IMG/VR virus record: IMGVR_UViG_3300050015_000167
Location: 1 to 64,000 of that record
Length of the DNA stretch: 64,000 nt
DNA from: a virus
Direction: 5' to 3' (one strand)
In this document: positions 1-64,000 of the stretch, piece after piece
How the letters are laid out: each line of letters begins with the position of its first letter
Numbering within the stretch: position 1 is the stretch's first letter
Position numbers and translations under genes: made by a program
Notes under the pieces: generated by a model
What the model saw: the letters and a program-made list of their open reading frames with translations, nothing else
What the model was told of the DNA's origin: nothing
Databases searched by the model: none

Positions 1-417
1 CTCCTTAAAAACATTGGAGTATCCGACCACTCCGAAGTCATTGATGCTCTCCAAGTACTCCGGTGTAATGGAGTGGAAGACACCCTCTGGTTGCTCCGGA
101 GTACCGCATGTTTTGAAGACACGGCTCAGGCATGGGCGGAGTACAATAAGGTGAAGGCTCCGGCATGGGCGGAGTACAATAAGGTGAAGGCTCCGGCATG
201 GGCGGAGTACAATAAGGTGACGGCTCAGGCATGGGCGGAGTACGATAAGGTGACGGCTCAGGCACGGGCGGAGTACGATAAGGTGAAGGCTCAGGCACTG
301 GCGGAGTACGATAAGGTGAAGGCTCAGGCACTGGCGGAGTACGATAAGGTGAAGGCTCAGGCATGGGCGGAGTACAATAAGGTGAAGGCTCCGGCATTAG
401 AAAATATACTTTCGTAA
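1..417 (+). CDS. 3' part of a gene entering from the left edge; C-terminus made of eight 11-aa repeats AEY[ND]KV[KT]A[PQ]A[WLR]
   Basis: Frame 1 is open from base 1 to TAA 415-417. The 33-bp repeat is in frame. The next promoter begins at 422. Confidence 0.6.
   Translation, partial: LLKNIGVSDHSEVIDALQVLRCNGVEDTLWLLRSTACFEDTAQAWAEYNKVKAPAWAEYNKVKAPAWAEYNKVTAQAWAEYDKVTAQARAEYDKVKAQALAEYDKVKAQALAEYDKVKAQAWAEYNKVKAPALENILS
121..399. repeat. 33-bp tandem repeat, about 8.5 near-identical copies
   Basis: Unit GCGGAGTACAATAAGGTGAAGGCTCCGGCATGG (few variable positions) starts at 136, 169, 202, 235, 268, 301, 334 and 367. Confidence 0.9.
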
Positions 418-421
418 GTAT

Positions 422-456
422 TTGACATCCATCGCAGAATGTGAGATACTTGAAAT
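422..456 (+). promoter_or_regulatory. sigma70-like promoter abutting the start codon
   Basis: TTGACA 422-427; 17 bp; TGaGATACT (-10 at 445-450); 6 nt; ATG 457. Confidence 0.65.
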
Positions 457-885
457 ATGAAGACACAAGACGAACTACTCCTTGACTTAGTACGAAGCCT
501 CCCTGAACTAGTCCTAACTGGCAGCCGGTACTTCGGTACGGCCCGCCGAGATTCGGACTGGGACTTCATGTTGCCCGCTGGTCTGGAATACATGCTGCCG
601 GAATCGTTTTTCCTGAAGTCCGAGAATCGTGGTCACTACAACGATCCGTGCGTGGAACAAGTGTGGGAATCGTATGCGTTGAATGTCCATGTGCAAGTCG
701 TCACCGACATGGAAACCAAGATTGCCGCTCAGAAGATCATCCGTGACGCCGGCGCCCTTGTTGGTTTGGGAAAGGAACAGCAGAAGGCAGTCTGGACGGC
801 AGTTGTCAACGCCCTCCTAATTCGTCGGTGGCGGCCGGCCGATCTCTCAGCGGATACGTCTATTAGTTTTGGAAGTTCTTCCTAA
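457..885 (+). CDS. pol-beta-fold (minimal) nucleotidyltransferase-like protein
   Basis: TGSRYFGTARRDSDWDF gives GS-x10-DxD, the G[SG]...[DE]x[DE] signature of MNT-type nucleotidyltransferases. 142 aa, preceded by a promoter. Confidence 0.55.
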   Translation: MKTQDELLLDLVRSLPELVLTGSRYFGTARRDSDWDFMLPAGLEYMLPESFFLKSENRGHYNDPCVEQVWESYALNVHVQVVTDMETKIAAQKIIRDAGALVGLGKEQQKAVWTAVVNALLIRRWRPADLSADTSISFGSSS

Positions 886-985
886 TGTGCCCGAGTAACA
901 CTTGGGGAGAAACTCACCTTCCAAATACCCCGGCGTTAGTAGCGGACCACCCGCGAAACCGCCGGGTTTCTTTAGGCCCAAACTT

Positions 986-1042
986 TCGTTATGATAACAG
1001 AAACCACTTGACAACCATGTTAGTAACTGTTACACTTTAAAT
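986..1042 (+). promoter_or_regulatory. early promoter cassette (palindrome + sigma70-like promoter, leaderless geometry)
   Basis: CGTTATGATAACAG 987-1000; TTGACA 1008-1013; 17 bp; TACACT 1031-1036; 6 nt; ATG 1043. Confidence 0.65.
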
Positions 1043-1225
1043 ATGAATGAAACCGTGAAACCGTATCGTGATATGCCGGCCACATGGAACGCACGCAAAA
1101 AGTTGGTTCTTCTTCCTCCTGATTTGACCGAGGAATTCTGGCACGGTGGAGGACACAATTGTTCTGGAGTAGAAGGACCCTCAATGCGTAAATGGGCAAT
1201 TGAAACGTTCAAGTATTGGTTTTAG
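1043..1225 (+). CDS. hypothetical small early protein (60 aa)
   Basis: ORF starts exactly 6 nt after the -10 box. Confidence 0.5.
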   Translation: MNETVKPYRDMPATWNARKKLVLLPPDLTEEFWHGGGHNCSGVEGPSMRKWAIETFKYWF

Positions 1226-1264
1226 ATTGTTTCCTTTTAGATTCTTCAGAGCGTGCATTCCTGC

Positions 1265-1294
1265 TTGACTTTCAATAAACTAAAATGTTATACT
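1265..1294 (+). promoter_or_regulatory. sigma70-like promoter (leadered)
   Basis: TTGACT 1265-1270; 18 bp; TATACT 1289-1294; AGAGGTG precedes ATG 1314. Confidence 0.45.
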
Positions 1295-1313
1295 TGTATT
1301 AGAGGTGAATTGT

Positions 1314-1475
1314 ATGGCGATGACGGTTTCTGTATCAGTGGCCCAAGGCATTCAATACATTATAGGACAATCACTTATGGTAGGTGGCCAATGGCTCAAA
1401 ATTTGTGGTAAATTTCCAATAATGGATGAAACTGGGAAAGTTACCCATTATAACATTTTAGTGGAAAAGAGGTAA
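1314..1475 (+). CDS. hypothetical small protein (53 aa, below ORF-track cutoff)
   Basis: ATG 1314 with AGAGGTG Shine-Dalgarno; TAA 1473-1475; hand translation. Confidence 0.3.
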   Translation: MAMTVSVSVAQGIQYIIGQSLMVGGQWLKICGKFPIMDETGKVTHYNILVEKR

Positions 1476-1776
1476 TCATAGTGGGGTGGTCTGGATACAA
1501 AGAATATGTAAAAGAGGATGTTACTCTTGCCATTTTCTATGACGCGGGTCTAAAACGTTGGTATGCTTTCCGACCCGGAACAAATGATGCGGCAATATAT
1601 TTCCGTAGATGGTAATATATTCTTTTCGATATAGGTCCTACATGGTTCAAAACTTATGAGGATGCCAAATTGGAAGTAACCGCAAGAGGTTTCAAAGTAT
1701 TCTTTCCTAATATGATAAAGGAAATTATACCAGGGGAAGAACCTTGGTAACGGATGTAATAAAAAAAGGAAAATAA

Positions 1777-1953
1777 ATGATAAACGTTATATTGGTTGTT
1801 GCTTGGATTCTTGTAGTAACAATGGCGCTGACTTTCTGGATATCTCCAAAAGGATGCCGTTATCTTTCTCTTCGGTTATTTGCTCGTGCGGAGCAACTTG
1901 AAATTGGACGCAAAACGTATCATGATACAATTGCCTCCAATATGTATTTGTAG
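1777..1953 (+). CDS. hypothetical small membrane protein (58 aa)
   Basis: AAAGGA before ATG 1777; hydrophobic N-terminus MINVILVVAWILVVTMALTFWI; TAG 1951-1953. Confidence 0.35.
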   Translation: MINVILVVAWILVVTMALTFWISPKGCRYLSLRLFARAEQLEIGRKTYHDTIASNMYL

Positions 1954-1976
1954 AATCAGTTTTGGAGGTAGACTAA

Positions 1977-2186
1977 ATGCCATTCTGGGATGATGATTAC
2001 CCCGATTATGACCGTACTCCAGATGAATCTGAATTCCGTGATCCCGGGGGAAATTCTGCTCTACGTGCCGGTAAACGGACTAAACCGTGCCCTACATGTG
2101 GCAGAAAGAATGCTTTGACCGTAAAGGACGTTCAATTGGGTTATCAATGTGATCCGTGCGCGAATCGCGCCGAAAGAGGATTTTAA
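1977..2186 (+). CDS. small zinc-ribbon protein
   Basis: CPTC...CDPC pair of CxxC motifs; GGAGG before ATG 1977. Confidence 0.55.
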   Translation: MPFWDDDYPDYDRTPDESEFRDPGGNSALRAGKRTKPCPTCGRKNALTVKDVQLGYQCDPCANRAERGF

Positions 2187-2323
2187 TGGACAAAGCGCAT
2201 CTAGTTATGGAGAAGTATTTCGATACGGACGTGACCGATTACGAGTCGGCCATGGACGTATTTCTGGACAACGACGTTGATCCGGAGATTGCTCGTTTCA
2301 TCGCCAGCACGATGTTCCCATAA
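2186..2323 (+). CDS. hypothetical small acidic protein (45 aa)
   Basis: ATG overlaps the upstream TAA (TAATG). Followed by hairpin GAGGGC-AAAA-GCCCTC. Confidence 0.35.
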   Translation: MDKAHLVMEKYFDTDVTDYESAMDVFLDNDVDPEIARFIASTMFP

Positions 2324-2350
2324 GGAAGAGGGCAAAAGCCCTCAAGCATG

Positions 2351-2430
2351 TGTTATGATAACAAGAAGCTTACGTTATGATAACAAGAAACCAGTTGACA
2401 TCCATACCCGGCGCGTGCTATAATCTTAAT
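2351..2430 (+). promoter_or_regulatory. early promoter cassette with two palindromes
   Basis: TGTTATGATAACA 2351-2363 and CGTTATGATAACA 2373-2385; TTGACA 2395-2400; 18 bp; TATAAT 2419-2424; 6 nt; ATG 2431. Confidence 0.7.
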
Positions 2431-2685
2431 ATGATTACAATGGCTTTGAATGAAAACGAAGTAGCGTTGTTCCGATTCGCGTTTCAGAAGTGGGCAAAGA
2501 TTCCCGACTCCGATCCATACAAGTACTCAATTGCCGTGTACCTGACCAAGAATGAAATCCGCCTTTTGAGGCACGGATTAGATTTATGGATGGATGAGGA
2601 TTCATCTATTTTTCCTTCTCCAGAAACAAATGCGGGAACAGCATTATTCCACGCTATGATGGAATTTGAGGAATGCGAAGAATAG
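2431..2685 (+). CDS. hypothetical early protein (84 aa)
   Basis: ORF track gives 2377..2685, but 2377-2430 is the palindrome/promoter. ATG 2431 lies 6 nt after TATAAT. Confidence 0.55.
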   Translation: MITMALNENEVALFRFAFQKWAKIPDSDPYKYSIAVYLTKNEIRLLRHGLDLWMDEDSSIFPSPETNAGTALFHAMMEFEECEE

Positions 2686-2810
2686 AAACCATTTTCCTCA
2701 CCGCTGTAATGTTGATGGTGGCGATATTATTTTCCTATATCGTCACCCAAGCATTGATAGATATATTTTGGATTTTGTGGTATTGTTATCCTTTTGGTTT
2801 CTAAAGCCTC

Positions 2811-2823
2811 TGTTATCATAACG
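2811..2823. promoter_or_regulatory. solitary copy of the palindrome
   Basis: TGTTATCATAACG, about 125 bp upstream of the next -35 box. Confidence 0.5.
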
Positions 2824-2946
2824 TTAGTTTCCCCTACTTTAGCGTTACAGTTTGCGTTGTATTTTGGCCCATGCTGTAGTATCAGACTGTATGGACAAAT
2901 CGAACCTAGAGCATTGTAGCGCGATAAAATAAATGTAATTCGACTA

Positions 2947-2980
2947 TTGACAAGCATATATAGGTTTGATATTATAGATC
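2947..2980 (+). promoter_or_regulatory. sigma70-like promoter, leaderless geometry
   Basis: TTGACA 2947-2952; 17 bp; TATTAT 2970-2975; 5 nt; ATG 2981. Confidence 0.65.
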
Positions 2981-3283
2981 ATGAGCGAATTAAGAAACAA
3001 CACTGTTTCCACCGATAAATTCGATTACGCAAATCGAGTTTATTCCGCTGAAATTTCCGATTTAGGACAATCGTTCCGATTCACCCAAATTTACACGGAT
3101 GCAGCGGATCGTGGTTTCACCCTTCAATCCCGAACAGGGAAAGTTGCCAATTTCTTTGTAGCGCACCGGCACGAAGATGGTGAAGGTGATACTACTCATT
3201 GGACTTTATTGCCGACGCCAGAGGCGATCCGACAAAATCCTAACCTTCATGATGTCCATATAGTGCTGTTCAACCATGATTAG
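2981..3283 (+). CDS. hypothetical early protein (100 aa)
   Basis: ORF begins 5 nt after the -10 box. Confidence 0.6.
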   Translation: MSELRNNTVSTDKFDYANRVYSAEISDLGQSFRFTQIYTDAADRGFTLQSRTGKVANFFVAHRHEDGEGDTTHWTLLPTPEAIRQNPNLHDVHIVLFNHD

Positions 3284-3293
3284 GAGTTATCCA

Positions 3294-3527
3294 ATGTACG
3301 ATGGCTACGATGATTACGAATTAGATTCCAGAGAGGCGTTCTATGAACAGGATGACCTCGAAACCTTCAACCAGAATGAAGCGGATGATTACCGCAATGA
3401 GGGATCAGATGACAGTGACCTGGATTACGATCTTGATGCGGATTTGGACTTCTTGGACGAATTAGAAGACTTCCTTTATCACCGAGATGAAGCCACACGG
3501 CTCGGTGATGATATTTCCTATCAGTAA
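3294..3527 (+). CDS. extremely acidic small protein (Asp/Glu/Tyr-rich)
   Basis: AGGAG 3281-3285 then ATG 3294 (ORF track start 3276). Sequence MYDGYDDYELD...DSDLDYDLDADLDFLDELEDF. Confidence 0.6.
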   Translation: MYDGYDDYELDSREAFYEQDDLETFNQNEADDYRNEGSDDSDLDYDLDADLDFLDELEDFLYHRDEATRLGDDISYQ

Positions 3528-3620
3528 CCAACAAATTGGTCGAGACTCACGCTAATCGGTAAAACCTGGTAGTAGAATGGTTAGACAATAAGCCAGGTAG
3601 CTTCAATCACAAGGAATTCT

Positions 3621-3645
3621 CCGGCGACAGATGTTCGCCGGGTTT
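3621..3645 (+). terminator. hairpin with short T tract
   Basis: CCGGCGA-7 nt-TCGCCGG followed by GTTTCC. Confidence 0.5.
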
Positions 3646-3662
3646 CCTTGGCCTCAAGGTCT

Positions 3663-3720
3663 CGTTATCATAACAAATTCTTGCTTGACAGGATACAGTT
3701 ATTTGTGTTATGATTTAATC
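3663..3720 (+). promoter_or_regulatory. early promoter cassette
   Basis: CGTTATCATAACA 3663-3675; TTGACA 3685-3690; TATGAT 3709-3714; 6 nt; ATG 3721. Confidence 0.65.
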
Positions 3721-4047
3721 ATGATGAAACGTGATCCGAAACACCAGAAGAGATTCGAGAAACTGGCTTCTCTTCTCCTTTTGACCGTAGAGGAAGCCGA
3801 TGAATTGTGCCGGGCCGCCTCTTCCACATGGGAATACATCGCATACGATTGCCTCGCTGCCGATCCTGGTCGTGACATGAAAGCGGATGAAGTGATCGAA
3901 GTAGTCCTGGATGCGAACCATATTACTTCGAATACTCGCAATCTTTCCCCCAAAGTCCGCACACTGTTGGATTCGTACACGATGTCACCGACCATCCAGA
4001 AACTCCTCAAGGAATTCGTGTTCGTGTATAAGTCTTACGGAATGTAA
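3721..4047 (+). CDS. hypothetical early protein (108 aa)
   Basis: ORF track 3631..4047 runs through the promoter. ATG 3721 is 6 nt after the -10 box. Confidence 0.6.
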   Translation: MMKRDPKHQKRFEKLASLLLLTVEEADELCRAASSTWEYIAYDCLAADPGRDMKADEVIEVVLDANHITSNTRNLSPKVRTLLDSYTMSPTIQKLLKEFVFVYKSYGM

Positions 4048-4059
4048 AAGGAAACCAAA

Positions 4060-4437
4060 ATGATGAAACGTCAAGAGTTTACCGTGTCCTTTAAAATCGT
4101 GTCGTTCCTTTCCGAAAAAGATGTAATAGAATCCGTTAAAGCCCTTTTGGCTCTTACATCTCCAAATATGTTTTATTTGACCAAGAAGGAAACCGAATCC
4201 ATTACCATTTACAAATTGGAAGAAACCAAAAATTCATTCGTTTCCGAATTCGTCCTGAAAGCCATCTTCGATGACTATTCCGAGTATTGGGATGAATGTA
4301 ATGGAAGTTGGTCTCTCTATCTCGATACTGCCACAAGATATGTCACCGAGGAAGACGCACGGAACGTCCTTTTGCCAGTTACGGCAGTAATGGACGTTTT
4401 CCAAAACAAAGGCGTTATCACAATCAGGGAAGTTTAG
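4060..4437 (+). CDS. hypothetical protein (125 aa)
   Basis: AAAGGAAA before ATG; noticeably more AT-rich than its neighbours. Confidence 0.6.
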   Translation: MMKRQEFTVSFKIVSFLSEKDVIESVKALLALTSPNMFYLTKKETESITIYKLEETKNSFVSEFVLKAIFDDYSEYWDECNGSWSLYLDTATRYVTEEDARNVLLPVTAVMDVFQNKGVITIREV

Positions 4438-4444
4438 TCTCCCC

Positions 4445-4618
4445 ATGTATAAACTCACAGTAGAATACCAACCACATTTTGATCATTACCGTATTACTGT
4501 CAAACATAAGGGAAAGTACCGGATTGAGACTATTTGGGAACATTTTGCTATCAAAGAATTTGTTGCCGTTACCATCACCAATGCCACCTCTTGGATGATT
4601 AAACACGGCGGGTTCTAA
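4445..4618 (+). CDS. hypothetical small protein (57 aa)
   Basis: Hand translation MYKLTVEYQPHFDHYRITVKHKGKYRIE...; TAA 4616-4618. Confidence 0.4.
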   Translation: MYKLTVEYQPHFDHYRITVKHKGKYRIETIWEHFAIKEFVAVTITNATSWMIKHGGF

Positions 4619-5182
4619 TAGCACAATCCAACCGATCTATTAACACACCTCCTATTCATTATGAAACCAAAAATATTGTTTATTATCACCATTTCCATAT
4701 TGTTGAGTTTCATTCTGATATATGGTGTGCTTTGGATCCTTTGTTTCATTCTTTCAGAAATTTTATGAGATTCCCTTTACTCCTTTCATGTGCTATTTTA
4801 ATCGGTAAATTGGTCGGAGAAGGTATATTCCTGCTTCTCTTGAAAATATTCTGAAGGAATCCATTTTCCATAGCCATATTATTGTGGCGAGATATACTTA
4901 AGTGGCTGCTAAAGTAACAAAAAGAGGAAATAAAGGGAAAAGAATATATCGTGCCGAGAGGTAAGGAGTATCCACATGGTTGCTCCAATAATAGGGATGA
5001 AATGAGGATGAGGACCATTAGTGACCTCTTAAGTCCTTTGAGTCCATTGGAGTCCCTTTGGTTCCGTTGTCAGTCGACCCAGCACCCCAAAACTCCAGCG
5101 GTCCCAGTGGTCCCAGAGGACCTCTGTGGTTCCCAGTCCCTCTGTGTCCATTGTCCCTCTCCGGTTTTCTCCTCACAAGCTT

Positions 5183-5302
5183 CTGTTATCATAACGGACC
5201 CTTCCAGTCCACCAAGGTCCCGTTATCATAACGCCCTCTTGCCAATAATTCCCAAAAAACTTTGATATTCCGCTTGACAGTAGCCCCGGGGACTGCTATA
5301 TT
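5183..5302 (+). promoter_or_regulatory. two palindromes plus sigma70-like promoter (leadered)
   Basis: CTGTTATCATAACGG 5183-5197; CGTTATCATAACG 5221-5233; TTGACA 5274-5279; 17 bp; TATATT 5297-5302; 49-nt leader with AAGGAG before ATG 5352. Confidence 0.6.
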
Positions 5303-5351
5303 AGAAGAGTAGACAGAAACACACACTCGCAGAAAACGAAGGAGATACATT

Positions 5352-5777
5352 ATGAGTTTCAAACGAATCGAAGGCGTGCTGCCCAACGGCAACCCCAAGA
5401 CCCTTTTCCGCGCTATTGCGCTTAATACTCAACAGTTTGCCCTCGTCCAGAGCATCATTGCTTTCCACAATGGCGAGACCAAGCTCACCCGGAAACAGAT
5501 CCTCGCTTGCAACGAGACGTTGCGCCCCGGGAAAGCATACATGCCGTACTTCATTTCCAAGAACGTCGCGTGCCGCAGGGCCGGCGATGCGTTCGGGATC
5601 TATAACTTGTCCGGTCTGAAAGCTGCGTCCGGAAAGTCCGTCGCCGCTCCGACCCCCAAGAAGGAAAAGAAGGCGAAGGCTAAGAAGGAAGCGAAGGCTA
5701 AGCGTGGACAGCCGGCTGTGGAAACGCCGGCCGTCGAAGTGAGCACGGAAGTCGCCGTGGTCCCCGAAGTCGCATAA
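5352..5777 (+). CDS. protein with globular N-domain and Lys/Ala/Pro-rich basic tail; paralog of 9766..10221
   Basis: Tail is PKKEKKAKAKKEAKAKRGQP. Strong SD. Shares MSFKR.EG...LFRAI and LRPGKAYMPYFISKNVAC with 9766. Confidence 0.7.
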   Translation: MSFKRIEGVLPNGNPKTLFRAIALNTQQFALVQSIIAFHNGETKLTRKQILACNETLRPGKAYMPYFISKNVACRRAGDAFGIYNLSGLKAASGKSVAAPTPKKEKKAKAKKEAKAKRGQPAVETPAVEVSTEVAVVPEVA

Positions 5778-5797
5778 CCACCCAGTATATCACCAAA

Positions 5798-5826
5798 CGG
5801 AAAGGGTATCAAGCCCTTTCCGTTTT
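5798..5826 (+). terminator. rho-independent terminator
   Basis: CGGAAAGGG-7 nt-CCCTTTCCG followed by TTTT. Confidence 0.7.
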
Positions 5827-5843
5827 CCTTTTGGGGCAAGAAC

Positions 5844-5913
5844 CTGTTATCATAACAGGACCTTGACGATAAAACCACTTGACAATGTATTCAGAATGTG
5901 AGATACTGTGAAT
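5844..5913 (+). promoter_or_regulatory. early promoter cassette
   Basis: CTGTTATCATAACAG 5844-5858; TTGACA 5879-5884; 17 bp; TGaGATACT (-10 at 5902-5907); 6 nt; ATG 5914. Confidence 0.7.
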
Positions 5914-6150
5914 ATGAAACAGATCAGTATTCTCGAAGCCCAAGAGATCACCGCGGCCGCTGGCGCTGCCATTGCCGGCCTTCTGAAGACCTACGGTGTT
6001 ACCGTGAATGGTAAACTCGTGCCGCCCGGGCCGACGGTGCGTGGCTATGTGGCTTGGAATAAAAAGCTCAAGGCCGTATACAACCCGGCCATTACATGGC
6101 GTCCGGATGCGTTCTTGGGGGAAACCCAACAGTATGCCCTGGTGAGCTAG
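5914..6150 (+). CDS. hypothetical early protein (78 aa)
   Basis: ORF track starts at GTG 5908, inside the gap after the -10 box. ATG 5914 fits the 6-nt rule. Confidence 0.6.
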   Translation: MKQISILEAQEITAAAGAAIAGLLKTYGVTVNGKLVPPGPTVRGYVAWNKKLKAVYNPAITWRPDAFLGETQQYALVS

Positions 6151-6153
6151 GGA

Positions 6154-6232
6154 GAGGGCTTCGGCCCTCAAGGTCCTGTTATCATAACAGAATTATCTTG
6201 ACATCCATTGGTGTGCGTGCTACTATATGAAT
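6154..6232 (+). promoter_or_regulatory. hairpin + palindrome + promoter cassette
   Basis: GAGGGC-TTCG-GCCCTC 6154-6169; CTGTTATCATAACAG 6176-6190; TTGACA 6198-6203; 17 bp; TACTAT 6221-6226; ATG 6233. Confidence 0.7.
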
Positions 6233-6562
6233 ATGAAATTGATTATCAACGTAGCAAACGAGCGGTACGCCAACGTAGAGGTATCCGGTTTCAAGTTCGA
6301 GGTTGAACTCGAAAACGTACCGGAAGACCGCCAGTGGAAGATTGAGGAGCTCCGTGGGGAGCGCGACCGCCTACAGGTCGACTTCAATAACGTGGCTGAC
6401 CAGTTGAGCCAGGCACTCGCAACGATCCGCACCCAACGTACGGAAGCGGCGCCTGTCCGCAACAAAATCAACGCCATCAAGAAGGTCCGCGAACTGACCA
6501 ACATGGGCCTCAAGGAAGCCGTGGACCTCACCGATGCCATGGTTGTGGCGTTAAACCAGTAA
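6233..6562 (+). CDS. early protein with ribosomal L7/L12 C-terminal-domain-like segment
   Basis: INAIKKVRELTNMGLKEAVDLTDA resembles the IK.VR..TGLGLKEAKDLV segment of L7/L12. ORF track start 6227 abuts the -10 box. Confidence 0.55.
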   Translation: MKLIINVANERYANVEVSGFKFEVELENVPEDRQWKIEELRGERDRLQVDFNNVADQLSQALATIRTQRTEAAPVRNKINAIKKVRELTNMGLKEAVDLTDAMVVALNQ

Positions 6563-6589
6563 CCAACAAGACCGGAACCAGTCCGGTTA

Positions 6590-6616
6590 CCGGAGGGGAC
6601 AGCAACCCTCCGGTTT
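6590..6616 (+). terminator. rho-independent terminator
   Basis: CCGGAGGG-8 nt-CCCTCCGG followed by TTT; a second small hairpin at 6571-6587. Confidence 0.65.
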
Positions 6617-6632
6617 CCAAGGCCTCAAGGTC

Positions 6633-6689
6633 CTGTTATCATAACAGAAACCACTTGACACCAGGCCATTGGTGTGTTAGTATTAGATT
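6633..6689 (+). promoter_or_regulatory. early promoter cassette
   Basis: CTGTTATCATAACAG 6633-6647; TTGACA 6655-6660; 17 bp; TAGTAT 6678-6683; 6 nt; ATG 6690. Confidence 0.7.
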
Positions 6690-7274
6690 ATGAAACGCAT
6701 TACACTGTTGGCTTTGATGATTGCCTCTGCCTGCTACGGCCAGAGGGTTCAAACAATGGCAGGGAATCTGCCACGTGACCTCCTGGGACCTGTTGATATG
6801 CGGGACACCCGAACGGTTTGCAACGGACCGTGCATTTGGGGAAATGCGGACAGCGTTTTAATGCCGATCACCTTTTCCCCACCGGCCGGCTTCCGTGTGA
6901 AGATCTTGAGCCTCCGCGGCGATATGGTATCGTGGATCAAAAGCCTTCCGGGTGACAAAGCCACTCCGTTGGAGAGCATGGCCGGGACTTTGATGGGCTT
7001 CGAGGAAAACGATACCCAGACGGACCTGGCATGCACCTACTGTGCAATGCGTACCCCACTGTATATCCAAGACAGTGTGGGAGAAAAGTCTCCCAATCAC
7101 CGCGCCGACTTCAATTACGATGGTGTGGACCTGGTGCTGCCGGCCGATAACACCCTCAACCTCAAGATTGCGGCCTGGCTCAATACGACCGGAAAGCCAA
7201 TTCACATTGAAGCCACATACGTAATCAAGTTCCAATTCGTTCGAATCCGTGACAACGAAGAGGAGGCCAAGTAA
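6690..7274 (+). CDS. exported protein (194 aa) with Sec-type signal peptide
   Basis: N-terminus MKRITLLALMIASACYGQ; several Cys in the mature part. Confidence 0.65.
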   Translation: MKRITLLALMIASACYGQRVQTMAGNLPRDLLGPVDMRDTRTVCNGPCIWGNADSVLMPITFSPPAGFRVKILSLRGDMVSWIKSLPGDKATPLESMAGTLMGFEENDTQTDLACTYCAMRTPLYIQDSVGEKSPNHRADFNYDGVDLVLPADNTLNLKIAAWLNTTGKPIHIEATYVIKFQFVRIRDNEEEAK

Positions 7275-7390
7275 TGTTGTATCTCATCATCGCCGGTATA
7301 TGGATTATATTGTGTTGCCTTTCGGCGCTCTGGTTTTATTGTGCCAAGGCACAGGAACGGAGGCTCCGCAATATGCGGAAGGGGAGATAA
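7274..7390 (+). CDS. small single-pass membrane peptide (38 aa)
   Basis: TAATG overlap with the upstream gene; MLYLIIAGIWIILCCLSALWFYC then basic tail. Confidence 0.35.
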   Translation: MLYLIIAGIWIILCCLSALWFYCAKAQERRLRNMRKGR

Positions 7391-7403
7391 ACTCCCCAAG
7401 ACC

Positions 7404-7460
7404 CTGTTATCATAACAGAATTATCTTGACATCCCCAGTGGACTATGTTATCATTGTTAT
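7404..7460 (+). promoter_or_regulatory. early promoter cassette
   Basis: CTGTTATCATAACAG 7404-7418; TTGACA 7426-7431; 17 bp; TATCAT 7449-7454; 6 nt; ATG 7461. Confidence 0.7.
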
Positions 7461-7739
7461 ATGACAAGTTTAGAAATGCAGAAGGCCATCGGCCAGCCCG
7501 TGATATACGAGAGCCACGGCCTCCGTTTTGTATGCGTGGTGAGGGATGTAAAGGTCTCTTATGGACAACCACGCTTCCTGATTACGCCAATGATGGGAAC
7601 AGGAGAGACCTTTGTAGAGATTGGCACGATTTCACCGATGCCAGCGGATAAGAACCAATTGCGATATACACCGGAACGCCACGTGAGCCCGGGGTACGCT
7701 GCCCTCCCTAGTGGTCAGAACGGAATGATTGTCCGTTAG
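7461..7739 (+). CDS. hypothetical early protein (92 aa)
   Basis: Starts 6 nt after the -10 box. Confidence 0.6.
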   Translation: MTSLEMQKAIGQPVIYESHGLRFVCVVRDVKVSYGQPRFLITPMMGTGETFVEIGTISPMPADKNQLRYTPERHVSPGYAALPSGQNGMIVR

Positions 7740-7750
7740 TGAAATAGTTG

Positions 7751-7785
7751 TTGACATCCGCCAACGATTGTGAGATACTAATTAC
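7751..7785 (+). promoter_or_regulatory. sigma70-like promoter, leaderless geometry, no palindrome
   Basis: TTGACA 7751-7756; 17 bp; TGaGATACT (-10 at 7774-7779); 6 nt; ATG 7786. Confidence 0.65.
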
Positions 7786-7965
7786 ATGAGCAAATCGAGT
7801 AACACACCGGGCGCCGCACGAGCGCATTATGAGACGCGCAAAGCGAATCGCCCCGTCCAGATCTGGAAAAAGGCTTTGAAGTCGAAGCCCGGTGTCCCCT
7901 CCACGCGCATTGCCGCGGCCAAGGGTGAAGTGGGAGCCATCCCAGTCAAGTCGTTTTCGAAGTAA
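7786..7965 (+). CDS. hypothetical basic protein (59 aa, below ORF-track cutoff)
   Basis: Hand translation MSKSSNTPGAARAHYETRKANRPVQIWKK...; TAA 7963-7965. Confidence 0.45.
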   Translation: MSKSSNTPGAARAHYETRKANRPVQIWKKALKSKPGVPSTRIAAAKGEVGAIPVKSFSK

Positions 7966-7977
7966 AGGAGCCACACC

Positions 7978-8112
7978 ATGAAGGATTTCGCCGTCGTCAC
8001 GGATTGCCGGACGTATTTCGCTACGTCCGTTGCCGCTAACGTTTACGGATGGGCCACAGGCGGCACCGTCGAAGTCTGGACAAAGAACGGCTGGAAGCCG
8101 TTGAAGGGATAA
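7978..8112 (+). CDS. hypothetical small protein (44 aa)
   Basis: AAGGAG before ATG 7978; TAA 8110-8112. Confidence 0.4.
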   Translation: MKDFAVVTDCRTYFATSVAANVYGWATGGTVEVWTKNGWKPLKG

Positions 8113-8156
8113 GTTTCATACCCGGAGAAGTAGCGCTAAAATTCTCCGATCGCTAG

Positions 8157-8208
8157 CCGGAAGGTGAGCTATAGAGGTCTGCGACCTCCATTGGCCCTTC
8201 CGGTTTTT
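8157..8208 (+). terminator. compound hairpin terminator
   Basis: CCGGAAGG...CCTTCCGG enclosing GAGGTC-TGC-GACCTC, followed by TTTTT. Confidence 0.65.
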
Positions 8209-8224
8209 CTTTGTGACCAAGGTT

Positions 8225-8238
8225 CTATTATCATAACG
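8225..8238. promoter_or_regulatory. degenerate copy of the palindrome
   Basis: CTATTATCATAACG; no well-spaced promoter follows. Confidence 0.4.
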
Positions 8239-8402
8239 AAAGCTTGATATAGACCGCTCTAATAGCGTGGCCACTGTATACTAAATGATGCGATTTCTAC
8301 CCCTACAATGACGCTGGCTGCATTTGTCCATACCCCCTGATACTACAGCATGGGCCGGCCAGCCGACGCAGCCAAGGGCTCGGTATCGATAACGAATAGT
8401 GC

Positions 8403-8436
8403 TTGACTATTAGAACTACCTGTGTTAGTATAGATC
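8403..8436 (+). promoter_or_regulatory. sigma70-like promoter, leaderless geometry
   Basis: TTGACT 8403-8408; 17 bp; TAGTAT 8426-8431; 5 nt; ATG 8437. Confidence 0.65.
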
Positions 8437-8625
8437 ATGGCATTCAATGAAGTAGCTTTCAGAGCGGATCCCGATTCGTTTGATATCAGGGTTTGCGCGG
8501 AAGAGACCGTACTCGGTATGCCTGGTATGGCATTCTTACAATGGAGAGACGCATTCTTGGACACCAAGCCCGGCGTATTCATGCTCCACAAAGCCGAGTG
8601 TCTAATAGATCCATGCGGAAAATAG
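8437..8625 (+). CDS. hypothetical early protein (62 aa)
   Basis: Starts 5 nt after the -10 box. Confidence 0.5.
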   Translation: MAFNEVAFRADPDSFDIRVCAEETVLGMPGMAFLQWRDAFLDTKPGVFMLHKAECLIDPCGK

Positions 8626-8732
8626 TACACATGATGATCCTGTGGACATGGATGATGCCGTGTCCACAGACCCAAGTGGCAACGTTGATTGTCATAGGGA
8701 TATGGATATGGAATCGGAAAGCTTCCAAGGAC

Positions 8733-8783
8733 CCGTTATGATAACGGTGTCTATTAGAACGGAAGCTCCTGTTATGATAACGG
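8733..8783. promoter_or_regulatory. pair of palindromes 36 bp apart without an obvious promoter
   Basis: CCGTTATGATAACGG 8733-8747 (perfect 15-mer) and CTGTTATGATAACGG 8769-8783. Confidence 0.55.
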
Positions 8784-8800
8784 TACCTTGGGGCCTGGAA

Positions 8801-8835
8801 ATGCCCTCCGGGGAGAACCGGAGGGCATGGTTTTT
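8801..8835 (+). terminator. strong rho-independent terminator at the switch to leftward genes
   Basis: ATGCCCTCCGG-6 nt-CCGGAGGGCAT followed by GGTTTTT. Confidence 0.7.
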
Positions 8836-8978
8836 ACCGGGGCATTGCCCGCAGTCTGATGTGAGGTGGTGATGTCCAGGTCAGGGTCTCGGCGGCCCGC
8901 TGGCGTTTGCAATCTGCGATGAACCGTTTCCAGGTACGGAGTATGGACTTCATTTTACCCTCCCAGGAGAAACCCCGC

Positions 8979-9347
8979 TTATGCGGGGTTGAGCATTTTC
9001 GCTTTCGCTTTGGCTTCGATCATTTCGAGTAGCTGCCCGCGATACTTGGCAATCGTGGGGACGGGGACGGTGCCGCGTTTCCAGGGGCGGCGGCAATTGC
9101 GCAGGTCGTCGGCGGTCAGATGGCCCCCGGCGAGTATCACGCGAGCATAGTTCCCGAATTCGCGGGCGTCGGCGACCTGGAAGCCTACGGTGTTTTTGAC
9201 GTAGGTCTCGCCCGTCTGTTTTTCTACTTCGGTCTGGCGTTTATACAGTGCGACGATGGCCATCTCGACCCATGCGTCATTAGTCGAAAGCATATCGAGG
9301 ATCTTTGCTTTCGTCCAGTCGGTTACTTTGTTGTAATTAACGTACAT
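8979..9347 (-). CDS. hypothetical protein (122 aa)
   Basis: ORF track 8979..9398. Minus-strand TTGCAA-16 bp-TACTAT lies at 9384-9357, 9 nt before ATG 9347. The spacer contains a CGTTATCAT half-site. Confidence 0.55.
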   Translation of the reverse strand: MYVNYNKVTDWTKAKILDMLSTNDAWVEMAIVALYKRQTEVEKQTGETYVKNTVGFQVADAREFGNYARVILAGGHLTADDLRNCRRPWKRGTVPVPTIAKYRGQLLEMIEAKAKAKMLNPA

Positions 9348-9586
9348 AACATAATCATAGTAGCATGATAACGGGTGCTTGCAACATGTTTTTATCATAA
9401 TCGAACATTAAAATCTGTTAATGTTCCAACAGGGCCACCTGTGGTGCGCCCACTGTGGCGTGAGATATAAGCGCCCAGGGGCGGATTACAGCGTAGTCCA
9501 ACTATAGCGGAATTCCAAGCTTTTGTCAAGTATCCGAACATTAAAGTTTTTTAATAATTCAACGTCGAAAAAACTTCAGAATTCGC

Positions 9587-9620
9587 TTGACCCAGGGGGT
9601 GCGCTCTGCTACTATGAATC
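9587..9620 (+). promoter_or_regulatory. sigma70-like promoter, leaderless geometry
   Basis: TTGACC 9587-9592; 17 bp; TACTAT 9610-9615; 5 nt; ATG 9621. Confidence 0.6.
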
Positions 9621-9764
9621 ATGATTGAAACGACGATACAGAGCGCAAAAAACCTAATCGACTCGAATCCGGGCGCGGCCGCCGCTGCCATCGCCTTGGG
9701 AGTCTTTATCGCCGCCGCTTATCTCATCGTTTCGTTCTATAAAATTTACACAGGAGCTCACTAA
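9621..9764 (+). CDS. small membrane peptide (47 aa)
   Basis: Hand translation MIETTIQSAKNLIDSNPGAAAAAIALGVFIAAAYLIVSFYKIYTGAH; TAA 9762-9764. Confidence 0.4.
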   Translation: MIETTIQSAKNLIDSNPGAAAAAIALGVFIAAAYLIVSFYKIYTGAH

Positions 9765-9765
9765 A

Positions 9766-10221
9766 ATGTCATTCAAACGCCTCGAAGGTCTCACCGCGAA
9801 GGGTACGCCGATCACCCTGTTCCGCGCAATTGTTGTTAACGCCGAGCAATTCAAGCTGGCCCAAGATATGATCGCCGCCAACAACGGCGAGCCCCTGATG
9901 ACCCGCAAAGTCATCCTGTCCATGAATGAAGCCCTACGCCCCGGGAAAGCATACATGCCGTACTTCATTTCCAAGAACGTCGCCTGCAAGACCAAGACGT
10001 TCGGTGTTTACGACCTGTCTAAACTGAAGCTTTCGGCCGCCGCGAAGGCCGCTGCCGTCGAAACCCCCGCGCCCGAATCGACACCGATCTCCGCGCCGAA
10101 GACCAAGCGCGTCCGCGCAAAGCGCGAATCCAAGCCGAAGCTTGGGCAGCCCGAAACCCCCGTCGCCGAGTCGGTCGAGCACCCGCCCCTGGGCATCGAA
10201 GCCCCCGCCGTCACCGAGTAA
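9766..10221 (+). CDS. paralog of 5352..5777 (globular N-domain + basic/Pro-rich tail)
   Basis: AGGAG before ATG. Shares a 47-bp identical stretch (9937-9983) with 5523-5569. Confidence 0.7.
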   Translation: MSFKRLEGLTAKGTPITLFRAIVVNAEQFKLAQDMIAANNGEPLMTRKVILSMNEALRPGKAYMPYFISKNVACKTKTFGVYDLSKLKLSAAAKAAAVETPAPESTPISAPKTKRVRAKRESKPKLGQPETPVAESVEHPPLGIEAPAVTE

Positions 10222-10322
10222 GTTCTGATAGAATCTCCTCTCCCGAATCGCTCCCCGCTCCCCGGGGGGCTTTTTCAGGCCTACGCGTTATGTAAGTAAC
10301 CACTTACTTACTTCGCAAGGTC

Positions 10323-10336
10323 CCGTTATCATAACC
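10323..10336. promoter_or_regulatory. palindrome copy between convergent terminators
   Basis: CCGTTATCATAACC preceded by CAAGGTC. Confidence 0.5.
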
Positions 10337-10350
10337 GAAGCTTGGGCCTG

Positions 10351-10377
10351 AAAAAGCCCCCGACCGAAGCCGGGGGC
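10351..10377 (-). terminator. rho-independent terminator of the leftward gene
   Basis: Minus strand reads GCCCCCG-8 nt-CGGGGGC followed by TTTTT. Confidence 0.65.
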
Positions 10378-10393
10378 GAAGGACTGGGCGATT

Positions 10394-10717
10394 TTAGCAG
10401 AGTTTCGAAATTTGGGTCGACGCGGTGATAGCGCCCGTCTGAAAGCGGCCGAAGTGGCGAATAACGAAGGGCTGAACCTCGCGGAGGTCAACGTCGGGGT
10501 TGCTCTGCGGATACGTCATATTCGCGGAGATCCCGTTGTTTTTGAGAAGACGAAAGCGGGAGCGGCGAAGCTTGTAAGCGGCGAAGGTCGTCGGCGTCTC
10601 GCCCGCTAACAGTTTGGCGATAAGCTTCAACGAGCCGGCAATGTGGCCTTGCTTGCGGGCGAGGAGGTTGCTGTTTTTGCGCTGTTCCCGGCGCAGGGTT
10701 TTCTCGGTTTTGGTCAT
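10394..10717 (-). CDS. hypothetical basic protein (107 aa)
   Basis: GC-rich ORF followed by a terminator; Arg/Lys-rich N-terminus. Confidence 0.55.
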   Translation of the reverse strand: MTKTEKTLRREQRKNSNLLARKQGHIAGSLKLIAKLLAGETPTTFAAYKLRRSRFRLLKNNGISANMTYPQSNPDVDLREVQPFVIRHFGRFQTGAITASTQISKLC

Positions 10718-10725
10718 TTGTCTCC

Positions 10726-10890
10726 TTAGAAGTCTTCAGATGCAATGAAGGCGCGCCATGCGGGGAGCTCCCAGCCGTCGGGCGCATTGTAGTACAGATT
10801 CGAATGGGTCGAGCATTCCACGCGCAATTCAGCGATTAGCGCGGGGTCGTTTGTTTTCTTGACGTTGATGTAGTCGGCTAGCGTGCTCAT
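10726..10890 (-). CDS. hypothetical small protein (54 aa)
   Basis: ORF track 10726..10956. A minus-strand TTGACG promoter-like element lies inside 10891-10956, so ATG 10890 (MSTLADYINV) is preferred. Confidence 0.45.
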   Translation of the reverse strand: MSTLADYINVKKTNDPALIAELRVECSTHSNLYYNAPDGWELPAWRAFIASEDF

Positions 10891-11097
10891 ATTCAATCTC
10901 ACTGTACTGTATACACTATGGGCTAGTTCCGAGCGCACGTCAAGAGAAATCTGCATTATTCTTTATTAAGATTTGTTAATGAATACACTTTGTACACCTG
11001 TACAATCGTAGAATGCTCTGTGCTGCGTCGGGGCTCAAGTGAGTACAACTACTCAAGTTAGCATCGCCGAGCGCATCACAAGCTTAACACGCTGAAT

Positions 11098-11364
11098 ATG
11101 CATAGCTACACACGATGTACGAATGCTCTGGTTACCCCTGGTTTGACGCTGGCTGGGTTTCTGGGTCAATCTGATGGTTTAGCATGGGCCCAGGGTTATA
11201 AATCGATTCTAGAGCATTCTAGCGAATGGATTAAAGAAAAGGATGAGATTGAAGCGGCAATGTGTATGAAAGCAAAGGGGATAGGGGTTTGGGAGTATAT
11301 GCAAGTGAATTGCAGGTACTCGGAAGTTATTGAGGCCATTGGGGTTAGCTGGGAGTGCGTTTAG
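11098..11364 (+). CDS. hypothetical protein (88 aa) in the compositional transition zone
   Basis: ORF only; intermediate GC; no clear promoter or SD. Confidence 0.3.
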   Translation: MHSYTRCTNALVTPGLTLAGFLGQSDGLAWAQGYKSILEHSSEWIKEKDEIEAAMCMKAKGIGVWEYMQVNCRYSEVIEAIGVSWECV

Positions 11365-11542
11365 GGAATCATAAAAGTGGGAAATCGAGAGTAGATACTA
11401 TCGATTAAAGTTTGTGTTCGTATGTGTGTATCAAAGAATTCCCATTCCAAAAAATTTTTCTGGAGGACATAGAGGACTCAGTGGACCTTTGTGTCCATTC
11501 GTGATTCGAGAATATCATAATACTCAATGATAAATAGAGAAT

Positions 11543-11902
11543 ATGATAACCGAAACCGAATTGAAACTGATCCGTAAACAACAAAAAGAAGTTAGAGATC
11601 GATATAAACAAAATCATCCAGAAGGAGCAATGGACGCTCATCGTCAAAAGAAATACGGAATCACTCCTGAACAATTTCATTCTCTTATATTAAAACAAAA
11701 TAATTGTTGTGCGATTTGTGGTAAACCTGAGACCATAAAATGGAGAGGAAAAATTAAAAAACTTGCTATAGACCATAACCACGATACAGGAAAAATTCGT
11801 GGGTTATTATGTCATTTCTGTAATGTCGGTATAGGACAATTTAGAGATTCTTTACCATTACTACAAAAAGCTATGGACTATATCAAATTACATGATTCTT
11901 AA
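11543..11902 (+). CDS. endonuclease VII-type HNH endonuclease (free-standing)
   Basis: CAICGK...LAIDHNHDTGKIRGLLCHFCNVGIGQF matches the C.IC...DHdH.TG.vRGlLC..CN..lG signature of the T4 endo VII family. Confidence 0.8.
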   Translation: MITETELKLIRKQQKEVRDRYKQNHPEGAMDAHRQKKYGITPEQFHSLILKQNNCCAICGKPETIKWRGKIKKLAIDHNHDTGKIRGLLCHFCNVGIGQFRDSLPLLQKAMDYIKLHDS

Positions 11903-11919
11903 ACCAAAAAATTTTTTAC

Positions 11920-12090
11920 TTAGGAAATATTTTTAATTATAAACCAGGGATTTAATGCTTGTTCAGAAACATGTGCTATGCCTAAACCTTGTGGTGTTTT
12001 CACAAACACATAATCAGGAGGTAATGATATATCAACTTCTACAGGCTTACCAAAAATGGCTAGTAATTGCTCTTCCGTATCAATTATCAT
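11920..12090 (-). CDS. hypothetical small protein (56 aa)
   Basis: Hand translation MIIDTEEQLLAIFGKPVEVD...; starts 1 nt after the stop of 12092..13144. Confidence 0.3.
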   Translation of the reverse strand: MIIDTEEQLLAIFGKPVEVDISLPPDYVFVKTPQGLGIAHVSEQALNPWFIIKNIS

Positions 12091-12091
12091 G

Positions 12092-13144
12092 TTATGGCAT
12101 CTCCGGTAATTTATCTTTTACGTCCGAATGAAGCTTTTCAAATTGAGGCCAGAAATCTTTTGGATTGATATGATAACCGGTAAGATCACCAGTGCCATCA
12201 GGAAATGTAATTTCGTAATAGCCAAAGAACGCGCCACCCATATGAGCAACTGGCTTTTCATTTTCGTCCATAATATCGACCATCGAATCAGCAATCTTGA
12301 AACGACACTTACCTTTATGTACACCAGGATGCCAGTCGCAATACACAGGCACAGTGATATAACCTACTGGCTCTTTAGGCGCTTCTTTGTCCCAATTGAC
12401 GATTTCATCCTTTTCTATTTCGAATTCGATCTCTGGCAGAACTTCATCCACATCTGTTTCGATGTATGATATTCCGGGTGAGGGAAGCAAAGCTTTAACA
12501 GGTGTGTCAACATTATTATCAATTTCGACGCTGGATACTCCTGGTGAAATGTAGTTTCGGCCGTCTTCGCCAACCCATTCAGAAGTGTAGCCTTCTGGAC
12601 GTCTCAACTCTCTTCCTTCGGATTGAGTTTCTTTGATTATGGAATCTGTAGCAGTCAGAATGCTAATAGCCTCATCTTGATATGTGGCTTCGAAGACCTT
12701 ATCATGATCTGGTGACGGTAGACCGAAACTATCTCGGAACCATTGTGGAATAGGATCTTCTAGTTTTCCGTCGTCATTAATGACATTGAACATTTCGGAC
12801 ATACCCAATTGTTCAATTTCGTATTGGACAGAATTTCTATATGTAAAGCCAGAAGCGACCATCACAACAGCATTAGGATTATCATGAGCCCATTGAACAA
12901 TGGCATGAGCATTGGATTCCATAAGATCATTGCCTGGTAACATTCCACCGAAGTCATAGACAACCAGATCGGTTCCGGGATCGATAGAACCCGGGCACCA
13001 TACATGCTGGAACCTGATTTCTGCGGGAGCAAGTAGTTCGGTAAAGGTTCTCTTATGGGTCTCTACTTCATCCTCAGCGGTGACATCACCGAAGGCGTGA
13101 CCCATCGGGTCTACAAGAATCGCAACTTTAAGATGTATGTTCAT
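12092..13144 (-). CDS. hypothetical protein (350 aa)
   Basis: Long clean ORF; no motif recognised. Confidence 0.7.
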   Translation of the reverse strand: MNIHLKVAILVDPMGHAFGDVTAEDEVETHKRTFTELLAPAEIRFQHVWCPGSIDPGTDLVVYDFGGMLPGNDLMESNAHAIVQWAHDNPNAVVMVASGFTYRNSVQYEIEQLGMSEMFNVINDDGKLEDPIPQWFRDSFGLPSPDHDKVFEATYQDEAISILTATDSIIKETQSEGRELRRPEGYTSEWVGEDGRNYISPGVSSVEIDNNVDTPVKALLPSPGISYIETDVDEVLPEIEFEIEKDEIVNWDKEAPKEPVGYITVPVYCDWHPGVHKGKCRFKIADSMVDIMDENEKPVAHMGGAFFGYYEITFPDGTGDLTGYHINPKDFWPQFEKLHSDVKDKLPEMP

Positions 13145-13211
13145 AATAATATCATATCACAAAAAATCGTGGGTGTCAAGAGAATATACATATTCTTATA
13201 CGAGGATACTA

Positions 13212-13502
13212 ATGTTTGCTGATTTGATTCTCTATACCGAACCGGTAAGACCAGTTATTAATCCGATGTTCGATCTTTTTGCTTTTCTGGATTTGAAACA
13301 TATTCCGCCAATCCTACCTGCGAAGGTTGTGGACCATGTAGAATTGCGCTTACCAGAAAAGTGTAAAGAAATGGACTTCTTTCCAGATGATATTTGGGAT
13401 TTTATCTTGTGGCAGACAGAAGAGAAAGGTTATACGGTGGTTCGGTATGTAGATTCAAATTGGCTATATTGGGCCCTTTTGGTCAATAAATTAAAACACT
13501 AA
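13212..13502 (+). CDS. hypothetical protein (96 aa)
   Basis: ORF track 13137..13502 would overlap the divergent gene start; internal ATG 13212 preferred. Confidence 0.4.
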   Translation: MFADLILYTEPVRPVINPMFDLFAFLDLKHIPPILPAKVVDHVELRLPEKCKEMDFFPDDIWDFILWQTEEKGYTVVRYVDSNWLYWALLVNKLKH

Positions 13503-13563
13503 ATAGAAGTGATACCTTAATATAATAATAAAGGTCATCGAATTTAGAAAGGATCTAAAAACA

Positions 13564-13881
13564 ATGGCACAGACAGTAAGCGTTCAATATCAGATTAAGC
13601 AATACGGACTTCAGGGTAATGGTGCGGGAGCATTAGGAGCTCTACCTTATCAGTTGATTATCCACTTTCTTAGCGAATCTGAAGCAAGCGTAAAGAATGT
13701 ATTTCTTGGCGACTTCGACACGATTGCCCATGCAAAATATGCGGCAGTAGCATTTTTAACTAATGGATGGGTAACCGGTACTTTCTCAACAGCAGATACA
13801 TATTGGTCTCCTGCGGCAGCGGTAACAACGGCGGCAGAAGTTCTAAGTACGGTAGCCGTATTTACATTACAAGAAAGCTAA
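13564..13881 (+). CDS. small protein, paralog of 14388..14657
   Basis: Shares SEASVKNVFLGDF / SEASPKNVWLKDY and overall layout with the gene on the other side of the GIY-YIG gene. Confidence 0.6.
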   Translation: MAQTVSVQYQIKQYGLQGNGAGALGALPYQLIIHFLSESEASVKNVFLGDFDTIAHAKYAAVAFLTNGWVTGTFSTADTYWSPAAAVTTAAEVLSTVAVFTLQES

Positions 13882-13882
13882 A

Positions 13883-14407
13883 ATGAAACACAAGTATTCG
13901 GTGTATAAGCATACGAATACTATTTCTCGTAAAGCTTATATTGGATATACAAAGAAAACTATGAAACAAAGATGGAGCGACCATTTATATCGTTCCAGAA
14001 AATATAGTTTTGATAGAAAATTCGATAATGCTTTACGGGAATATCCGATGAATTTATGGGAAAATGAAATTTTATTTTCTGATATTAAAACTTTAGAAAA
14101 AGTCAAAAAATTAGAAATTGAAATGATTTCCAAATATGATACCTTCAATAATGGATACAATAGTAATCCAGGTGGAGGAGGTCACATACATTCTAAAGAA
14201 ACTAATTTGAAAATATCTAATTCTAAAAAGGGTCATTCTTATAATTTAGGATCTAAGCGTTCTGAAGAAACGAAAAAGAAAATGTCTCTTTCCAAGTTAG
14301 GAAATAAAAATTGTTTAGGACGTATTTTATCCAAAAAAACTAAAAAACAAATTAGTGTTTCTGAAAAGAAAACCAAAGGAGAAAAACGTGTTTCAATTTT
14401 ATATTAA
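13883..14407 (+). CDS. GIY-YIG homing endonuclease with NUMOD3-like repeats
   Basis: YSVYKHTN...KAYIGYTKKTMKQRWSDH (GIY-YIG); C-terminal KKGHSYNLGSKRSEETKKKMS repeats. Confidence 0.85.
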   Translation: MKHKYSVYKHTNTISRKAYIGYTKKTMKQRWSDHLYRSRKYSFDRKFDNALREYPMNLWENEILFSDIKTLEKVKKLEIEMISKYDTFNNGYNSNPGGGGHIHSKETNLKISNSKKGHSYNLGSKRSEETKKKMSLSKLGNKNCLGRILSKKTKKQISVSEKKTKGEKRVSILY

Positions 14408-14657
14408 ACGGTATGGAACATGGGGAGATAATGCGGATCTTACTAGTGCGTATCCTCCTACTTCGTTCCAATTAACACTCAGAGTGGTAGGCGTTTCAGA
14501 AGCCTCACCCAAAAACGTGTGGTTGAAAGACTATACCTCACTAGCACTAGCTAAAAATGGAGCGGCTGCATTATTCGCATCAGGAACAGTAACACCCTGG
14601 GTAGATAATGCCAACTCTTATGAAAGCTTAAGCGCAGTATTCACACCTACTTTCTAG
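14388..14657 (+). CDS. small protein, paralog of 13564..13881
   Basis: AAGGAG then GTG 14388 (ORF track start 14355); overlaps the 3' end of the endonuclease gene. Confidence 0.55.
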   Translation: MFQFYIKRYGTWGDNADLTSAYPPTSFQLTLRVVGVSEASPKNVWLKDYTSLALAKNGAAALFASGTVTPWVDNANSYESLSAVFTPTF

Positions 14658-14680
14658 GGTCAGTTTGTTGTGAATCCAAG

Positions 14681-14715
14681 AAAAAGGGTTGTCTCTTCGG
14701 AGACAACCCTTTTTC
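14681..14715. terminator. bidirectional rho-independent terminator
   Basis: AAAAA-GGGTTGTCTC-TTCG-GAGACAACCC-TTTTT between convergent gene sets. Confidence 0.8.
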
Positions 14716-14859
14716 ATTATACGGAGGGGATATGAAAGTTAAAAGCGTATTCATACCGTTATGGATTGGTTGGGGCATTTCAATAATGCCAAAAAGTAGT
14801 ATGAGAATGATTCAAGATAAACGGCCAGATTTATTTGGACCGAATTCTCCTTATAGCAT

Positions 14860-15219
14860 TCATGGTTTCTTTACGACAGGAACTTCAACAGGTAGTGGAA
14901 TAAATGCGCCAGTTTTTGAATTTTCCCAAAAAATATCGGCGCATGATCGACACAACCAACCAGAACCACCACAACCGCATGAAATAGGAATGTATCCTTC
15001 TAGACCATAAATTGTTGCTATACCTAGAAGTTCTCCATAAACATTATCATCTGTATGAGGTTCGCTCAAGAAACTGGCAACACCTGATGGAAGAATACTT
15101 CCCAATACAGAACCATCCATATCCCATATCATCAAGACCATTCCTTTTACATCTATACCCTTATAGGATGACCGCATATTCTTAACTAATTCTGGTGTTA
15201 ATCTTATAATATTTTTCAT
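14860..15219 (-). CDS. hypothetical Cys-rich protein (119 aa)
   Basis: ATGA-coupled to 15216..15599. The overlapping + ORF 14732..15010 is judged spurious. Confidence 0.55.
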   Translation of the reverse strand: MKNIIRLTPELVKNMRSSYKGIDVKGMVLMIWDMDGSVLGSILPSGVASFLSEPHTDDNVYGELLGIATIYGLEGYIPISCGCGGSGWLCRSCADIFWENSKTGAFIPLPVEVPVVKKP

Positions 15220-15599
15220 AACAATATATTTTCCATACTGGAGCGAATTTGATTAATTCTTTCTATATTACCTATTTCAGCATACTTTTGTATTGCCAAC
15301 TCATAAAGTTCTACTTGAATGTCAGGAAACAAAGAAATAGTTGGCATCAATGAAATTTCATCGATTTGTTCAGCTTGAGTGGTAATCTTTTCATATTGTG
15401 CTTGGTCTTCAATCTCATGTCGGATAGAAAACTTTCCGATGAAATAAGCAATGAAAGAAAGTGCTGCTGCTAATCCAAGTGCCGGAATCATAGCGGTTAA
15501 AGGAATATGAATGACACACCAAAAACAAAGTGCGAAGATAATAATTCCTGATAAGATGGTTGGTTTAAATGTAAAATTCATTTTGTATGATACTCTCAT
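15216..15599 (-). CDS. membrane protein (127 aa, two predicted TM helices)
   Basis: Hydrophobic stretches ILSGIIIFALCFWCVIHI and MIPALGLAAALSFIAYFIG. Confidence 0.6.
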   Translation of the reverse strand: MRVSYKMNFTFKPTILSGIIIFALCFWCVIHIPLTAMIPALGLAAALSFIAYFIGKFSIRHEIEDQAQYEKITTQAEQIDEISLMPTISLFPDIQVELYELAIQKYAEIGNIERINQIRSSMENILL

Positions 15600-15927
15600 T
15601 TCACATATTCATTATATGTTTTGACTAAATGGTCAAATGCTATAAACACAGATAAAAAACATCGGTTTATAAACATATCAATTTTTTGCTTTTGACTATA
15701 AACTATTGGAGGAGGAATAACTTGTTTCTCAAAATAAGATAGTGGAATAGGAATAAATGCTGATTTCAATTCATCACCATCTGAAGTTTGATATGGATTT
15801 ACATAAGTATTTTTATAATAAGGATTATTACCATGGGTTGTACCCTGATGGCATGTAGGTCCTGTAAAATTATAATTATCGATATTATATGATACTGTAT
15901 AACCAGTTGGACCTTTTCTTCAGACAT
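15596..15927 (-). pseudogene. gene interrupted by a frameshift at an A4 run just after its start
   Basis: ATG 15927 (MSEEK) is out of frame by one with a 105-codon open frame (RKGPTGYTVSYNIDNYNFTGPT...NEYVK). That frame ends in ATGA overlap with 15599. Confidence 0.35.
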
Positions 15928-15929
15928 AA

Positions 15930-16130
15930 CTATTCTCCAGAATAAACCATATTTTCTACTTCTTCAAGAAGCATATCATGATAACGGTCAAGAGTAATAT
16001 CAAATTGTGAGAGTGTCATAACCAATCTATCATTGAAATCTTCCATATCATTCGGTGAAATGAACTCTGGATCATAATTATTCAAAAGTTCATGAACTGC
16101 TTCAAGTAAATTATTTTCATTGGTTGTCAT
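15930..16130 (-). CDS. hypothetical acidic protein (66 aa)
   Basis: First gene of the leftward set. Confidence 0.5.
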   Translation of the reverse strand: MTTNENNLLEAVHELLNNYDPEFISPNDMEDFNDRLVMTLSQFDITLDRYHDMLLEEVENMVYSGE

Positions 16131-16178
16131 TTGGTTTCTCGGTGAAATATTTCGTTCATTCTTATTATCTCATAAATC

Positions 16179-16967
16179 TTGGTGGATGTCAAGCTAAATA
16201 TAGATACTATGTTAAATTCCTATTTTAATTTTTTTAAAGCAGCAAATGAGCAGAATCTTGTAGAAGATTTGGTTATTGAATCCATTCAAATTTATGGAAT
16301 GGATATCAATTATATACCCAAGACTTTAGTAGATTATAATGCGTTGCTCGGTGAAGATCCACAAAAAGCATTCCAACAATATTATACAATTGAATCGTAT
16401 ATGGAAAATATTGAAGGATTCACTGGTATGGGAAATTTCTTGAGCAAGATGGATCTTAACATAGACAAACAAGCCACATTCGTTTTTTCTAAACGAAGAT
16501 TTGATGAAGAGATTTTAGGATTAAATTGGAAAGGTGATTGGGTTTCAACCGTAACATATAATATAAATGATGCGGTACATTATCAAGGAATAATTTATAT
16601 TAGTGTTTATAATTCTAATTTAGGAAATATTCCTGGTTCTAATGCTAATTGGAGTGTAATGCTTCAAGTTCGTCCAAAAGAAGGAGATTTAATTTATCTT
16701 CCTCTTACTCATGATATCTTTGAAATCTTATTTGCCGATCATGAAGAAGTTTTCTATCAATTAGGAAAAATTTATGTTTGGAAAATTACCGCAGAAAAAT
16801 GGCGCGCTAATCATGAAGTTTTCGAAACAGGTAACGCTGAAATCGATGCCATCGCTGCCGAGTTGGATGAAGAAGATGGAGTAACAAAAGATCCGATAGC
16901 AGATAACTCCACTATTGAAGACCGTATGACATCTTTTCTTAATTTGGATCCAAAATCACCATTTTAA
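16179..16967 (+). CDS. g14: neck protein, g14-like (by position upstream of g15), with a CBM5/12-like insertion
   Basis: 262 aa, directly upstream of g15-g16 as in T4. EQNLVEDLVIESIQIYGMDINYIPK motif. Start codon uncertain (TTG/GTG). Confidence 0.5.
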   Translation: MVDVKLNIDTMLNSYFNFFKAANEQNLVEDLVIESIQIYGMDINYIPKTLVDYNALLGEDPQKAFQQYYTIESYMENIEGFTGMGNFLSKMDLNIDKQATFVFSKRRFDEEILGLNWKGDWVSTVTYNINDAVHYQGIIYISVYNSNLGNIPGSNANWSVMLQVRPKEGDLIYLPLTHDIFEILFADHEEVFYQLGKIYVWKITAEKWRANHEVFETGNAEIDAIAAELDEEDGVTKDPIADNSTIEDRMTSFLNLDPKSPF

Positions 16968-16976
16968 AAAAATATA

Positions 16977-17498
16977 ATGTATATAATTTATAAGCATACA
17001 AATATCGTTTCTGGAAAATCGTATATAGGATATACAAATAAAACTATAGAAGAAAGATGGAAAATTCATTTACAACGTTCAAAAAATAATTATAAATGGA
17101 AATTCGATAAGGCTCTACGAAAGTATCCAGAAAATTCTTGGAATCATGAAATTTTATGTGAATGTGATACTTTAAAAGAAGCTAATCAAAAAGAAATTGA
17201 AATGATTTCCGTATATAAATCATATAAATATGGTTATAATTCTACATTAGGTGGAGATGGTGGTAGAACTAAAGGAATGACCGGTAAGAAACATTCGGAA
17301 AAAACTAAAGAAAAAATGAGAAGGTCTCGTTTAGGAAAGAAACTTTCTAAAGAAACGAAAAAGAAAATATCATTATCTTGTAAAGGAAAAATAGGTCATC
17401 CAATGTCGTCAGAACATAAAGCTAAATTATTATTATGTCATCTTGGTAAAGATTTAAAAAATAAAAAATTAGCTAAAGGATGTGTCTATGCTCGGTAA
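16977..17498 (+). CDS. GIY-YIG homing endonuclease with NUMOD3-like repeats
   Basis: MYIIYKHTNIVSGKSYIGYTNKTIEERWKIH; inserted between g14-like and g15. Confidence 0.85.
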   Translation: MYIIYKHTNIVSGKSYIGYTNKTIEERWKIHLQRSKNNYKWKFDKALRKYPENSWNHEILCECDTLKEANQKEIEMISVYKSYKYGYNSTLGGDGGRTKGMTGKKHSEKTKEKMRRSRLGKKLSKETKKKISLSCKGKIGHPMSSEHKAKLLLCHLGKDLKNKKLAKGCVYAR

Positions 17499-18231
17499 TG
17501 ATGTGTTTAATTTTCATACAATTGAGAAGATAATTTCTGCCTTTGGGTATATATTTTCAGATATATCTTTCCAGAGAATAGATCCCAATACATCTGCTGT
17601 TAAAACTATTAAGGTTCCAATCAGTCAATCAGCCAAAGAAAAATGGGCTGTACGTGATTTAGAAGATCCAAATGCTGGTGATGAATCACGCCAAAGACAT
17701 GTCCAGATTGTTTTACCCCGAATGGGATATGAAATGATTAATTTCTCTTTCGATCCCACGAGACAATTAACTCCAGTCAATTATCGCGTTCAATCTTCAG
17801 GTAATGGTCCTTCAGCATTAGTACAATTGAATCCTGTTCCTCAAATATTTGATTTTGAATTATATTTACAAACTCGTACATTAAGTGATTCATATGCTAT
17901 TGTTGAACAGATAGCCGCATTCTTTCATCCTGATTATGTTGTGCCCATCATTGATATTCCTGAAATGAATATTCGTAGAGATATCGTTTTTACTATGACT
18001 GGAAAATCTCATTCTGATAGTTATGAAGGTTCATTAATGGATAAACGTATTATTGAATGGACCTTTAATTTTCAAGCACAAGGTCATATTTATCCACCAA
18101 TTAGAGAAAAGAAAGTTATCACGAATACCAAAGTTTTCATGGACAATAGAGAAAGCGTACAACTTACTACGGATCCTCCTGCTCCGAATATTGATGAATC
18201 TTACGATATCATTGAAACTATAGTACCCTAA
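17482..18231 (+). CDS. g15: tail sheath stabiliser / tail completion protein g15
   Basis: FGYIFSDISFQRID...IKVPISQSAKEKW...VQIVLPRMGYEMINFSFD parallels T4 gp15 (LFSNIQIKRQ...IRVPITYASKEHF...ETILPRINLHLVDFSY). Confidence 0.75.
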   Translation: MSMLGNDVFNFHTIEKIISAFGYIFSDISFQRIDPNTSAVKTIKVPISQSAKEKWAVRDLEDPNAGDESRQRHVQIVLPRMGYEMINFSFDPTRQLTPVNYRVQSSGNGPSALVQLNPVPQIFDFELYLQTRTLSDSYAIVEQIAAFFHPDYVVPIIDIPEMNIRRDIVFTMTGKSHSDSYEGSLMDKRIIEWTFNFQAQGHIYPPIREKKVITNTKVFMDNRESVQLTTDPPAPNIDESYDIIETIVP

Positions 18232-18235
18232 ATAT
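18228..18235 (+). promoter_or_regulatory. CTAAATAT motif overlapping the g15 stop, 4 nt before the terS ATG
   Basis: GTACCCTAAATAT-TAAT-ATG 18240. Confidence 0.3.
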
Positions 18236-18239
18236 TAAT

Positions 18240-18779
18240 ATGGCAAAAGGACAAAGAGGGCGACCTCCCAAGCAAACAACATCACAGAAGATTACCAGTG
18301 CCTTGGATATAGCGCAAGAAGAAATTACATCTTTGATGCCTATTGAACAACAGAATGCTTTGGTTCCTGTAATACAAACACCAGAAGTTATCGTGGCTGA
18401 ATCTCCACAGATTGTAAAAGATGCCAAAGATGATTATGATTTTGCCAGAAATAATTTACATAATCTTTTAAGTAAGGGTAATAAACTATTGGAAGGTATG
18501 TCGGATTTATGTAGTGAGAGTGATTCACCCAGAGCATTTGAAGTTGCCGGAAATCTTATAAAAACTTTAGTTGAAGGTACAAGAGAGTTAATGACTCTTC
18601 AAAAAGATATTAGAGACGTAGAAAAGAAGAATTCTCCTGATATTACTCCTGTTACTATTGAAAATGCTGAAGAGGTTAATCAATATCATTTGGAAGGCAC
18701 TACAATGGAAATGCTTGAGGCCTTAAATGAAATACGGCGAAAGAAAATAGAAAATCAACAAACCAAGGAAACAAAATAA
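18240..18779 (+). CDS. g16: terminase small subunit g16
   Basis: [14 protein letters not shown]...[19 protein letters not shown]...[10 protein letters not shown] parallels T4 gp16 (DDYGVVRRNMH...NADSPRHMEVFATLMGQM...ILKLHKDMKD). Confidence 0.75.
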
Positions 18780-19924
18780 TGGCTAATCCAAAAACACCAA
18801 TATATCCGAGTGCTCTTGCTACTGACCTTGATTTAAAGGTTGTTACGGATAATGCCTTTTCACCATTAGCTGCCGGTATTGATGGAGTCGTTACAGATAT
18901 ACCTTTCAATACTAATAGCGTATTTACCTTCCCTTGTCTTATTGCCTTGGAAAATGAAGTTATTTTAGCTGTAGGTCCTATTGTTGGTATTAACATTACA
19001 AATTGTCAAAGAGGATATATTGGTAGTGCTGTTCCTCACGCATTTAATATCGTCGGATTTGCTTATATCTTTGGTGACAATATTAATCAAATAACGGCTG
19101 AAATTAAAGCTATCGAAACCGCACTTGGAATATCTATTGTTAATGTAGTAAAACCGGGTGATGCGGCTGCTGGTGATTTGACTGGTACCTATCCGAACCC
19201 AACATTAGTAGCAACAGCAGTTACTCCAGGAACATATGGAACAGGTGTAGCTACTCCAGTAATTATTGTAGATCAAAAAGGAAGAATTACAAGTTTAACA
19301 ACTACTCCTACTTTGGGAGCAACAGGACCTACAGGACCTACTGGTTATACTGGTCCTGGTAACTTTACAGGATATACTGGATATACAGGGGTAACAGGAC
19401 CTACCGGTTTTACTGGTTTTACTGGTCCTGGTAATTTCACAGGATATACAGGACCCATTGGTCCTACTGGAGCAACTGGACCTACTGGTTTCACAGGATT
19501 CACTGGTCCTGGTAATTTTACAGGATATACAGGATATACAGGACCTACTGGTTATACAGGAATAACAGGACCCACTGGTTATACAGGATCTGGTAACTTC
19601 ACTGGTTATACTGGTTATACAGGACCTACAGGAGCAGGAGCAACAGGACCTACTGGGTTTACTGGATATACAGGAGCAGGAGCAACAGGACCCACTGGGT
19701 TTACTGGACCTGTAGGATATACTGGTCCGGGTAATTTCACAGGATATACTGGACCTACTGGTCCAAGTCAATGGACAACATCTGGTAGTGATATTTCTTT
19801 TGTATCAGGACGAATTATTATAAATGCTCCTACTTATGCTACAGATGGGGCCGCCGGTTCAGGAGGTCTTACAACCGGTATGGTTTATAAGCATTCAGAT
19901 GGTAGTCTTCAAGTCAAACTTTAA
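18779..19924 (+). CDS. collagen-like (G-X-T) fibre protein A
   Basis: About 180-aa N-domain nearly identical to that of 19949..21763, then about 150 aa of GPT/GYT/GFT triplets with 5 GNFTG interruptions (about 19316-19765). Confidence 0.85.
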
Positions 19925-19936
19925 GGATAAAGAGAA

Positions 19937-19944
19937 CTAAATAC
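19937..19944 (+). promoter_or_regulatory. CTAAATAC motif 4 nt before the start codon
   Basis: AACTAAATAC-TTTT-ATG 19949. Confidence 0.3.
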
Positions 19945-19948
19945 TTTT

Positions 19949-21763
19949 ATGGCTAATCCAAATACTCCAGTATATCCGAGTGCTCTTGCTACCGATTTGA
20001 ATTTAAAAGTCGTTACCGATAATGCTTTTTCTCCATTAGCTGCCGGTATTGATGGAGTAGTCACCGATATACCTTTTAATACCAATACTGTTTTTACATT
20101 CCCTTGTCTCATTGCTTTAGAGAATGAAATTATCTTGGCCGTTGGACCTATTGTTGGTATCAATATTACAAATTGTCAAAGAGGATATATTGGTAGTGCT
20201 GTTCCTCATGCGATGAATGTTGTAGGATTTGCTTATATCTTTAGTGACAATATCAATCAGATAACAGCCGAAATTAAAGCTATTGAGACCGCTTTAGGGG
20301 TAAATTTAGGTAATGTTGTTACTCCAAGTACGGCAGCCGGTGGTGATCTCGTAGGATTTTATCCTAACCCAACATTAGCAGCAACCGCAGTTACACCAAA
20401 TATATATGGTGATAATACCCATATTCCTGTAATTACTGTTGACCAAAAAGGACGCATAACAAATGTAAACCCTGTTCTTATTGGCGGCGCAACTGGTCCC
20501 ACAGGTTATACAGGGTATACTGGTTCTGCTGGTCCTACAGGATATACTGGGTTCACTGGCCCGGGTAATTTTACAGGTCCTACTGGTTATACAGGTCCTA
20601 CTGGTTATACAGGAGATACTGGTCCAGGTAACTTTACGGGTTATACAGGTTATACTGGATTTACAGGTTCAACTGGTTATACTGGTCCTATGGGATCTAC
20701 AGGACCAGGTAACTTTACAGGTTACACTGGTTATACAGGTTACACTGGACCAGCAATCACAGGCCCTACCGGTTATACGGGTTACACAGGAGCAGGAAAC
20801 TTTACTGGATATACAGGACCTACTGGATATACTGGTTTCACTGGTGCCACAGGTCCTGTAGGATATACAGGTGCTACAGGTTTTACTGGATATACGGGGA
20901 TGGGTTCAACCGGACCCACTGGTCCCGGTAACTTTACAGGATATACTGGTCCTACTGGTTTTACAGGTTATACGGGTGCGACAGGATTTACTGGTCCGGG
21001 TAACTTTACTGGATATACGGGACCTACAGGATATACAGGAGCTACTGGTTATACAGGTCCAGGTAACTTCACGGGATATACGGGTTACACCGGACCCACA
21101 GGATTCACTGGTCCTATAGGACCTACAGGTTATACAGGATTCACTGGCCCAGGTAACTTTACGGGATATACGGGTTATACTGGAGAAACTGGTCCTACGG
21201 GGTACACTGGTCCTGGAAACTTTACAGGACCTACAGGTTATACTGGTCCCGGTAATTTCACAGGATACACCGGACCAACAGGATATACCGGACCCGGTAA
21301 CTTTACAGGTTATACAGGATATACTGGTCCTAATGGACCTACAGGTGCGACCGGTTATACTGGTCCTATCGGTCCTACTGGAGCAACTGGTTATACTGGT
21401 CCTGGTAACTTTACAGGATATACGGGATATACGGGATATACAGGATATACTGGTCCAGGCAACTTTACCGGTTATACAGGATATACAGGACCTATTGGTC
21501 CCACGGGTTATACGGGGTACACTGGATATACTGGCCCTGGCGCAAGTTCATATGCGGTTCTTATTGGAGATGCTGCCGCAAGTACATTTACTGTTACTCA
21601 TAATTTGAATGCGGCGCATGTTTTTGTTTCGGTAAAAGATGCTACCTCAACATATCTTGTATTTCCAGATATTTCGATTACATCAAATAATGCTATTTCT
21701 GTAGCTTTTTCTATTATACCAACTCTTAACCAATATCTTGTTTCGGTTATAGGATTCGCATAA
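19949..21763 (+). CDS. collagen-like (G-X-T) fibre protein B
   Basis: Same N-domain, about 350 aa of G-X-T triplets with 13 GNFTG interruptions (about 20484-21540), about 70-aa C-terminal beta-rich domain. Confidence 0.85.
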
Positions 21764-21767
21764 AAAT

Positions 21768-22877
21768 ATGGCGAGAATATTTAATATTTCTCCTAATTGG
21801 CAGATTGATTGTGAAACTGCCAATTTTGGAAGTCAGGTTACTACGGATCAAATTAGTTTACCTAATTGGAATAATCTTGCTTTATTATTATCAAGAGGTA
21901 TCACTGGAGGAACTGTATTTACAAATCCTATAGCATCTACTTATAGTATAATATCTAATACCTATTATGGTGGAGTTTTAGCACCTAATGGTGATATACA
22001 TTTTGTTCCTCTAAATGCTGTTGTAGGACAAAAGATTTCTGCTGCTGGTGTTGTTTCTACTTACAGTTTGGTATATACCGTTGGTAGTATGAACACTGGT
22101 GGAGTTTTATCGCCTAATGGTGATATACATTTTGTACCTTATACTGCTTCTGTAGGACAAAAAATAAATTCTTCAGGTGTAGTATCAACTTATAGTTTGG
22201 TATATACCACCGCAACGGCTTATGTTGGTGGAGTTTTAGCGCCTAATGGTGATATACATTTTATACCATTTTTTGGTAGTGTAGGACAAAAAGTGTCCGT
22301 GGCTGGTGTTGTTTCTACTTATAGTTTAGTATATACTACCGCTAATGCATATTCTGGTGGAGTTTTAGCACCTAATGGTGATATATATTTTATGCCCAGG
22401 TCGGCTACTGTAGGACAAAAAGTATCTTCTACTGGTGTGGTATCGACATATAGTTTGGTATATACTACCGCTTCTGCTTGTACTGGTGGTGTAATTGATC
22501 CTAATGGTAATATACATTTGGTGCCTCAAAATGCTTCTGTAGGACAGAAAATATCTATTACGGGTGTTGTTTCTACTTATAGCTTGGTATATACTACCGC
22601 TAATGCATATTCTGGTGGAGTTTTAGCACCTAATGGTGATATACACTTTATACCGTTATCTGCTGCTGTCGGACAAAAAGTATCTCCTGCTGGTGTGGTT
22701 TCTACTTATAGTTTGGCATATACCGCTCCCACCGCGCATCTTGGTGGAATACTTTTACCTAATGGTGATATACATTTTATACCATTTTTTGGTAGTGTAG
22801 GACAAAAATTAACAACAGGAGCAGGTGTTAATTTTGGTATAGGAACTTGTTGTTCTCCTTATCTAAATAAATTTTAG
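21768..22877 (+). CDS. 7 x 43-aa repeat protein (beta-propeller-like), paralog 1
   Basis: Seven GGVLAPNGDIHF[VI]P...VGQK[IV]S..GVVSTYSLVYTT units; C-terminus CCSPYLNKF. Confidence 0.8.
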   Translation: MARIFNISPNWQIDCETANFGSQVTTDQISLPNWNNLALLLSRGITGGTVFTNPIASTYSIISNTYYGGVLAPNGDIHFVPLNAVVGQKISAAGVVSTYSLVYTVGSMNTGGVLSPNGDIHFVPYTASVGQKINSSGVVSTYSLVYTTATAYVGGVLAPNGDIHFIPFFGSVGQKVSVAGVVSTYSLVYTTANAYSGGVLAPNGDIYFMPRSATVGQKVSSTGVVSTYSLVYTTASACTGGVIDPNGNIHLVPQNASVGQKISITGVVSTYSLVYTTANAYSGGVLAPNGDIHFIPLSAAVGQKVSPAGVVSTYSLAYTAPTAHLGGILLPNGDIHFIPFFGSVGQKLTTGAGVNFGIGTCCSPYLNKF

Positions 22878-22885
22878 GAACTATT

Positions 22886-24013
22886 ATGGCAAACAATTCA
22901 ATCTCGACAGAATGGAATTCAGAAGTAACCTCACAAAATTGGGGTTTATATCCTTCTGGTGATAATAGTTCAATCGATACCGCATTAGTCGCATGGTATA
23001 ATTTACAGAATCTTATTGGAAAAAGTACGAACAGAGGAACAACATTTGCGAATGGAGTTATTTCTACTTACAGTCTGGTTTATACAACTACTAATGCCTA
23101 TATTAGTGGAGTACTTTCACCTAATGGAGATATTCATTTTATACCTTTTAGTGCTCCTGTAGGACAAAAAATAAATTCTTCTGGTGTTGTATCTACTTAT
23201 AGTTTGGTATATACTACTACATCTAATTATGCTGGTGGAGTACTCGCCCCTAATGGTGATATTCATTTTGTTTCTTACAATGCTGCTAAAGGACAAAAAA
23301 TAAATTCTTCTGGTATTGTTTCTACATATAGTTTGGTATATACAACCACTGGTGCCTATGTTGGTGGAGTACTTTCACCTAATGGTGACATACATTTTGT
23401 TCCTTTTAATGCTGTTGTAGGACAAAAGATTTCTGCTGCTGGTGTGGTTTCTACTTATAGTTTGGTATATACTGCGTCTGGTACGTACCAAGGGGGCACA
23501 CTTGCTCCTAATGGTGATATTCATTTTGTACCTTATTCTGCTACTATAGGTCAAAAGATATCTGCTGCTGGTGTTGTATCAACTTATAGCTTAATATATA
23601 CTACTGTTGGTGCGTATGATGGTGGAGTACTTGCTCCTAATGGGGATACACATTTTGTGCCTCGCGCCGCAATAGTAGGACAAAAAATATCTATTACTGG
23701 TGTTGTTTCAACCTATAGTTTGGTATATACTGCTGCTACGGCATATACAGGTGGTGTACTCGCCCCTAATGGTGATATACATTTTGTTCCTCAATCTGCT
23801 GCTGTAGGACAAAAGATTTCTGCTGCTGGTGTGGTTTCTACTTATAGTTTGGTATATACTACTACGGGTGCTTATTATGGTGGAGTACTTTCACCCAATG
23901 GTGATATTTATTTTATTCCTTTATCATCCGTTGTAGGACAAAAAATATCTACATTACCTGTTATTCCTTTTGATAATGCTCTTTGTCTTTCCCCTTTCTT
24001 TAATAAATTCTAA
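22886..24013 (+). CDS. 7 x 43-aa repeat protein, paralog 2
   Basis: Seven repeats; C-terminus CLSPFFNKF. Confidence 0.8.
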   Translation: MANNSISTEWNSEVTSQNWGLYPSGDNSSIDTALVAWYNLQNLIGKSTNRGTTFANGVISTYSLVYTTTNAYISGVLSPNGDIHFIPFSAPVGQKINSSGVVSTYSLVYTTTSNYAGGVLAPNGDIHFVSYNAAKGQKINSSGIVSTYSLVYTTTGAYVGGVLSPNGDIHFVPFNAVVGQKISAAGVVSTYSLVYTASGTYQGGTLAPNGDIHFVPYSATIGQKISAAGVVSTYSLIYTTVGAYDGGVLAPNGDTHFVPRAAIVGQKISITGVVSTYSLVYTAATAYTGGVLAPNGDIHFVPQSAAVGQKISAAGVVSTYSLVYTTTGAYYGGVLSPNGDIYFIPLSSVVGQKISTLPVIPFDNALCLSPFFNKF

Positions 24014-24017
24014 ATAC
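24010..24017 (+). promoter_or_regulatory. CTAAATAC motif overlapping the upstream stop, 4 nt before the start codon
   Basis: TTCTAAATAC-CATT-ATG 24022. Confidence 0.3.
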
Positions 24018-24021
24018 CATT

Positions 24022-25140
24022 ATGATAAGAGATATTTCCCCAACATTTTTAACAGAAGTTGCTGCCCTCACAAGAGGAACTATACCTACAGGTAACGATA
24101 GTTCTATATCAACTAATCTTGTTTCTTGGACGGGATTTCAGAAACTTCTAAAAGAAGGTGTGAATGGTGGATCTCTATTCAATAATACTGTAGTTTCTAC
24201 TTATAGTTTGGTATATACGAATATTAATAATTCTGCTGGTGGTGTTCTTTCTCAAAATGGAGATATACATTTTATACCAAGATCTTCAGTTGTAGGACAA
24301 AAGATATCGGCTTCTGGTGTTGTTTCAACCTATAGTTTGGTATATACAACTGCTAATGCGTATCATGGAGGAGTACTTGCGCCTAATGGTGATATTCATT
24401 TTGTACCCTTACTTGCGAATAGAGGACAAAAAGTTTCTTCTGCCGGTGTTGTTTCAACCTATAGCTTGGCATATACCGCAGGAAATTATCAAGGCGGTGT
24501 TCTTGCGCCTAATGGTGATATACATTTTGGTCCTCAAGTTGGACCAGGACAAAAAATTTCTGCTGCCGGTGTTGTTTCAACCTATAGTTTGGTATATACG
24601 GTTACTAATGCTTATGTTGGTGGTGTTCTTGCGCCTAATGGTGACATACATTTTGTACCCTATTCTGCTGTTGTAGGACAAAAAATTTCAGCATTAGGTG
24701 TTGTAACCACATATAGTTTGGTATATACAACCGCGGGTGCTTATTATGGTGGAGTACTTTCCCCTAATGGGGATATTCATTTGATACCTAATTCTGCTGT
24801 TGTAGGACAAAAAATATCTATTACTGGTGTAGTATCCACTTATAGTTTGGTATATACAACCGCGGTTGCTTATATTGGTGGTGTACTCGCCCCTAATGGT
24901 GATATACATTTTGTTCCTCAATCTGCTGCTGTAGGACAAAAGATTTCTGCTGCTGGTGTGGTTTCTACTTATAGTTTGGTATATACTAATTCCTTTTCTT
25001 TTATGAGTGGCACACTTGCGCCTAATGGTGATATTCATTTTGTACCCTATTCTTCTGTTGTGGGACAAAAAATTTCAACTAATCCAGGAGTAAAATTTAC
25101 CCTGGGTATTTGTATGAGCCCATTTTTAAATAAATTTTAA
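24022..25140 (+). CDS. 7 x 43-aa repeat protein, paralog 3
   Basis: Seven repeats; C-terminus CMSPFLNKF. 112 bp (24877-24988) are identical to 23750-23861. Confidence 0.8.
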   Translation: MIRDISPTFLTEVAALTRGTIPTGNDSSISTNLVSWTGFQKLLKEGVNGGSLFNNTVVSTYSLVYTNINNSAGGVLSQNGDIHFIPRSSVVGQKISASGVVSTYSLVYTTANAYHGGVLAPNGDIHFVPLLANRGQKVSSAGVVSTYSLAYTAGNYQGGVLAPNGDIHFGPQVGPGQKISAAGVVSTYSLVYTVTNAYVGGVLAPNGDIHFVPYSAVVGQKISALGVVTTYSLVYTTAGAYYGGVLSPNGDIHLIPNSAVVGQKISITGVVSTYSLVYTTAVAYIGGVLAPNGDIHFVPQSAAVGQKISAAGVVSTYSLVYTNSFSFMSGTLAPNGDIHFVPYSSVVGQKISTNPGVKFTLGICMSPFLNKF

Positions 25141-25160
25141 TCTGAATAAATATTATCACT

Positions 25161-26501
25161 ATGTACAACCGCGACAAAATTATTGAAACGATGCACCAAA
25201 TTAAAGATGAGTCTGATACTATTGCTCCTTATGTTGTAATAGCACAACCAAGAAGAATTAAAGAAGAGACTCCCGCCCAAAATTTTGATGGGTATGATAA
25301 CTTACATGTTGACTTACATGGGTTTAGTCATGGATATGTTGATATTGCTGGAGAAAAAGTAGATGTTGCCAGAAATTATTTAATGGAACAGGCTCTACAA
25401 AGTGGAGCCAAATATTTATTTTTTATCGGTGAAGATACAGTAGTTCCTATGAACGCCTTTAAAGTACTTCATAAGACAGCCGAAGAAAATCCTGAAGCGA
25501 TCATTGCTGGCGTTTATTATATAAAATTATCAGATGCTATGATTATGGTAAGAACAGGTGATTGGATCACTATACCTAATGTTGATCCGGGCCAATTGTT
25601 AGAAGCATGGCAAACAGGTATGGATTGTATGATGATTCCTATTACTGTTCTTCAAAAAATAAAAGATTCTTTTCCAGAATTACCATTTTGTTGTATCGGT
25701 AATAATGTAGATGGAATTCCTTTTATTGGAGAAGATAATTTCTTTGCTCATTTAGTTCATAAACTTGGTATCAAAATACTTGTTAATACTGATGTTCAAT
25801 GTTTACATATGGATATTGGTAATGGTAAATATACAGCGCATCCCGATGTGGATTTGAAAAATTACTTTACAAATATTCCTGTTACTGAAAGACTTACTAT
25901 AGCAGATAAGAAATATATTGATGACCGGTGGCTTAATAGATTACCAGAAGGTACAAGCAATTCTAAAAAATATCAACTTGACGATTTTATCAAACTTGGT
26001 TACCCCGTTAAATTCAATATGGGTTGCGGCCGCGATAAATTTGAGGGATATATTGGTATAGACAAATATAATGATGCTGCGGATATTAAAGAAGATGTAA
26101 CCAAATTATCTCTTCCATATTCTTGTGCTGATGAAATTTATGCCTCGCATTTAATTGAGCATATTCCTAATTTTCAAATTCCTGAAGTATTAACTTCATG
26201 GTTTAATATATTAAAACCAGAAGGACAATTAATTTTAGAAACTCCTAATCTGGAAGAATTATGTAAAGATTTTGAGACAGCCACAGAACAAGAACGATAT
26301 ATGATTTCATTGTGTATTTTTGGAGCAATTAATACTGATGGAAAGCAATTTGAAAACGGAACAGCAAGTCCACATTTATGGGGTTTTTATCCTAAAATAT
26401 TAGTAGAGATTCTTGAAAAAATAGGGTTCAAAGAAATAACTGTTCTACCACAAAAGGGATTACATCCTGGTAAGAATTTTAGAATAGAGGCGAAAAAATG
26501 A
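25161..26501 (+). CDS. glycosyltransferase-like N-domain fused to class I SAM-dependent methyltransferase
   Basis: N-part is GT-A-like (YLFFIGEDTVVP). C-part FNMGCGRDKFEGYIGIDK...ASHLIEHIP...LKPEGQLILETPN is a typical methyltransferase. Confidence 0.6.
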   Translation: MYNRDKIIETMHQIKDESDTIAPYVVIAQPRRIKEETPAQNFDGYDNLHVDLHGFSHGYVDIAGEKVDVARNYLMEQALQSGAKYLFFIGEDTVVPMNAFKVLHKTAEENPEAIIAGVYYIKLSDAMIMVRTGDWITIPNVDPGQLLEAWQTGMDCMMIPITVLQKIKDSFPELPFCCIGNNVDGIPFIGEDNFFAHLVHKLGIKILVNTDVQCLHMDIGNGKYTAHPDVDLKNYFTNIPVTERLTIADKKYIDDRWLNRLPEGTSNSKKYQLDDFIKLGYPVKFNMGCGRDKFEGYIGIDKYNDAADIKEDVTKLSLPYSCADEIYASHLIEHIPNFQIPEVLTSWFNILKPEGQLILETPNLEELCKDFETATEQERYMISLCIFGAINTDGKQFENGTASPHLWGFYPKILVEILEKIGFKEITVLPQKGLHPGKNFRIEAKK

Positions 26502-26941
26502 ATGTAACTATTTCCCTAGAAGGATTAAGAAGTTTAGATGCTCCAGAAACCCGGGTCTTGGCTGATATTGCCGTCACCTACAATTCTATTGTATATAATT
26601 GGCAAGTATATATTCCTACTAATACAACAAATTTAGGTGATTTTTTACAGAGTATCAGTGGTTTAATTACGGCTGATATTGATGAAAAGGAAGCCATCTG
26701 GGCTGCTTTAACACCAAAAACTCGTACTATTGATACTGGTATGGATAGTATTACTGTTGCTATTAATAAATCGGAAATTGTTAAGGCAACTATTCCCGAT
26801 TACTATGCTTTGCGTCGGGCAGCCTATCCATCAATTTTAGACCAAATAGGAGCATTATGGAAAGGACCAAAAGATCCTGATTATATTGCTATGCAGCAAG
26901 CCATAGAAACCGTAAAAAATAATATTCCTAAAAAATCATAA
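26498..26941 (+). CDS. hypothetical protein (147 aa)
   Basis: ATGA-coupled to the upstream gene. Confidence 0.6.
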   Translation: MNVTISLEGLRSLDAPETRVLADIAVTYNSIVYNWQVYIPTNTTNLGDFLQSISGLITADIDEKEAIWAALTPKTRTIDTGMDSITVAINKSEIVKATIPDYYALRRAAYPSILDQIGALWKGPKDPDYIAMQQAIETVKNNIPKKS

Positions 26942-26942
26942 T

Positions 26943-28682
26943 ATGACAGAAACTTATCTTGGAAATTCGAGTTTAAAAGATACCAATGTAAAAATCTCTT
27001 GGACACCAAAACGGCTCGCAGAACTACAAAAATGCGAGGAAGATCCCGTGTATTTTATCACGAAATATATCCAAGTAGTAACCATTGACGAAGGTGTAAC
27101 TGATTTTAAACTTTGGGATTTCCAAGCTAAATTGATTGAAACCGTACACGGTAATCGCTATGTTATTACCGTCATGCCTCGTCAAAGTGGTAAATCTACC
27201 ACGATGATTGCTTACTTCCTACATTATATTCTTTTCAACAAATATAAGCGTGTTGGTATCTTGGCTAATAAACGTGATACTGCTATAGAATTACTTTCCC
27301 GTCTTCAATTGGCTTTTGAGTTGTTACCAATGTGGTTACAACAGGGTGTGAAAGTTTGGAATAAAACAAGAATTGAATTAGAAAATGGTTGTATTATTGA
27401 AGCCCATGCTACTTCTGGCGCATCTGTTCGTGGAAAGACATTCAATATTATTTTCTTGGATGAATTTGCTCACATTGAACCAAAATTAGCAGATAAATTT
27501 TGGACATCTACATTTCCTGTTATTTCACAAGGTACAACATCTAAAGTTATAATTGTTTCTACTCCTAATGGAGTTAATCTATTTCATGATTTATGGACAA
27601 AAGCACAATTAGATCATTCGCATAAAGATTGGAACCAATTTATTCCTATTCAAGTTCATTATACTGAAGTTCCTGGTAGAGAAAAAGCTGAATGGGCTGA
27701 AAAGATGGTATCAATTATTGGACAAGATAGATTTGACCAAGAATTTGGTTGTGAGTTTTTGGGATCAGGTGCTACTCTTATTAACGGTAGATTTTTAAAA
27801 CTTTTACCAATTCGATCACCCTTATACTCTCAAAATGGATTAGATGTTTATGAAAATCCTGTTAAAACAATAAATGAACCTCATGTTTATGTTATTACGG
27901 TTGATACAGCACAAGGAAAACAATTAGATTATTCTGCGCTTTGTGTTATGGATGTTACTTCTTCTCCTTATAAAATAGTCGCTAAATATAGGAGTAATGT
28001 AATTCCTCCTGTATTATTTGCCGATCAGATTATACCTATCGCAAAACGGTATAATAATGCTTTCATTCTTATAGAAATGGATGGTCCTGGTTTTCAAGTT
28101 GCGGATGATTTACATCATATTCATGAATATGAAAATATCATGATGGTAGCAACAAAAGGCCGTTCAGGACAAATTTTAGCTACAGGTTTTGGTAATACAG
28201 GAAAAAATGTCCAAAGAGGATTAAAAATGAGTACTCCTGTTCGTAGGACAGGTTGTGCTAATCTTAAAACTCTGATAGAGAATAAAAAATTAGAAATATA
28301 TGATAATGATATTAAAAATGAATTAAATTCCTTTGAATTAAAAGGAGATAAATACCAAGCCGCAGAAGGACACCATGATGATTTAGTAATGACTCTTGTT
28401 ACCTTTTGTTGGTTAACAACCCAAAAACATTTTAGGGATCTCGTGGATTCTGCTGTTAGAGACGATCTATTAGATGAATATGCTCCAAATTTCGATCATG
28501 ATTTGACACCATATGGATGGCTTGAAATTCATCAAGATGTAGAAGAAATTATGTTAACTAAAAAGGATATTTGGAAAAGTGCCCAAAGTGATATTTGGGA
28601 ACATTATGCCGAAAGAGAACGCATAAAAGCCACCATTGATATGGACCGATTAAAACGATTACAAGATTATGGCTGGGCTTAA
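26943..28682 (+). CDS. g17: terminase large subunit g17
   Basis: Walker A MPRQSGKST; Walker B IIFLDEFAH; 579 aa; position before the sheath gene. Confidence 0.9.
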   Translation: MTETYLGNSSLKDTNVKISWTPKRLAELQKCEEDPVYFITKYIQVVTIDEGVTDFKLWDFQAKLIETVHGNRYVITVMPRQSGKSTTMIAYFLHYILFNKYKRVGILANKRDTAIELLSRLQLAFELLPMWLQQGVKVWNKTRIELENGCIIEAHATSGASVRGKTFNIIFLDEFAHIEPKLADKFWTSTFPVISQGTTSKVIIVSTPNGVNLFHDLWTKAQLDHSHKDWNQFIPIQVHYTEVPGREKAEWAEKMVSIIGQDRFDQEFGCEFLGSGATLINGRFLKLLPIRSPLYSQNGLDVYENPVKTINEPHVYVITVDTAQGKQLDYSALCVMDVTSSPYKIVAKYRSNVIPPVLFADQIIPIAKRYNNAFILIEMDGPGFQVADDLHHIHEYENIMMVATKGRSGQILATGFGNTGKNVQRGLKMSTPVRRTGCANLKTLIENKKLEIYDNDIKNELNSFELKGDKYQAAEGHHDDLVMTLVTFCWLTTQKHFRDLVDSAVRDDLLDEYAPNFDHDLTPYGWLEIHQDVEEIMLTKKDIWKSAQSDIWEHYAERERIKATIDMDRLKRLQDYGWA

Positions 28683-28694
28683 AATCCAGGAAAC

Positions 28695-28702
28695 TATAAA
28701 TA
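28695..28702 (+). promoter_or_regulatory. T4-type late promoter motif TATAAATA
   Basis: Exact TATAAATA 7 nt before ATG 28709; g55 late sigma is encoded in this window. Confidence 0.45.
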
Positions 28703-28708
28703 TAACAG

Positions 28709-29176
28709 ATGCAACACATTCATCATATTGAGCCGAAATATTTGATAGGAGAAGATAATTCACCTGATAATCTTACACCTCCAATTTCGGTAGCTTTACA
28801 TGCGGCTTTGCACCAAGATCTTTATGAACATTTTGGAAATACGGAAGATTTAAGAGCCTATAAAATGTTATTAGGAGAATCTTTGAGTGGTATTATGGAT
28901 TCTGAGAAATACCGAAATAAATTATCTGAATCGCAAAAAGGAAATAAAAATAGGTTAGGAACAAAACATTCGGAAGAATCTATATTAAAAATAAGTAATA
29001 AATTAAAATTAAGAAAACATTCGGATGAATCCAAAATAAAAAGTTCCAAAACACAGAAAGGTAAAATACTTTCTAAAGAACACATAGAAAATATGTCGGC
29101 ATCTTTGAAGGGAAGGAAACTTTCTAAAGAACATCGAGAAAATATTGGAAAAGCCATAAAAGCTAAAATGCTCTAA
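28709..29176 (+). CDS. HNH homing endonuclease with NUMOD-like repeats; paralog of 56883..57383
   Basis: HHIEPKYLIGEDNSPDNLTPPISVALHAALH; C-terminal KHSEES/SKEH repeats; sits between g17 and g18. Confidence 0.75.
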   Translation: MQHIHHIEPKYLIGEDNSPDNLTPPISVALHAALHQDLYEHFGNTEDLRAYKMLLGESLSGIMDSEKYRNKLSESQKGNKNRLGTKHSEESILKISNKLKLRKHSDESKIKSSKTQKGKILSKEHIENMSASLKGRKLSKEHRENIGKAIKAKML

Positions 29177-29228
29177 AAAGTATATCCAATAAATAGTTTA
29201 TAGAATTTAGATATAAGGAGATACATAA

Positions 29229-31487
29229 ATGGGATTTCAACTTTCCCCAGGCGTTGCCATTGCCGAAATTGATTTGTCAACAGTAGTTACCGGAGTCGCC
29301 ACTACAGGTGGAGTTATTGCTGGACCTCTTCAATGGGGACCAGCTAACGTAAGAACACTTGTAGATAGCGAAATTACTTTAGTCAATACTTTCGGTAAAC
29401 CAACAAATGACACCGCAGAGGTCTTTATGACCGCGGCAAGTTTCTTACAATATGGAAATAACTTAAATGTTGTTCGCGTATTGTCTGCAAATGCAAGAAA
29501 TGCGGCAGTATTAAATGATGGTGTCGCGCATGTCGTAATTACAACTTCTGGTGCGGGCTACACCCACGTACCAACGTTGGCTTTTTCAAGTGGTGCGGCT
29601 ACCGCTACATGTACAGTTTTAAATGGAGGAATCAATAGCGTAACAATTACTGCTACGGGTTCAGGATATTCAATTACAGTTCCTCCAACAATTACTATCA
29701 CACCAACTAGTGGAGATATTATCACTACACCAGCCGTATTAACTGCTGTTGTCGGTGTTCAGATTAAAAACCAAGATGATTATGAACAGAATTTTGCTGC
29801 CGGACAAGCAATGGCCGGTGATTTCGTTGCAAAATATGCTGGTGCATTAGGTAACGGTATTCAAGTTGCTATTTGTGATGATGCTTCTCAATTCCCTACA
29901 TGGCCTTATAAGGGTCTTTTCACAAGTGCTCCTGGTACTTCTGATTATGCAGCCGCCAATGGTGGAACAAATGATGAATTACACATTGTTGTAATTGACA
30001 ATGTTGGAATTATCAGTGGAACTCCTGGTGATATTCTCGAAACGTATGCTTTCGCATCAAAAGCTGCCGATGCCAAAGATGCCCAGGGAGAATCTATCTA
30101 TTACCCAACAGTAATTGATCGTAAATCTTCATGGATTCGCTGGTTAGATTTTCCAGCCGCTGGAACAAATTGGGGACAGAATGCACATAATGTTACCTTT
30201 ACTCAATTAACTCCTTCAGCAACTAAAGCTTCTAAAGATCTTTTGGTTGCTAATGCTGGAATTACTTACACAGCCGTTGCTTCTGGTTCTGGTGGAAATT
30301 CTATAACTGTTGCTTATGTTCAACAAGCTGGTACCACTCATCCATTGACTGTTTCTGTAGTTGGTAATGTAATTACTGTCAATCTACAGGTAGTTGCTTC
30401 CGTTATCGCTTCAATAGCCACTTCAGTTAAAGCTGCTGTTGATGCCGTCGCCTCTGGATTAGTAACAACAGCGTTAGATGGTACTGGTGCAGATTTAGTT
30501 ACTGCTTTTGGTCCTACTGCTTTAGCTGGTGGTTATGATGCTACGACCTACTTGGTAATCCTTGAAGGTGGAGCCGATGCCAATACTTATGGAAGTACTG
30601 TTGGAACCGTAACAGATGGAATCATTATGGAAGGTTATGATTTATTCAACGTTGATGAATTTGATTTTGCGTTGATTTTGACTGCCAACCATAGTTCAAC
30701 TGTCGCTATTCATTGTATCAATGATATTTCAGAATCTCGTATGGATTCAGTGACATTCTTATCACCTCCTAAGGATGCCGTTGTAAATAATGCTGGAAAT
30801 GAAGTTACAGATGTTGTAGCTTATCGGAATACTCTTCCAAGTTCAAGCTATGCTTTCTTAGATAGCAATTGGATCAAGAAATACGACAAATACAATGATC
30901 TTTACCGCTGGGTACCTGCAAACGGTGATGTAGCTGGTCTTTGTGTAAGAACAGACTTTACTCGTGATCCATGGTTCTCACCCGCTGGTTTAAATCGCGG
31001 AAATATTAAGGGTGTTACGTCTCTTGCTTGGAATCCAAAACAAGCTTATCGTGATGTTCTTTATCAATCTGGAGTTAACCCAATCGTTGCTTTCCCTGGC
31101 CAAGGTGCTGTATTATTTGGCGATAAAACATTACAATCTAAGCCAAGTGCTTTTGATCGTATTAACGTTCGGCGTTTATTCATAGTAATTGAAAAGGCTA
31201 TCAGCCGTGCGGCTAAGTATACTTTGTTTGAATTCAATGATGAAGTTACCAGAGCACAGTTCCGTGGCTTGATTGATCCATTTTTACGTGATATTCAAGG
31301 AAGACGCGGACTATACAACTATAAGGTTGTTTGTGACGCATCGAATAACACACCACAAATGATTGACACCAATTCTTTCCAAGGTGACATTTATTTGCAA
31401 CCAGCAAAATCTATCAATTTCATTAAGTTAAACTTTATCGCCACACGTACTGGCGTTAGTTTCGATGAAATTGTTGGTAAATTCTAA
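29229..31487 (+). CDS. g18: tail sheath protein g18
   Basis: C-terminus GDKTLQSKPSAFDRINVRRLF...LFEFNDEVTRAQF...VVCDASNNTPQMID...INFIKLNF is the conserved sheath signature. Confidence 0.88.
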   Translation: MGFQLSPGVAIAEIDLSTVVTGVATTGGVIAGPLQWGPANVRTLVDSEITLVNTFGKPTNDTAEVFMTAASFLQYGNNLNVVRVLSANARNAAVLNDGVAHVVITTSGAGYTHVPTLAFSSGAATATCTVLNGGINSVTITATGSGYSITVPPTITITPTSGDIITTPAVLTAVVGVQIKNQDDYEQNFAAGQAMAGDFVAKYAGALGNGIQVAICDDASQFPTWPYKGLFTSAPGTSDYAAANGGTNDELHIVVIDNVGIISGTPGDILETYAFASKAADAKDAQGESIYYPTVIDRKSSWIRWLDFPAAGTNWGQNAHNVTFTQLTPSATKASKDLLVANAGITYTAVASGSGGNSITVAYVQQAGTTHPLTVSVVGNVITVNLQVVASVIASIATSVKAAVDAVASGLVTTALDGTGADLVTAFGPTALAGGYDATTYLVILEGGADANTYGSTVGTVTDGIIMEGYDLFNVDEFDFALILTANHSSTVAIHCINDISESRMDSVTFLSPPKDAVVNNAGNEVTDVVAYRNTLPSSSYAFLDSNWIKKYDKYNDLYRWVPANGDVAGLCVRTDFTRDPWFSPAGLNRGNIKGVTSLAWNPKQAYRDVLYQSGVNPIVAFPGQGAVLFGDKTLQSKPSAFDRINVRRLFIVIEKAISRAAKYTLFEFNDEVTRAQFRGLIDPFLRDIQGRRGLYNYKVVCDASNNTPQMIDTNSFQGDIYLQPAKSINFIKLNFIATRTGVSFDEIVGKF

Positions 31488-31507
31488 AGGCTATAGGAGA
31501 AATTATA

Positions 31508-32092
31508 ATGCCAGTAAGAAGTATTACAGGTTTTAGAGCCGCATTAGTTGGTAGCGGTACAAGACCAAACCTTTTCCAAATCGTATTGAGATTTCCCGTA
31601 TTAGCCGCCTCTGGTGCTGCCGATGGGTTAGTAACTCTATTATCTGAATCTTCATCTATTCCAGCCGATAAAATCGGTGAAATTGAAGTTCCTTATATGG
31701 GGCGTAAAACCTATTATCCTGGTGATCGTGATTTTGATCCATGGACAGTTACCATCATGAGCGATGAAAATTGGTTAATCCGCGATGCATTTCAGCGTTG
31801 GTTAAGCGCATTGAATAGTCACGTTGGTAACGTCCGTGATTTTGCGGCCGCAACACCATCTGATTATACAACCGATGCGTTAGTCCAACAGTTATCGAAG
31901 TTAGATTTACCCCCAATTGCACAATATAACATGAAGGGGTGTTTTCCAACAGAAGTTGGAGCTATGGAATTAGATTGGGGAACAAATAACACCATTCAAA
32001 AATTCCAAGTAACTTTCCGTTATCAGTGGTGGGATGCAGTTTCAGTTAATGGTCCTACAACTGACGGTGATGGTGGTCCTTTAGCGGGCTAA
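31508..32092 (+). CDS. g19: tail tube protein g19
   Basis: RPNLFQIVLRFP...SSSIPADKIGEIEVPYMGRK...FDPWTVTIMSDE pattern of the gp19 family; position after the sheath gene. Confidence 0.8.
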   Translation: MPVRSITGFRAALVGSGTRPNLFQIVLRFPVLAASGAADGLVTLLSESSSIPADKIGEIEVPYMGRKTYYPGDRDFDPWTVTIMSDENWLIRDAFQRWLSALNSHVGNVRDFAAATPSDYTTDALVQQLSKLDLPPIAQYNMKGCFPTEVGAMELDWGTNNTIQKFQVTFRYQWWDAVSVNGPTTDGDGGPLAG

Positions 32093-32099
32093 TCATCGT

Positions 32100-32107
32100 T
32101 ATAAATA
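32100..32107 (+). promoter_or_regulatory. T4-type late promoter motif TATAAATA
   Basis: Exact match 52 nt upstream of portal ATG 32159. Confidence 0.45.
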
Positions 32108-32114
32108 TTCTCAG

Positions 32115-32139
32115 AAGGGAAGCCTAATAAGCTTCCCTT
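32115..32139 (+). other. stem-loop in the tube-portal spacer
   Basis: AAGGGAAGC-7 nt-GCTTCCCTT; no real T tract. Confidence 0.4.
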
Positions 32140-32158
32140 AACTGAGTTTAGGAAAATA

Positions 32159-33754
32159 ATGGCAAACAAAAAATTTATTATAGAAGCATTTAAACTTTTG
32201 GGATTTCAAATTGGAGATCGTAGCCCAATCCAAAAATTTAAATCATTCGCTATACCACAAAATACCGATGGAGCCAGTCAAGTAGCATCTGGTGGTATTT
32301 ACGGCACATATGTCGATTTAGAAGGCACCGCCAAAAATGAAGCGGAACTTATAACTCGTTACCGTGATATGGCAATGCAGCCGGAATGTGAGCAAGCTTT
32401 AGAAGATATTATTACGGATACAGTAGTACAGGAAGATAATAAACCAGCCGTCCAAATCAATTTAGAAAAATTGGATGTTACTGATTCAATCAAAACCCAA
32501 ATTCGAGAATGTTTCGATGAAATTCTAAAGCTCCTGAATTTCAACGAAGATGGAATGGAAATCTTTCGGCGTTGGTATGTTGATGGTCGTTTATTTTATC
32601 ATATCTTAGTTGATAAAGATAATCCAGATGATGGTATTCAAGAATTACGTTATTTAGATCCACGCAGAGTAAGAAAGATTAGAGAAATTAAAAAGAAGTT
32701 AGGAGAAGGTGGAGTTGAAATTGTTGATTCCATTCTCGAATATTATCTCTATAATGAACGTGGTATTGTAAATGTTGAAAGTACTACGGCTGTTGGTGTT
32801 AAAATTGCTCCAGATTCAATTTGTTATGTTCATTCAGGACAAATTGATAGCACGCGCAATATGGTAGTAAGTTATTTACATAAGGCAATCAAACCTTTAA
32901 ACCAATTACGTGCTATGGAAGATGCTCACGTAATTTATCGGTTAAGCCGTGCTGCGGAACGTAGAGTATTCTACATTGATGTTGGTAATATGCCAACTAA
33001 TAGAGCCGAACAGTATATTAAAGTTATCATGAATGACTTCCGTAATAAGTTAGTTTATGATTCAAATACTGGTGAAGTCCGGGATGATAAGAAATTCTTA
33101 TCCATGCAAGAAGATTTCTTTTTGCCCAGACGTGAAGGTGGAAGAGGTACAGAAGTAACAACCTTACCCGCTGGTACTAATTTAGGGCAAATTGAAGATA
33201 TTATGTATTTCCAAGAACGGTTATACAAATCTTTACATGTTCCTACTTCTCGTTTGAAGTCCGGTGATGGTATGGGTATGGGAAGATCTGCGGAAATCTC
33301 ACGCGATGAAATCAAGTTTTCGAGATTTATTACCAAATTACGTAAGCGTTTCGAGCACCTATTTAAAGAATTACTAAAGATCCAATTATTGTTCCGTGGT
33401 ATCATTGTTTCAGATGATTGGGAAACATTTAGAGAAGGTATCTTCTTTGATTTCCAAAAAGATTCAGTTTTTACTGAAGCTAAAGAACAAGAAATTTGGA
33501 CAACGAGAATTGAACTATTGCAAGCATTTGATCCAGGATCTATTGTAGATCGTTATGTATCTCGGGAATGGTTGAAGAAAAATGTAATGCGATTCTCTCA
33601 AGAAGAAATCGAATTAATGCAAAAACAAATCGACGCTGAAAAGCCTCTCGCTGATGAGGAAGCTGAAAAAGCGGCATCATTAGAAACTGGCGCATTCTTT
33701 GATACTGAAGATAATGCCCAAGAAACTGTACCAAAGAAAAAGGCGGCCAAATGA
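32159..33754 (+). CDS. g20: portal protein g20
   Basis: 531 aa, position g19-g20-g21, acidic C-terminus; typical T4-type portal size. Confidence 0.8.
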   Translation: MANKKFIIEAFKLLGFQIGDRSPIQKFKSFAIPQNTDGASQVASGGIYGTYVDLEGTAKNEAELITRYRDMAMQPECEQALEDIITDTVVQEDNKPAVQINLEKLDVTDSIKTQIRECFDEILKLLNFNEDGMEIFRRWYVDGRLFYHILVDKDNPDDGIQELRYLDPRRVRKIREIKKKLGEGGVEIVDSILEYYLYNERGIVNVESTTAVGVKIAPDSICYVHSGQIDSTRNMVVSYLHKAIKPLNQLRAMEDAHVIYRLSRAAERRVFYIDVGNMPTNRAEQYIKVIMNDFRNKLVYDSNTGEVRDDKKFLSMQEDFFLPRREGGRGTEVTTLPAGTNLGQIEDIMYFQERLYKSLHVPTSRLKSGDGMGMGRSAEISRDEIKFSRFITKLRKRFEHLFKELLKIQLLFRGIIVSDDWETFREGIFFDFQKDSVFTEAKEQEIWTTRIELLQAFDPGSIVDRYVSREWLKKNVMRFSQEEIELMQKQIDAEKPLADEEAEKAASLETGAFFDTEDNAQETVPKKKAAK

Positions 33755-33903
33755 ACCAAATAAGATACGGAGCAACACCGGCTCATGTACATGTACGACA
33801 AGAAATGGAACCAGTAGTAAAAGAAGAATCTCTTCCTAATGCTGTTAAAGAACTAGAACCTGAAAAAATTAAAGTATCCTGGGAGATCGAAGATGGTAAG
33901 TAA
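33751..33903 (+). CDS. small protein (50 aa) in the g67/g68 position
   Basis: ATGA overlap with the portal stop; hand translation MNQIRYGATPAHVHVRQEMEP... Confidence 0.35.
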   Translation: MNQIRYGATPAHVHVRQEMEPVVKEESLPNAVKELEPEKIKVSWEIEDGK

Positions 33904-34513
33904 TATCATTCTGGCTTGCGAAAATAAAGACTCACATTCCTTAATTAAGAGTGTTGATCGGTCCCTCACAGAAAAAGTAGTAGATGCCTTGCAGAAGAAA
34001 AAACAAGAAATTGGAAAGTCTCTTTTTGAATCGGCAAAACTTCAGACTAAATTAGCTGAAGACACTTACGAAAATTATGAACCCAAGGTACAAGAAGCCA
34101 TTGACTACGTAGTAGAATCCATCTTAGAAGGTGGACTCGAATTAGAAAATACTCTATGTATGGCATCAAAACAATATGCTGTCAAGGAAGAATCATTGAG
34201 AGAATATTTTGACCATTTATTGGAAACTACTAAAACCGAGGTCCAAGTAGATAGTACCAGTTCAAATGATGGTGACAATAAACGCGGTCTAAGAGATGAT
34301 GAAGATACCAATAAACGTGTCCGTTATGAATCAACAATTACATTGGTTACAGGACAAAAATTGGTATTGAATGAAGTTTCCTTGTTTGCTGTTAATTCAT
34401 TCGTTGAAAATTTGACAGAAAGCGACCGAGTTGCTTTCCACACATCATTAACTAAAGATAAAGCTAATTGCATTAAGACCATTGGATTTTGCCAAAAAAT
34501 GGTAAAGAGCTAA
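33893..34513 (+). CDS. hypothetical acidic protein (206 aa), possible prohead core component by position
   Basis: Lies between portal and prohead protease, where T4 has g67/g68. Confidence 0.45.
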   Translation: MVSNIILACENKDSHSLIKSVDRSLTEKVVDALQKKKQEIGKSLFESAKLQTKLAEDTYENYEPKVQEAIDYVVESILEGGLELENTLCMASKQYAVKEESLREYFDHLLETTKTEVQVDSTSSNDGDNKRGLRDDEDTNKRVRYESTITLVTGQKLVLNEVSLFAVNSFVENLTESDRVAFHTSLTKDKANCIKTIGFCQKMVKS

Positions 34514-34534
34514 ATAATATAAGTGGAGCCAAAT

Positions 34535-34762
34535 ATGACAGATACAAAACTCATTACTGCTATCGAAAGTAAAAACCACTTAGAAGCTTACGAATTATTG
34601 GAAAAAACATTATATCGTAAAGCTGGTGTTCTTTTAGAAGAGAAGAAAAAGGTTGTGGCTGCCAAAACATGGCCTACTATCAAAGAATCCGATGAGAAAG
34701 AAGTTCTCAAGGCGTCCAGACGAAAATCTCTAAAGGAAAAATTAAAGAAAGTTAAAGAGTAG
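34535..34762 (+). CDS. small helical protein, possible prohead core protein by position
   Basis: GTGGAG SD then ATG 34535 (ORF track start 34523); MTDTKLITAIESKNHLEAYELLEKTLYRKAG. Confidence 0.45.
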   Translation: MTDTKLITAIESKNHLEAYELLEKTLYRKAGVLLEEKKKVVAAKTWPTIKESDEKEVLKASRRKSLKEKLKKVKE

Positions 34763-34766
34763 TATT

Positions 34767-35453
34767 ATGCCAACTTTAAATGGAGAAAACGCCCAAATCT
34801 TAATAGAATCGTGTGATGAATTCCAATTCATTAAAGAAGATTTTAATGGAGTAAAACATCATATGGTTGAAGGTATTTTTCTTCAACAGGAGATGGTCAA
34901 TAAAAACCGAAGAAAATATACTAAAGATATAATGGAACCTGAAGTAAATCGTTATATCAATGAAATGGTAACAAGAAATCGGGCAGTAGGAGAATTAGGA
35001 CATCCAGAAGGGCCCACAATTAATCCTGAAAGAGTTTCACATAAAATTGTTTCTTTAATCCAAGATAATAATAATTTTATTGGTAAAGCAAGAATATCAA
35101 ATTCACCATTTGGTAAAATTGTACAGAACTTTTTAGATGAAGAAATTTTATTTGGTGTTTCTTCAAGAGCTATTGGATCATTAAGAAAAGTTAATAGTAT
35201 CGATATTGTCCAATCTGATTTTAGATTAGCTACAGCGGCCGATATTGTTATGGATCCATCCGCACCAGATGCATTCGTGCGTGGAATTATGGAAAACAAA
35301 GAATATATCTTTGCTGATGGTCTAATCCAAGAACAGAATTTAGAAAAATGGAAAAATGCTATTAAATCCGCTTCCATGAATAGTTTACATGAAGCGTCAT
35401 TAAATGCTTATTCAGAATTCCTATCAGATTTGGATAAACGATTCAAAATTTAA
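34767..35453 (+). CDS. g21: prohead core protease g21
   Basis: NRAVGELGHPEGPTINPERVSHKI matches the GELGHP...H region of T4-type prohead proteases. Confidence 0.8.
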   Translation: MPTLNGENAQILIESCDEFQFIKEDFNGVKHHMVEGIFLQQEMVNKNRRKYTKDIMEPEVNRYINEMVTRNRAVGELGHPEGPTINPERVSHKIVSLIQDNNNFIGKARISNSPFGKIVQNFLDEEILFGVSSRAIGSLRKVNSIDIVQSDFRLATAADIVMDPSAPDAFVRGIMENKEYIFADGLIQEQNLEKWKNAIKSASMNSLHEASLNAYSEFLSDLDKRFKI

Positions 35454-35458
35454 ATAAC

Positions 35459-35466
35459 CATAAATA
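35459..35466 (+). promoter_or_regulatory. late-promoter-like motif CATAAATA
   Basis: One mismatch to TATAAATA, 38 nt before ATG 35504. Confidence 0.3.
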
Positions 35467-35503
35467 TGATTACTAATCAATTGATTTATACAAGGAGCGA
35501 TTA

Positions 35504-36919
35504 ATGAAGTCCTTTCAAGAAAAATTGGAACGGATTCTCCGCGAAGGTAATACCGGCGTTCTAACAGAGAACGACCAAGAATTAAGCCCTACAAGTGTTT
35601 GTCCTGAAAAGGGTGAAGACGTTACAAAGGGAGTAATTGATGGTACTGGTAAAATCGACGCTACGGGTCCAGTGAAACATACGGGAGATAGTACCTTAAA
35701 GACTACTCCAGGAGTTAGCGCAACGGAAGGACCTACTGGTCATATTCCTGTTAATTCTGATCTACCTCGTGGACAAAATGACGGTCTTGGAACCAGTAAT
35801 GGACCAGGAAAAAACAGTCTTCCTCCAACACCCAAAGTTTATGGGTTACATGAAGAGGAAGAAGATAAGAAAGAAGTAAAAGAAGAAAAGAAAGAACTTC
35901 CTCCTTTTATGAAAAAGGGTCATAAGGAACCAGATGCCGATAACAAGGGCGGAAAATCCGATCATGACGCTGATAACAAAAAAGGTCTCAAAGAAGAGGA
36001 AGAAGACAAGAAAGGTTTGAAGGAAGAAGGCGAATCACAAGCTGCCGCAACTTTAAAACTTAAACCTCAAGGTGCCGGTGAAAAAGCTGACAAATTGAAG
36101 GAAGAAACTGACCAAGAAGAAGGTCCAAAAGATACCACAAAACTTGGTATTAAAGAAGAGGAAGAAGACAAGAAAGCTGATGAAAAGGCCGTTAAAGAAG
36201 CCACAAATGAACTTTTCAAAGGTGAGACTATTTCTGAAGTATTAAAGGAAAAGACTGCTACTATCTTCGAATCAACACTTTCTCAACGCATCAAAGAATA
36301 TCGTAGTATTTTGACCGAAAGATTTACAAAGAAACTTAATGCCCGCGTACAAACCATTCGGGAAGAATTGACCGAATCAGTTAATGGACATTTAGATTTA
36401 GTTGTTGAAAATTGGGTCAAAGAAAATGAAGTACCTTTGGAAAAGGCTATCAAGGCTGAATTAGTAGAAGAATTTATTGGCGACTTGAAAAACTGTTTCG
36501 AAAGTCACTATATTGATTTACCTCAAGAAAAGGTCGACGTTGTAACAGAAATGTCCAATCGTATCGGTCAGCTTGAAACAAAACTAAATGAACAAATTAC
36601 CATAGGCGTTAACTTGCAAAAACAGGTTAAACTTTATGAACGTTCTGAAGTTTTTGATAAAGTATCAAAGGGTTTGGCATCTACTCAAGTTGAAAAACTT
36701 AGAAGTTTGTCAGAAAACGTTGAATATAAAACTGGAAAACAGTTTGAAACTGCGTTAAAAACTTTGAAAGAGAATGTAGAAAATTCTACAACTAAAACCA
36801 ATGTTGAACCAAAAAGAACTTTAACGGAACAGACCTTAGATCAAAATACAGAAGTAGTAGAAAATTCTGGAATGTTTGATTCTGTTAAAGAATCTATGGC
36901 TCGGATGGCTAAAAGATAA
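35504..36919 (+). CDS. g22: prohead scaffold protein g22
   Basis: Lys/Glu-rich low complexity plus a long coiled-coil C-half; located between g21 and g23. Confidence 0.7.
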   Translation: MKSFQEKLERILREGNTGVLTENDQELSPTSVCPEKGEDVTKGVIDGTGKIDATGPVKHTGDSTLKTTPGVSATEGPTGHIPVNSDLPRGQNDGLGTSNGPGKNSLPPTPKVYGLHEEEEDKKEVKEEKKELPPFMKKGHKEPDADNKGGKSDHDADNKKGLKEEEEDKKGLKEEGESQAAATLKLKPQGAGEKADKLKEETDQEEGPKDTTKLGIKEEEEDKKADEKAVKEATNELFKGETISEVLKEKTATIFESTLSQRIKEYRSILTERFTKKLNARVQTIREELTESVNGHLDLVVENWVKENEVPLEKAIKAELVEEFIGDLKNCFESHYIDLPQEKVDVVTEMSNRIGQLETKLNEQITIGVNLQKQVKLYERSEVFDKVSKGLASTQVEKLRSLSENVEYKTGKQFETALKTLKENVENSTTKTNVEPKRTLTEQTLDQNTEVVENSGMFDSVKESMARMAKR

Positions 36920-36924
36920 GGAAT

Positions 36925-36932
36925 TATAAATA
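36925..36932 (+). promoter_or_regulatory. T4-type late promoter motif TATAAATA
   Basis: Exact match 52 nt upstream of capsid ATG 36984, which has an AAGGAG SD. Confidence 0.5.
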
Positions 36933-36983
36933 GTTCCATACAAGTTAATTAGTTTTGTTTAAAGAATTAAGGAGAATTATTAA

Positions 36984-38303
36984 ATGAGAGATTCAATGAC
37001 CACAGATAAATTGGTCGAAAAGTGGGCACCGGTTCTCGATGATGAGAATTTTGGCAAGTTGACTAATCGCCATAAACGCCGCGTAGTTGCGACAGTTATG
37101 GAAAATCAACAAGAAGAATATACAAAAACTCGCCAAATCTTGTCGGAAGCCGCTCCAACACTAAGTACTGGTGCTGGAATCGCTAATTTCGATCCAATCT
37201 TGATTTCATTAGTAAGACGTGCAATGCCCAATCTTATTGCGTATGATGTTTGCGGCGTTCAACCCATGGTTGGACCAACTGGCTTAATCTTCGCTATGAA
37301 GTCACGTTATACCAGCAAGACCGGTACAGAAGCTTTATTCAATGAAGCTGATACCGCGTTTACTGGTCAGACAGCAACAGCCCCAACAGCCGGTTTCGGT
37401 GGAACAGCCCATGCTGGTACGGATCCCGTATCTACTGGTTTCCCTCCAACTGCTTCTGGTTATACAACTGGTCGTCCTATGACAACCGGACAAGGTGAAG
37501 CTTTGGGAGATCAAGTTGGACCTGATTTCAACCAAATGGCATTCTCAATCGACAAGATTTCCGTTGAAGCAAAGACCCGCGCATTGAAAGCTGAGTATTC
37601 AGTTGAAGTTGCCCAAGATCTAAAAGCTATCCATGGTCTTGACGCTGAAACAGAATTAGCGAATATTCTTTCCGCTGAAATCTTAACCGAAATCAACCGG
37701 GAAATTATCCGTACCATTTACTTCATCGCCGTCCCTGGTGCAGCACAAACCACAGTTCCTGGCACATTCGACTTAGATGTTGACGCAAACGGTCGTTGGT
37801 CAGTTGAGAAGTTTAAGGGTTTGATGTTCCAAGTAGAACGCGAAGCCAATGCTATTGCAAAGGCAACCCGTCGTGGTAGAGGGAATGTTATCATCTGTTC
37901 ATCAGACGTTGCTAGTGCGCTAGTAATGGCTGGTAAATTAGATTATACTCCTGCTATCCAAAGTGACCTAACTGTTGACGATACTGGCAACACATTCGCT
38001 GGTGTTCTAAACGGACGTTTCAGAGTTTATATCGATCCTTACTTTGGTAATGGTGGTGTAAACGAAGAATTCTTATTGGTTGGCTATAAGGGTGCTAATG
38101 CGTATGATGCCGGTTTGTTCTATTGCCCATACGTTCCTCTACAGTTGTTTAGAGCACAAGATCCACATAGCTTCCAGCCAAAAATCGCATTTAAGACAAG
38201 ATATGCTGTTGCTCCAAATCCATTCTGGAGTGATGCTAATGCTACGCTTCAAGCGAATAGTTCCGCATATTACAGAATGATTAAAATCACTAATTTGTTA
38301 TAG
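36984..38303 (+). CDS. g23: major capsid protein g23
   Basis: LIAYDVCGVQPMVGPTGLIFAMKSRY signature of gp23; 439 aa; follows the scaffold gene. Confidence 0.9.
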   Translation: MRDSMTTDKLVEKWAPVLDDENFGKLTNRHKRRVVATVMENQQEEYTKTRQILSEAAPTLSTGAGIANFDPILISLVRRAMPNLIAYDVCGVQPMVGPTGLIFAMKSRYTSKTGTEALFNEADTAFTGQTATAPTAGFGGTAHAGTDPVSTGFPPTASGYTTGRPMTTGQGEALGDQVGPDFNQMAFSIDKISVEAKTRALKAEYSVEVAQDLKAIHGLDAETELANILSAEILTEINREIIRTIYFIAVPGAAQTTVPGTFDLDVDANGRWSVEKFKGLMFQVEREANAIAKATRRGRGNVIICSSDVASALVMAGKLDYTPAIQSDLTVDDTGNTFAGVLNGRFRVYIDPYFGNGGVNEEFLLVGYKGANAYDAGLFYCPYVPLQLFRAQDPHSFQPKIAFKTRYAVAPNPFWSDANATLQANSSAYYRMIKITNLL

Positions 38304-38336
38304 ATACAAAGAATTGTGGCTTAGTTTTAAACTCAA

Positions 38337-38365
38337 AAGGGAAATCGAAAGGTTTCCCTTTCTTT
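38337..38365 (+). terminator. rho-independent terminator after g23
   Basis: AAGGGAAA-8 nt-TTTCCCTT followed by TCTTT. Confidence 0.65.
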
Positions 38366-38391
38366 AGAAGCATCAAAAACTTAAAATTATC

Positions 38392-38426
38392 TTGACAACT
38401 TCGGACGACTGTGATATAATGGTCTC
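38392..38426 (+). promoter_or_regulatory. sigma70-like promoter, leaderless geometry, in the AT-rich backbone
   Basis: TTGACA 38392-38397; 17 bp; TGaTATAAT (-10 at 38415-38420); 6 nt; ATG 38427. Confidence 0.65.
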
Positions 38427-39344
38427 ATGATAGAAAATAAACCGTACACATACATTTACTATACTACTGATATGATTCCTTTTTATGTAGGAAAAGGGAC
38501 CGATAAACGAGCATATAAACATTTAACTGAATCTTTAGAAAAAACCAACAATCCAGAAAAAGTAAAAGAAATACAAAAAATTCTTGAATCTGGCAAAACA
38601 CCCATTATAAAAATAATGTATGCTGAAACCGAGTCTGAAGCCTTTGAATTAGAAGAATTTTTGACCTATCATTGGGGATTACGTCACAAAGGTGGAATTC
38701 TTACTAATATGCAATATGGTGGTGAAAATGGTAAATTTGTTGGTTTTGCTGATTTACCTAGAACACAAAAACATAAAAAGAAAATTAGTAAAGCAACCAA
38801 AAAATATAATAATTCTCATCCAGAAAAATGGGAAAAATTTACTAATCAACAGAAAAAAGAACCTAAATCTCCAAAAGCTTGTAAGAAAATGTCCGAAACT
38901 AAACTTAAATTGTATGCAGAACACCCGGAACTCCATCCCCGCCTTGGGAAACAACAATCAGAATATTCTATTCAAGTTTCAAGAGAAGTTAATTCTGGTA
39001 CATGGGAAATAACCTTCCCCGATCACCATAAAGAATTGATAACTAATTTGAAACTGTTTTGTAAAGAACATTCCATTAATCATGGAAATCTTGCAAACGG
39101 ATCTGCTGCTGGATATAAAGCAATCAATTTAAATCCCAATAAAAAGAAAGCCAAAACTCAATCAGCAAAAGACGCCATTTCTAATGCAAGATCATGTTCC
39201 TATCAAATTATTTTTCCTGATAACCACATTGAGATCATATCTAATCTTTCTAAATGGCGAGAAAACAATAATATCAAACGTGATAATTTAATGACACCAA
39301 AAGGTAATTCTCAAGGTTACCATGCCACAAAAATTGAATCCTAA
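38427..39344 (+). CDS. GIY-YIG family homing endonuclease (305 aa)
   Basis: YTYIYYTTDMIPFYVGKGTDKRAYKH...EAFELEEFL...LTNMQYGG. Confidence 0.7.
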   Translation: MIENKPYTYIYYTTDMIPFYVGKGTDKRAYKHLTESLEKTNNPEKVKEIQKILESGKTPIIKIMYAETESEAFELEEFLTYHWGLRHKGGILTNMQYGGENGKFVGFADLPRTQKHKKKISKATKKYNNSHPEKWEKFTNQQKKEPKSPKACKKMSETKLKLYAEHPELHPRLGKQQSEYSIQVSREVNSGTWEITFPDHHKELITNLKLFCKEHSINHGNLANGSAAGYKAINLNPNKKKAKTQSAKDAISNARSCSYQIIFPDNHIEIISNLSKWRENNNIKRDNLMTPKGNSQGYHATKIES

Positions 39345-39350
39345 AGTACC

Positions 39351-39358
39351 CTAAATAC
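39351..39358 (+). promoter_or_regulatory. CTAAATAC motif 4 nt before the start codon
   Basis: GTACCCTAAATAC-TAAC-ATG 39363. Confidence 0.3.
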
Positions 39359-39362
39359 TAAC

Positions 39363-39575
39363 ATGCCAATAGATATCATTCACGGAAAAGGTTATAGAAT
39401 TGGAGAATCTGATAGAATAATCGGAGATTCTACTGCTGACCCAGAAGGTTTTATAGTTCTTAATCAACAAAATGGTAAATTATTTCTTGTTGCTGGTGGT
39501 ATATGGACTGATGGTGGAACTTTTTCTAATGCCAATTTTACTCAAGAATATTTTGATACCTGGATTTTAAGTTAA
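39363..39575 (+). CDS. small protein, N-terminal paralog of 39585..40031
   Basis: GKGYRIGESDRIIGDSTADPEGFIVLNQ versus PKYRIGNSGRIIGSSAVPPEGFILLNL. Confidence 0.55.
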   Translation: MPIDIIHGKGYRIGESDRIIGDSTADPEGFIVLNQQNGKLFLVAGGIWTDGGTFSNANFTQEYFDTWILS

Positions 39576-39584
39576 AGGACAATT

Positions 39585-40031
39585 ATGTCAGTTTCAGCAT
39601 ATCGTATACCAAAATACCGTATAGGAAATTCAGGAAGAATTATTGGTTCTTCTGCGGTTCCTCCAGAAGGATTTATATTACTGAATTTGAGTGATAATAA
39701 TTGTTATATTGTTTCTGGAGGATTATGGACAACTCTCGATATAATTCCTAATCCTATAGTAATAGTTTTTAATTTATCATCAAATGTTTCTAGTCAAAGT
39801 GTTTTTACTTTTTATGTTGATCCTATTTCTGGTTCAGATTCAAATACTGGGTTAACAAAATATGATGCATGGTTGACAACAGAACATTCAGATTTACAAA
39901 TTTTACTTCCAGGACAAACCATAGGTTATTTACAATCTGGTTCCTGGGTTCTTTACCGGACACTAAATATGACCGTAGATCAAACAAATATGACCGCAGA
40001 TAATATGACGGCTGGAGCTAATCAATTCTAA
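39585..40031 (+). CDS. hypothetical protein (148 aa), paralog of 39363..39575
   Basis: Shared N-terminal 50 aa. Confidence 0.55.
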   Translation: MSVSAYRIPKYRIGNSGRIIGSSAVPPEGFILLNLSDNNCYIVSGGLWTTLDIIPNPIVIVFNLSSNVSSQSVFTFYVDPISGSDSNTGLTKYDAWLTTEHSDLQILLPGQTIGYLQSGSWVLYRTLNMTVDQTNMTADNMTAGANQF

Positions 40032-40032
40032 T

Positions 40033-40830
40033 ATGAAAACACTATTTCTTTCTCTATTTCTTTGTGTTGGGTTATTTGGACAGATAGTTAATATACCTAC
40101 TAATATAGGAATTAAAAATCTTCCTGGTGCTATTAATTCTAATTATTCAACCACATCACAATTTATATCTGGCACCTCTATACCATTATCTTGTGTCTCT
40201 ACCTCTAATATAGCATTTTATAAAACGGATAGCAAGGCATATTATGATTGTATTAATAATTTGTATCTCCTAAGAATTAATGCTGATGCGTCAGGTAACG
40301 TATCGGTGGGGGCTACGGTGCTTGGCCCAAAGACCATCGGGGCGGGGGCAAACCAACTCCCAGCAGCGGCAACCTGTACGCGCTGCATGACGATGGTTAC
40401 TGATGCGGCGAGCGCCTCCGATTGCACCGTTGGATCAGGCAGCAGCATAGCGGTCTGTTATTCGAACGGTACGTTGTGGGGGCCACTGGGCGCGGGTGCT
40501 ACCCCCGTGCCCACTCCCAGCACCACCATCACTCTCACAGCGCCACGCGGGTACGCGATCTGTACTGGCACATGCACGGTGACTTTGCCCGTGCCAGCGG
40601 CCGGTTACGAATTCTGCGTTATGAACGACGACGCCGTGGCGACGGCGATCACTCTTGCCGCTCTCGGGTCTGGTGCCATGTATGAGAACGCGATTCGCAC
40701 GGCGTATGGAACGCCGGGGACTGGGACTATGGTGCTTGCGGCTGCACAAGGGAATGCTATGTGCCTCGTGGGTAGAGATGTCACTCACTACCTGACGGTT
40801 TCGTACACCGGCTCTCCAACGGTGAACTAA
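40033..40830 (+). CDS. mosaic exported protein: AT-rich 5' part (signal peptide + about 85 aa) fused in frame to a GC-rich Cys/Gly/Thr-rich C-domain
   Basis: MKTLFLSLFLCVGLFGQ signal peptide. Composition switches at about 40285-40300 inside the ORF without a frame break. Confidence 0.7.
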   Translation: MKTLFLSLFLCVGLFGQIVNIPTNIGIKNLPGAINSNYSTTSQFISGTSIPLSCVSTSNIAFYKTDSKAYYDCINNLYLLRINADASGNVSVGATVLGPKTIGAGANQLPAAATCTRCMTMVTDAASASDCTVGSGSSIAVCYSNGTLWGPLGAGATPVPTPSTTITLTAPRGYAICTGTCTVTLPVPAAGYEFCVMNDDAVATAITLAALGSGAMYENAIRTAYGTPGTGTMVLAAAQGNAMCLVGRDVTHYLTVSYTGSPTVN

Positions 40831-40831
40831 C

Positions 40832-42058
40832 ATGAGACGCTTACTCATCGGATTTCTGGCGATTTCGCTGTTCGGGCAATCGCTGATGAAGATTGTTAAC
40901 CAGGGCGATCCGAAGGCCTCCTGGTATACCACCCACACCACCGGGTTTGCCCCCGTGTACTCAAAAACTGGGAGCACGCTTATTTGGGCGTGGCCGGATG
41001 GGACTTTCGATAGCAGCAATTCTCCTACGAAAACTCTCGCATCCGGAACGAAGCGCGTTGAGGTCCAATCGCAGGATGGATTTGGTGCTGTAACGGCTAT
41101 CGATGTTAACTCGATGGATCTCACGGGGAGCATCCCCTCGCTGTCGGCCAACACGGCGCTGACGGTCTTCGACGCGCACGGCAACCAGCTCACGGGGAGC
41201 ATCCCCTCGCTGTCGGCCAACACGGCGCTGACGGTCTTCGACGCGGGCGGCAACCAGCTCACGGGGAGCATCCCCTCGCTGTCGGCCAACACGGCGCTGT
41301 CGTACTTCGACGCGGGCGGCAACCAGCTCACGGGGAGCATCCCCTCGCTGTCGGCCAACACGGCGCTGACGGTCTTCTACGCGCACGGCAACCAGCTCAC
41401 GGGGAGCATCCCCTCGCTGTCGGCCAACACGGCGCTGACGGTCTTCTACGCGCACGGCAACCAGCTCACGGGGAGCATCCCCTCGCTGTCGGCCAACACG
41501 GCGCTGTCGTACTTCTACGCGGGCGGCAACCAGCTCACGGGGAGCATCCCCTCGCTGTCGGCCAACACGGCGCTGACGGTCTTCTACGCGGGCGGCAACC
41601 AGCTCACGGGGAGCATCCCCTCGCTGTCGGCCAACACGGCGCTGACGGTCTTCTACGCGCACGGCAACCAGCTCACGGGGAGCATCCCCTCGCTGTCGGC
41701 CAACACGGCGCTGACGGTCTTCTACGCGGGCGGCAACCAGCTCACGGGGAGCATCCCCTCGCTGTCGGCCAACACGGCGCTGACGGTCTTCTACGCGGGC
41801 GGCAACCAGCTCACGGGCTCAATCCCCGGCAGTTTTGCGACTCAACAGACTTTGGCGAATCTGGATATATCGACTAATGCCCTCCCATCCTCCGACATCG
41901 ATCAGATTCTCGCGGATCTGGTGGTAAGTCTGAGTATCAGTGGCCGTGTGGTGTGCGATGTGGAATTGGGCGGTGGGACTAATGGACCACCAACGGGCCA
42001 GGGCATCACGGACAAGGCCACTCTTATCGCAGGCGGGTGGACGGTGGTGACCAATTGA
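40832..42058 (+). CDS. leucine-rich-repeat protein with signal peptide
   Basis: MRRLLIGFLAISLFGQ, then ten 23-aa units GNQLTGSIPSLSANTAL[TV/SY]F[DY]A[HG] (N.L.G.IP..L LRR signature). Confidence 0.8.
   Translation: MRRLLIGFLAISLFGQSLMKIVNQGDPKASWYTTHTTGFAPVYSKTGSTLIWAWPDGTFDSSNSPTKTLASGTKRVEVQSQDGFGAVTAIDVNSMDLTGSIPSLSANTALTVFDAHGNQLTGSIPSLSANTALTVFDAGGNQLTGSIPSLSANTALSYFDAGGNQLTGSIPSLSANTALTVFYAHGNQLTGSIPSLSANTALTVFYAHGNQLTGSIPSLSANTALSYFYAGGNQLTGSIPSLSANTALTVFYAGGNQLTGSIPSLSANTALTVFYAHGNQLTGSIPSLSANTALTVFYAGGNQLTGSIPSLSANTALTVFYAGGNQLTGSIPGSFATQQTLANLDISTNALPSSDIDQILADLVVSLSISGRVVCDVELGGGTNGPPTGQGITDKATLIAGGWTVVTN
41117..41820. repeat. 69-bp tandem repeat, about 10 near-identical copies
   Basis: GGCAACCAGCTCACGGGGAGCATCCCC... 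recurs at 41180, 41249, 41318, 41387, 41456, 41525, 41594, 41663, 41732 and 41801. Confidence 0.9.
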
Positions 42059-42453
42059 GACGCACGCTGCCCTGGATCATCGTCGCTGGGTTGTTCTGCC
42101 TATTGATGTCCCCATACCTTCGGGCGCAGGAGAAGCCCACGAGCATCTGGTGGGTACACGGGGCCGTGGTCGCTCATATGATGAGTGCCACTCAGGACGG
42201 ATTGTCAAGCTGGAAACAGTCGGAGGCGAACCCGATCTACACCACTCAGGCAGGTCCGCAGGCGGGGCATTTCTACCGCACTGGCGCGGGCAGGATGACG
42301 GCGTCAACGCTCAGTGTGGTGGCGGTGAGTGAAGTCGTCGCGCATTTCAAACCGGGCTGGAAAAAGTACATCGCTGCTCTCAATTTCGGCGCAGCCACGG
42401 CGCACGTCGGAGTCACGGCAAGCAACGTGGTTCGCAATCCTTACTACAGGTAA
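42055..42453 (+). CDS. exported or membrane protein (132 aa)
   Basis: TTG 42055 overlaps the TGA of the LRR gene (ORF track start GTG 42037). N-terminus MRRTLPWIIVAGLFCLLMSPYLRAQE. Confidence 0.5.
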   Translation: MRRTLPWIIVAGLFCLLMSPYLRAQEKPTSIWWVHGAVVAHMMSATQDGLSSWKQSEANPIYTTQAGPQAGHFYRTGAGRMTASTLSVVAVSEVVAHFKPGWKKYIAALNFGAATAHVGVTASNVVRNPYYR

Positions 42454-42536
42454 CGTATTTAATCGCGGTTTTTGCTATGGAAATTCTCCACAATTCGGAA
42501 AGCAGGGGCAGCGCAAGAGGCCCCGCCCCGCTCGGG

Positions 42537-43562
42537 TCACAGGTACGACGGCGCGTGCTGGCGGTAGTCTGCGGTGTGGGCGTGCTGGCTGCGATGAACG
42601 TAAATCATCGTGCTCTGCACGTAGACGTGGCCGAGCTGGTCCTTGATGGTCAGCATGTGGGCTCCCCTGTTTGCCATGTTGGTGGCGAGCGAGTGGCGCA
42701 TCAGGTGTGGCCAGACGCGGCGGTCAATGCCCGCCCGCTTGGCCAGGACTCGCACGATCTTACGCACGTCCTGCGATTGCAGTTGATGGCCGTGGCGCTT
42801 CGTGACGAACAGCAGGTCATCGGGCATCAGGGTCTTTCCCTTGGTAGTCAGTTGAGCCTTTCGCCAAGCGAGGTACTCTTCGAGCAACCCCAGGCACTCT
42901 CCGGTTACGGCGGCGTCCCGTTGCTTGTTGAATTTGCATTCCTCCATGCGGAGGATGCCGTTGGGGATGTCAATGTCACGGATGCGGAGGTTGCAAAGCT
43001 CGTTGTTCCGAATTCCCGAATAGGCCATCGTGGAGATGAGCGCCTTCTCGCGGATGCTTGTCGTCGAGTGCAGGAGGATTGCCACCTCGGCTTCCGTCAA
43101 TGTAACAGGGACGCTGTTGGTTCGCTTCGGTGGCCGCATCAGATCGATGGGGTTGCCGATGTACTCGCAAAAGCGTTCCATCGTGCTGCACATGATCGAA
43201 ATATAGCCGGGGGAGTTCTTGCCGTCCGAGCGCATGAGCGCGATGAACGATTCCAGATCGCCGTGGGAAGGATTGCTCCCGATCAGCGGATGGGCGCGGC
43301 GCAGCACGCCAAGGTAGAGCGCGGCTGTCCGGTTGTTGACTTTGCAGTGAGTGTACAGGTACGTCTCGAAACTACTCAGGAGACGCTTGCATTCTTCGGA
43401 AACAGGGGTAGACTTTTGTTTAGCCATTGTGGCCCGCTCCAACGGGCTGGTGGTCAGAGCCGCCGCTTGACTGCGAATCTTGCGGTGGCTCGATTCCCAC
43501 TCTACCCCAATTGGCAACGTTCCACCACGGTTGATCGTTGCTTCCAGTACCAACATGGTCAT
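42537..43562 (-). CDS. tyrosine recombinase / integrase (XerC/D-like), GC-rich copy
   Basis: AYSGIRNNELCNLR...HLMRHSLATNMANRGAHMLTIKDQLGHVYVQSTMIYVH carries the R...HxxR...Y catalytic pattern. Confidence 0.85.
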   Translation of the reverse strand: MTMLVLEATINRGGTLPIGVEWESSHRKIRSQAAALTTSPLERATMAKQKSTPVSEECKRLLSSFETYLYTHCKVNNRTAALYLGVLRRAHPLIGSNPSHGDLESFIALMRSDGKNSPGYISIMCSTMERFCEYIGNPIDLMRPPKRTNSVPVTLTEAEVAILLHSTTSIREKALISTMAYSGIRNNELCNLRIRDIDIPNGILRMEECKFNKQRDAAVTGECLGLLEEYLAWRKAQLTTKGKTLMPDDLLFVTKRHGHQLQSQDVRKIVRVLAKRAGIDRRVWPHLMRHSLATNMANRGAHMLTIKDQLGHVYVQSTMIYVHRSQHAHTADYRQHAPSYL

Positions 43563-43631
43563 GGGGTACGCCCATGGTCGAAAGTTTAGGCAACGGTCTT
43601 ACTGTTTTACGTTACTTGTAAATAATATTAC

Positions 43632-43688
43632 TTGACAACACAAGAGAATCTGTAGTATTGTAGGATTATGACTACTACAGATTCTCTT
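43632..43688 (+). promoter_or_regulatory. promoter plus 16-bp perfect inverted repeat bracketing the recombinase start
   Basis: TTGACA 43632-43637; 18 bp; TATTGT 43656-43661; 6 nt; ATG 43668. Inverted repeat AAGAGAATCTGTAGTA 43642-43657 / TACTACAGATTCTCTT 43673-43688. Confidence 0.6.
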
Positions 43689-44503
43689 AAATCATTTGAA
43701 ACCTTTCTTTACGTTACTTTAGGATTAGCAGAAACACCACCGATGGTTATACTAATGTTATTAAACGCGCATTACCTTTTATTGGTGATAATTTTACCAT
43801 TGATAATGTAAATCACTATATAATGAATCTTAGGAAAAATAACAAAACCTCTTCGTATATTCAAAATATTTGTGTATCTTTAGAAAGATATGGAGAATTT
43901 ATTGGTATTCCTATTAAATTAGGGCGACCTAAAAAATCAAATCAAATATTAAAATCTCCATTATCTGAAGCTGAAATAACAATAATTATAGAAGCAACTA
44001 AAAATATTAGAGAAAAATCAATTTTATCTCTATTAGCATATTCTGGAATAAGAAATCAAGAATTGTGTTCTTTAAGGATCAGAAATTTAAATTTAGCCCA
44101 ACAATCTGTATTTGTCGAAAATGGAAAAGGACATAAATCTAGGTTAGTTTTTATTTCTGGAAATTGTTGCGAATTATTACAAAAATACTTGCATACCACT
44201 CGTATCGATATTAGTCCAGATGAATTGTTATTTCTAACCTTGCGTAATAATTTACCATTAGAACCACAGGATTTGCGTAAAATAATCAAAACTGTTGCAA
44301 AAAGAACTAAAATCACCAAAAGGATTCATCCTCATCTTTTTCGTCATAGTTTAGCAACAAACATGCTTAATAGAGGAGCAAATCTTATGACTATTAAAGA
44401 ACAATTAGGACATAAGTATATTGAAACTACAATGATTTATATTCATAGTACCCAACAAAGAGTCCAGGCAGAATATCGCATGTTTACACCAAGTTACATG
44501 TAA
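43668..44503 (+). pseudogene. AT-rich paralog of the tyrosine recombinase, needing a -1 frameshift near 43725-43740
   Basis: 43668-43811 (MTTTDSLKSFETFLY...) and the frame of 43823..44503 align consecutively with the GC-rich copy. C-part HLFRHSLATNMLNRGANLMTIKEQLGHKYIETTMIYIH is intact. Confidence 0.6.
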
Positions 44504-44569
44504 ACATAAATAAGGAAATATATCAACCTTCGGTCATACCAAAGGTTATTACGCAAACAAAGTAACACC

Positions 44570-44577
44570 CTAAATAC
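44570..44577 (+). promoter_or_regulatory. CTAAATAC motif upstream of the glycosyltransferase gene
   Basis: ACACCCTAAATAC, 8 nt before ATG 44586. Confidence 0.25.
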
Positions 44578-44585
44578 TAGTACCA

Positions 44586-45662
44586 ATGAAACCAAACAAA
44601 CTTAAAATTCTTACAGTTTTTAAAAATCCTCAAATCGATGAACCAACAGCATGTCACCAAGGATTAGGTGTCACTGCTACACGATTAACTTTAGCTTTCA
44701 AATCTTTAGGTTTAGATGCTGATTGTTTTCCTGTTAAAAATGGAGAATACTTGTGGCAAAAATTATCTACAGATTGGAAAGAATATAATCATGTAATTTT
44801 ATGTGCACCTTTTATTGATGCAACCTTTCTTAAAAAACTATTTTCCTTTTTTAAAAATAAAAAATTTGCTTTGATATATCATTCTAATTTAGGATTTTTA
44901 ACTCAAGATAGATTTGCTGTATTATCCCTTGGTTTATATTTTGAATTAGAAGAATCTTGTCCTAATTTTAGAATAGCTACTAATTGTTTGGAATTTTCTA
45001 AAAGTATCGAACAAGCAACGGGTAAAAAATTTTTATATTTACCTAATTTATTTCCTCTTCCTAATAAAATGCCCTCAAAACATTTTATTTGGACACACAA
45101 ACATACATTAAATATTGGATTATTTGGGGCGGCCCGCATTTTGAAAAATTGGTTAACTGCTGGTGTGGCTACCATGATAATTTCAAAAACATTACAAGCG
45201 GAAACATTTTTACATATTAATACGTCTAGAGATGAAAATGCAGGTAATCTGAGAGAAAATTTAAGAAGTTTAATAGATTTAAATCCTCATGTGCATATTA
45301 TTGAAGTTCCTTGGTTAGGACATGAAAAATTTCTAGAATATTTACCAAAATTAGATTTATTGATGCAACCAAGTTTTACAGAGACATTTAATAATGTTAC
45401 CGCTGAAGGTGTTTCTTGTACTGTTCCTAGTGTTGTTTCCGATGCTATTGTATGGGCTCCTGAAAATTGGAAAGCTAGATCAGATAGTGCTACTGATGTT
45501 GCACGAGTAGGATTAAACTTACTTCATGATTCTGATTCTTACAAAAATGGTTGGAAAAAACTCAAAGATTATAATGAAAAAGCTATTGAGGAATGGTTTA
45601 AATGGTTTGAAATTAAAAAAGATTGTAATTTTTGGAATAAATTAACAGGTTGGTTATCCTAA
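44586..45662 (+). CDS. GT-B fold glycosyltransferase (GT1/GT4-like)
   Basis: LLMQPSFTETFNNVTAEGVSCTVPSVVSD matches the PS..E.fg....EA...G.PvV region of GT-B enzymes. Confidence 0.55.
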   Translation: MKPNKLKILTVFKNPQIDEPTACHQGLGVTATRLTLAFKSLGLDADCFPVKNGEYLWQKLSTDWKEYNHVILCAPFIDATFLKKLFSFFKNKKFALIYHSNLGFLTQDRFAVLSLGLYFELEESCPNFRIATNCLEFSKSIEQATGKKFLYLPNLFPLPNKMPSKHFIWTHKHTLNIGLFGAARILKNWLTAGVATMIISKTLQAETFLHINTSRDENAGNLRENLRSLIDLNPHVHIIEVPWLGHEKFLEYLPKLDLLMQPSFTETFNNVTAEGVSCTVPSVVSDAIVWAPENWKARSDSATDVARVGLNLLHDSDSYKNGWKKLKDYNEKAIEEWFKWFEIKKDCNFWNKLTGWLS

Positions 45663-45666
45663 TTTC

Positions 45667-46257
45667 ATGAGCCAAATCTTTACAAATGAATCACAGAACC
45701 TCGGAGCCTTTAATAGGCAACAAAAGAATGTAAATCCTCTTCTACCGAATAAATTTACATTTTTCTTGACTAAATTACCAGAATTGTCTATGGCAGCTAA
45801 AAGTTCTAATATTCCTGGTATTTCATTACCAAGTTTTAAACAAGTCACCAGTTTGAACCCTATTCCACGTAGTGGATTAAATCTAACATTTGAAGCATTA
45901 GAAATCACATTTATTGTAGATGAAGACCTTAATAATTGGTCCGAATTAGCCAATTGGATGCGATTGATGGCCATGGTAAAAACTGGTACAGATTACAGTG
46001 AAGTTAAAATTGAACAATTACAACCTGGTCCGGAAGGTGGTTTAGTATCAGATGCTCAATTGGTAATTTTAACAAATGAATCTGTACCTAATATTGTGTT
46101 TTTCTTTAGGGATGCATTTCCAGTATATTTGAGTGAATTACGTTTAACTAACGATACTTCTACTCCAGTACCTTTAGAAGCAACCGTACGTTTCGAATAT
46201 ACTTACTATGATTTTTCTTCAATTAATCCAGAATTGGAACCTGATAATAACGTCTAA
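45667..46257 (+). CDS. gp19-family tail tube-associated protein, g3-like by position
   Basis: NKFTFFLTKLP...SSNIPGISLP parallels PNLFQIVLRFP...SSSIPADKI of the tube gene. Sits before uvsY, as g3 does in marine T4-like phages. Confidence 0.5.
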   Translation: MSQIFTNESQNLGAFNRQQKNVNPLLPNKFTFFLTKLPELSMAAKSSNIPGISLPSFKQVTSLNPIPRSGLNLTFEALEITFIVDEDLNNWSELANWMRLMAMVKTGTDYSEVKIEQLQPGPEGGLVSDAQLVILTNESVPNIVFFFRDAFPVYLSELRLTNDTSTPVPLEATVRFEYTYYDFSSINPELEPDNNV

Positions 46258-46284
46258 AGGCTATATTATGGAAAGGATTTTACA

Positions 46285-46713
46285 GTGACATTACAGGAAT
46301 TACAAGATAAAGTAAAAAAAGATTTGAAAATCCAACATGATGAATTGGTTTATGAAGCAGTAAGAACTCCGGATATACATCATGAATATAATCGAATGTT
46401 AATGACCGAAAAATTAGCATTAAAGAAATTAGAACGCGATTGGGATATTCTTTATCTCAAGCAATGGGAATATTATAGAAAAAAAGCTGATCCGGAAATC
46501 TATGAGAAGAAACCATTACTCAAAAAGATTATGGATACAGATGTCAAACTTTATCTTGCTGCGGATGAAGACTTATTGAATTTACGAGCGCATATGGATA
46601 GTAAGGAAGAACTTATTGATTTCCTAAAACGCACTATGGACCAAGTGGCACAAAGGACTTGGTTAATTAAAAACTCTGTGGATTATATGAGGTATTTAGG
46701 CGGAGAAAAGTAA
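46285..46713 (+). CDS. uvsY: recombination mediator UvsY
   Basis: 142 aa. MTLQELQDKVKKDLKI...YEA parallels T4 UvsY MRLEDLQEELKKDVFI...YEA. GTG start after GGAAAGGA. Confidence 0.6.
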   Translation: MTLQELQDKVKKDLKIQHDELVYEAVRTPDIHHEYNRMLMTEKLALKKLERDWDILYLKQWEYYRKKADPEIYEKKPLLKKIMDTDVKLYLAADEDLLNLRAHMDSKEELIDFLKRTMDQVAQRTWLIKNSVDYMRYLGGEK

Positions 46714-46726
46714 AACTTTTCAAATA

Positions 46727-46734
46727 CATAAATA
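46727..46734 (+). promoter_or_regulatory. late-promoter-like motif CATAAATA
   Basis: 22 nt before ATG 46756. Confidence 0.3.
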
Positions 46735-46755
46735 TGGTTTACAGGAGATCGGATA

Positions 46756-47112
46756 ATGATAGAACCAACATGTTACGATATTACCATACCAAAAGGTGCT
46801 ACCTACGATCAAACTTTCACATGGAAGGATGATTCGGGTAATATTTACGATTTAAGTTCATATACAGCAAGGATGCAAATCCGAGTTGCTATTAATGCAC
46901 CAGATCCTGCTGTAATTAATCTTACAACAGAAAATGGTGGTATTACCTTATCTGGAACAAATCCTAATATTTCTTTGTATATCAGTGATACAGATACTTC
47001 CGCAATTAAAATTTCGTCTGGATTTTATGATTTAGAACTTAAAGAACCAGATAATATCGTTATTCGTTTATTACAAGGAAAAGTTAAATTTTCTCCAGAG
47101 GTTACCAGATAA
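46756..47112 (+). CDS. hypothetical beta-rich protein (118 aa)
   Basis: AGGAG SD; ATGA-type coupling to the next fibre gene. Confidence 0.6.
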
Positions 47113-47804
47113 TGAGTTTATCTACAAATTTACAAAAAAATGTTATTGAAGTTCTTAAACCCATTCGTGTTGATTTGGTAGAAGTTGCTGTAAACGGACC
47201 TCAAGGACCAAAAGGACCTACAGGTTATACAGGATATACAGGATTCACTGGTCCTGGTAACTTTACTGGTTATACTGGTTATACAGGACCATTAGGACCT
47301 ATTGGACCTACAGGATATACTGGTTATACTGGACCGGGTAACTTTACTGGATATACAGGACCCACTGGTTATACAGGTTTCACTGGGCCGGCAGCGTCAT
47401 TAACAACCTCTACCGGAACATTAGGTGCTGATGTCACTATGACTACTGCGGGTACAGCATATGATGGACCTACAACTTCAGCACTTGCAACAGGAACATG
47501 GTTAATAATATCGCATGTAACTATAGATACTGCCGCAACTAATAGTTCACAAAATTTGACAGCTAAATTATGGAATGGAACTACTGTAATAGCTTCATGT
47601 GAAATGTCTACTCCTTCTGTTTCGGCACCTAATGATGTTGGTTATAGTACGATTACATTAGCTGGTATTGCAACTACTAATAATGATACCTGGCGAATAA
47701 CTTGTTTTACAACAAAAGCAAATTCTGTAATATTGCGAAACCCTGCTAATAGTAGTCCCGGTGCAAATAATGCAAGTCAAATTATAGCCGTTAAAATAGG
47801 GTAA
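47112..47804 (+). CDS. collagen-like (G-X-T) fibre protein C with about 135-aa globular C-domain
   Basis: [28 protein letters not shown]... about 47196-47390; 2 GNFTG interruptions. Confidence 0.8.
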
Positions 47805-47822
47805 ATATTCAAAGTTTACGCT

Positions 47823-47830
47823 CATAAATA
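47823..47830 (+). promoter_or_regulatory. late-promoter-like motif CATAAATA
   Basis: 14 nt before ATG 47844. Confidence 0.3.
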
Positions 47831-47843
47831 GATATAGAACATT

Positions 47844-49607
47844 ATGAGCGTAAACTTTTCAGTAGTTTTGATTTGCCGCAATGAGGCAAAAACACTTCCC
47901 CGTCTGTTAAAATCTTTGGAAGAATTTCAAAAGAAAGATGGAGAAGTTATCTTACTTGACACCGGTTCAACTGATAATACACCATCTATCGCAAGATCTC
48001 TTGGATGTAAAGTTACTGAAGTAGGTGAACGATTCCTAACAACAATTGATGAAGACTTGGCAGAAAAGATTAATACCAGGTTTGTAATCGAGAATGAACA
48101 ACCTATAGTCAAAGTAGGTGATAAACTCTTTGATTATTCCTCTGCCCGTAACTTTGCTGCCACTCTTTCCTCTAATGACATGTGTGCTATGCCTGATTGT
48201 GATGAGGCTTATACCATGTTAAACATTGATGCTATACAAAAAGTCATTGAACAAGGATGCGAACAATTAGAATATCATTTTGTGTTCTCTCATTATCCTG
48301 ATGGTTCACCAGCTATTCAATTTATGCATTCCAAGTTTTATAATCGCACCAAAATGAAGTGGGTTGGCGTAGTACATGAAGTACTTTCTGGTGACGCAAA
48401 ACGGATGTACCTTGACACTTCTATCATCAAATTAGAACATTGGCAAGAACCATCAGAGCACCGCTCTCGATATCTGACTGGATTAGCTCTGGATTGCTAT
48501 TTGAACCAAGAAAATGACAGAAATTCACATTATTTGGGTCGTGAGCTAGTTTGGACAGGTAGACACAAGTCCGGCATCAAAGAATTACAAAGGCACGTAG
48601 AAATGCGTAAATTTCCTATGGAACGCGCACAATCTATGATTTTCATTGGTGATGCTTATGAAATGCTTGGAGATGAGCAAAATGCTCTAAAATGGTACAA
48701 TCAGTCATTTTTAGATGATGGTACTCGTAGAGAACCACTTTTACGCATGGCACAACACTTTTGGAAGAAAAATGATGCTTTGAAAGTAGCATGTTATTGT
48801 GCGGCAGCAATGGAAATTGGTGAAGTCAGTTTCTATGCTAATTATGCCGCTCATTATACCTTTGAACCTCATGAATTGATGTACTGGGCAAAATGGTATC
48901 TTGGAGATAAAGAAGAATCTAAATTACATTGGGAAAAATGTCTTGCTTATACTCCTCTTTCTCCTAAATATTTACATGATGCCCGTTTCTATATTAAACT
49001 ACCCAAGGTGTCTATTGTAATTCCTACTCTCGGAAGAGAAGAAAAATTACAACGTTGTATTGATGCTATCAAGAAAAATGCTAATTATCCTGAAGAAGCC
49101 TATGAAATCATCGTTGAACATGATTCCTTTGAGACCAGACAAGGGGTTCCAAAGACTTTGAAGGCTGGAGTAGATAAAAGTACCGGTGAATTAGTCATGT
49201 TTCTTGGAAATGACTGTATTCCAGAAGAAAACTTCTTAATTCTTGCTGTATTGAGAATGTTAAAAGAATTCCCACGTTGTGGTGGTTTAATCGGTCTAAA
49301 TGACGGTCCTACCAATCAAACTGTAGCAAAACACTGGTTAGCCTCAAAAAACCTATTGAAACATTTGGATGGAGAATTTTTCTGTACCTTATATCATCAT
49401 GTCGGTTGCGATAATGAATTGACGGGACGGTGTCTGAAAATGTCTAAATATTATTGGTGTGAAGAGGCAAAGGTAAAACACGATCATTTTGTCAGTGGTG
49501 CTGAGTTTGATGATGTATATAAACTTGGATGGAATGAAAAGTGTGTTGCCGAGGACAGGAAACTCCTTGCTGAACGTGCCAAATTGTTAGACTTTGAGAT
49601 ATTATAA
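47844..49607 (+). CDS. double GT2 glycosyltransferase with central TPR-like region
   Basis: FSVVLICRNEAKTLPRLL...ILLDTGSTDNT at the N-terminus; VSIVIPTLGREEKLQRCIDAI...IIVEHDS at the C-terminus. Confidence 0.7.
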   Translation: MSVNFSVVLICRNEAKTLPRLLKSLEEFQKKDGEVILLDTGSTDNTPSIARSLGCKVTEVGERFLTTIDEDLAEKINTRFVIENEQPIVKVGDKLFDYSSARNFAATLSSNDMCAMPDCDEAYTMLNIDAIQKVIEQGCEQLEYHFVFSHYPDGSPAIQFMHSKFYNRTKMKWVGVVHEVLSGDAKRMYLDTSIIKLEHWQEPSEHRSRYLTGLALDCYLNQENDRNSHYLGRELVWTGRHKSGIKELQRHVEMRKFPMERAQSMIFIGDAYEMLGDEQNALKWYNQSFLDDGTRREPLLRMAQHFWKKNDALKVACYCAAAMEIGEVSFYANYAAHYTFEPHELMYWAKWYLGDKEESKLHWEKCLAYTPLSPKYLHDARFYIKLPKVSIVIPTLGREEKLQRCIDAIKKNANYPEEAYEIIVEHDSFETRQGVPKTLKAGVDKSTGELVMFLGNDCIPEENFLILAVLRMLKEFPRCGGLIGLNDGPTNQTVAKHWLASKNLLKHLDGEFFCTLYHHVGCDNELTGRCLKMSKYYWCEEAKVKHDHFVSGAEFDDVYKLGWNEKCVAEDRKLLAERAKLLDFEIL

Positions 49608-49997
49608 ATGATGGAACAAATTATATTACCAGAGCATGGACATCCAGATTACAATAAAATCTACGCTAAACTTTGGAGATTAAATAATCCAAATTATAAC
49701 AAAGATTATCATTCAAAAAAGAAAATAGAACATAATGATAAAATTTTTGAATGTAGATGGAAGGGACGTGGAATAAAAGATTTTGATTATGAACGATATT
49801 TGGTCCTTTTAAAGAAACAAAAAGGAAAATGTAAGATCTGTAAGTGTGTTCTTAATCCACCATATGTAGATCATAACCATAATACAGGAAAAGTTCGAGG
49901 ATTACTGTGTCGTGGATGTAATGTGGCCTTGGGTACTTTCCAAGATAGTATAAAAATACTTAAAAATGCGGTAAAATATCTAGAAAACTCCAAATGA
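49608..49997 (+). CDS. endonuclease VII-type HNH endonuclease; paralog of 11543..11902
   Basis: CKICKC...VDHNHNTGKVRGLLCRGCNVALGTF. Confidence 0.8.
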   Translation: MMEQIILPEHGHPDYNKIYAKLWRLNNPNYNKDYHSKKKIEHNDKIFECRWKGRGIKDFDYERYLVLLKKQKGKCKICKCVLNPPYVDHNHNTGKVRGLLCRGCNVALGTFQDSIKILKNAVKYLENSK

Positions 49998-51532
49998 TAC
50001 CAGAAACACTAAAAGAAAAAACTATTTACGTTCGTAAGAAAAATGAGACCTACTTGGAAGTCTTAGCCGTAGATTCTATATTATCCAGTCTTAGCGATTT
50101 CTTTAGTTTTTTTGTTCCTGGATATAAATTCATGCCCAAATTTCGCATGAAAATGTGGGATGGAAAATTAAGATTATTTAACAAAAATAATGGAGAACTA
50201 TACGTCGGTCTCCTTCCTCACATCAAAGCCTATAGTAGTATGCATGAATACCAAATTGTATATACGTGTGGTGATCTTGATATTGAGGAAGAATTTTCTG
50301 TTTCGGAAGCTGAAGAATTTGCCAGTAAGCTTAAATTGCACGCTAAACGTAGAGAAGGGGACAAAGAGGTCTTTAAACCAATTATTCCTCACGATTATCA
50401 AATAGCGGCATTTCGTCATGCAGTACAAACCAAAAGATGCTTACTACTTTCTCCTACTGCTAGTGGTAAGTCATTGATTATTTATCTTCTGATTAGATAT
50501 TATCAAGAAATAGTCAAAGGCAAGATTTTAATTATTGTTCCCACAGTAAATCTCGTTAGTCAGTTATATTCTGACTTCGGAGAGTACTCCTATGACGATA
50601 CATGGGATGTTCGCAATGAAGCCCATATGGTTTATCAAGGACAAGATAAAGGATCTGAAAAACAGGTTATTATTTCTACTTGGGAATCAATATACAAATT
50701 AGGAATTGGATACTTTGAACAATTTGATGTTGTAATTGGTGATGAAGCTCACGGATTCAAAGCCAATTCTCTAACATCAATCATGCAGAAATCTTATAAA
50801 GCTGCATATCGGTTCGGAACAACTGGTACATTAGATGGCACTAAAACACACAAATTAGTCCTTGAAGGATTATTTGGTAAAGTTTATAAAGTTACGACAA
50901 CAAAAGAATTACAAGAGCAAGGTACATTAGCAAAAATGTTAATAACTTGTCTAATGTTACATTATCCTGAGGATGTATGTAAGAAAATGAAAGGTGCCAA
51001 GTATCAAGATGAAGTATCTTTCATCGTTGAACATGAAGGTAGAAATAAATTTTTACGTAATCTTACATTATCATTGAAGGGTAATACACTCGTTCTCTTC
51101 AATCTTGTAGAACGACATGGAAAATTATTATATGAGGATATTAGAGACCACGCACATAATGAAAGAAAAGTTTTCTTTATTTCAGGTAAAGTTGATGCTG
51201 AAGACCGAGAAACTTTTAGAAAAATTATGGAATCCCAGACTGATGCTATCATTGTTGCCTCTTATGGTACTTTCTCAACTGGTGTTAATATTCGGAATCT
51301 ACACAACGTTGTTCTTGCTTCTCCTTCAAAAAGCCGTATTCGCGTGCTACAGAGTTTGGGTAGGGGATTGCGAAAGGGAGAAACCAAAGACACATTGAAT
51401 TTATATGATGTGTCTGATATCCTTCAATATAAGGCACACAAGAATCATACTTTGAAACATTTTATGAAACGGATTGAGATATATAATAGTGAGAAGTTTG
51501 ATTTTAATATTTTCAAAGTAAGGTTGAAATAA
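49994..51532 (+). CDS. uvsW: UvsW helicase
   Basis: FFSFFVPGYKFMPKFRMKMWDGKLRLF, LLSPTASGKSL, VIGDEAH, VASYGTFSTGVNIRNLH and LQSLGRGLR run parallel to T4 UvsW along the whole length. Confidence 0.85.
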   Translation: MIPETLKEKTIYVRKKNETYLEVLAVDSILSSLSDFFSFFVPGYKFMPKFRMKMWDGKLRLFNKNNGELYVGLLPHIKAYSSMHEYQIVYTCGDLDIEEEFSVSEAEEFASKLKLHAKRREGDKEVFKPIIPHDYQIAAFRHAVQTKRCLLLSPTASGKSLIIYLLIRYYQEIVKGKILIIVPTVNLVSQLYSDFGEYSYDDTWDVRNEAHMVYQGQDKGSEKQVIISTWESIYKLGIGYFEQFDVVIGDEAHGFKANSLTSIMQKSYKAAYRFGTTGTLDGTKTHKLVLEGLFGKVYKVTTTKELQEQGTLAKMLITCLMLHYPEDVCKKMKGAKYQDEVSFIVEHEGRNKFLRNLTLSLKGNTLVLFNLVERHGKLLYEDIRDHAHNERKVFFISGKVDAEDRETFRKIMESQTDAIIVASYGTFSTGVNIRNLHNVVLASPSKSRIRVLQSLGRGLRKGETKDTLNLYDVSDILQYKAHKNHTLKHFMKRIEIYNSEKFDFNIFKVRLK

Positions 51533-51957
51533 TGCCAGAAGAATATGAACCAGTACCAGAAAATACCACTGCCACAATAGAACCAATTTTTACTGAAGAT
51601 GAATTAATGAACCTTCGTTCCATTAAATTGATGAATGGTGATAATATATTGGCTTGTATTTTGGCTATAGATGAAAACAAACTTATTATTAAACGGCCAT
51701 GCCAAAAAATAGTTTTTATGGGAGAAGATAATTCTACTAAACTGTTACTAACAAAATGGCAATCACATGCTCTGAATGAAAATCACACGATCATGGCACA
51801 TGCCATTGTAGGTTATTGTATGGTTACTTTGGATATGATTGAATTCTATATTAAGAGTGTTCAACAACAGATCATTGATGAGTGCAAACAGAAAGAACCG
51901 GTTTCACCGTTCCCATCATGGATGGATTTACCTCTCAATAAGAGCCAAATCAACTAA
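51532..51957 (+). CDS. hypothetical protein (141 aa)
   Basis: ATGA-type coupling to uvsW. Confidence 0.55.
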   Translation: MPEEYEPVPENTTATIEPIFTEDELMNLRSIKLMNGDNILACILAIDENKLIIKRPCQKIVFMGEDNSTKLLLTKWQSHALNENHTIMAHAIVGYCMVTLDMIEFYIKSVQQQIIDECKQKEPVSPFPSWMDLPLNKSQIN

Positions 51958-52089
51958 TTTCTCTATAGGTACCTCTAAGTACTTACCATACCATAATCAT
52001 AGGCTACACACTCAGTATAGCAAATGTCAAGGGGGAAGTCAAGGGTTTTTTGAAAATAAATTAAACTTTGTTGGAACTTCATTATTTTG

Positions 52090-52118
52090 TTGCGTTTAGG
52101 CTTTGACTATGCTATAAT
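52090..52118 (+). promoter_or_regulatory. sigma70-like promoter
   Basis: TTGCGT 52090-52095; 17 bp; TATAAT 52113-52118; about 28-nt leader with GAGAGG before TTG 52147. Confidence 0.5.
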
Positions 52119-52146
52119 GGTATTAGAGTAAAATTGAGAGGGATGA

Positions 52147-52644
52147 TTGAGGGAATTCAACACTTTTGTATCCAAAATAAAACATGATGCCAGTTTAAGA
52201 GGAGAAACCGTGTATAATACGGGAAAACCTTGTAAACGAGGACATTTGGCCGACAGATTGATCTCTAATGGACTTTGTATTGTTTGTTTTGAATCCAAAA
52301 ATAAAAGACATTTTGAATGGATGCACAATCCTAATTTAGAAGAAAGAAAATGTCGGTTAATTACACAAGCAAGGCAAAATGCCAAACAAAAAGGATTAGA
52401 ATTTCTAATTAACAAAGATGATTTAGAATGGCCTATAAATTGTCCTATTTTAGGTTTTGGGTTAGATTATTTTGGTGTTAGCGGACATAAAATGTTATCT
52501 CCTTCTTTTGATCGTGTTGATTCAACGAAAGGTTATATTAAAGGAAATGTTTTTGTTATTTCTAACAGAGCCAATTCATTTAAAGGAAATATGACAATAG
52601 AAAATGTTAGAAATATGTTGAGGTATATGGAACATGGCATCTAA
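52147..52644 (+). CDS. HNH homing endonuclease
   Basis: CPILGFGLDY...LSPSFDRVDSTKGYIKGNVFVISNRANSFKG is typical of phage HNH_3-type enzymes; TTG start uncertain. Confidence 0.7.
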   Translation: MREFNTFVSKIKHDASLRGETVYNTGKPCKRGHLADRLISNGLCIVCFESKNKRHFEWMHNPNLEERKCRLITQARQNAKQKGLEFLINKDDLEWPINCPILGFGLDYFGVSGHKMLSPSFDRVDSTKGYIKGNVFVISNRANSFKGNMTIENVRNMLRYMEHGI

Positions 52645-53275
52645 GGTACAATATGTAAATAATTCCGAATTTTTGGCCGCATTCATACGATACCTCCCAG
52701 TTATTCGTCCACTCCGAAAGAAACATAAAGCACTTTGTAAAAAACTCCTAAAACAAGGAGTGAAGAAATCTGAATTACCCAAGTTTGCTCGTCCACAAAC
52801 GGCCGATTATGATTTCATCGGTGAATGTCTATTGAAGATTGCCACTCATCTTGCCCGAAAATATACATTCATTGGTTCATTTTCTTCCTTGCAAGAAGAC
52901 ATGATTGGAGATGCATTAGAGAACGCAATCATGTATATGGATAATTTTGATCCTAAAAAATCTAAAAATCCCTTCGCATATTTCACACAGATTATGACCT
53001 ATGCTTTCTATCGTAGAATGGCTAAAGAATCTAAACAAAATTATATTAAACAAAAAAGTTTGGAAAGTGCTATTGATTTCTTTGCGGTTCAAGGTGGTGA
53101 TTCTGGTGATTATGCAAACACTTATATTAAGTTTATTCGTGATGCCAAAAGCGATATCATAAAAGATTTCGAAGAAAGTAAGCGAAATAAAAAGAAACCA
53201 TCTTCCCCATCAAAGAGTAAGAAGGTTGAAAATCCTGGAATTGAGAAATTCATGGTGGTAAATGAAAACCTTTAA
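52634..53275 (+). CDS. g55: late transcription sigma factor g55
   Basis: VQYVNNSEFLAAF and KNPFAYFTQIMTYAFYRRM parallel T4 gp55 (YNYVNNKELLQAI, KNPHAYITQACFNAFVQRI). Confidence 0.8.
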   Translation: MASKVQYVNNSEFLAAFIRYLPVIRPLRKKHKALCKKLLKQGVKKSELPKFARPQTADYDFIGECLLKIATHLARKYTFIGSFSSLQEDMIGDALENAIMYMDNFDPKKSKNPFAYFTQIMTYAFYRRMAKESKQNYIKQKSLESAIDFFAVQGGDSGDYANTYIKFIRDAKSDIIKDFEESKRNKKKPSSPSKSKKVENPGIEKFMVVNENL

Positions 53276-54347
53276 TACCTCCAAGGGTAAAGTAGCAATC
53301 ATAACCGACACACATTTTGGAGCTAGGGCAGATAGTCCAGTATTTCATGATTATTTTATGCGGTTCTTTGACGATGAATTCTTTCCGTTCTTGGAAAGAG
53401 AAGGAATCAAAGTTGTATTGCATCTTGGAGATTTTACTGACCGACGAAAATATATCAATTTTGTTACTTTGAATAAGGTGAGAAATTACTTTATCCGTAG
53501 AATTAAAGAGATGGAAATTACTTTGATCTGTACGGTAGGTAATCATGATACGTACTATAAAAATACCAACGAAATTAATTCCATGCATGAATTATTTTCA
53601 AATATAGATCATATTCATATCCTAACTGAAGTTGAAGAGGTTATGTTCGATAAAACGAAGGTTTTATTGGTACCTTGGATCAATGAAAGTAATTACGAAT
53701 CATCCATTGCAAAGATTCAGTCATCCGATGCTGAAATCCTTATGGGACATTTAGAGATCAAAAAGTTTCTAATGAACCGGGGACAAACATCTGAAACAGG
53801 ATTCGACGCAACAATGTTTGATAAATTCAAATTGGTTGCTTCGGGACATTTTCATCATAAATCTGATGCAAAGAATATATTTTATCTTGGTGCTCCATAT
53901 GAATTGACCTTTGCAGACATTAATGATCCTAGAGGTTATCATAGTTGGGAAATAAATTCAACCGAACTAGATTTTCACCAGAATCCTTATAAGATGTTTT
54001 ATAAGGTTTTTTATAACGATAAAGATGCCACTTTACCTTCTTTGTTGAAAAAGATCAGTAATAAATTCCAAGGATCGTACGTTAAGGTTGTTGTTCAAAA
54101 TCGTATGAATCCTGTATTTTTTGATAAGTTTATGGAAAAATTATTTTCTTTAGGTCCAGCAGATATCAAAATTGAGGATGATGATAGATTGGTTGGTAAT
54201 GAAGAAATGATTATTGATACTGCGGCAGAAGATACTTTAACCATTCTCAATAAATATGTTGATGGATTAGAAATTGATTCTAATAAAGATAAAATTAAGG
54301 AAGAATTGCGCACCTTGTATATTGAGGCGCAAAATGCAGAAAAATAA
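53262..54347 (+). CDS. g47: recombination nuclease g47 (Mre11/SbcD-like)
   Basis: Phosphoesterase motifs DTHFG, LGDFTD, GNHD, GHLE and GHFH. Confidence 0.85.
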   Translation: MKTFNTSKGKVAIITDTHFGARADSPVFHDYFMRFFDDEFFPFLEREGIKVVLHLGDFTDRRKYINFVTLNKVRNYFIRRIKEMEITLICTVGNHDTYYKNTNEINSMHELFSNIDHIHILTEVEEVMFDKTKVLLVPWINESNYESSIAKIQSSDAEILMGHLEIKKFLMNRGQTSETGFDATMFDKFKLVASGHFHHKSDAKNIFYLGAPYELTFADINDPRGYHSWEINSTELDFHQNPYKMFYKVFYNDKDATLPSLLKKISNKFQGSYVKVVVQNRMNPVFFDKFMEKLFSLGPADIKIEDDDRLVGNEEMIIDTAAEDTLTILNKYVDGLEIDSNKDKIKEELRTLYIEAQNAEK

Positions 54348-54742
54348 TGGAAATAACAACTGTACCTACATTTACAGCAACCATTTATCTTGGATACAAA
54401 TACCACTATGATGGAAAAGAAATATATCCAAAAGAAGTTTTTAATTTCATTCAAAATTGGGTGAATGAAATTAGTATGTGTGTTTCGGTAAGATCTATAG
54501 AATTTCAATATAAAGGTGGATGGGAAAATGGTTTAGCTATTACTTTCATTAATTACCCAAGATTTCCTTCCACACCAGAAAAGATCAAAGCAAACGCATT
54601 GGACCTTGCTGAAAAATTGACCATTCTTTGTAAACAATACCGGGTTACCATTGTGTGTACAGATGAAACGATAATGATATCTAATACACCAGAACTTAAT
54701 AATGAATTTCCTGATAAGGAGAAAACCGTTGATAGTCTTTAA
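54347..54742 (+). CDS. hypothetical protein (131 aa) between g47 and g46
   Basis: ATGG/TAATGG coupling to g47. Confidence 0.55.
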   Translation: MEITTVPTFTATIYLGYKYHYDGKEIYPKEVFNFIQNWVNEISMCVSVRSIEFQYKGGWENGLAITFINYPRFPSTPEKIKANALDLAEKLTILCKQYRVTIVCTDETIMISNTPELNNEFPDKEKTVDSL

Positions 54743-56447
54743 AAAGATAAGATGGCGTAATTTCCTATCAACTGGGGATGAGTATACAGAAATTGAATTA
54801 AATAAATCACCCACAACATTGATTATGGGAAAAAATGGATCGGGAAAATCTACTCTTTTAGATGCCCTTACATTTGCTCTATTTGGGGATGCTTTTAGAA
54901 ATGTTAATATTCCTGCCCTCATAAATGATACGAATGAAAATGAAATGGAAGTTAATGTTGAATTCTCAATTGGTAGAACCAACTATAAGATCCGGCGTGG
55001 ATTAAAGCCTCGCCTATTCGAAATCTTCATCAACAATATCCTATTAAATCAAGATTCAAAAGCCCGTGATTATCAGAAGCATTTAGAACAGAATATACTA
55101 AAGTTGAATAAGAAGTCATTCAACCAGGTTGTCGTTCTTGGTAGCGCATCATTCGTTCCTTTCATGCAATTGACTTGTGCTGACCGCAGATACATTATTG
55201 AAGATCTATTAGATATCCAGATCTTCTCGGCAATGAATTTGGCTCTCAAACAACGTGTTGCGGAGATGAAAGATGAATATATTTCAATTGCTAATGGAAT
55301 TGAGATTCAAAACGAAAAGATCTCTCTTGTTAAAAGCTATTTGAAAAAATTGCGGTCGGATAGTGTCAATGCTATCGCCGAAAAGAAAACTATCATCGAA
55401 GATAATTTAGAACAAAAAGAAGCTGATAGAGAAGCTATTGATGAAATACGGCAAGAAATTGATGATTTATTAGCAACTATTACCGATCAACCGAAAATTC
55501 AAGATAATATCAGAAGATTGGAAACTTCGGAAGATAAATTGAAAGTTACGAAAACCAAAGCTGAAAAGGAACGCAAATTCTTTGAAAATAATAATGAATG
55601 TCCTACATGTAAACAAGGAATTGATGAAAATTTCAAAGAAGGAATGGTTACAACTAAAACAGCATTAGTTAAAGAAATTGAAACGGCATTAGAACAATTA
55701 CAAACCGATTTGAATAAATCTGAAACAAGATTGGAAGAGATTGTTAATATCGTTAAAGTTACGGAAATTAAATCTCAGGAAATTAGTAACCTTAAAAATT
55801 CTATTCACGCAATCGATAATTTCATTTCTAAAGTCAAAAAAGAAATTGAAGATCTCCAAGAACGTGATGGAGATACTGGTGATCAGGAAAAGAAGTTAAA
55901 AAATCTTCAAGATGAATTAGAAATATTAATTGAACAAAGAGAGACGATTACATCCAGAAAACACTATTTAGATATCGTTTCGATCATGTTGAAGGATAGT
56001 GGTATCAAAACTAAGATCATTCGTCAATATTTACCGATTATCAATAAATATGTTAACCGATATCTTAGTGCGATGGATTTCTTCGCTAACTTCAATTTGG
56101 ATGAAAATTTCAAAGAAATCATTCATATTCGTGGGAGTAAAGAAAGAACGTATTACCAATTATCTGAGGGACAAAAACTTCGGATAGATTTAGCTATATT
56201 ATTTACATGGCGAGAAGTAGCTAAACTAAAAAATAGTGCCAATACTAACCTTCTCCTAATGGATGAAATATTCGAGAGCAGCCTTGACCCGACAGGTGTA
56301 GAAGATTTCCTTAAGTTAATACAAAATCTAAGTAGAGATATTAATATCTTTATAATAAGTCCTCAGGGAGATCAACTTATCGATAAATTCAATAATGTAA
56401 TTAAGTTTACCGAATCTCAAGGTTTCTCTGTAATGGAGCAGAACTAA
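54702..56447 (+). CDS. g46: recombination ATPase g46 (Rad50/SbcC-like)
   Basis: Walker A GKNGSGKST; CPTC zinc hook in the coiled coil; DSGIKTKIIRQYLPIINKYVNRYL, LSEGQK and LLLMDE. The true start may be TTG 54729 after AAGGAG. Confidence 0.85.
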   Translation: MNFLIRRKPLIVFKKIRWRNFLSTGDEYTEIELNKSPTTLIMGKNGSGKSTLLDALTFALFGDAFRNVNIPALINDTNENEMEVNVEFSIGRTNYKIRRGLKPRLFEIFINNILLNQDSKARDYQKHLEQNILKLNKKSFNQVVVLGSASFVPFMQLTCADRRYIIEDLLDIQIFSAMNLALKQRVAEMKDEYISIANGIEIQNEKISLVKSYLKKLRSDSVNAIAEKKTIIEDNLEQKEADREAIDEIRQEIDDLLATITDQPKIQDNIRRLETSEDKLKVTKTKAEKERKFFENNNECPTCKQGIDENFKEGMVTTKTALVKEIETALEQLQTDLNKSETRLEEIVNIVKVTEIKSQEISNLKNSIHAIDNFISKVKKEIEDLQERDGDTGDQEKKLKNLQDELEILIEQRETITSRKHYLDIVSIMLKDSGIKTKIIRQYLPIINKYVNRYLSAMDFFANFNLDENFKEIIHIRGSKERTYYQLSEGQKLRIDLAILFTWREVAKLKNSANTNLLLMDEIFESSLDPTGVEDFLKLIQNLSRDINIFIISPQGDQLIDKFNNVIKFTESQGFSVMEQN

Positions 56448-56857
56448 TGAATACCAGAAACGAACAATATTTTATGGATCGTATCAGAATATATGAAATG
56501 CTGACAAAGGAAGAACAATATGCTTCAGGTTGGGGAGAACCTGAATATGGGGAAGATAAAACTCATCCAGTATTTCCTGAACATGCTGTAAGTTCTGAAA
56601 CAGGTCAACCTTTCTCCCTAATTGAATGGATCAATTTTACTCAGAAATATTTGGATGAAGCAAGATTAGCCGAAAGTAATTATTGTCCTGATACTGCATC
56701 CGTTCGAATTAGAGTTTTGAAAGCTGCATCTTTATTGGTTACGGCTTTGCAAGTACATGGTAAACTTGAGGATTATAAAAACCTTGCGGGTGTGAGTAGT
56801 ACCAATTATCCTATAAACCATGGGGGATTAGCAGTTTTAAAAGACTTGCAATCCTAG
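56447..56857 (+). CDS. hypothetical protein (136 aa)
   Basis: TAATG overlap with g46. Confidence 0.55.
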   Translation: MNTRNEQYFMDRIRIYEMLTKEEQYASGWGEPEYGEDKTHPVFPEHAVSSETGQPFSLIEWINFTQKYLDEARLAESNYCPDTASVRIRVLKAASLLVTALQVHGKLEDYKNLAGVSSTNYPINHGGLAVLKDLQS

Positions 56858-56874
56858 TTCGTTTGTGCTATAAT
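56846..56874 (+). promoter_or_regulatory. sigma70-like promoter in front of the HNH gene
   Basis: TTGCAA 56846-56851; 17 bp; TGcTATAAT (-10 at 56869-56874); 8 nt; ATG 56883. Confidence 0.55.
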
Positions 56875-56882
56875 AGTATTAT

Positions 56883-57383
56883 ATGCATGTTCATCACATT
56901 CAACCGAAATATTTAATTGGGGAAGATAATTCACCATATAATCTTACTCCTCCTATTTCGGTTGCAATGCACGCGGCTTTACATAAAGATCTATTCGAAC
57001 ATTTCGGTAATCCTGAAGATGAATTTGCATATAAAGGATTATTGGGTGAATCTCTCAGAGGTATTAGACATACTCCAGAAATGAGGAAGAAAATGTCTGA
57101 ATCTCATTTAGGTAAATCTTCTGGAATGAAAGGTAAGAAGCATTCCAAAGAAACTAAAGAACAGATGTCCAAAACTCATACCGGAATGATTTGTTCTGAA
57201 GAATCTAAACAGAAGGTTACTAATTCCAAATTAGGAAAGAAACGTAAACCATTTTCTGATGAATGGAAAAAGAAAATGAGTGACGCCCATAAGGCTAGAA
57301 AACGTAAGCCTATGTCCGAAGAAACAAAAAAGAAAATCTCTGAATCTACTAAAGGACGAATTCCTTGGAACAAAAAGAAATAA
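56883..57383 (+). CDS. HNH homing endonuclease with NUMOD-like repeats; paralog of 28709..29176
   Basis: HHIQPKYLIGEDNSPYNLTPPISVAMHAALH; repeats KKHSKETKEQMS. Confidence 0.75.
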   Translation: MHVHHIQPKYLIGEDNSPYNLTPPISVAMHAALHKDLFEHFGNPEDEFAYKGLLGESLRGIRHTPEMRKKMSESHLGKSSGMKGKKHSKETKEQMSKTHTGMICSEESKQKVTNSKLGKKRKPFSDEWKKKMSDAHKARKRKPMSEETKKKISESTKGRIPWNKKK

Positions 57384-59080
57384 AATATTATTATGATAGA
57401 AATGCTTACATTATTGATAATACTTCAATTAATGTAACTTTTGAAGAATTACTGTTGATGCATTCCAAGGATTTTGAAATTTGGGTTACTAACATGCGTT
57501 CTGAAGTATTGCGCGTATGGGATACCTATGGAATTCCACCTTTAGCTGGATTAACAGAATATGATATGTGTGAGGAGTTTCGAAAAATGAGTGGAACTCC
57601 TGGCGTAACAATTTCATTACACAAAGCAAAATCTGGTGGTACAAAACCATACATAGATCAATTAGATGGAAAAGCTAATGTAATCATCAATGACGGTTAT
57701 ATGGGTTCGTGTGTGAATCAATTCTTTCCAACTATGATGCGTGCAAAGATAAATTACCAGACGAAGGTCACGGAGGAAGGATCATTTAAAGGATATGCTG
57801 TTTATGATCTTTTTGCTAATGACAAGTACCTTACTAGAATGATTAAAAGTGGCCGGCGACACTTTAAAAAAGATTCTTTTTATAGATATTCTTGTTCTAT
57901 TCCTGCTAATTCTAGTTTAGGATTAATTCCAGCAGATACAGGAAAACAATGGGTACAACTTTTCAAACAAGATTTCATAAAGTTTGCTGATTATGGTTAT
58001 TGGTTGAGTCGAGTAGAACCACCAGAAGATGGAGAAGTTGGTAGCGGTTATACTTCTGTTGATGCCTCTAAGTTCCTCTGGTTGAGTAAAGCCGAGATCA
58101 TTGAATTAGTTCATTTAGGAATAGTTGGAAGAGAAAATCTAACAAACCTAATATCATTTAATACTGATTTGGATGAAATAGGAAGAAGTGGTTCATTTTT
58201 AGAAAATACTTTAGGAACGCTTGCTACTGAATTAAAAGATGATGAACAATACCATATTCGTTTCTATAAAAAATCTACTAGGATATTTCCTTTAGGATTT
58301 ACAGCTTTTAAGATAGGATTTATCCAAGTAGCGGTAAACTTTCCCCCAATGATTGCGAAATATTTGTATGAAAAATATACCAACCATTGTAAGGAACAAA
58401 AAACAATAAACATTTATGACCCTTCGAGTGGATGGGGTGGACGTATTGTTGGGGCGATGACTGTATTGGATGATAGACACATTAATTATGTGGGAACTGA
58501 TCCAAATACAGATAATTTCATTCCCGATTTAGGAATTACACGTTATGAGTATTTGGCTAATTTTGTCAATAACTCATTAAAGAGATTTGGTTATGAACCC
58601 CACACATATGAAGTTTTCCAACTCGGATCTGAAGTTATTGGAAAAGAAAAGCGATTTAAGAAATATAAGGGAAAACTCGATCTTGTGTTCACCTCACCTC
58701 CGTATTTTAATCGAGAAGGCTATTCAGAGGATGAAACTCAATCCTTAAAGAAGTTTCCTCAATATGATGCATGGAGAGAAGGATTCTTAAAGCCTACTCT
58801 TACGACAGCATACACTTATTTGAAACCAGACCGTTTCTTACTTTGGAACATTGCAGATATCAAAGTAGGTGAGCAATATTATCCTTTAGAACAAGATAGT
58901 AAGGATATTCTCGAAAAATTGGGCGCTGAATTTGTTGGTGTTGAAAAGATGGTTCTTGCTAACATGCCCGGTGCGAACCGTATAGGTGATGATGGAATGC
59001 CAACATGCAAGAATTTCTGCAAAGTGAACGGTAAGTTCCATAAGACTGAGTTAATCTTTGTATTCAGGAAACCAAAATGA
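57365..59080 (+). CDS. DNA methyltransferase (N6A/N4C type) with about 340-aa unassigned N-terminal region
   Basis: Motif I-like IYDPSSGWGGRIVGA and motif IV DLVFTSPPYFN; TTG start uncertain. Confidence 0.65.
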   Translation: MEQKEIKYYYDRNAYIIDNTSINVTFEELLLMHSKDFEIWVTNMRSEVLRVWDTYGIPPLAGLTEYDMCEEFRKMSGTPGVTISLHKAKSGGTKPYIDQLDGKANVIINDGYMGSCVNQFFPTMMRAKINYQTKVTEEGSFKGYAVYDLFANDKYLTRMIKSGRRHFKKDSFYRYSCSIPANSSLGLIPADTGKQWVQLFKQDFIKFADYGYWLSRVEPPEDGEVGSGYTSVDASKFLWLSKAEIIELVHLGIVGRENLTNLISFNTDLDEIGRSGSFLENTLGTLATELKDDEQYHIRFYKKSTRIFPLGFTAFKIGFIQVAVNFPPMIAKYLYEKYTNHCKEQKTINIYDPSSGWGGRIVGAMTVLDDRHINYVGTDPNTDNFIPDLGITRYEYLANFVNNSLKRFGYEPHTYEVFQLGSEVIGKEKRFKKYKGKLDLVFTSPPYFNREGYSEDETQSLKKFPQYDAWREGFLKPTLTTAYTYLKPDRFLLWNIADIKVGEQYYPLEQDSKDILEKLGAEFVGVEKMVLANMPGANRIGDDGMPTCKNFCKVNGKFHKTELIFVFRKPK

Positions 59081-59226
59081 AACCATTATTTGAAGGACTC
59101 GTATATAACGGTCCTGGTGTTTCACCACTTATAGCTCCATCTGAGCTAGTATTTTACCTACGCTATCGGTACCAATCAGAATACCAGATAGATCGTTGGG
59201 AAGATGAAGGCGGATCATGCCTGTAA
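59077..59226 (+). CDS. hypothetical small protein (49 aa)
   Basis: ATGA overlap with the methyltransferase stop; hand translation. Confidence 0.3.
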   Translation: MKPLFEGLVYNGPGVSPLIAPSELVFYLRYRYQSEYQIDRWEDEGGSCL

Positions 59227-59423
59227 ATTATCACCAATGTTTATCGATTCAATATAAACATGGTATAGCTCCTAAGTTACCTTTTAATGTAGAAGATATT
59301 GAAGTTTGGTTAGCAATCAAAAATTTTCCTGAAAGAGTATTGTGTCCTTCAAGTCCTTATATGTGTCATAATGATAGGTGTGGTTGTAGACAAAATATAA
59401 AATATAGGAATGTGATAAGATAA
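59217..59423 (+). CDS. hypothetical Cys-rich protein (68 aa)
   Basis: Overlap-coupled chain of small ORFs. Confidence 0.45.
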   Translation: MPVNYHQCLSIQYKHGIAPKLPFNVEDIEVWLAIKNFPERVLCPSSPYMCHNDRCGCRQNIKYRNVIR

Positions 59424-59608
59424 TGGAAGAATTTACATTTGAAATTGAAAAAATTGATATTGTATTCCGGCCAAAAAGGTTTCTGACTTGTATTGATTTC
59501 AAATGTCCTAGATGCCGAAAAGAAATATTACAAGGACCTTATATGAAACGTAGAGTAGGAAAACATTGGAAACTTCATACGGAGAAAAATAATGGAAGTA
59601 CCTTTTAG
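59423..59608 (+). CDS. hypothetical small protein with a CPRC motif (61 aa)
   Basis: TAATG coupling to the upstream ORF. Confidence 0.45.
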   Translation: MEEFTFEIEKIDIVFRPKRFLTCIDFKCPRCRKEILQGPYMKRRVGKHWKLHTEKNNGSTF

Positions 59609-59816
59609 TCAACAAGAAATTGATGCCATTAAACAACTGGCACAAATGATGGATGTTTCTCCCCATCAGGTAATCATTCAAGCCGTCAGAATGTACCAAC
59701 TATACAAGATGGGTAAAGTACAATTACTTTTCCCAAGAGTTATAAGTGGTTGTAGTTATGAAGTGGTTGAAGACACTCCGGCACCAGAAGACATACCAAT
59801 TGTTGCTCCAGTTTAA
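59592..59816 (+). CDS. hypothetical protein (74 aa)
   Basis: Overlap-coupled to the preceding ORF. Confidence 0.45.
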   Translation: MEVPFSQQEIDAIKQLAQMMDVSPHQVIIQAVRMYQLYKMGKVQLLFPRVISGCSYEVVEDTPAPEDIPIVAPV

Positions 59817-59956
59817 GAATTGAATTTTCTTTGGATTGCGTCGATAACAACAAAGGATCCGAAGAGTCCAAGAACGATAAGAACAGTCATACTAATATTT
59901 ATGCCTAAAGCACTCATTTTAAAGGGTTTTCCACACAATGATGGATTTTACAACAT

Positions 59957-61000
59957 ATGAAGCAAGCAATGAGTTTTGATGATGTAATTTTAGTACCCAA
60001 GAGGACCTTTGGTGGTTCCAGATCTCAAGTAAATTTGAGTACCATTATTTGTGGAAGAGAAATGAAGATCCCTATTTTCTCTGCCAATATGTCTTCTGTT
60101 ACAGAAGCCAAGATGGCTGTTGCTATGCGTAGGCATGGTGGTTTAGGTATTCTTCATCGCATGTGTTCAATTCATGAACAAGAAAGAATGTTAATTGAAA
60201 TAAATGCTGGAATATCAGAGGCCGATGTTATACATACACCTGTTTATGTTTCTATTGAAGGAACTTTAAATGAAGCCATTGATAGAATTTTGGGCACATA
60301 TCTTGAGAATCCTTATGGATATTGTATTGATATTGCCCATGCTGATTCTCCAGATGTAGAATTAACAGTTAAAGGTATCGTAGATCGTTATCCAAATCTT
60401 AATTTGATTATTGGTAACTATGCGACACCTGAAGGAATTCTCAATCTTATTAATTCGGTTCCTAAATTAGATCTTTCTAAAGTTGCATTTAAAGTAGGTA
60501 TTGGTAGCGGTAGCCAATGTACAACACGAATAGTAACTGGTTGTGGATTACCTACTCTTGAAAGTATGTTTAGGATTAGAGAAAAATTAATTCCAACAAT
60601 TACACTTATCGCTGATGGTGGATTTAAGAACTCTGGTGATATCGTAAAAGCTTTAGCTGCCGGAGCCAATGCTGTAATGTTAGGTAGTTTGCTTGCTGGA
60701 ACCAAAGAAACACCAGGTAATGTAATCAAGACATCTTCCGGGTTATTTAAAGTATATCGCGGTTCGGCTTCATTTGGCCAGAAATTTGAAGTAGGAAAGA
60801 ATGGTCATATTGAGGGAGAGGAAAGTCTTGTTCCTTATAAGAGCCAACTTACAACTACAATGACACAATTGATTGAAGGAATGAAATCTGGTTTCTCTTA
60901 TTGTGGTGCGATGAATATTTTGGAACTTCAAGAGAATGCCGAATTTGTTCATATCACTAATTCGGGTTATAAAGAAGGAACTCCTTTCGGTTCTAAATAG
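59957..61000 (+). CDS. IMPDH/GMP reductase family enzyme without CBS insert (GuaC-like)
   Basis: FDDVILVPKRT..GSRSQVNL, catalytic loop GIGSGSQCTTR, IADGGFKNSGDIVKALAAGANAVMLGSLLAG. 347 aa, the same length class as bacterial GuaC. Confidence 0.8.
   Translation: MKQAMSFDDVILVPKRTFGGSRSQVNLSTIICGREMKIPIFSANMSSVTEAKMAVAMRRHGGLGILHRMCSIHEQERMLIEINAGISEADVIHTPVYVSIEGTLNEAIDRILGTYLENPYGYCIDIAHADSPDVELTVKGIVDRYPNLNLIIGNYATPEGILNLINSVPKLDLSKVAFKVGIGSGSQCTTRIVTGCGLPTLESMFRIREKLIPTITLIADGGFKNSGDIVKALAAGANAVMLGSLLAGTKETPGNVIKTSSGLFKVYRGSASFGQKFEVGKNGHIEGEESLVPYKSQLTTTMTQLIEGMKSGFSYCGAMNILELQENAEFVHITNSGYKEGTPFGSK
60993..61000 (+). promoter_or_regulatory. CTAAATAG motif overlapping the stop codon, 5 nt before ATG 61006
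   Basis: TTCTAAATAG-TTTTG-ATG. Confidence 0.25.
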
Positions 61001-61002
61001 TT

Positions 61003-61575
61003 TTGATGAAACTTTCAGGAATTTATATTATAATTAATACTAAGACTAATCATTTTTATATTGGTTCAGCCGTTAATTTCCAGAAACGATGGAATACACA
61101 TAAAAGATTACTTAGAAAGAATGAACATCATTGTCAACATTTACAGAATTCTTGGAATATTGATGGAGAAAAATATTTTGAATTCTATGTAATAGAATAT
61201 ACAAAAGATAACTCAACGCTAATCGAATTAGAACAAAAATGGATTAATAAATTTTGGAATCAAGACGTTCTTTTTAATACCTGTCAATTCGCGTATTCCT
61301 CTAAAGGAAGAATACCTTGGAATAAAGGTAAAACCGGAGTTCAAGTTGCATGGAATAAAGGATTACATTGTTCTAAGGAAACCAAAAAGAAATTGTCTAT
61401 TTTTAATTTGGGAAAGAAATTATCTCAAGAAACAAAAGATAAGATTTCTAAAACATCAAAAGGAAAAATTATTTCCGAAAAAACAAAAAAGAAAATATCA
61501 AAAGCCAAGAAAGGACATGAAGTTTCTTTAAAGACAAGAAAGAAAATTTCTAATACTTTAAAATGTAAAACTTGA
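61003..61575 (+). CDS. GIY-YIG homing endonuclease with NUMOD3-like repeats
   Basis: SGIYIIINTKTNHFYIGSAVNFQKRWNTH; C-terminal ETKKKLS/ETKDKIS/KTKKKIS repeats; probable start ATG 61006. Confidence 0.85.
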   Translation: MMKLSGIYIIINTKTNHFYIGSAVNFQKRWNTHKRLLRKNEHHCQHLQNSWNIDGEKYFEFYVIEYTKDNSTLIELEQKWINKFWNQDVLFNTCQFAYSSKGRIPWNKGKTGVQVAWNKGLHCSKETKKKLSIFNLGKKLSQETKDKISKTSKGKIISEKTKKKISKAKKGHEVSLKTRKKISNTLKCKT

Positions 61576-61606
61576 CATTATAGCCCAAACGTGCTATAAT
61601 TGATTT
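61572..61606 (+). promoter_or_regulatory. sigma70-like promoter, 6 nt before the GTG start
   Basis: TTGACA 61572-61577 (overlaps the upstream TGA); 17 bp; TGcTATAAT (-10 at 61595-61600); 6 nt; GTG 61607. Confidence 0.55.
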
Positions 61607-63919
61607 GTGACTACAACCCCCGTCAACGTACAAGCGAAAAAGATGCTTGCCAAGATTTTGGCAACGGAAAATATTACCATTGTCCATGCAGGTGTCCGTA
61701 CCGCTACCTTTGATTTGAAACGCCGGATACTTACTCTTCCAATTTGGAAGGATATGTCCGGTGATGTTTATGATTTACTATTGATGCATGAAGTTGCCCA
61801 CGCATTATTTTCCTCTAATATAGGACCTCTACTTCTACCTGCTTGTGAAAAGATTGATCCAAAATTCCCTAAAGCTGCAAAGCGTTTTATTAATGTTGTC
61901 CTTGATGCTAAAGATGAACGTTTAATAAAAGCAACATATCCTGGTGGTAGAGGATCATTCATTCGTGGTTATGCTGAATTGATAGAACGCAATTTCTTCG
62001 GCACCAAAGATCAGGATATTAATGATTTTGGAATCGTTGATCGTCTTAATATGTATTTCAAGACAGGAAATTTAGATATTGAATTTTCAGATAAAGAAAT
62101 GGATTTTATTCGTGAAATTGAAAAAGTTATGACGTTCGAAAAGGTTGTAAATATTTGCGAACGTCTTTACCAATATGCCAAGGAAGAACGAGATAGAAAA
62201 AAGGCTGAAGAGGAAGAAGACGGCGAAGATGAGTCCGAAGAAAAGAATCAAGATAGCACGGAACAGAAAAAGAATAAGAGTTCAAAGTCCAAAGAAGAGG
62301 ACGATGAAGACGATGAACTAATAGATCCGGACGATGAATCTGGAGATGAATCAGGAGACGGTGAAGAAACCGACGAAGATTCAGGAGAAACTGAAGATGA
62401 AACCGATGAAGCCGGCGAAACCACTGAAGCCGAAGAAACCGACGAAGATGCTACGGACGATGAAGACGAAAAATCCTCTGAAACCGATAAAACCAAAACT
62501 ACCGAAGATAACGTAGATGATTCTCCAATTGAATCGGTAACAGATAAAACTTGGGAAGAAACTCAAGAGGATCTCTGTGATCCTAATGCACGGCCAATAT
62601 TATATTTGGGAATTCCTATACCTAAATTAAATAAAATTATTGTCCCGTATAAAACAGTACATGAAGAGATTCGTAAGTTTTATACTTCTGGAGAAATTAT
62701 CAAGCAACATACTATTGAATTTGATCGATTTAAACAAGAAAATAAACCGGTTGTCGATTGGTTGATTAAAGAATTTGAATTACATAAATCTGCCGATCAA
62801 TATGCCAGAACAAAGACGGCAAAAACTGGTATATTAAATCTCAATCGTTTGAGTCAATATAAGTTTTCTGATGATATGATGTTAAAGGTATCTGCTATTA
62901 CGGGCGGGCAAAATCATGCGTTAGAGATCTTTATTGATTGGAGTGGTTCTATGAATAGTCATGTTTTGGGAACTATTCATCAGGTAATTAATCTTGCAAC
63001 TTTTGCTCGTAAAGAACAAATACCTTTTAATGCATATACTTTTGGTTCTTTGTGCGTTCATTCTAAACAAAAGGATTATAGTTTTAGCCATGCTAATATG
63101 GATGAATTTGAACATCATCCTAATGATTTCGCATTCTTTGTTGGATTTAAATTAAGACAAATACTTTCTAATAAAATGTCAGCTTCAGAATTTAATGAAG
63201 CTTGCGTTAATTTATTAATGTTGGCATCTGGTGCTACGAGAGGATATAGTACAAATAGATTTATTTGTAATATGCCTGGTCTTCCTAAAAATGATTGTAT
63301 GGGTGGAACACCATTGAATGAGGCAATGACAGCGGCATCATATATTGTTGATGAATTACGCCTTAAATCTAATATACAAATTGTGAATGTTATTTTCATT
63401 ACTGATGGTGAAGCTACTACAGATGGAAGATATGTTCGAAATGAATTTGGTGATTGTAGTACAATTGACTATGGAAAAGAAGATGTATTTTTAAGAGATA
63501 CAAATACACATATAGATTATCCATTAGGTAATGATGGTATAGAGAATACACGTCAATTTATTAATATATTGCGAAACCGAACCAAAGTTAATGTTATTGG
63601 GTTTTTCATTTCTGGAGATAAAGAAGATAAAATAGATGAAACTATTTCCAAATATTGTCATACTCGTTGGTTAAAAACTGAAGAGAAGGAAAAACTTCAT
63701 AAGGAATTAATAGATAATAATTTTATTTTGGTAAAAGATATGGGTTATAGTGAATTCTATTTGATACCTGGAGGAAGTAAATTACGAATTAATCTTCCTA
63801 GAACACAATTGAATCCTATGATGAGTACCCACCAGATGGTTACAGCAATGACTCAACATGGTTTAGAACAACGAAAACAAAGGGTAGTTTTAACCAGATT
63901 CATTAAGTTGATATCCTAG
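61607..63919 (+). CDS. vWA-domain protein, CobT-like, with N-terminal HExxH motif and a long poly-acidic tract
   Basis: HEVAH near the N-terminus; E/D-rich tract about 62190-62525; MIDAS-like IFIDWSGSMNSH and a later ITDGEAT. Confidence 0.65.
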   Translation: MTTTPVNVQAKKMLAKILATENITIVHAGVRTATFDLKRRILTLPIWKDMSGDVYDLLLMHEVAHALFSSNIGPLLLPACEKIDPKFPKAAKRFINVVLDAKDERLIKATYPGGRGSFIRGYAELIERNFFGTKDQDINDFGIVDRLNMYFKTGNLDIEFSDKEMDFIREIEKVMTFEKVVNICERLYQYAKEERDRKKAEEEEDGEDESEEKNQDSTEQKKNKSSKSKEEDDEDDELIDPDDESGDESGDGEETDEDSGETEDETDEAGETTEAEETDEDATDDEDEKSSETDKTKTTEDNVDDSPIESVTDKTWEETQEDLCDPNARPILYLGIPIPKLNKIIVPYKTVHEEIRKFYTSGEIIKQHTIEFDRFKQENKPVVDWLIKEFELHKSADQYARTKTAKTGILNLNRLSQYKFSDDMMLKVSAITGGQNHALEIFIDWSGSMNSHVLGTIHQVINLATFARKEQIPFNAYTFGSLCVHSKQKDYSFSHANMDEFEHHPNDFAFFVGFKLRQILSNKMSASEFNEACVNLLMLASGATRGYSTNRFICNMPGLPKNDCMGGTPLNEAMTAASYIVDELRLKSNIQIVNVIFITDGEATTDGRYVRNEFGDCSTIDYGKEDVFLRDTNTHIDYPLGNDGIENTRQFINILRNRTKVNVIGFFISGDKEDKIDETISKYCHTRWLKTEEKEKLHKELIDNNFILVKDMGYSEFYLIPGGSKLRINLPRTQLNPMMSTHQMVTAMTQHGLEQRKQRVVLTRFIKLIS

Positions 63920-63930
63920 CCAAATATTTC

Positions 63931-63959
63931 TTGACTTTTGGCTTGATATAATGTATAAT
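63931..63959 (+). promoter_or_regulatory. sigma70-like promoter at the right edge
   Basis: TTGACT 63931-63936; 17 bp; TATAAT 63954-63959; the target gene lies beyond the window. Confidence 0.45.
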
Positions 63960-64000
63960 AGTAAAGTGTGATTAAACATAGCAATTGAGGTATTTAATAA

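Follow-up and report, generated by a model that had tools for sequence, protein, structure and literature searches.

The window analysed here, the whole stretch of 64,000 nucleotides (positions 1 to 64,000 of the IMG/VR record IMGVR_UViG_3300050015_000167), comes from the genome of an uncultured soil or peat T4-like myovirus. Its left part is a GC-rich field of small, probably early, genes (~49% GC on average over positions 1-10,960), whereas the T4-like backbone has 34-36% GC. The field extends past the left end of the window and measures at least 12 kb in relatives. The features of this region are as follows:

1-10956: GC-rich small-gene field, probably early, defined by composition and syntenic in relatives L009, L012, L024-30 and L043/44
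73-417, plus strand: ORF of 8.3 copies of a 33-nt repeat (123-397; AWAEYNKVKAP-like peptide)
5001-10956: right sub-field, 53% GC, defined by composition
5352-5777, plus strand: paralogue A of the conserved core family, GC3 0.72
6233-6562, plus strand: small protein, part of which resembles the C-terminal domain of ribosomal L7/L12 (PF00542, E = 1.6e-7)
6655-7274, plus strand: promoter and gene (6690-7274) of a 194-aa signal-peptide protein, recognized by an indel relative to L009 and by homologues
8979-9398, minus strand: most widely conserved field gene, GC3 0.67 (phrog_21015, E = 3e-14)
9766-10221, plus strand: paralogue B of the core family, GC3 0.78, sharing a repeat with paralogue A
10394-10956, minus strand: two field-closing genes, 10394-10717 (GC3 0.76) and 10726-10956 (GC3 0.64)
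10957-11400: transition zone comprising a divergent intergenic region and, after it, an ORF (11098-11364)
11543-11902, plus strand: Endonuclease VII-type HNH gene, 33% GC (PHROG E = 1.4e-32; Pfam PF02945)

For 24 of the 25 field proteins, no homologue was found among 50,697 GenBank phages. The gene at 8979-9398, the true start of which is probably at 9347 (122 aa), has homologues in L009, L012, L024/25 and L027/28 and a single weak GenBank match, in Rhodobacter phage RcZahn. In paralogue A, an N-terminal domain of ~90 aa is followed by a basic linker rich in K, A and P and, C-terminally, by the conserved motif PLxIEAPA; the gene is leadered, with GAAGGAG as Shine-Dalgarno (SD) sequence. Paralogue B has 17 homologues, all known from metagenomes only, and no fold match was found for it. 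A 51-bp tract that is 98% identical between the two (9937-9987 in B, 5523-5573 in A) suggests gene conversion. The L7/L12-like gene is conserved in L009, its TIGR00855 match being below the cut-off. The closing minus-strand pair is convergent with paralogue B, with paired terminators between them (10250-10377), and the HNH gene, absent from L009, is inserted just right of the field.

GC content is 0.529 at 1-1000, 0.373 at 1230-1975, 0.359 at 2700-2980, 0.379 at 4060-5000, 0.529 at 5001-10960, 0.445 at 10961-11400, 0.364 at 11401-40200 and 0.336 at 43601-64000. An earlier, sequence-only reading had counted three 60-nt lines by hand, exactly as it turned out (0.57 at 5641, 0.38 at 22021 and 0.22 at 17041), and both the AT-richer patches that it described within the field and the gradual right edge at 10960-11400, with a GC value between those of the flanking segments, are real. 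The ORF in this transition zone has 46% GC and a GC3 of 0.47, and no homologue of it was found in the relatives. The bimodality expected of the GC profile is present: in 500-nt windows the standard deviation is 0.084, compared to 0.022 for homogeneous composition, and a two-component mixture (means 0.349 and 0.51) is better than a single component (BIC −306 versus −262). The backbone is AT-rich, as had been stated, but not uniformly so, since it contains a second, sharper GC-rich island at 40.2-43.6 kb. The reported switch in codon style was also recovered, with a pooled GC3 of 0.59 in the field (range 0.33-0.78) versus 0.23 in the backbone (0.14-0.37, 50 genes; Mann-Whitney p = 6e-12 for the contrast). 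GC2 is nearly equal (0.40 and 0.38, respectively), and synonymous sites mainly carry the contrast. All genes of 5352-10956 have GC3 of at least 0.52, and the left sub-field (1.2-5.0 kb) is only intermediate (GC3 0.33-0.65, 36-45% GC). Intergenic DNA of the field is also GC-enriched (0.49 versus 0.33 in the backbone), and amino-acid usage is shifted too (GARP 0.287 versus 0.215).

A jump in composition may raise the suspicion that a GC-rich contig was joined to an AT-rich phage contig during assembly, and this jump is the sole ground for it, no other support having been found. The junction at 10.9-11.5 kb is crossed at 99.98-100% identity by 5 independent contigs (2 from JGI, 2 from Logan and 1 from ENA), originating from five samples and three assembly pipelines. 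The diverged relative L009 (72-81% identical) carries the same GC-rich field beside the same AT-rich neck/gp15/gp16 module, and one promoter type occurs on both sides of the junction. The chimera, which the earlier reading had wanted excluded first, can thus be dismissed with near certainty. At the other end, three Logan contigs end shortly past the 33-nt-repeat ORF.

The field is further distinguished by the regulatory elements between its genes:

422-9615, plus strand: 14 near-consensus sigma-70 promoters with extended −10 (TTGACN-N13-15-TGN-[TG]ANNNT), from a motif search
422-450, 1008-1036, 1265-1294, 2395-2424 and 2947-2975, plus strand: promoters 1 to 5
3685-3714, 5274-5302, 5879-5907, 6198-6226 and 6655-6683, plus strand: promoters 6 to 10
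7426-7454, 7751-7779, 8403-8431 and 9587-9615, plus strand: promoters 11 to 14
457, 1043, 2431, 2981, 3721, 5914, 6233, 6690, 7461, 7786, 8437 and 9621, plus strand: starts of predicted leaderless genes, from the 6-7-nt spacing
988-10335: 14 exact palindromes GTTAT(C/G)ATAAC, a candidate operator recurring in relatives
988, 2352, 2374, 2812, 3664, 5185 and 5222: palindrome copies 1 to 7
5846, 6178, 6635, 7406, 8735, 8771 and 10325: palindrome copies 8 to 14
12092-13144, minus strand: backbone gene with a leaderless promoter (motif), GC3 0.37
38427-39344: backbone gene with a leaderless promoter (motif), GC3 0.21
61607-63919: backbone gene with a leaderless promoter (motif), GC3 0.23

A stricter version of the promoter motif yields 11 matches, with 0.23 expected. 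At 12 of the 14 field promoters the start codon lies 6-7 nt past the −10 hexamer, and this short spacing is found in 15 of 19 cases against a background of 0.025 (P = 3e-21). Such a spacing predicts leaderless mRNAs for the first genes of the cassettes; SD sequences are missing from promoter-proximal genes and present in downstream ones. The order within a cassette is terminator hairpin, palindrome, extended −10 sigma-70 promoter and start codon at the predicted transcription start, in some cassettes followed by further, SD-using genes. Most palindrome copies lie ~8-10 nt upstream of the −35 hexamer, and the palindrome recurs in the fields of relatives, but no exact copy was found in the rest of the 64-kb window. 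The claim that both compartments use the same promoter architecture therefore holds for the promoter, which also drives the three AT-rich backbone genes listed above, and not for the palindrome, an additional element confined to the field. No T4-type late-promoter motif was found in the field; the window contains four, three of them upstream of structural genes. Judged by these motifs, the field is a distinct regulatory compartment that is conserved in relatives, and its genes are probably expressed early.

The palindrome's restriction to the field, the right-edge genes on the minus strand, whose divergent and convergent arrangement resembles a small regulatory module, and the presence of an integrase-borne GC-rich island elsewhere in this genome would all suit a separate co-resident element, that is, a long-integrated GC-rich mobile element or satellite with its own regulator and operator. 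Such an element is nevertheless quite improbable. The promoter type and the leaderless layout are common to backbone genes, profile and domain searches detected no recombinase, replication or packaging genes in the field, the field lies in the same place beside the neck module in L009 and L012 and has co-diverged with the backbone, and a single DNA molecule should share one mutation regime.

Comparison with L009 allowed us to assess how long the contrast has lasted. Of the four-fold sites, 45% of those in field genes and 53% of those in backbone genes differ between the window and L009, with GC4 values (window/L009) of 0.75/0.78 and 0.23/0.22, respectively. Field and backbone have diverged to a similar extent, each keeping its own composition. 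In a two-state model with one divergence time assumed for both compartments, S/W divergence in the backbone gives (u+v)2t = 1.83, under which even an all-GC ancestor (GC4 of 1.0) would by now have decayed to 0.54 (95% interval 0.38-0.63), whereas the field GC4 observed is 0.76 (0.72-0.80). The field GC4 is thus no un-ameliorated remnant, and passive amelioration fails to explain it. Paralogues A and B are saturated at four-fold sites (56% differ), and both retain GC4 of 0.78-0.81; in each of the six relatives examined, the core family has GC3 of 0.72-0.79, even in members with as little as 42% amino-acid identity. The most GC-rich field genes are the most conserved ones: median GC3 is 0.68 for genes with homologues in relatives versus 0.50 for the others (p = 0.019), and the widely conserved core genes (GC3 0.67-0.78) coincide with the GC peak in L012, a distant relative. 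The field adjoins the neck module in both relatives whose contigs reach that module (L009 and L012), and the remaining relatives carry the same kind of field. Comparison with relatives thus indicates a contrast that is inherited and actively sustained, and not the fading trace of a recent import.

The second GC-rich island shows what imported DNA looks like in this genome:

40200-43600: second GC-rich island, 55-69% GC, with sharp borders (composition), used as import comparator
40033-40830: composite ORF
40832-42058: LRR protein with ~14 near-identical 69-nt repeats
42537-43562, minus strand: Xer-like tyrosine recombinase

Its left border is spanned by 3 assemblies. The island and its integrase had been overlooked in the sequence-only reading. 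Integrase-borne genomic islands ameliorate after horizontal transfer. The island is like them in that it is sharply bordered, encodes a tyrosine recombinase of its own and reaches a GC3 of 0.83. The left field is unlike them: it has no recombinase, is graded and patchy in composition, is syntenic in relatives and shows no amelioration.

Plain horizontal import, the first of two options in the earlier reading, would have brought the field genes from a GC-rich host or its phages too recently for amelioration. Some import does occur: the cassette with gene 6690-7274 is absent from L009, a real indel, and homologues of this gene reside in bacterial chromosomal contexts and in three Terriglobia (Acidobacteriota) MAGs (43-53% identity), so that at least 1 cassette appears to have come from, or to be common to, the Terriglobia gene pool. 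The second island likewise demonstrates that integrase-bearing GC-rich DNA enters the genome, the gene-by-gene spread of GC3 (0.33-0.78) is as expected of a mosaic of ages, and the only GenBank phage match belongs to a phage of a GC-rich host. As a general explanation, import is unlikely. Orthologues of field and backbone share similar divergence and retained synteny, the relaxation test rules out passive retention, the GC-richest genes are the most conserved, and saturated paralogues and 42%-identity homologues keep GC3 above 0.7. Taxonomy of the small genes yielded a single bacterial-linked family, that of 6690-7274; the other 2 of the 3 field families searched are metagenome-only, without cellular members.

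The second option, early genes tuned to host codon usage, is the better fit, with both host and timing being predictions from sequence features. Codon usage of the right field correlates with that of Terriglobia DNA at r = 0.86-0.87 (backbone, r = −0.64), and at 0.76-0.79 for G/C-ending codons only (backbone, −0.06). The Terriglobia match is only slightly higher than that to unrelated Proteobacteria of ~60% GC (Sinorhizobium and Pseudomonas; 0.76). The option does not account for everything. The left sub-field (1.2-5 kb), of intermediate composition, reaches an RSCU r of only 0.15 against Terriglobia despite having the same cassettes, and the three AT-rich backbone genes behind the same promoter type indicate that expression by host RNA polymerase does not require high GC. 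Furthermore, the shifts in intergenic DNA and amino-acid usage fit a force acting at the DNA level at least as well as codon selection.

One such force is GC-biased gene conversion, in which the promoter and palindrome repeats would create a recombination hot zone where biased heteroduplex repair raises G/C. The rise in GC extends beyond third positions to spacers and non-synonymous positions, the tract shared by the saturated paralogues points to recent conversion, the cassette module repeats are many and dispersed, and AT-rich genes with the same promoter elsewhere oppose a purely expression-linked cause. Even so, we consider this process improbable as the cause, because the left sub-field has the same repeats and lower GC, and because choice among G/C-ending codons tracks bacterial usage, which a pure GC bias does not predict. 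In addition, its reported effects in prokaryotes amount to a few percent of GC3, compared to ~50 points here, and to our knowledge it has not been demonstrated for T4-type recombination.

In organization, the field most closely resembles the PeSL (promoter-early stem-loop) cassettes that T4-type phages carry in their hyperplastic regions (Arbiol et al. 2010, PMC2839356; Comeau et al. 2014, PMC4122927). In both, a stem-loop and then a near-perfect sigma-70 early promoter are repeated between small ORFans, concentrated in a variable region and tied to gene indels between close relatives. PeSLs end in a Shine-Dalgarno sequence and start codon, whereas the field cassettes place the start codon 6-7 nt past the −10 hexamer, with no SD, and carry the additional conserved palindrome upstream of the −35 hexamer. 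The PeSL papers give GC as whole-genome values only and report no compositional compartment (PMC2839356, PMC4122927).

As in the field, predicted expression time can track synonymous codon choice and GC. A difference in codon usage between early and late genes of T4 was reportedly noted by Cowe and Sharp in 1991. Early and late phage genes differ in codon usage and GC more generally (Mioduser et al. 2017, PMC5683454). On our reading of that literature, the contrast here is far larger (GC3 about 0.7 versus 0.23); unlike in those cases, spacers and amino-acid usage are shifted, the composition is evolutionarily stationary, and high GC is not common to all genes behind an early-type promoter.

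Judged by the portal protein, the closest relatives in culture are cyanomyoviruses, at 49-50% identity. Low-GC T4-like cyanomyoviruses compensate with phage tRNAs in high-GC hosts (Limor-Waisberg et al. 2011, PMC3152331), and a hyperplastic region with host genes was reportedly described by Millard et al. 2009, a study referenced there. The present virus is similar in its AT-rich backbone, in signs of a GC-rich host pool and in having a bacterial-type gene in the variable region. It differs in that no tRNA genes were found in the 64-kb window, that most of the GC-rich block is made up of lineage-specific ORFans and not of genes recognisable as host metabolic ones, and that Terriglobia rather than cyanobacteria form the candidate host pool.

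The analysis establishes the contrast, the absence of a chimera, synteny and co-divergence, the failure of passive amelioration, the cassette anatomy and one cassette indel with homologues in bacteria. The best explanation, which we put forward with about even confidence, is that positions 1-10,960 form the right part of a hyperplastic early-gene compartment that is conserved in the lineage and whose host-like composition is maintained by a continuing force, probably selection, with turnover of cassettes. Field DNA would be held at the composition of a bacterium of ~55-60% GC (GC3 up to 0.78), and the structural and replication backbone would sit at an AT-rich equilibrium (GC3 0.23). The maintaining force would most likely be selection for host-like composition and codon use: during the first minutes of infection, field genes would depend on unmodified host machinery for their transcription and translation, and we propose that this reliance imposes the selection, which would act most strongly on the conserved core genes, while recombination at the repeated promoter modules would gain and lose cassettes.

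Base composition divides the window into a GC-rich field of small genes (positions 1 to 10,960) and an AT-rich backbone of T4-like structural and replication genes. The GC values that the sequence-only reading had counted by hand in single 60-nt lines at 5641, 22021 and 17041 are exact (0.57, 0.38 and 0.22), and the AT-richer patches that it described inside the left part of the field, as well as the graded shift to backbone composition over 10961-11400, are equally real.

GC content by segment of the window
1-1000: 53%
1230-1975: 37%
2700-2980: 36%
4060-5000: 38%
5001-10960: 53%
10961-11400: 44.5%
remainder of the window: 34-36%

The bimodality on which that reading depended was borne out, a two-component GC mixture being favoured over one component, and GC variation between 500-nt segments amounted to 4 times the binomial expectation. 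Two corrections apply: the field extends past the left end of the window, and a second, sharper GC-rich island with up to 69% GC, which had gone unmentioned, lies at 40.2-43.6 kb (hereafter island 2). With gene calls selected by position-specific GC, GC3 was 0.59 pooled in the field (at least 0.52 in every gene of 5352-10956, with a maximum of 0.78) and 0.23 pooled in the backbone (range 0.14-0.37, 50 genes; Mann-Whitney p = 6e-12), and GC2 was nearly equal (0.40 vs 0.38). The contrast sits mainly at synonymous sites. The non-coding DNA of 5-11.4 kb is likewise GC-enriched (0.49 vs 0.33) and amino-acid usage is shifted in the field (GARP 0.287 vs 0.215; R/(R+K) 0.43 vs 0.33); thus, the block resembles a miniature genome of ~57% GC, beyond codon choice alone.

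The source of the window is, judging by its hallmark structural and packaging genes, a T4-like myovirus. The assignment to the T4 superfamily was based on the conserved-order set of neck gp13/14, gp15, gp16, gp17 terminase, gp18 sheath, gp20 portal, gp22 scaffold and gp23 capsid.

Hallmark genes in the window
16179-16967: neck protein (PHROG match)
32159-33754: gp20 portal (Pfam Portal_T4, 2.8e-169)
36984-38303: gp23 capsid (Pfam Gp23, 1.2e-141)
in the window: gp17 terminase (Pfam Terminase_6N/6C)
in the window: gp18 sheath (Pfam Phage_sheath)
in the window: gp22-type scaffold

T4_CASP is also among the Pfam matches of the window, and L009, a collinear diverged relative recovered from a metagenome, likewise has T4_neck, gp15 and DNA_Packaging matches. 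The closest cultured phages by portal are T4-like cyanomyoviruses, at merely 49-50% identity. Megablast of window positions 1-12,000 against GenBank phages gave no DNA-level match, the neck protein as query against IMG/VR recovered no relatives, and no tRNA genes or Rfam families were found within the 64-kb window. An endonuclease VII-type HNH gene lies at 11543-11902 and 3 GIY-YIG homing-endonuclease genes at 13883-14407, 16977-17498 and 38427-39344; the HNH gene and the first 2 GIY-YIG genes are absent from L009 and are therefore mobile insertions in the window. One of these endonuclease genes splits the neck and gp15 genes. Three tandem paralogous genes (21768-25140; 369, 375 and 372 aa, the first 2 being 63% identical), preceded by a collagen-repeat protein (19949-21763), are each made of a ~30-aa internal repeat (GVVSTYSLVYTT..GGVLAPNGDIHFVP) and probably represent tail-fibre or receptor-binding variants.

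The sequence-only reading had asked that an assembly chimera be excluded first, and it is: 5 contigs from 5 samples and 3 pipelines (JGI 3300050020 and 3300050019; Logan SRR35915826 and SRR35911453; ENA ERZ27254163), located via exact-protein look-up of the gene immediately right of the boundary, cross 10.9-11.5 kb at 99.98-100% identity. Stronger evidence is provided by the layout of L009 (JGI 3300069644), which at 72-81% nucleotide identity to the window has a collinear small-gene field of 45-61% GC leading into a neck/gp15/gp16 module of 30-35% GC. The same kind of field is present in L012 (a 175.7-kb contig with a 60% identical neck protein), L024-L030 and L043/L044, the last from a soil metagenome, and GC drops to 32-40% where these contigs exit the field. 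Most genes of the left sub-field (1200-5000) are without counterparts in the relatives. Near the left end, a 33-nt repeat encoding AWAEYNKVKAP-like peptides makes up ORF 73-417 with 8.3 copies, and 3 short-read contigs stop directly beyond this ORF, suggestive of a break point in assembly.

For the origin of the contrast, 2 options had been offered, namely, import of the early genes from a GC-rich gene pool or tuning of these genes to host codon usage. Four-fold sites were compared between the window and L009 in orthologues aligned by codon.

Four-fold sites, window versus L009
field: 45% differ; GC4 0.75 in the window, 0.78 in L009
backbone: 53% differ; GC4 0.23 in the window, 0.22 in L009

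The similar divergence indicates that both compartments diverged together. The symmetry of S-to-W and W-to-S changes between the 2 genomes was rejected as evidence of stationarity, because parallel decay would produce it too. We therefore used a relaxation test, in which a two-state model was calibrated on the S/W divergence of the backbone, (u+v)2t = 1.83. Under this model, an ancestral GC4 of 1.0 would have relaxed to 0.54 today (bootstrap 95% interval 0.38-0.63), whereas 0.76 (0.72-0.80) is observed in the field. The in-genome paralogues 5352-5777 and 9766-10221, which define the core family, share 59% amino-acid identity; with 56% of their four-fold sites differing, they have reached saturation there, and GC4 is 0.78-0.81 in both; among core-family members with identity down to 42%, GC3 is 0.72-0.79 at all 6 loci examined. 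Median GC3 is 0.68 among field genes that have homologues in relatives and 0.50 among those that do not (p = 0.019), and a widely conserved trio, 8979-9398 (minus strand), the 5352/9766 family and 10394-10717 (minus strand), has GC3 of 0.67-0.78 and falls where GC peaks in the distant relative L012. Conserved genes are the more GC-rich, the reverse of "GC-rich means recent." A recent island is expected to show amelioration and patchy distribution; the GC4 of the field is 0.76 as opposed to at most 0.54, and its core genes are syntenic in relatives. Collectively, these comparisons show that the composition of the field is actively maintained by a continuing force. Plain import, the first option, holds for individual cassettes (a promoter module with its small gene or genes), such as 6690-7274, but fails for the compartment as a whole, given the relaxation test, the co-divergence and the GC content of the conserved genes. 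A weaker rival is that the field has long resided in the genome as a separate element.

Island 2, at whose border GC rises from 30% to 64% within ~200 nt, serves as an internal comparator.

Genes of island 2
40033-40830: composite ORF, beginning in AT-rich DNA and running on into GC-rich DNA
40832-42058: LRR protein with ~14 near-identical 69-nt repeats (93-98% identity)
42537-43562, minus strand: Xer-like tyrosine recombinase, GC-rich (Pfam 7e-33)

Three independent assemblies cross the left border of the island, one of which (L042) has four fewer LRR repeats, reflecting either copy-number variation or assembly collapse. The island-2 integrase retrieved no relatives as query in the genome scan and no record in an exact look-up. 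A second tyrosine recombinase, AT-rich and of 226 aa (43823-44503), adjoins the island, and a pair of 19-nt inverted repeats (39337-39355 and 43708-43726) flanks the region. The region 40033-44503 may represent an integrated element, or else a receptor-binding module that can be inverted or shuffled. Island 2 has the look of a discrete import in this genome, and the left field is unlike it.

The genes of the field are small (~45-194 aa), and most are encoded on the plus strand. Near-consensus sigma-70 promoters with an extended −10, of the form TTGACA-N14-16-TGnTAnnnT, number 11 in the window (0.23 expected), with 8 of the 11 within 1-7.5 kb; slight relaxation of the motif yields 19 promoters, including 14 in the field (spanning 422-9615) and others at 13151-13179 (minus strand), 38392-38420 and 61572-61600. 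In 15 of the 19, the ATG or GTG of a real ORF lies 6-7 nt past the −10 hexamer (chance background 0.025, P = 3e-21). For the field promoters alone, this spacing is found in 12 of 14, with no Shine-Dalgarno (SD) sequence in those 12; SD sequences are absent from promoter-proximal genes and present at the downstream genes of the same units. From the −10-to-ATG spacing, the promoter-proximal genes are predicted to be leaderless, the start codon being the expected transcription start. With start codons tied to this spacing, ORF starts are placed at internal methionines at 2431, 3721, 5914 and 6233, and the start of a minus-strand ORF is probably also moved, to 9347. The leaderless-promoter pattern is kept in the relatives. 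Alignment of the promoter regions defined a cassette module consisting of a GC-rich hairpin, CAAGGTCC, the palindrome TGTTAT(C/G)ATAACA, a spacer of ~8 nt and the −35 hexamer. The palindrome GTTATNATAAC is present in 14 exact copies, all within 988-10335, and no exact copy of GTTATNATAAC (GTTATCATAAC) was found in the remaining 53 kb of the window. It recurs in the fields of the relatives (8 copies in L009, 5 in L024-26, 9 in L043/44) and is also present in L012. It sits immediately 5′ of the −35 hexamers and is a candidate operator for a dimeric regulator, with the products of the minus-strand field genes at 10394-10956 or a host factor as candidate binding proteins; it resembles the Escherichia coli LexA box, but with a spacing of N7 rather than N8. 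Segments upstream of promoters fold significantly better than shuffles in 5 of 12 cases (z −2.5 to −5.8) and not in the other 7, and terminator-like hairpins lie at 3620, 5795, 8801 and 10250. T4-type late-promoter motifs (TATAAATA) number 4 in the window, 3 of them shortly before structural genes (gp20 and gp23 among these), and none was found within the field. Because sigma-70-type motifs are present and T4-type late motifs absent, the field is labelled early; we infer its early expression from motifs only.

Scans of the field proteins against Pfam, PHROGs and NCBIfam returned nothing besides 2 matches. The protein 6233-6562 has a short C-terminal segment like the C-terminal domain of ribosomal protein L7/L12 (Pfam E = 1.6e-7), conserved in L009, and might contact the translation machinery; 8979-9398 (minus strand) matches one PHROG of unknown function. 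In a single tblastn search of 25 field proteins against 50,697 GenBank phage records, one weak match was obtained, to a Rhodobacter phage, and none for the other 24. Three families were searched for further members. The 9766-10221 family has 17, all metagenomic and in similar phage fields in every context examined; the family of 8979-9398 (minus strand) also has 17, metagenome-only and in phage-type fields in the contexts examined. For the core family, AlphaFold gave a model whose N-terminal domain is confident, and no significant neighbour of it was found in PDB or BFVD. The 6690-7274 family, with 27 members, is the one that includes bacterial members, 2 of which lie in clearly bacterial chromosomal surroundings (GAPDH, aminoacyl-tRNA synthetase, HU, FtsX, DUF1501/1800). 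Among 185,579 species genomes, it was found only in 3 Acidobacteriota MAGs of the class Terriglobia (Solibacteraceae, Candidatus Sulfopaludibacter and an unclassified Terriglobia bacterium), at 43-50% identity. Loci of this family (L033-L037) encode a conserved secreted protein with invariant motifs including NTTGKPIH and GD..(A/S)WIK, for which no Pfam or NCBIfam description was found. L009 has neither the 6690-7274 gene nor its promoter, so the whole cassette was gained or lost.

The Terriglobia loci have 58.5-61.4% GC and GC3 of 0.73. Relative synonymous codon usage (RSCU) of the right sub-field (5001-10956) correlates with theirs at r = 0.87 (0.86 without the 6690 gene), compared with r = −0.64 for the backbone; between right sub-field and backbone, r = −0.50. 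Restricted to G/C-ending codons, the correlation is 0.76-0.79 for the field and −0.06 for the backbone. A Terriglobia-specific match was rejected, as Sinorhizobium and Pseudomonas DNA of similar GC gives 0.76 (0.64-0.65 for S-ending codons); the codon match is mostly generic to GC-rich bacteria. Host tuning, the second option, is the better fit of the two, with codon usage like that of GC-rich bacteria but not phylum-specific. Three points weigh against it: 3 AT-rich backbone genes (12092-13144 on the minus strand, the GIY-YIG gene at 38427 and the gene at 61607) carry the same early-type leaderless promoter, although without the palindrome; the left sub-field has the same cassettes, yet merely intermediate GC; and non-coding DNA and amino-acid usage are shifted along with codons. 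A live rival is biased gene conversion, which would maintain GC in a recombination-prone cassette array. In its favour, a 51-bp tract of the core-family paralogues (5523-5573 vs 9937-9987) is 98% identical while synonymous sites elsewhere are saturated, suggesting recent gene conversion within the genome. We regard selection for a host-like composition of immediate-early genes as the most likely maintaining force, with confidence evenly balanced.

A further reading, which we consider rather unlikely, would be a host-mimicking launch pad, in which a virulent phage that is itself AT-rich and infects a ~60% GC host maintains its immediate-early genes at a host-like composition. GC-rich early genes would then evade defences against AT-rich or poorly translated DNA, such as xenogeneic silencers and Rho-dependent termination, and leaderless mRNAs would be translated by unmodified host machinery. 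A dimeric regulator, from phage or host, would turn the whole compartment off or on with the palindrome as its operator, and genes would become GC-rich by residing in the compartment (reverse amelioration) rather than being GC-rich on arrival. The shared 6690-7274 family, the similar, if unspecific, codon usage and the soil-metagenome relatives offer only a lead towards a Terriglobia (Acidobacteriota) host. Five Acidobacteriota phage isolates have 51-58% GC throughout (PMC11924767), and an AT-rich T4-like phage of this phylum would therefore be unusual.

The nearest known anatomy is that of the promoter-early stem-loop (PeSL) cassettes of T4-type hyperplastic regions (PMC2839356, PMC4122927), which share with the field a near-consensus sigma-70 early promoter (TTGACA-N17-TATAAT type), small ORFans and a location beside indels between close relatives, here the 6690-7274 cassette absent from L009; the stem-loop of PeSLs has a counterpart upstream of some of the promoters. 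However, PeSLs have an SD sequence and start codon at the 3′ end, whereas 12 of the 14 field cassettes are without that SD, and the palindrome is added to the PeSL-like layout. Thus, the field works like a PeSL region but is not classed as one. Differences in codon usage and GC between early and late genes occur in about half of phages studied (PMC5683454), although neither the magnitude seen in the field nor demonstrated stationarity was reported there. T4-like cyanomyoviruses are reported to keep low GC and to compensate with tRNAs (PMC3152331), and differential RNA-seq of phage phiKZ detected no leaderless phage transcripts (PMC8244752). We found no report, in the literature searched, of T4-type phages with systematically leaderless early genes or with an early architecture that joins leaderless first genes to a dedicated palindromic operator, nor of any early compartment whose high GC serves against silencing.

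In phage and bacterial genomes alike, an island of deviating composition is usually taken as recent horizontal transfer, a default that fails here when tested with relatives, and host-prediction and HGT-detection tools based on k-mer or GC signatures would split this phage genome in two. The window may represent a T4-like lineage infecting Acidobacteriota, a phylum whose phage isolates were described as first reported in 2025 (PMC11924767). With a GC3 gap of ~50 points inside one phage chromosome, stable over saturating synonymous divergence, it provides a natural system for the study of the forces holding DNA composition, among which translation with the tRNAs of the host ahead of phage takeover, escape from Rho termination or from silencing aimed at AT-rich DNA, and biased gene conversion are candidates.

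Follow-up and report, generated by a model that had tools for sequence, protein, structure and literature searches.

Promoters abutting start codons in a metagenomic phage: candidate leaderless first cistrons

Does a phage that carries canonical Shine-Dalgarno (SD) sites start some of its transcripts directly at the start codon? The question is raised by the left end of an uncultured T4-like phage, IMG/VR record IMGVR_UViG_3300050015_000167, of which positions 1 to 64,000, the whole stretch analysed, are called the window here. The original prediction held that promoters end 5-6 nt before twelve ATGs of this region, leaving no room for an SD sequence, and that a whole temporal class of genes is leaderless.

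Geometry of the sigma70-type promoters

At all twelve listed starts (457, 1043, 2431, 2981, 3721, 5914, 6233, 6690, 7461, 7786, 8437 and 9621), TTGAC[ACT] is followed by a 17/18-nt spacer, a -10 hexamer of the form [T/G]AnnnT, 5-6 nt and the ATG; the last three spacer bases are TGn at all twelve sites, giving an extended -10. The gap is 5 nt at 2981, 8437 and 9621 and 6 nt at the remaining nine. The predicted hexamer TAnnnT was too narrow, since three starts (457, 5914 and 7786) have GATACT. Recurrence in the AT-rich backbone was borne out at 38427 and at 61607, which has a GTG start, but at 43668 the pattern can be matched only by allowing an 18-nt spacer and a TATTGT -10 that lacks the TGn, and a frameshift breaks the ORF there. 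Together with 13144 on the minus strand, 38427 and 61607 bring the total to 15 sites. The putatively leaderless units, with upstream hairpins and copies of an 11-bp palindrome (GTTATSATAAC), are:

422..885 (+): -35 TTGACA 422-427; TGa and GATACT 445-450; 6-nt gap; ATG 457; ORF 457-885, 142 aa
1008..1225 (+): -35 1008-1013; TGt and TACACT 1031-1036; 6-nt gap; ATG 1043; 60 aa; palindrome 988-998, 9 nt 5' of the -35; hairpin 929-966
2395..2685 (+): -35 2395-2400; 18-nt spacer; TGc and TATAAT 2419-2424; 6-nt gap; ATG 2431; 84 aa; palindromes 2352-2362 and 2374-2384; hairpin 2328-2343
2947..3283 (+): -35 2947-2952; TGa and TATTAT 2970-2975; 5-nt gap; ATG 2981; 100 aa
3685..4047 (+): -35 3685-3690; 18-nt spacer; TGt and TATGAT 3709-3714; 6-nt gap; ATG 3721; 108 aa; palindrome 3664-3674; terminator hairpin 3620-3642
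5879..6150 (+): -35 5879-5884; TGa and GATACT 5902-5907; 6-nt gap; ATG 5914; 78 aa; extended 29-bp palindrome 5837-5865 with core 5846-5856; terminator 5795-5825
6198..6562 (+): -35 6198-6203; TGc and TACTAT 6221-6226; 6-nt gap; ATG 6233; 109 aa, C-terminus resembling the L7/L12 C-terminal domain; palindrome 6178-6188; hairpin 6154-6169
6655..7274 (+): -35 6655-6660; TGt and TAGTAT 6678-6683; 6-nt gap; ATG 6690; 194 aa, N-terminus MKRITLLALMIASACYG reading by eye as a signal peptide counted from the first Met; palindrome 6635-6645; hairpin 6589-6614
7426..7739 (+): -35 7426-7431; TGt and TATCAT 7449-7454; 6-nt gap; ATG 7461; 92 aa; palindrome 7406-7416; hairpin 7381-7397
7751..8112 (+): -35 7751-7756; TGa and GATACT 7774-7779; 6-nt gap; ATG 7786, 59 aa; second cistron 7978-8112 (+), SD-led
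8403..8625 (+): TTGACT 8403-8408; TGt and TAGTAT 8426-8431; 5-nt gap; ATG 8437; 62 aa
9587..10221 (+): TTGACC 9587-9592; TGc and TACTAT 9610-9615; 5-nt gap; ATG 9621, 47 aa; second cistron 9766-10221 (+), SD-led, a paralog of ORF 5352
12092..13179 (-): TTGACA 13179-13174; TGa and TATGAT 13156-13151; 6-nt gap; ATG 13144; 350 aa
38392..39344 (+), AT-rich backbone: TTGACA; 17-nt spacer; TGa and TATAAT 38415-38420; 6-nt gap; ATG 38427; homing endonuclease, 305 aa
61572..63919 (+): TTGACA; 17-nt spacer; TGc and TATAAT 61595-61600; 6-nt gap; GTG 61607; peptidase, 770 aa

This geometry is genuine and far above chance: the window contains 14 matches to the strict pattern, where 200 first-order Markov shuffles predict 0.05, and 21 to a loose form, for which 6.1 are expected. 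Among 19 strong promoter-like sites (1.7 expected), 14 have an ATG at +5/+6, a position at which the background gives one with probability 0.044 (binomial P = 1e-15). At 15/15 sites a pyrimidine stands at -1 and a purine at +1, the known preference of transcription start sites. The A of the start codon (in one case the G of GTG) lies 7 nt past the -10 at twelve sites and 6 nt past it at the other three; as predicted, this placement implies mRNAs whose 5' end would be the A of the ATG or a base beside it. At the three promoters with a 5-nt gap the A falls on position six, which is less favoured, and initiation at the G of the ATG could compete. Most units differ from one another in spacer, -10 hexamer and discriminator, yet the gap is 5-6 nt throughout; TTGACATCC is repeated across units, and the starts at 457 and 5914 have the identical stretch aatgtgagatact in common.

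All fifteen start codons open ORFs (47-770 aa). Predicted structure over the first 36 nt is weaker than in internal windows (-2.6 vs -5.5 kcal/mol, Wilcoxon p = 6e-4), and in most of the ORFs no SD-led alternative start occurs within the first 50 codons. Most are small ORFans that match nothing in Pfam or PHROG; the homing endonuclease and the peptidase have clear homologs, with which they align from the first residues. Promoters of the same kind precede mini-ORFs of 10 and 12 codons in two cases, at 16192 (-) in the window and at 3761 in the related contig L272, so that geometry alone is no proof of a protein-coding start. The prediction that four ORF-track starts (2377, 3631, 5908 and 6227) are placed too far upstream holds, as all lie inside or upstream of promoter elements, 2377 within the palindrome 2374-2384; for identical contigs, gene calling done independently at JGI has the shorter starts 3721, 5914 and 6233.

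Shine-Dalgarno sites, palindromes and related phages

No SD motif is present within 20 nt upstream of any of the 14 plus-strand promoter-abutting starts, and none is seen in the sequence upstream of 13144(-). Conversely, as predicted for second or leadered genes, 11 of the 12 promoter-distal starts between 1 and 10.3 kb are preceded by an SD motif at -9 to -14 (for example AAGGAG at 5352 and 7978, AGGAG at 9766), and each downstream cistron uses an SD or translational coupling. Two of the 14 sigma70-type promoters of the region are leadered, both with an SD:

1265..1475 (+): TTGACT, 18-nt spacer, TATACT (1265-1294); 19 nt from -10 to ATG, with GAGGT; ATG 1314
5274..5777 (+): TTGACA, 17-nt spacer, TATATT (5274-5302); 49 nt from -10 to ATG, with AAGGAG; ATG 5352; 141 aa

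The leader of the second is kept in sequence in the related contig L277. With leadered promoters and SD-led or coupled downstream cistrons among these genes, a wholly leaderless temporal class is too strong a claim. Nor is the proposed inference on the host translation apparatus supported as stated, since internal genes with canonical AGGAG sites indicate that the host ribosome reads SD sequences.

The palindrome GTTATSATAAC has fifteen copies in 988..10335 (at 988, 2352, 2374, 2812, 3664, 5185, 5222, 5846, 6178, 6635, 7406, 8227 with one mismatch, 8735, 8771 and 10325), and 17 matches compare with 1.7 expected; the rest of the window has none except two 1-mismatch matches. Six copies end 9-10 nt upstream of a -35, which puts their centre near -50. 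At several of the upstream hairpins the T tracts are weak (short or interrupted). Read-through transcripts may include these ATGs at internal positions, with no SD.

The design is not confined to this phage: its early form recurs in at least two more related phages known from metagenomes, at genes differing in sequence. In IMGVR_UViG_3300050015_000276, whose major capsid protein is 90% identical to that of the window phage, an ATG lies 6-8 nt past the -10 at 11/11 TTGACAT promoters (in one case the second ATG), with a pyrimidine at -1 and a purine at +1 in all eleven. L272 and L277, contigs of JGI sample 3300069644, have the same early geometry, and a scan of IMG/VR gave a promoter-ATG gap histogram that peaks at 6-7 nt across unrelated contigs. 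Gene order is shuffled between relatives. The gene starting at 3721 abuts its promoter in the window (TATGAT-6-ATGATG) and, at 47% amino acid identity, in L017 (TACATT-6-ATGATG), and is internal and SD-led (GAAGGA) in L272; all three orthologs start with MMK. The ortholog of the 2981 gene in L272 is internal and translationally coupled with the same first residue, and that of the 6233 gene in L277 follows its promoter with a 5-nt gap. In these three families the first Met is thus unchanged whether the gene is apparently leaderless, SD-led or coupled, and orthologs at 47-48% identity have different promoters and still a gap of 5-6 nt. An RMF homolog in one relative hints at a gammaproteobacterial host; leaderless mRNAs are poorly translated in E. 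coli-type hosts, and efficient leaderless expression would then be less expected.

Late-type boxes next to start codons

The geometry is not specific to early genes as had been proposed, because late-type boxes (CTAAATA/TATAAATA, also written CTAAATA/NATAAATA) stand 5-6 nt before seven ATGs of the window:

11529..11902 (+): GATAAATA 11529-11536; 6-nt gap; ATG 11543; ORF with an HNH motif as read from its sequence, 119 aa
18228..18779 (+): CTAAATA 18228-18234; 5-nt gap; ATG 18240; small terminase, 179 aa
19937..21763 (+): CTAAATA 19937-19943; 5-nt gap; ATG 19949; tail fibre, 604 aa
24010..25140 (+): CTAAATA 24010-24016; 5-nt gap; ATG 24022; 372 aa
28695..29176 (+): TATAAATA 28695-28702; 6-nt gap; ATG 28709; homing endonuclease, 155 aa
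39351..39575 (+): CTAAATA 39351-39357; 5-nt gap; ATG 39363; 70 aa
60993..61575 (+): CTAAATA 60993-60999; 6-nt gap; ATG 61006; GIY-YIG homing endonuclease, 189 aa
52634-53275 (+): homolog of the gp55-type late sigma factor (phrog_234, E = 1.3e-40)

The gp55 homolog makes the boxes plausible as promoters. In an ortholog of ORF 39363, in L063, the 5-nt gap is kept behind TATAAATA. Boxes unrelated to the sigma70-type promoters thus appear to converge on the same placement of the A at +1.

Cassettes with leaderless first cistrons and known systems

We suggest that the region is a row of self-contained cassettes with leaderless first cistrons, which is the best explanation and, judged from sequence, a probable one. 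Each cassette would comprise a G+C-rich terminator hairpin, often the 11-bp palindrome about 50 bp before the start, a near-consensus extended -10 sigma70 promoter and an ORF with its ATG 5-6 nt past the -10 hexamer. Unmodified host RNA polymerase would initiate at the A of the ATG, so that the transcript begins 5'-AUG, without leader or SD; a ribosome with initiator tRNA would bind this terminal AUG, and later cistrons of the transcript would be reached via an AGGAG-type site or stop-start coupling. The same arrangement would hold at part of the late-type (gp55) promoters. We infer the transcription start point and the mode of translation from the geometry, and the "early" timing of the sigma70-type units from promoter type and gene content; the original interpretation is partly supported.

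It is unlikely that translation occurs mainly from longer read-through transcripts, with the A/T-rich -10 and discriminator serving as an SD-independent enhancer of the ribosomal protein S1 type. Inter-unit terminator hairpins whose T tracts are short or interrupted, the A/T-rich discriminators and the short SD-less leaders of Pelagibacter phage HTVC008M would fit such a mechanism, but an enhancer requires no full promoter (-35, 17-nt spacer, TGn and -10) held at a constant 5-6 nt, and no pyrimidine at position -1, and genes that are internal in relatives gain an SD or coupling instead of retaining an A/T-rich stretch. Quite unlikely, too, is a spacing that is a frozen accident, uninformative on translation and inherited with copies of one mobile PeSL-like promoter module spread by recombination. 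PeSL cassettes do recombine (PMC2839356), the units are repetitive (shared stretches, palindrome), and the shuffled gene order is what cassette exchange predicts; against this, the gap is constant where the promoter sequences differ, both between units and between diverged orthologs, it recurs at the sequence-unrelated late-type boxes and among unrelated IMG/VR contigs, and an SD is missing exactly where a promoter abuts the ATG and present elsewhere.

We consider it very unlikely that the promoters are real and many of the abutting ATGs are not true starts, the proteins beginning downstream or the short ORFs not being genes. The prevalence of small ORFans and the two mini-ORFs would be in line with this; the open frames at 15/15 sites, the lack of SD-led alternatives in most of them and the alignment of orthologs, the homing endonuclease and the peptidase from their first residues argue against it.

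Leaderless initiation as such is known, and we found no description in the literature of a leaderless promoter design in the T4-like phage group. Like the window phage, the cultured T4-type phage HTVC008M has the late-type geometry, in its case at 11 annotated starts, whereas in T4 no start of the segment examined has it. Early promoters of HTVC008M end 7-13 nt before the ATG, and short leaders of this kind, which carry no SD, indicate that the group has a form of initiation independent of the SD. In their order of terminator, palindrome, promoter and ATG, the units of the window resemble the PeSL cassettes of T4-type phages minus the SD. Experiments in Deinococcus-Thermus have established that leaderless mRNAs arise where a -10 motif lies 6-7 bp before the ORF (PMC12340547).

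Promoters abutting start codons

At all twelve starts named in the original prediction (457, 1043, 2431, 2981, 3721, 5914, 6233, 6690, 7461, 7786, 8437 and 9621), TTGAC[ACT], a spacer of 17 or 18 nt and a -10 hexamer are followed by ATG after a gap of 6 nt (nine sites) or 5 nt (three sites), as had been claimed; the window as a whole has 14 matches to this strict pattern, where 0.05 would be expected. It has 19 strong promoter-like sites (1.7 expected), and 14 of them have an ATG at +5/+6, a position with a background probability of 0.044 (binomial P = 1e-15). The promoters match TTGACA/TATAAT at 9-12 of 12 positions. Their -10 element had been described as TAnnnT, which fits most sites, but three read GATACT, and the TGn of an extended -10, present at all twelve, had gone unmentioned. 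As for the backbone cases proposed alongside them, 38427 and 61607 (GTG) hold, while 43668 is only a loose fit with a frameshifted integrase ORF; the minus strand contributes an extra case, ATG 13144. At the resulting 15 sites the -10 hexamer ends 5-6 nt before the start codon, within the 5-8 nt that would place +1 on the start codon of a leaderless gene, and the start codon is ATG at 14 and GTG at one. The base at -1 is C or T and that at +1 a purine in 15 of 15; bacterial RNA polymerase prefers to start at a purine that follows a pyrimidine.

No Shine-Dalgarno (SD)-like motif lies within 20 nt at any of the 14 plus-strand sites, and none is visible at 13144 on the minus strand; nor do the abutting ATGs have an SD-led alternative start nearby. 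Genes that are second in an operon or otherwise leadered had been noted to carry AGGAG sites instead, and GGAG, GAGG or AGGA is indeed found at -9 to -14 in 11 of 12 promoter-distal starts of the same 10 kb. The first 36 nt of the ORFs are less structured than internal windows (-2.6 vs -5.5 kcal/mol, p = 6e-4), and the product of the gene at 6690 reads, by eye, as having a signal peptide that begins at its first Met. The view that several longer ORF starts were placed too far upstream also stood up: JGI gene calls on identical contigs choose 3721, 5914 and 6233 over the longer versions, and starts 2377, 5908 and 6227 fall within the palindrome described below or right after the -10, and would thus be off the transcript. 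We suggest that translation begins at the promoter-abutting ATGs, on leaderless mRNAs whose 5' ends are predicted from the DNA sequence; the units are called early on the strength of their promoter type. The same kind of promoter also precedes two mini-ORFs, one of 10 codons at 16192 (minus strand) and one of 12 codons at position 3761 of L272, a related contig, where the mini-ORF overlaps the SD-led start of the following gene; either could represent a leader peptide or a non-coding leader.

Most units open with a G+C-rich hairpin right after the preceding stop codon; the units at 2947, 7751 and 9587 have no clear upstream hairpin.

Hairpins upstream of early units in the window
929-966, upstream hairpin
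2328-2343, upstream hairpin
3620-3642, upstream hairpin
5795-5825, upstream hairpin
6154-6169, upstream hairpin
6589-6614, upstream hairpin
7381-7397, upstream hairpin

In 7 of 14 early units the palindrome GTTATSATAAC follows, between the terminator hairpin and the -35. Its 15 copies all lie within 988-10335 (17 matches vs 1.7 expected), and one of them extends to a 29-bp perfect palindrome at 5837-5865. Six copies in the window, and five in the closest relative, end 9-10 nt before the -35; eight copies are present in L277, another related contig, and the palindrome also occurs in the related phage contigs L017 and L061. The constant spacing, which centres the palindrome near -50, would suit an operator bound by a dimeric regulator; an RNA hairpin is the other candidate. 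The minus-strand promoter of 8979-9347 contains a degenerate copy within its spacer. We also considered whether the GTTATCATAAC-to-TTGACA arrangement is widespread and rejected this, as its 62 IMG/VR matches are about the number estimated by chance, the close relative excepted.

Late-type boxes in the backbone

The abutting design had been taken as the mark of a single, early class of genes. This does not hold, as late-type boxes (CTAAATA or NATAAATA) in the backbone also stand 5-6 nt before the ATG of seven real genes.

Late-type boxes abutting start codons, from box to ATG
11529-11543, late-type box to ATG
18228-18240, late-type box to ATG
19937-19949, late-type box to ATG
24010-24022, late-type box to ATG
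28695-28709, late-type box to ATG
39351-39363, late-type box to ATG
60993-61006, late-type box to ATG

The window encodes a homolog of the late sigma factor gp55 (E = 1.3e-40), and CTAAATA/NATAAATA boxes lie upstream of its structural genes; given a box at the -10 position and this homolog, the boxes are predicted to be T4-type late promoters. The gp55 gene is 52634-53275; the neighbouring 52147-52644, tried as a gp55 candidate, was rejected as an HNH/endonuclease VII protein. The TATAAATA box of T4 spans -13 to -6, so that a 5-nt gap would put +1 on the A of ATG. In T4 this box takes the -10 position (PMC2988020). In a relative, the ortholog of the gene at 39363 has another box but still a gap of 5 nt. 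Some of the late genes thus look to be leaderless as well, and the capsid, portal, scaffold and sheath genes are leadered, with an SD and 33-51 nt from late-type box to ATG. The late geometry was rejected as a general trait of Kyanoviridae: the first 50 kb of cyanophage S-PRM1 contain no late-type box abutting an ATG, and among 71 environmental T4-like loci, 19 contain one or more.

The phage, its relatives and candidate ribosome-directed proteins

The window belongs to a distant T4-type myovirus with sheath, portal, scaffold, major capsid protein, large terminase, a gp46/gp47-like nuclease and the gp55-type late sigma factor. The capsid protein is 57-60% identical to those of cultured phages of Pelagibacter, OM43, Synechococcus, Stenotrophomonas and Sinorhizobium (only 58% for HTVC008M) and has no exact-sequence record. 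No near DNA match to the window was found among deposited phages, no known RNA family in an Rfam search of it, and no exact-peptide match to the products of the genes at 457 and 3721 in IMG/VR. Proteins identical to those of the early region are encoded on JGI metagenome contigs of up to 176,794 bp, and the closest relative is IMGVR_UViG_3300050015_000276 (179.7 kb; capsid protein 90% identical).

The first 11.4 kb have a G+C content of 48%, against 34-36% in the backbone. Early regions (window 1-11450; L017, L061, L272 and L277) are likewise richer in G+C (0.41-0.50) than structural regions (0.34-0.39) in both the phage and its relatives. At 123-397, a 33-bp tandem repeat in eight copies (95% matches) encodes an 11-residue repeat (AWAEYNKVKAP-like) at the end of an ORF running into the window. 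An insert of 60% G+C at 40271-43590 begins within an AT-rich ORF. One of its genes contains ten 69-bp tandem repeats that, by eye, look leucine-rich-repeat-like; another, on the minus strand (42537-43562), encodes a tyrosine integrase. The insert is a mobile element, although it could be an assembly chimera. Searched as a lead to the host, this integrase had no relative among the genome contigs covered, and its protein homologs are metagenomic sequences or lie in another phage-like contig. The AT-rich tyrosine recombinase gene at 43668-44503, with a promoter-abutting ATG, is frameshifted near 43740 and is either a pseudogene or the product of a sequencing error. Six GIY-YIG/HNH homing-endonuclease genes are dispersed in the backbone (11543, 13883, 28709, 38427, 52147 and 61006), and in four of the six a promoter box adjoins the ATG, which fits compact, self-expressing mobile genes.

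In the 17 kb of the closest relative that we examined, ATG follows the -10 by 6-8 nt at 11 of 11 TTGACAT-type promoters, and the genes behind them are different ones. The geometry in L272 and L277, both from JGI sample 3300069644, is as in the window. The gene at 3721 lacks a leader both in the window (TATGAT-6-ATGATG) and in L017 (TACATT-6-ATGATG, 47% amino acid identity), and is an internal gene with GAAGGA ahead of it in L272; the gene at 2981 has its own leaderless promoter in the window and is translationally coupled in L272, its first residue unchanged; and the gene at 6233, whose product is L12-like, has no leader in either the window or L277 (48% identity), the gaps being 6 and 5 nt respectively. 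In these three families, therefore, the start codon stays fixed, and upstream of it a promoter alternates with an SD or coupling. The family of the gene at 5352 has a leader of ~40 nt with AAGGAG, its sequence conserved in both phages (window 5303-5351, L277 2177-2220): leaders are retained where they are needed. Unlike the neighbouring leaderless units, this leader (…AGAGTAGACA…CACA…CGAAGGAGA…) is conserved between the two phages, and it may act as a regulatory 5' UTR. The gene's product, which ends in a lysine-rich tail, has a paralog encoded at 9766-10221. Scanning IMG/VR for TTGACATCC-N11/12-TGnTAnnnT with an ATG 3-14 nt further on gave 34 cases with a gap of 6 nt and 17 with one of 7 nt, where every other distance had about 5, and T4-like genes are present on about 1/6 of the fragments.

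The design had further been read as a clue to the translation apparatus of the host. By itself, however, it does not reveal an unusual apparatus, since the AGGAG sites of internal genes mean that SD sequences are read in this host. Two early proteins of the phage group may themselves be directed at the ribosome. The C-terminal 35 residues of the 6233-6562 protein match helices 4-5 of the L7/L12 C-terminal domain, the factor-binding site; the Pfam match (PF00542) has E = 1.5e-7, above the cut-off, of 15 PDB matches with E up to 1 the top 13 are to L7/L12, and the domain is kept in two orthologs. The protein is thus a possible mimic of the ribosome or of a translation factor. In L272, a 47-aa gene of the syntenic early region (2577-2720) matches ribosome modulation factor, RMF (PF04957, 37.6 bits vs a cut-off of 27.9); the window has no such gene. 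This second ribosome-directed early protein may be a clue to the host: given the distribution of the RMF family, its occurrence in a relative hints at a gammaproteobacterial host. There is also a broader reading, which we regard as rather improbable: a non-T-even T4-type lineage would have rebuilt its sigma70 (early) and gp55 (late) promoters to give leaderless first cistrons, coupled to ribosome-acting phage proteins that favour its own 5'-AUG over SD-led host mRNAs. The lineage would comprise this clade and, for late genes, pelagimyophages such as HTVC008M; candidates for the ribosome-acting proteins are the 6233-6562 protein, the RMF homolog of L272 and S21 of HTVC008M.

One practical consequence is that gene callers that expect an SD will mis-start or miss such genes: one contig is called at 6227, not at 6233, and a promoter-abutting ORF of 53 codons in L272 is uncalled. 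T4 early mRNAs are regulated via leaders and SD sites, through RegB cleavage at GGAG and RegA repression; in a phage whose first cistrons lack a leader, early expression must be controlled otherwise. We speculate that the design is the most compact self-contained cassette, independent of SD strength, and that this may help ORFan genes and homing endonucleases to move between phages and hosts. Since a late-gene version exists in the cultured pair HTVC008M/Pelagibacter, the idea is directly testable.

Comparison with known leaderless systems and PeSL cassettes

In the openly searchable literature we found no account of T4-type phages with leaderless early or late genes; the mentions that turned up stand in reference lists or concern other phage groups. 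In Deinococcus-Thermus, a -10 box 6-7 bp from the ORF yields leaderless mRNA (PMC12340547); leaderless genes with a -10 box beside the ORF are known there in D. deserti (PMC4007540), and also in mycobacteria (PMC4633059). The window shares with these a TAnnnT -10 some 6-7 bp before the ORF (TACACT, the commonest form in Deinococcus-Thermus, is present in the window and the relative) and the coexistence of leaderless genes with a second, SD-led class. However, those are cellular genomes, whereas the feature described here is that of a phage with a low-GC (about 35%) backbone, and its promoters add a consensus -35 and TGn. For the Thermus phage phiYS40, Sevostyanova 2007, as summarised in PMC3594737, reported mostly leaderless middle and late mRNAs and a change in host IF2/IF3 levels. 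By that account, a large, temporally defined share of transcripts lacks leaders in phiYS40 too, but it is not T4-like, its host belongs to a phylum rich in leaderless genes, and its leaderless classes are middle and late.

With T4 itself the window shares sigma70-type early promoters with an extended -10, and a TATAAATA-type late box read by gp55, of which it encodes a homolog; in T4 (75-125 kb), however, 14-28 nt separate TATAAATA from the ATG, usually with an intervening SD, and the gap is never 5-6 nt. In the first 100 kb of the cultured Pelagibacter phage HTVC008M (Kyanoviridae), a late-type box stands exactly 5 nt before 11 annotated start codons, and no SD follows its early promoters. 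These early promoters, by contrast, lie 7-13 nt from the ATG, a very short leader and not none, and the GTTATSATAAC palindrome cassette is missing. They read TTGACTTTT…TGnGATAGGAT/TATAAT, 7-13 nt and an annotated ATG without an SD (L268, L269 and L271), which would give 5' UTRs of roughly 1-7 nt.

The promoter-early stem-loop (PeSL) cassettes are known from the T4-type phages RB49/phi1, PST/T4 and nt-1/KVP40 (Arbiol 2010, PMC2839356; Comeau 2014, PMC4122927); published PeSLs end with an SD and then the start codon (PMC2839356, PMC4122927), and the cassettes are known to recombine, with mini-circles (PMC2839356). In the window, a strong sigma70-like early promoter of near-consensus sequence comes immediately after a stem-loop terminator, although not at every unit, and the unit is repeated between small ORFan genes, without family matches, of a hyperplastic region that has indel and replacement points between relatives. 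The genes that the phage shares with its close relatives L272, L277 and L061 stand there in another order, and alternate between a promoter of their own and an internal position. A hairpin and a strong promoter between ORFans, with shuffled gene order, is what defines PeSL cassettes, and the units thus resemble them. Two differences stand out: the units lack the 3' SD, the start codon taking the place of the leader 5-6 nt after the -10, and they have the conserved GTTATSATAAC between hairpin and -35. We thus propose that they are PeSL-like cassettes, and the late boxes predicted gp55 promoters, from which the leader is absent.

Follow-up and report, generated by a model that had tools for sequence, protein, structure and literature searches.

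A 29-bp symmetric element in the early terminator/promoter cassettes of a T4-like phage: a putative recognition site for a DNA-binding protein

What is the role of a short palindrome that recurs between the small early genes of a phage? The question was raised by a sequence-only reading of 64 kb of DNA (hereafter the window) out of a phage genome of ~177 kb, which proposed that the palindrome is the binding site of a dimeric regulator or, alternatively, a recombination hotspot that moves genes. Judged by its sequence, the window is from a distant T4-like myophage of a soil clade, and includes the T4-type hallmark genes for a gp20-like portal, sheath, terminase, gp46/47, UvsW and UvsY. The GC content of its backbone is 33%, as against 45–52% in the variable early region, and the identification of the palindrome-bearing region as the hyperplastic early region (HPR) of a T4-type phage is supported. 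Each small early gene forms a unit of its own, in which a sigma70 promoter runs straight into the start codon of a leaderless ORF and a terminator hairpin follows; the downstream gene is leaderless for 12 of the 14 promoters.

A symmetric element with conserved arms

The 11-bp core GTTATSATAAC occurs exactly 14 times in the window (at 988, 2352, 2374, 2812, 3664, 5185, 5222, 5846, 6178, 6635, 7406, 8735, 8771 and 10325) compared to an expected 0.08, and none of 100 shuffles contained that many. One further copy, with core ATTATCATAAC at 8227, has a single mismatch. All copies listed previously were recovered, including this degenerate one (assigned to 8225–8238). Every copy is confined to positions 988–10335, and 15 of 15 are intergenic, both in our own gene map and among the genes called independently for this phage (L284). 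The earlier impression that the backbone contains only half-site matches (near 11533 and 15985) was borne out: in the rest of the 64 kb, matches at ≤2 mismatches occur at chance level only, including the ‘half sites’ near 11540 and 15975. Site quality is bimodal, either perfect or absent, and 2-mismatch copies are very rare.

The palindrome had been described as a 15-mer, CTGTTATCATAACAG, which is exact in only four copies; it is the 11-bp core that is exact in 14, with Y/R at positions ±6 and variable bases at ±7. That 15-mer forms the centre of a longer, 29-bp symmetric element, CAAGGnnCnGTTATsATAACnGnnCCTTG, of which the preceding sequence CAAGGTCC, present as noted, is the left arm and not a mere flank. 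In the window, the left CAAG is found in 13 of 15 copies and the right CTTG in 6 of 15, and in promoter-locked copies the linker takes the place of the right arm. The symmetric CAAGG/CCTTG arms, which were not used in site selection, are ~75% conserved across 61 sites.

Placement between terminators and promoters

A terminator hairpin on one side and a near-consensus sigma70 promoter on the other delimit the gap, predicted to be untranscribed, in which the element sits. For 12 promoters from four lineages, the linker between palindrome and −35 hexamer is 7 bp (nine cases) or 8 bp (three cases) and consists of about ten different, unrelated sequences; a second length mode lies at 19–20 bp. The gap to the upstream terminator is 6 or 18–22 bp, and the element is bound to the terminator as tightly as to the promoter.

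Copy 1 (979–1007, core 988–998, centre G) lies 19 nt 3′ of a terminator-type hairpin (929–966, + strand), and a 7-bp linker, AAACCAC, separates it from TTGACA at 1008 in the sigma70-type promoter directly 3′ of it (1008–1036, + strand), with a leaderless start at 1043. Like promoters stand directly 3′ of a palindrome at 2395–2424, 3685–3714, 5879–5907, 6198–6226, 6655–6683 and 7426–7454, all on the + strand, as are the hairpins named in this paragraph. Copies 9 (6169–6197, core 6178–6188), 10 (6626–6654, core 6635–6645) and 11 (7397–7425, core 7406–7416) are joined by the 7-bp linkers AATTATC, AAACCAC and AATTATC to TTGACA at 6198, 6655 and 7426, and are preceded by hairpin GAGGGC-TTCG-GCCCTC (6154–6169, 6 nt away), a terminator hairpin (6589–6614, 18 nt) and hairpin GGGGAG-ATAAA-CTCCCC (7381–7397, 6 nt), respectively. 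Both the 7-bp gap to TTGACA and the two linker versions had been read correctly for the units starting at 1043, 6233, 6690 and 7461. The linker is 8 bp for copy 3 (2365–2393, core 2374–2384; TTGACA at 2395, promoter 12/12 consensus) and for copy 5 (3655–3683, core 3664–3674), whose right arm ATTCTTG abuts TTGACA at 3685 and which lies 19 nt 3′ of a terminator hairpin with a TTTCC tail (3620–3642). Copy 3 is paired in tandem with copy 2 (2343–2371, core 2352–2362; centres 22 bp apart), itself 6 nt 3′ of the hairpin GAGGGC-AAAA-GCCCTC without a T tract (2328–2343). Copy 8 (5837–5865, core 5846–5856) has two arms, a terminator hairpin 18 nt upstream (5795–5825) and a 20-bp linker to TTGACA at 5879; copies 8 and 9 are the left and right edges of a cassette missing in the relative L283.

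The claim that the palindromes are locked just upstream of promoters held in part: the 7–8 bp spacing is common, but about a third of the copies lack an adjacent promoter, six or seven have none nearby, and intact palindromes are missing from 5 of the 14 HPR promoters (422, 1265, 7751, 8403 and 9587). These counts rule out a simple scheme of one operator per early promoter, and the suggestion that the palindrome governs the entire early field simultaneously was overstated. Three copies are 39–125 bp from a promoter: copy 4 (2803–2831, core 2812–2822) is followed by a micro-ORF element, with the promoter at 2947 lying 125 bp away, and copy 6 (5176–5204, core 5185–5195) is the first of a pair 5′ of a gene for a 141-aa protein, the second being copy 7 (5213–5241, core 5222–5232), 39 bp ahead of TTGACA at 5274. 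Copy 12 (8218–8246, core 8227–8237) carries the one mismatch, has two arms and lies 22 nt 3′ of a terminator hairpin (8158–8202, + strand). Copy 13 (8726–8754, core 8735–8745), the first of a pair at a convergent junction without a nearby promoter, and copy 14 (8762–8790, core 8771–8781) stand ahead of a terminator hairpin (8801–8828). Copies 12 and 14 are the left and right edges of a segment missing in L283. Copy 15 (10316–10344, core 10325–10335), with two arms, lies between convergent terminators (10250–10270, + strand; 10377–10356, − strand). A decayed copy, CCAAGGGCT-CGGTATCGATAACGA (8372–8395), has kept its left arm and a 7-bp linker to TTGACT at 8403. A degenerate site and a half-site (9361–9401, − strand) lie in the promoter of a gene for a 122-aa protein: the former, TTTATCATAAT at 9391–9401, reads ATTATGATAAA on the minus strand and is followed by a 4-bp linker and TTGCAA, and the half-site CCGTTATCAT is in the spacer of this promoter. 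The orthologues of the degenerate site in L250 and L283 have one mismatch each.

An element that follows hairpins, three of them without a T tract, could act in RNA, the palindrome forming in read-through transcripts a hairpin that serves as an RNase III site, 3′ stabiliser or extra terminator, and the full consensus does fold to a 13-bp stem of −19 kcal/mol. However, the promoter-locked copies reach only −4 kcal/mol and cannot form a stable hairpin, the copies lie 3′ of terminators and 5′ of promoters, and there is no Rfam match. Sequence, not pairing, is conserved: one-sided arms are frequent, and covariation was looked for at ±6 and not found (T with A in 5 and G in 4; C with A in 3, G in 2 and C in 1). 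We regard a role in RNA as very improbable. The centre base is C or G regardless of the direction of transcription (7 C versus 6 G in promoter-locked sites) and is flipped between the orthologous sites at window position 10325 and L283 position 5960. From the weak fold, the position, the lack of covariation and the random centre base, we infer that the element is suited to DNA recognition rather than RNA structure.

Cassette exchange at the palindromes of related phages

Copies at ≤1 mismatch are present in five independent related contig groups, with 3–14 copies each (L283, 10; L274, 13; L278, 14; L249, 8; L262, 3; ≤0.2 expected in each). L283 is the closer relative, with ~80% nucleotide identity; in the other four, shared proteins are 45–62% identical. 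The 11-bp core has nevertheless stayed the same.

Between relatives, four indels or flank swaps (E1–E4) have palindromes as their exact breakpoints, giving direct comparative support to the proposed hotspot that moves genes. A 302-bp cassette in L275 is absent from L274; on either side of it stands a 62-bp repeat made up of hairpin and palindrome (E1). The window cassette 5866–6168 lies between copies 8 and 9, which are 19 bp apart in L283 (E2), while the segment 8247–8761, between copies 12 and 14, is replaced in L283 by one hybrid copy (E3). At L283 position 3239, the flank on the left is that of window copy 5 and the flank on the right that of window copy 4 (E4). Compared at the level of sequence, the palindrome is shown to be the longest invariant patch common to all junctions, and the point at which genomes gain, lose and re-join cassettes. 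The exchange most likely proceeds via phage homologous recombination, as proposed for the promoter-early stem-loop (PeSL) cassettes.

Crossover homology might then be the sole role of the repeat, which would have no trans-acting partner and be kept uniform by frequent recombination and gene conversion among cassettes and among co-infecting phages. The four mosaic junctions at palindromes are consistent with this, as is the position of the element, since PeSL crossovers are proposed within the AT-rich stretch from the stem-loop to the −35. Nearly all copies are perfect, as concerted evolution predicts, and their near-identity could partly reflect such evolution or recent cassette exchange and not selection for binding; likewise, the linker may have kept its length because the promoter-proximal cassette ends share an ancestor and have had no indels since. 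However, a passive patch has no need of a palindrome, of symmetric arms or of a fixed 7–8 bp to the −35 amid linker turnover. The adjoining hairpins and linkers recombine equally often yet are not uniform, the core is identical across lineages whose proteins are only 45–60% identical, and tandem pairs and triples are kept though direct-repeat recombination would collapse them. Overall, we consider it unlikely that homology is the only role.

Recombination at the sites could instead be site-specific, the 29-mer being an 11-7-11 core for a tyrosine recombinase that excises and integrates cassettes in an integron-like manner. The window encodes a 226-aa Phage_integrase/Xer-like protein (43823–44503), the element is similar in size and layout to dif-type sites (11-6-11), the cassette edges are the sites, and E3 leaves exactly one hybrid site. 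However, E2 leaves two adjacent sites rather than one, the symmetry centre is a single base pair, and the sites of one genome are randomly oriented by their centre base, which would give lethal inversions. Nor is the Xer-like recombinase shared with palindrome-bearing relatives: it is found only on the phage’s own 176.8-kb contig, its next-best homologues (≤58% identical) are from bacteria or short metagenome contigs, and none of these comes from the palindrome-bearing 179.7-kb and 182.6-kb relatives. The gene adjoins a GC-rich island of its own, whose borders carry an unrelated inverted repeat of 19 nt, and ~65 kb of HPR sequence from relatives showed no recombinase. We regard a site-specific recombination site as improbable.

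Candidate binding proteins and relation to known cassettes

With moderate confidence, we favour the reading that these are PeSL-type terminator/promoter cassettes to which a putative recognition site for a symmetric DNA-binding protein has been added, the element doubling as a crossover patch for cassette shuffling. The proposed dimeric regulator is consistent with the symmetry, phasing, random centre base, lack of Y/R covariation and clade-wide conservation, but no binding protein for the palindrome was identified in the 64-kb window. Such a binder is predicted to be homodimeric or to form a dimer of dimers, with contacts in four successive major grooves. With the common linker of 7–8 bp, its footprint would run from ~−65 to −37, immediately next to the −35 hexamer; with a 4-bp linker, the footprint would extend into that hexamer. 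Since the promoters are already near-consensus, its most likely action would be repression (early shut-off) and/or a roadblock insulating neighbouring units, and the latter would also account for the copies at terminators and convergent junctions.

We think that the binding protein is phage-encoded. The best guess, albeit a weak one based on position, is the duplicated protein encoded by the 141-aa gene with a Lys/Ala-rich tail (5352–5777, + strand) and its 151-aa paralogue (9766–10221, + strand), which is followed by copy 15. This family lies behind clusters of 2–3 copies in the lineages where it was found (the window, L274/L275, L249 and L283, the last with a single copy); its low-confidence model (pLDDT 62) gave no PDB fold or family match. 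In all lineages, palindromes flank the gene of the conserved, all-helical 122-aa protein (phrog_21015; 8979–9347, − strand); its model was good (pLDDT 85) but had no PDB match or known fold. HTH and ParB domains were sought in forty further window ORFs without a hit.

The want of a phage-encoded DNA-binding domain in the window would also suit an operator of a global regulator of the host, a plasmid or an ICE, exploited by the phage or silencing it. Seven mobile elements of Methylococcales (~50% GC) have the 11-mer in triple arrays directly 5′ of kfrA-like genes, and an unrelated phage (L106 group, 47% GC) has it as a tandem pair with a terminator on one side and the terS promoter on the other, indicating that the palindrome is used in operator-like positions elsewhere. 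However, among 120 metagenome and 36 genome hits, the 29-bp form with CAAGG/CCTTG arms was found only in this phage clade. No chromosomal regulon was found among 185,579 species genomes, where only mobile elements and coding repeats were hit by a scan that needed two copies within 8–38 bp and would have missed single-copy operators. A host-factor site seems to us quite unlikely.

The favoured reading, a recognition site added to a shuffled cassette, places these units close to a known system. PeSL units consist of a stem-loop, spacer, sigma70 promoter and gene (PMC4122927, PMC2839356), and the window units have the same order. They differ from PeSLs in their invariant palindrome and leaderless starts, and on these two differences the original description of a related but distinct cassette family stands.

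Copies, symmetry and conservation of the palindrome

Judged by its sequence, the element described here is a real, clade-conserved variant of the promoter-early stem-loop (PeSL) cassette, in which a 29-bp palindrome replaces the AT-rich spacer and the genes are predicted to be leaderless. The window encodes a T4-type portal (gp20-like), tail sheath, large terminase, scaffold, gp46/47-type nuclease, UvsW, UvsY and a gp55-like sigma factor. The portal is ~49% identical to cyanomyophage gp20, and the phage is a distant T4-type myophage. No close relative was present in INPHARED as searched by megablast with 11 kb of the window, and neither tRNA nor Rfam searches of the window gave a match.

The GC content of the first 12 kb (1-12000) is 45-52%, compared to ~33% in the backbone (12001-64000). 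This step does not result from chimeric assembly, since an independent related contig (L283) is collinear with the window from this small-gene region through to the genes for the neck, gp15 and the small terminase. The GC-rich region is therefore the hyperplastic (variable early) region (HPR) of a T4-type phage. The contrast is repeated in related HPR loci (42-52% GC), suggesting that the cassettes derive from a gene pool other than that of the core genome. At the window start, a 33-nt unit in about ten tandem copies (88-450) encodes an 11-residue repeat (AEYNKVKAPAW-like) and forms the end of an ORF running off the window; public assemblies break at this 33-nt repeat. At the border between HPR and backbone, homing-endonuclease-type genes are clustered (11543-11902, 13883-14407 and adjacent ORFs to ~15 kb), encoding two Endonuclease_7 domain proteins, one GIY-YIG + NUMOD3 protein and further NUMOD3 ORFs.

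The 11-bp core GTTATSATAAC occurs exactly 14 times in the 64-kb window, versus 0.08 expected. The recurrence of the motif described in the sequence-only reading withstood comparison with shuffled sequence (0 of 100 shuffles reached 14), every palindrome coordinate in that reading was correct, and the 7-bp gap to TTGACA that it reported in four units, with only two versions of the linker among them, was confirmed. The exact cores are confined to 988-10335, and one more copy, with a single mismatch, lies at 8227; all copies fall within the small-ORF region (1-10.4 kb) adjoining the neck/gp15/terS block. Only chance-level core matches (1-2 mismatches) were found in the rest of the window. All 15 copies are intergenic, both by the window gene map and by independent gene calls on L284, another assembly of the window phage.

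Examination of the window copies in context, together with a compilation of 61 sites, revealed that the 15-mer forms the centre of a 29-bp element with two-fold symmetry (represented by the 29-mer CAAGGTCCTGTTATCATAACAGGACCTTG), in which the 11-bp core is preceded by CAAGGnnCn and followed by nGnnCCTTG. In the compilation, the 11-bp core is invariant and positions +/-6 are pyrimidine/purine. Each arm (CAAG or CTTG), which played no part in site selection, is present in ~75% of sites. Within the window the left arm is retained in 13 of the 15 copies and the right arm in only 6, promoter-locked copies having a linker in place of the right arm. The central base is the sole asymmetry of the site (C versus G, 10 to 5 in the window), and is mixed within one genome.

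Relatives were retrieved from sequence databases by a pattern of two cores spaced 8-38 bp, which matched a 179.7-kb contig in IMG/VR (L115) and three metagenomic loci (L249, L250 and L262). Longer related HPR segments (L274-L277, L278 and L283) were obtained via homologues of two conserved HPR proteins. With one mismatch at most allowed, L283 contains 10 copies, L274 13, L278 14, L249 8 and L262 3, compared to ≤0.2 expected in each case. These copies occupy the same kind of position as those in the window, and the shared proteins are just ~45-62% identical. The strict 15-mer gave 111 loci in IMG/VR, all of them single chance matches except for the L106 group of phages, unrelated to the window clade, and the 29-bp form including the arms was seen in this phage clade only. 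In the literature, the motif string matched primer sequences only, and searches on similar repeats in T4-like phages returned nothing relevant.

Terminator-promoter junctions and predicted leaderless genes

Nine of the copies are preceded by a hairpin at one of two fixed distances, 6 nt for hairpins without a T tract and 18-22 nt for those with a TTTCC-type tail, and nine downstream promoters match 10-12 of the 12 sigma70 consensus positions. In the window and its relatives, the linker between the palindrome and the -35 of the nearest promoter is 7 bp in nine cases, 8 bp in three, 4 bp in one or two, and 19-20 bp in four. Twelve promoters, drawn from four lineages, make up the 7-8 bp class, and some ten unrelated sequences serve as their linkers. 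In the 4-bp class the TTG of the arm doubles as the TTG of the -35, and in the 19-20 bp class a complete right arm precedes a dozen AT-rich bases.

Roughly one site in three lacks a nearby promoter. The copy at 10325 lies between two convergent terminators, and those at 8735 and 8771 are ahead of a terminator. Promoters 422 and 7751, on the other hand, directly follow a gene with no terminator between, and lack a palindrome copy. The element therefore belongs to terminator-promoter junctions and not to promoters as such. An UP element was considered and rejected, as it would need neither a palindrome with arms nor promoter-distant copies.

Two other short elements were noted in this region. 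The motif CTAATAG/CTATTAG occurs 7 times in the HPR versus 1.1 expected (window 8259, 8407, 8602 and 8751, also 860, 4615 and 12663), and adjoins palindromes at the convergent junction in every lineage (near the palindrome clusters of L274, L278, L250 and L283). A conserved element of ~60-100 nt, which includes TGCTGTAGTATCA and, after it, a 13-16-codon leaderless micro-ORF that starts MDK(S/C), has three copies in the window (2866-2928 (+), 8294-8356 (-, inverted) and ~11133-11224 (+)) and is also found at L283:3255-3340; it adjoins palindrome copies that lack a promoter.

In 12 of the 14 near-consensus sigma70 promoters of the HPR, an ATG lies 5-6 nt past the -10 hexamer with no Shine-Dalgarno sequence, and the early-cassette mRNAs are therefore predicted to be leaderless. 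The promoters listed for this design (span 422-9620) are 422, 1008, 2395, 2947, 3685, 5879, 6198, 6655, 7426, 7751, 8403 and 9587. Internal genes of the same region and operons do carry GGAG-type sites. Each unit can be described as a predicted promoter fused to a putative leaderless ORF, followed by a hairpin. Near-universal leaderless cassettes are unusual for T4-type early genes, and hint at the translation habits of the host.

Cassette exchange at the palindromes

Four independent differences between relatives (E1-E4) break at palindromes. The breakpoints were obtained from targeted alignments, an ungapped all-against-all flank-swap screen being too strict. In E1, a 302-bp promoter-gene-hairpin cassette is present in L275 and absent from L274 and L276; it is situated between two 62-bp direct repeats (hairpin and palindrome), and the crossover window of 48 bp includes the palindrome. 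In E2, the window cassette 5866-6168 lies between copies 8 and 9 (cores at 5846 and 6178), which in L283 are 19 bp apart with the same outer flanks. In E3, window 8247-8761, between copies 12 and 14 (cores at 8227 and 8771), is represented in L283 by one hybrid copy, with its left side from copy 12 and its right flank from copy 14. In E4, L283:3239 combines two window flanks, the left one of copy 5 (core at 3664) and the right one of copy 4 (core at 2812). The pattern is that reported for PeSLs, for which crossovers have been placed in the AT-rich stretch between the stem-loop and the -35, and mini-circles have been detected (PMC2839356, PMC4122927).

Homologous recombination is very active in T4-type phages and is enough to account for the events seen; the palindrome, as the longest invariant patch, is also where crossovers for cassette exchange preferentially fall. 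That E2 leaves two sites and not one, and that site orientation is mixed within one genome with no shared direction, speak against a tyrosine recombinase cassette system, which is formally possible if the 29-mer is read as an 11-7-11 site and which draws on the presence of a 226-aa Xer-like tyrosine recombinase encoded at window 43823-44503. However, this recombinase was found solely on the 176.8-kb contig of the window phage itself, no homologue came from the related large contigs, and none was seen in related HPR loci. The next homologues are ≤58% identical, longer, and bacterial where a source is named (for example Bryobacteraceae and Terracidiphilus), and the gene adjoins a GC-rich island bounded by an inverted repeat unrelated to the palindrome.

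The GC-rich island (within window 39337-44503; 55-58% GC versus 33% in the backbone) is bounded by a 19-nt inverted repeat (39337-39355 / 43708-43726, 89% complementary) and is followed by the recombinase, which is N-terminally short and has its nearest homologues in Acidobacteria and others. Set in the structural/tail-fibre region, the island may be capable of inversion or have been acquired. A leucine-rich-repeat protein is encoded at 40832-42058, by a gene with ~11-14 tandem 69-nt units (40982-41971), most of them 93-98% identical.

A putative DNA-binding factor and comparison with known systems

Copies of the palindrome are mostly untranscribed because they are placed after terminators and before promoters. 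The hairpin of promoter-locked copies reaches -4 kcal/mol at most, compared to -19 for the full consensus, and one arm is often absent. Positions +/-6 show no covariation, and no compensatory changes maintaining hairpin pairing were found there. The central base is C or G irrespective of the direction of transcription, and flips between the orthologous copies at window 10325 and L283 5960. What is conserved is the sequence and not the pairing, and the symmetry is exact, a combination that would be the signature of a symmetric protein reading duplex DNA. One helical turn separates the inner half-sites (centres near +/-3) from the outer ones (near +/-12.5), suggesting either a dimer whose subunits each carry two reading heads or a dimer of dimers. 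To our knowledge, the palindrome is not a LexA box (the CTGT-N8-ACAG spacing is wrong), a Fur or Zur box (different half-sites or spacing), or a DnaA, IHF, NtcA or CRP site.

The 11-mer is also present in triple overlapping arrays, reading GTTATGATAACGTTATCATAAC...GTTATCATAAC, immediately 5' of kfrA-like genes in seven Methylococcales mobile elements (MAG loci L121, L123, L132, L136, L141, L143 and L144). The kfrA-like products have a KfrA_N domain, and downstream of their genes come an XRE-type HTH gene, a rep-like gene and one for a ParE toxin, in a plasmid- or ICE-like element; the triple array, which shares the 11-bp core, probably serves as an autoregulated operator. In the L106 group of unrelated phages (~47% GC), a tandem core pair separates a terminator hairpin from the TTGACA promoter of the small-terminase gene, terS (L106:3851-3882, also in L114, L116 and L117). 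No proteins common to the window clade and either the L106 phages or the Methylococcales elements were found by tblastn or tblastx. These occurrences show the palindrome in apparent operator-type use elsewhere, which does not in itself identify the factor in the window clade.

The putative junction-binding protein is probably encoded by the phage. Searches with Pfam, PHROG and NCBIfam found no DNA-binding domain in the HPR proteins, and 40 further window ORFs gave no HTH or ParB match. The best positional candidate is a 141/151-aa family with a Lys/Ala-rich tail, which is duplicated in the window (5352-5777 and 9766-10221) and likewise has two copies each in L274/L275 and L249. In all of these, the 5352-type copy has a pair or triple of palindromes and a promoter upstream. 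The structural model of this family is poor (pLDDT 62), with no fold, Pfam, PHROG or NCBIfam match. The gene for a conserved 122-aa protein (minus strand, 9347-8979) has degenerate palindrome copies in its promoter; the protein gave a good AF2 model (pLDDT 85), yet no PDB fold or sequence match was found. If the binder is one of these fold-less conserved HPR proteins, it would represent a new DNA-binding family.

Two further conserved HPR proteins were noted. A very basic 107-aa protein (window 10394-10717 (-)), conserved in all lineages, is encoded directly 3' of palindrome-plus-promoter units in L278 and L274; it matched no known family and is another possible DNA-binding protein. The protein encoded at 6233-6562 (also in L278, L283 and L284) has a C-terminal stretch that matches the C-terminal domain of ribosomal protein L7/L12 (Pfam E = 1.6e-7).

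A symmetric sequence-specific DNA-binding protein at these junctions is the most likely mechanism, although our confidence in it is evenly balanced. At palindrome-linked promoters the bound protein would abut or overlap the -35, and we propose shut-off rather than activation because the promoters are already near-consensus. Bound just behind terminators, it could block read-through, which would account for the promoter-less copies at convergent junctions. The palindrome points to a putative missing regulator or insulator of early genes in this T4 lineage. A more elaborate scheme, which we consider rather unlikely, is that of a lytic T4-like clade with a dedicated 'cassette boundary' system: a phage protein that matches no known fold (maybe the duplicated 141/151-aa protein, with a histone-like tail) would occupy the 29-bp palindrome at every leaderless-cassette boundary, switching off or insulating the units and focusing exchange.

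If true, such a system would be an integron-like gene-cassette platform in function, without an integrase. The window system resembles integron attC and Xer-dif in that gene-sized cassettes are bounded by a repeated imperfect palindrome and an Xer-like recombinase gene is present in the window. It differs in that the sites and the recombinase are not conserved together, the sites point in random directions, every cassette brings its own promoter and terminator, and homologous recombination is enough. Bacterial REP/BIME elements are similarly short intergenic palindromes repeated downstream of genes. In the window element, sequence is conserved over structure, the copies are untranscribed and no transposase was seen, whereas REPs are imperfect and transcribed, have a conserved structure and go together with RAYT transposases.

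Operator arrays of global regulators include the conserved inverted repeats of phiC31, the stoperators of mycobacteriophage L5, and the KorB (OB, TTTAGCSGCTAAA) and KorA operators of RK2, with the phiC31 repressor, gp71 and KorB/KorA as cognate proteins. Like these, the window element consists of many near-identical short sites across the intergenic DNA of a mobile genome, some beside a -35 and others far from promoters. The KorB site is an odd-length palindrome with a free central base, two properties shared by the window element. In comparison, the known arrays belong to temperate phages or plasmids, while the window phage is T4-type and presumably lytic, and its site is longer (29 bp, with four half-elements).

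Gene shuffling in T4-type phages has been proposed to be driven by PeSLs, which comprise generic promoter and terminator signals only. They are known from the T4-type pairs RB49/phi1, PST/T4 and nt-1/KVP40 (Arbiol et al. 2010, PMC2839356; Comeau et al. 2014, PMC4122927). Both PeSLs and the window elements are composites of a stem-loop terminator and a strong sigma70-like early promoter, both lie between small ORFan genes in T4-type hyperplastic regions, and both are tied to insertions, deletions and replacements between close relatives, with the proposed crossovers falling between stem-loop and -35 in each. However, PeSLs have just a 'generally AT-rich region' before the -35, where the window clade has a near-invariant 29-bp palindrome conserved across lineages. 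The 3' end of a PeSL comprises a Shine-Dalgarno sequence and start codon, whereas 12 of 14 window promoters are fused directly to the start codon. Unlike PeSLs, the window element also occurs promoter-free and in tandem arrays, and its HPR exceeds the backbone in GC by ~15%. With a discrete putative recognition sequence at a PeSL-type junction, invariant and conserved across the clade, cassette boundaries become easy to find computationally in metagenomes.
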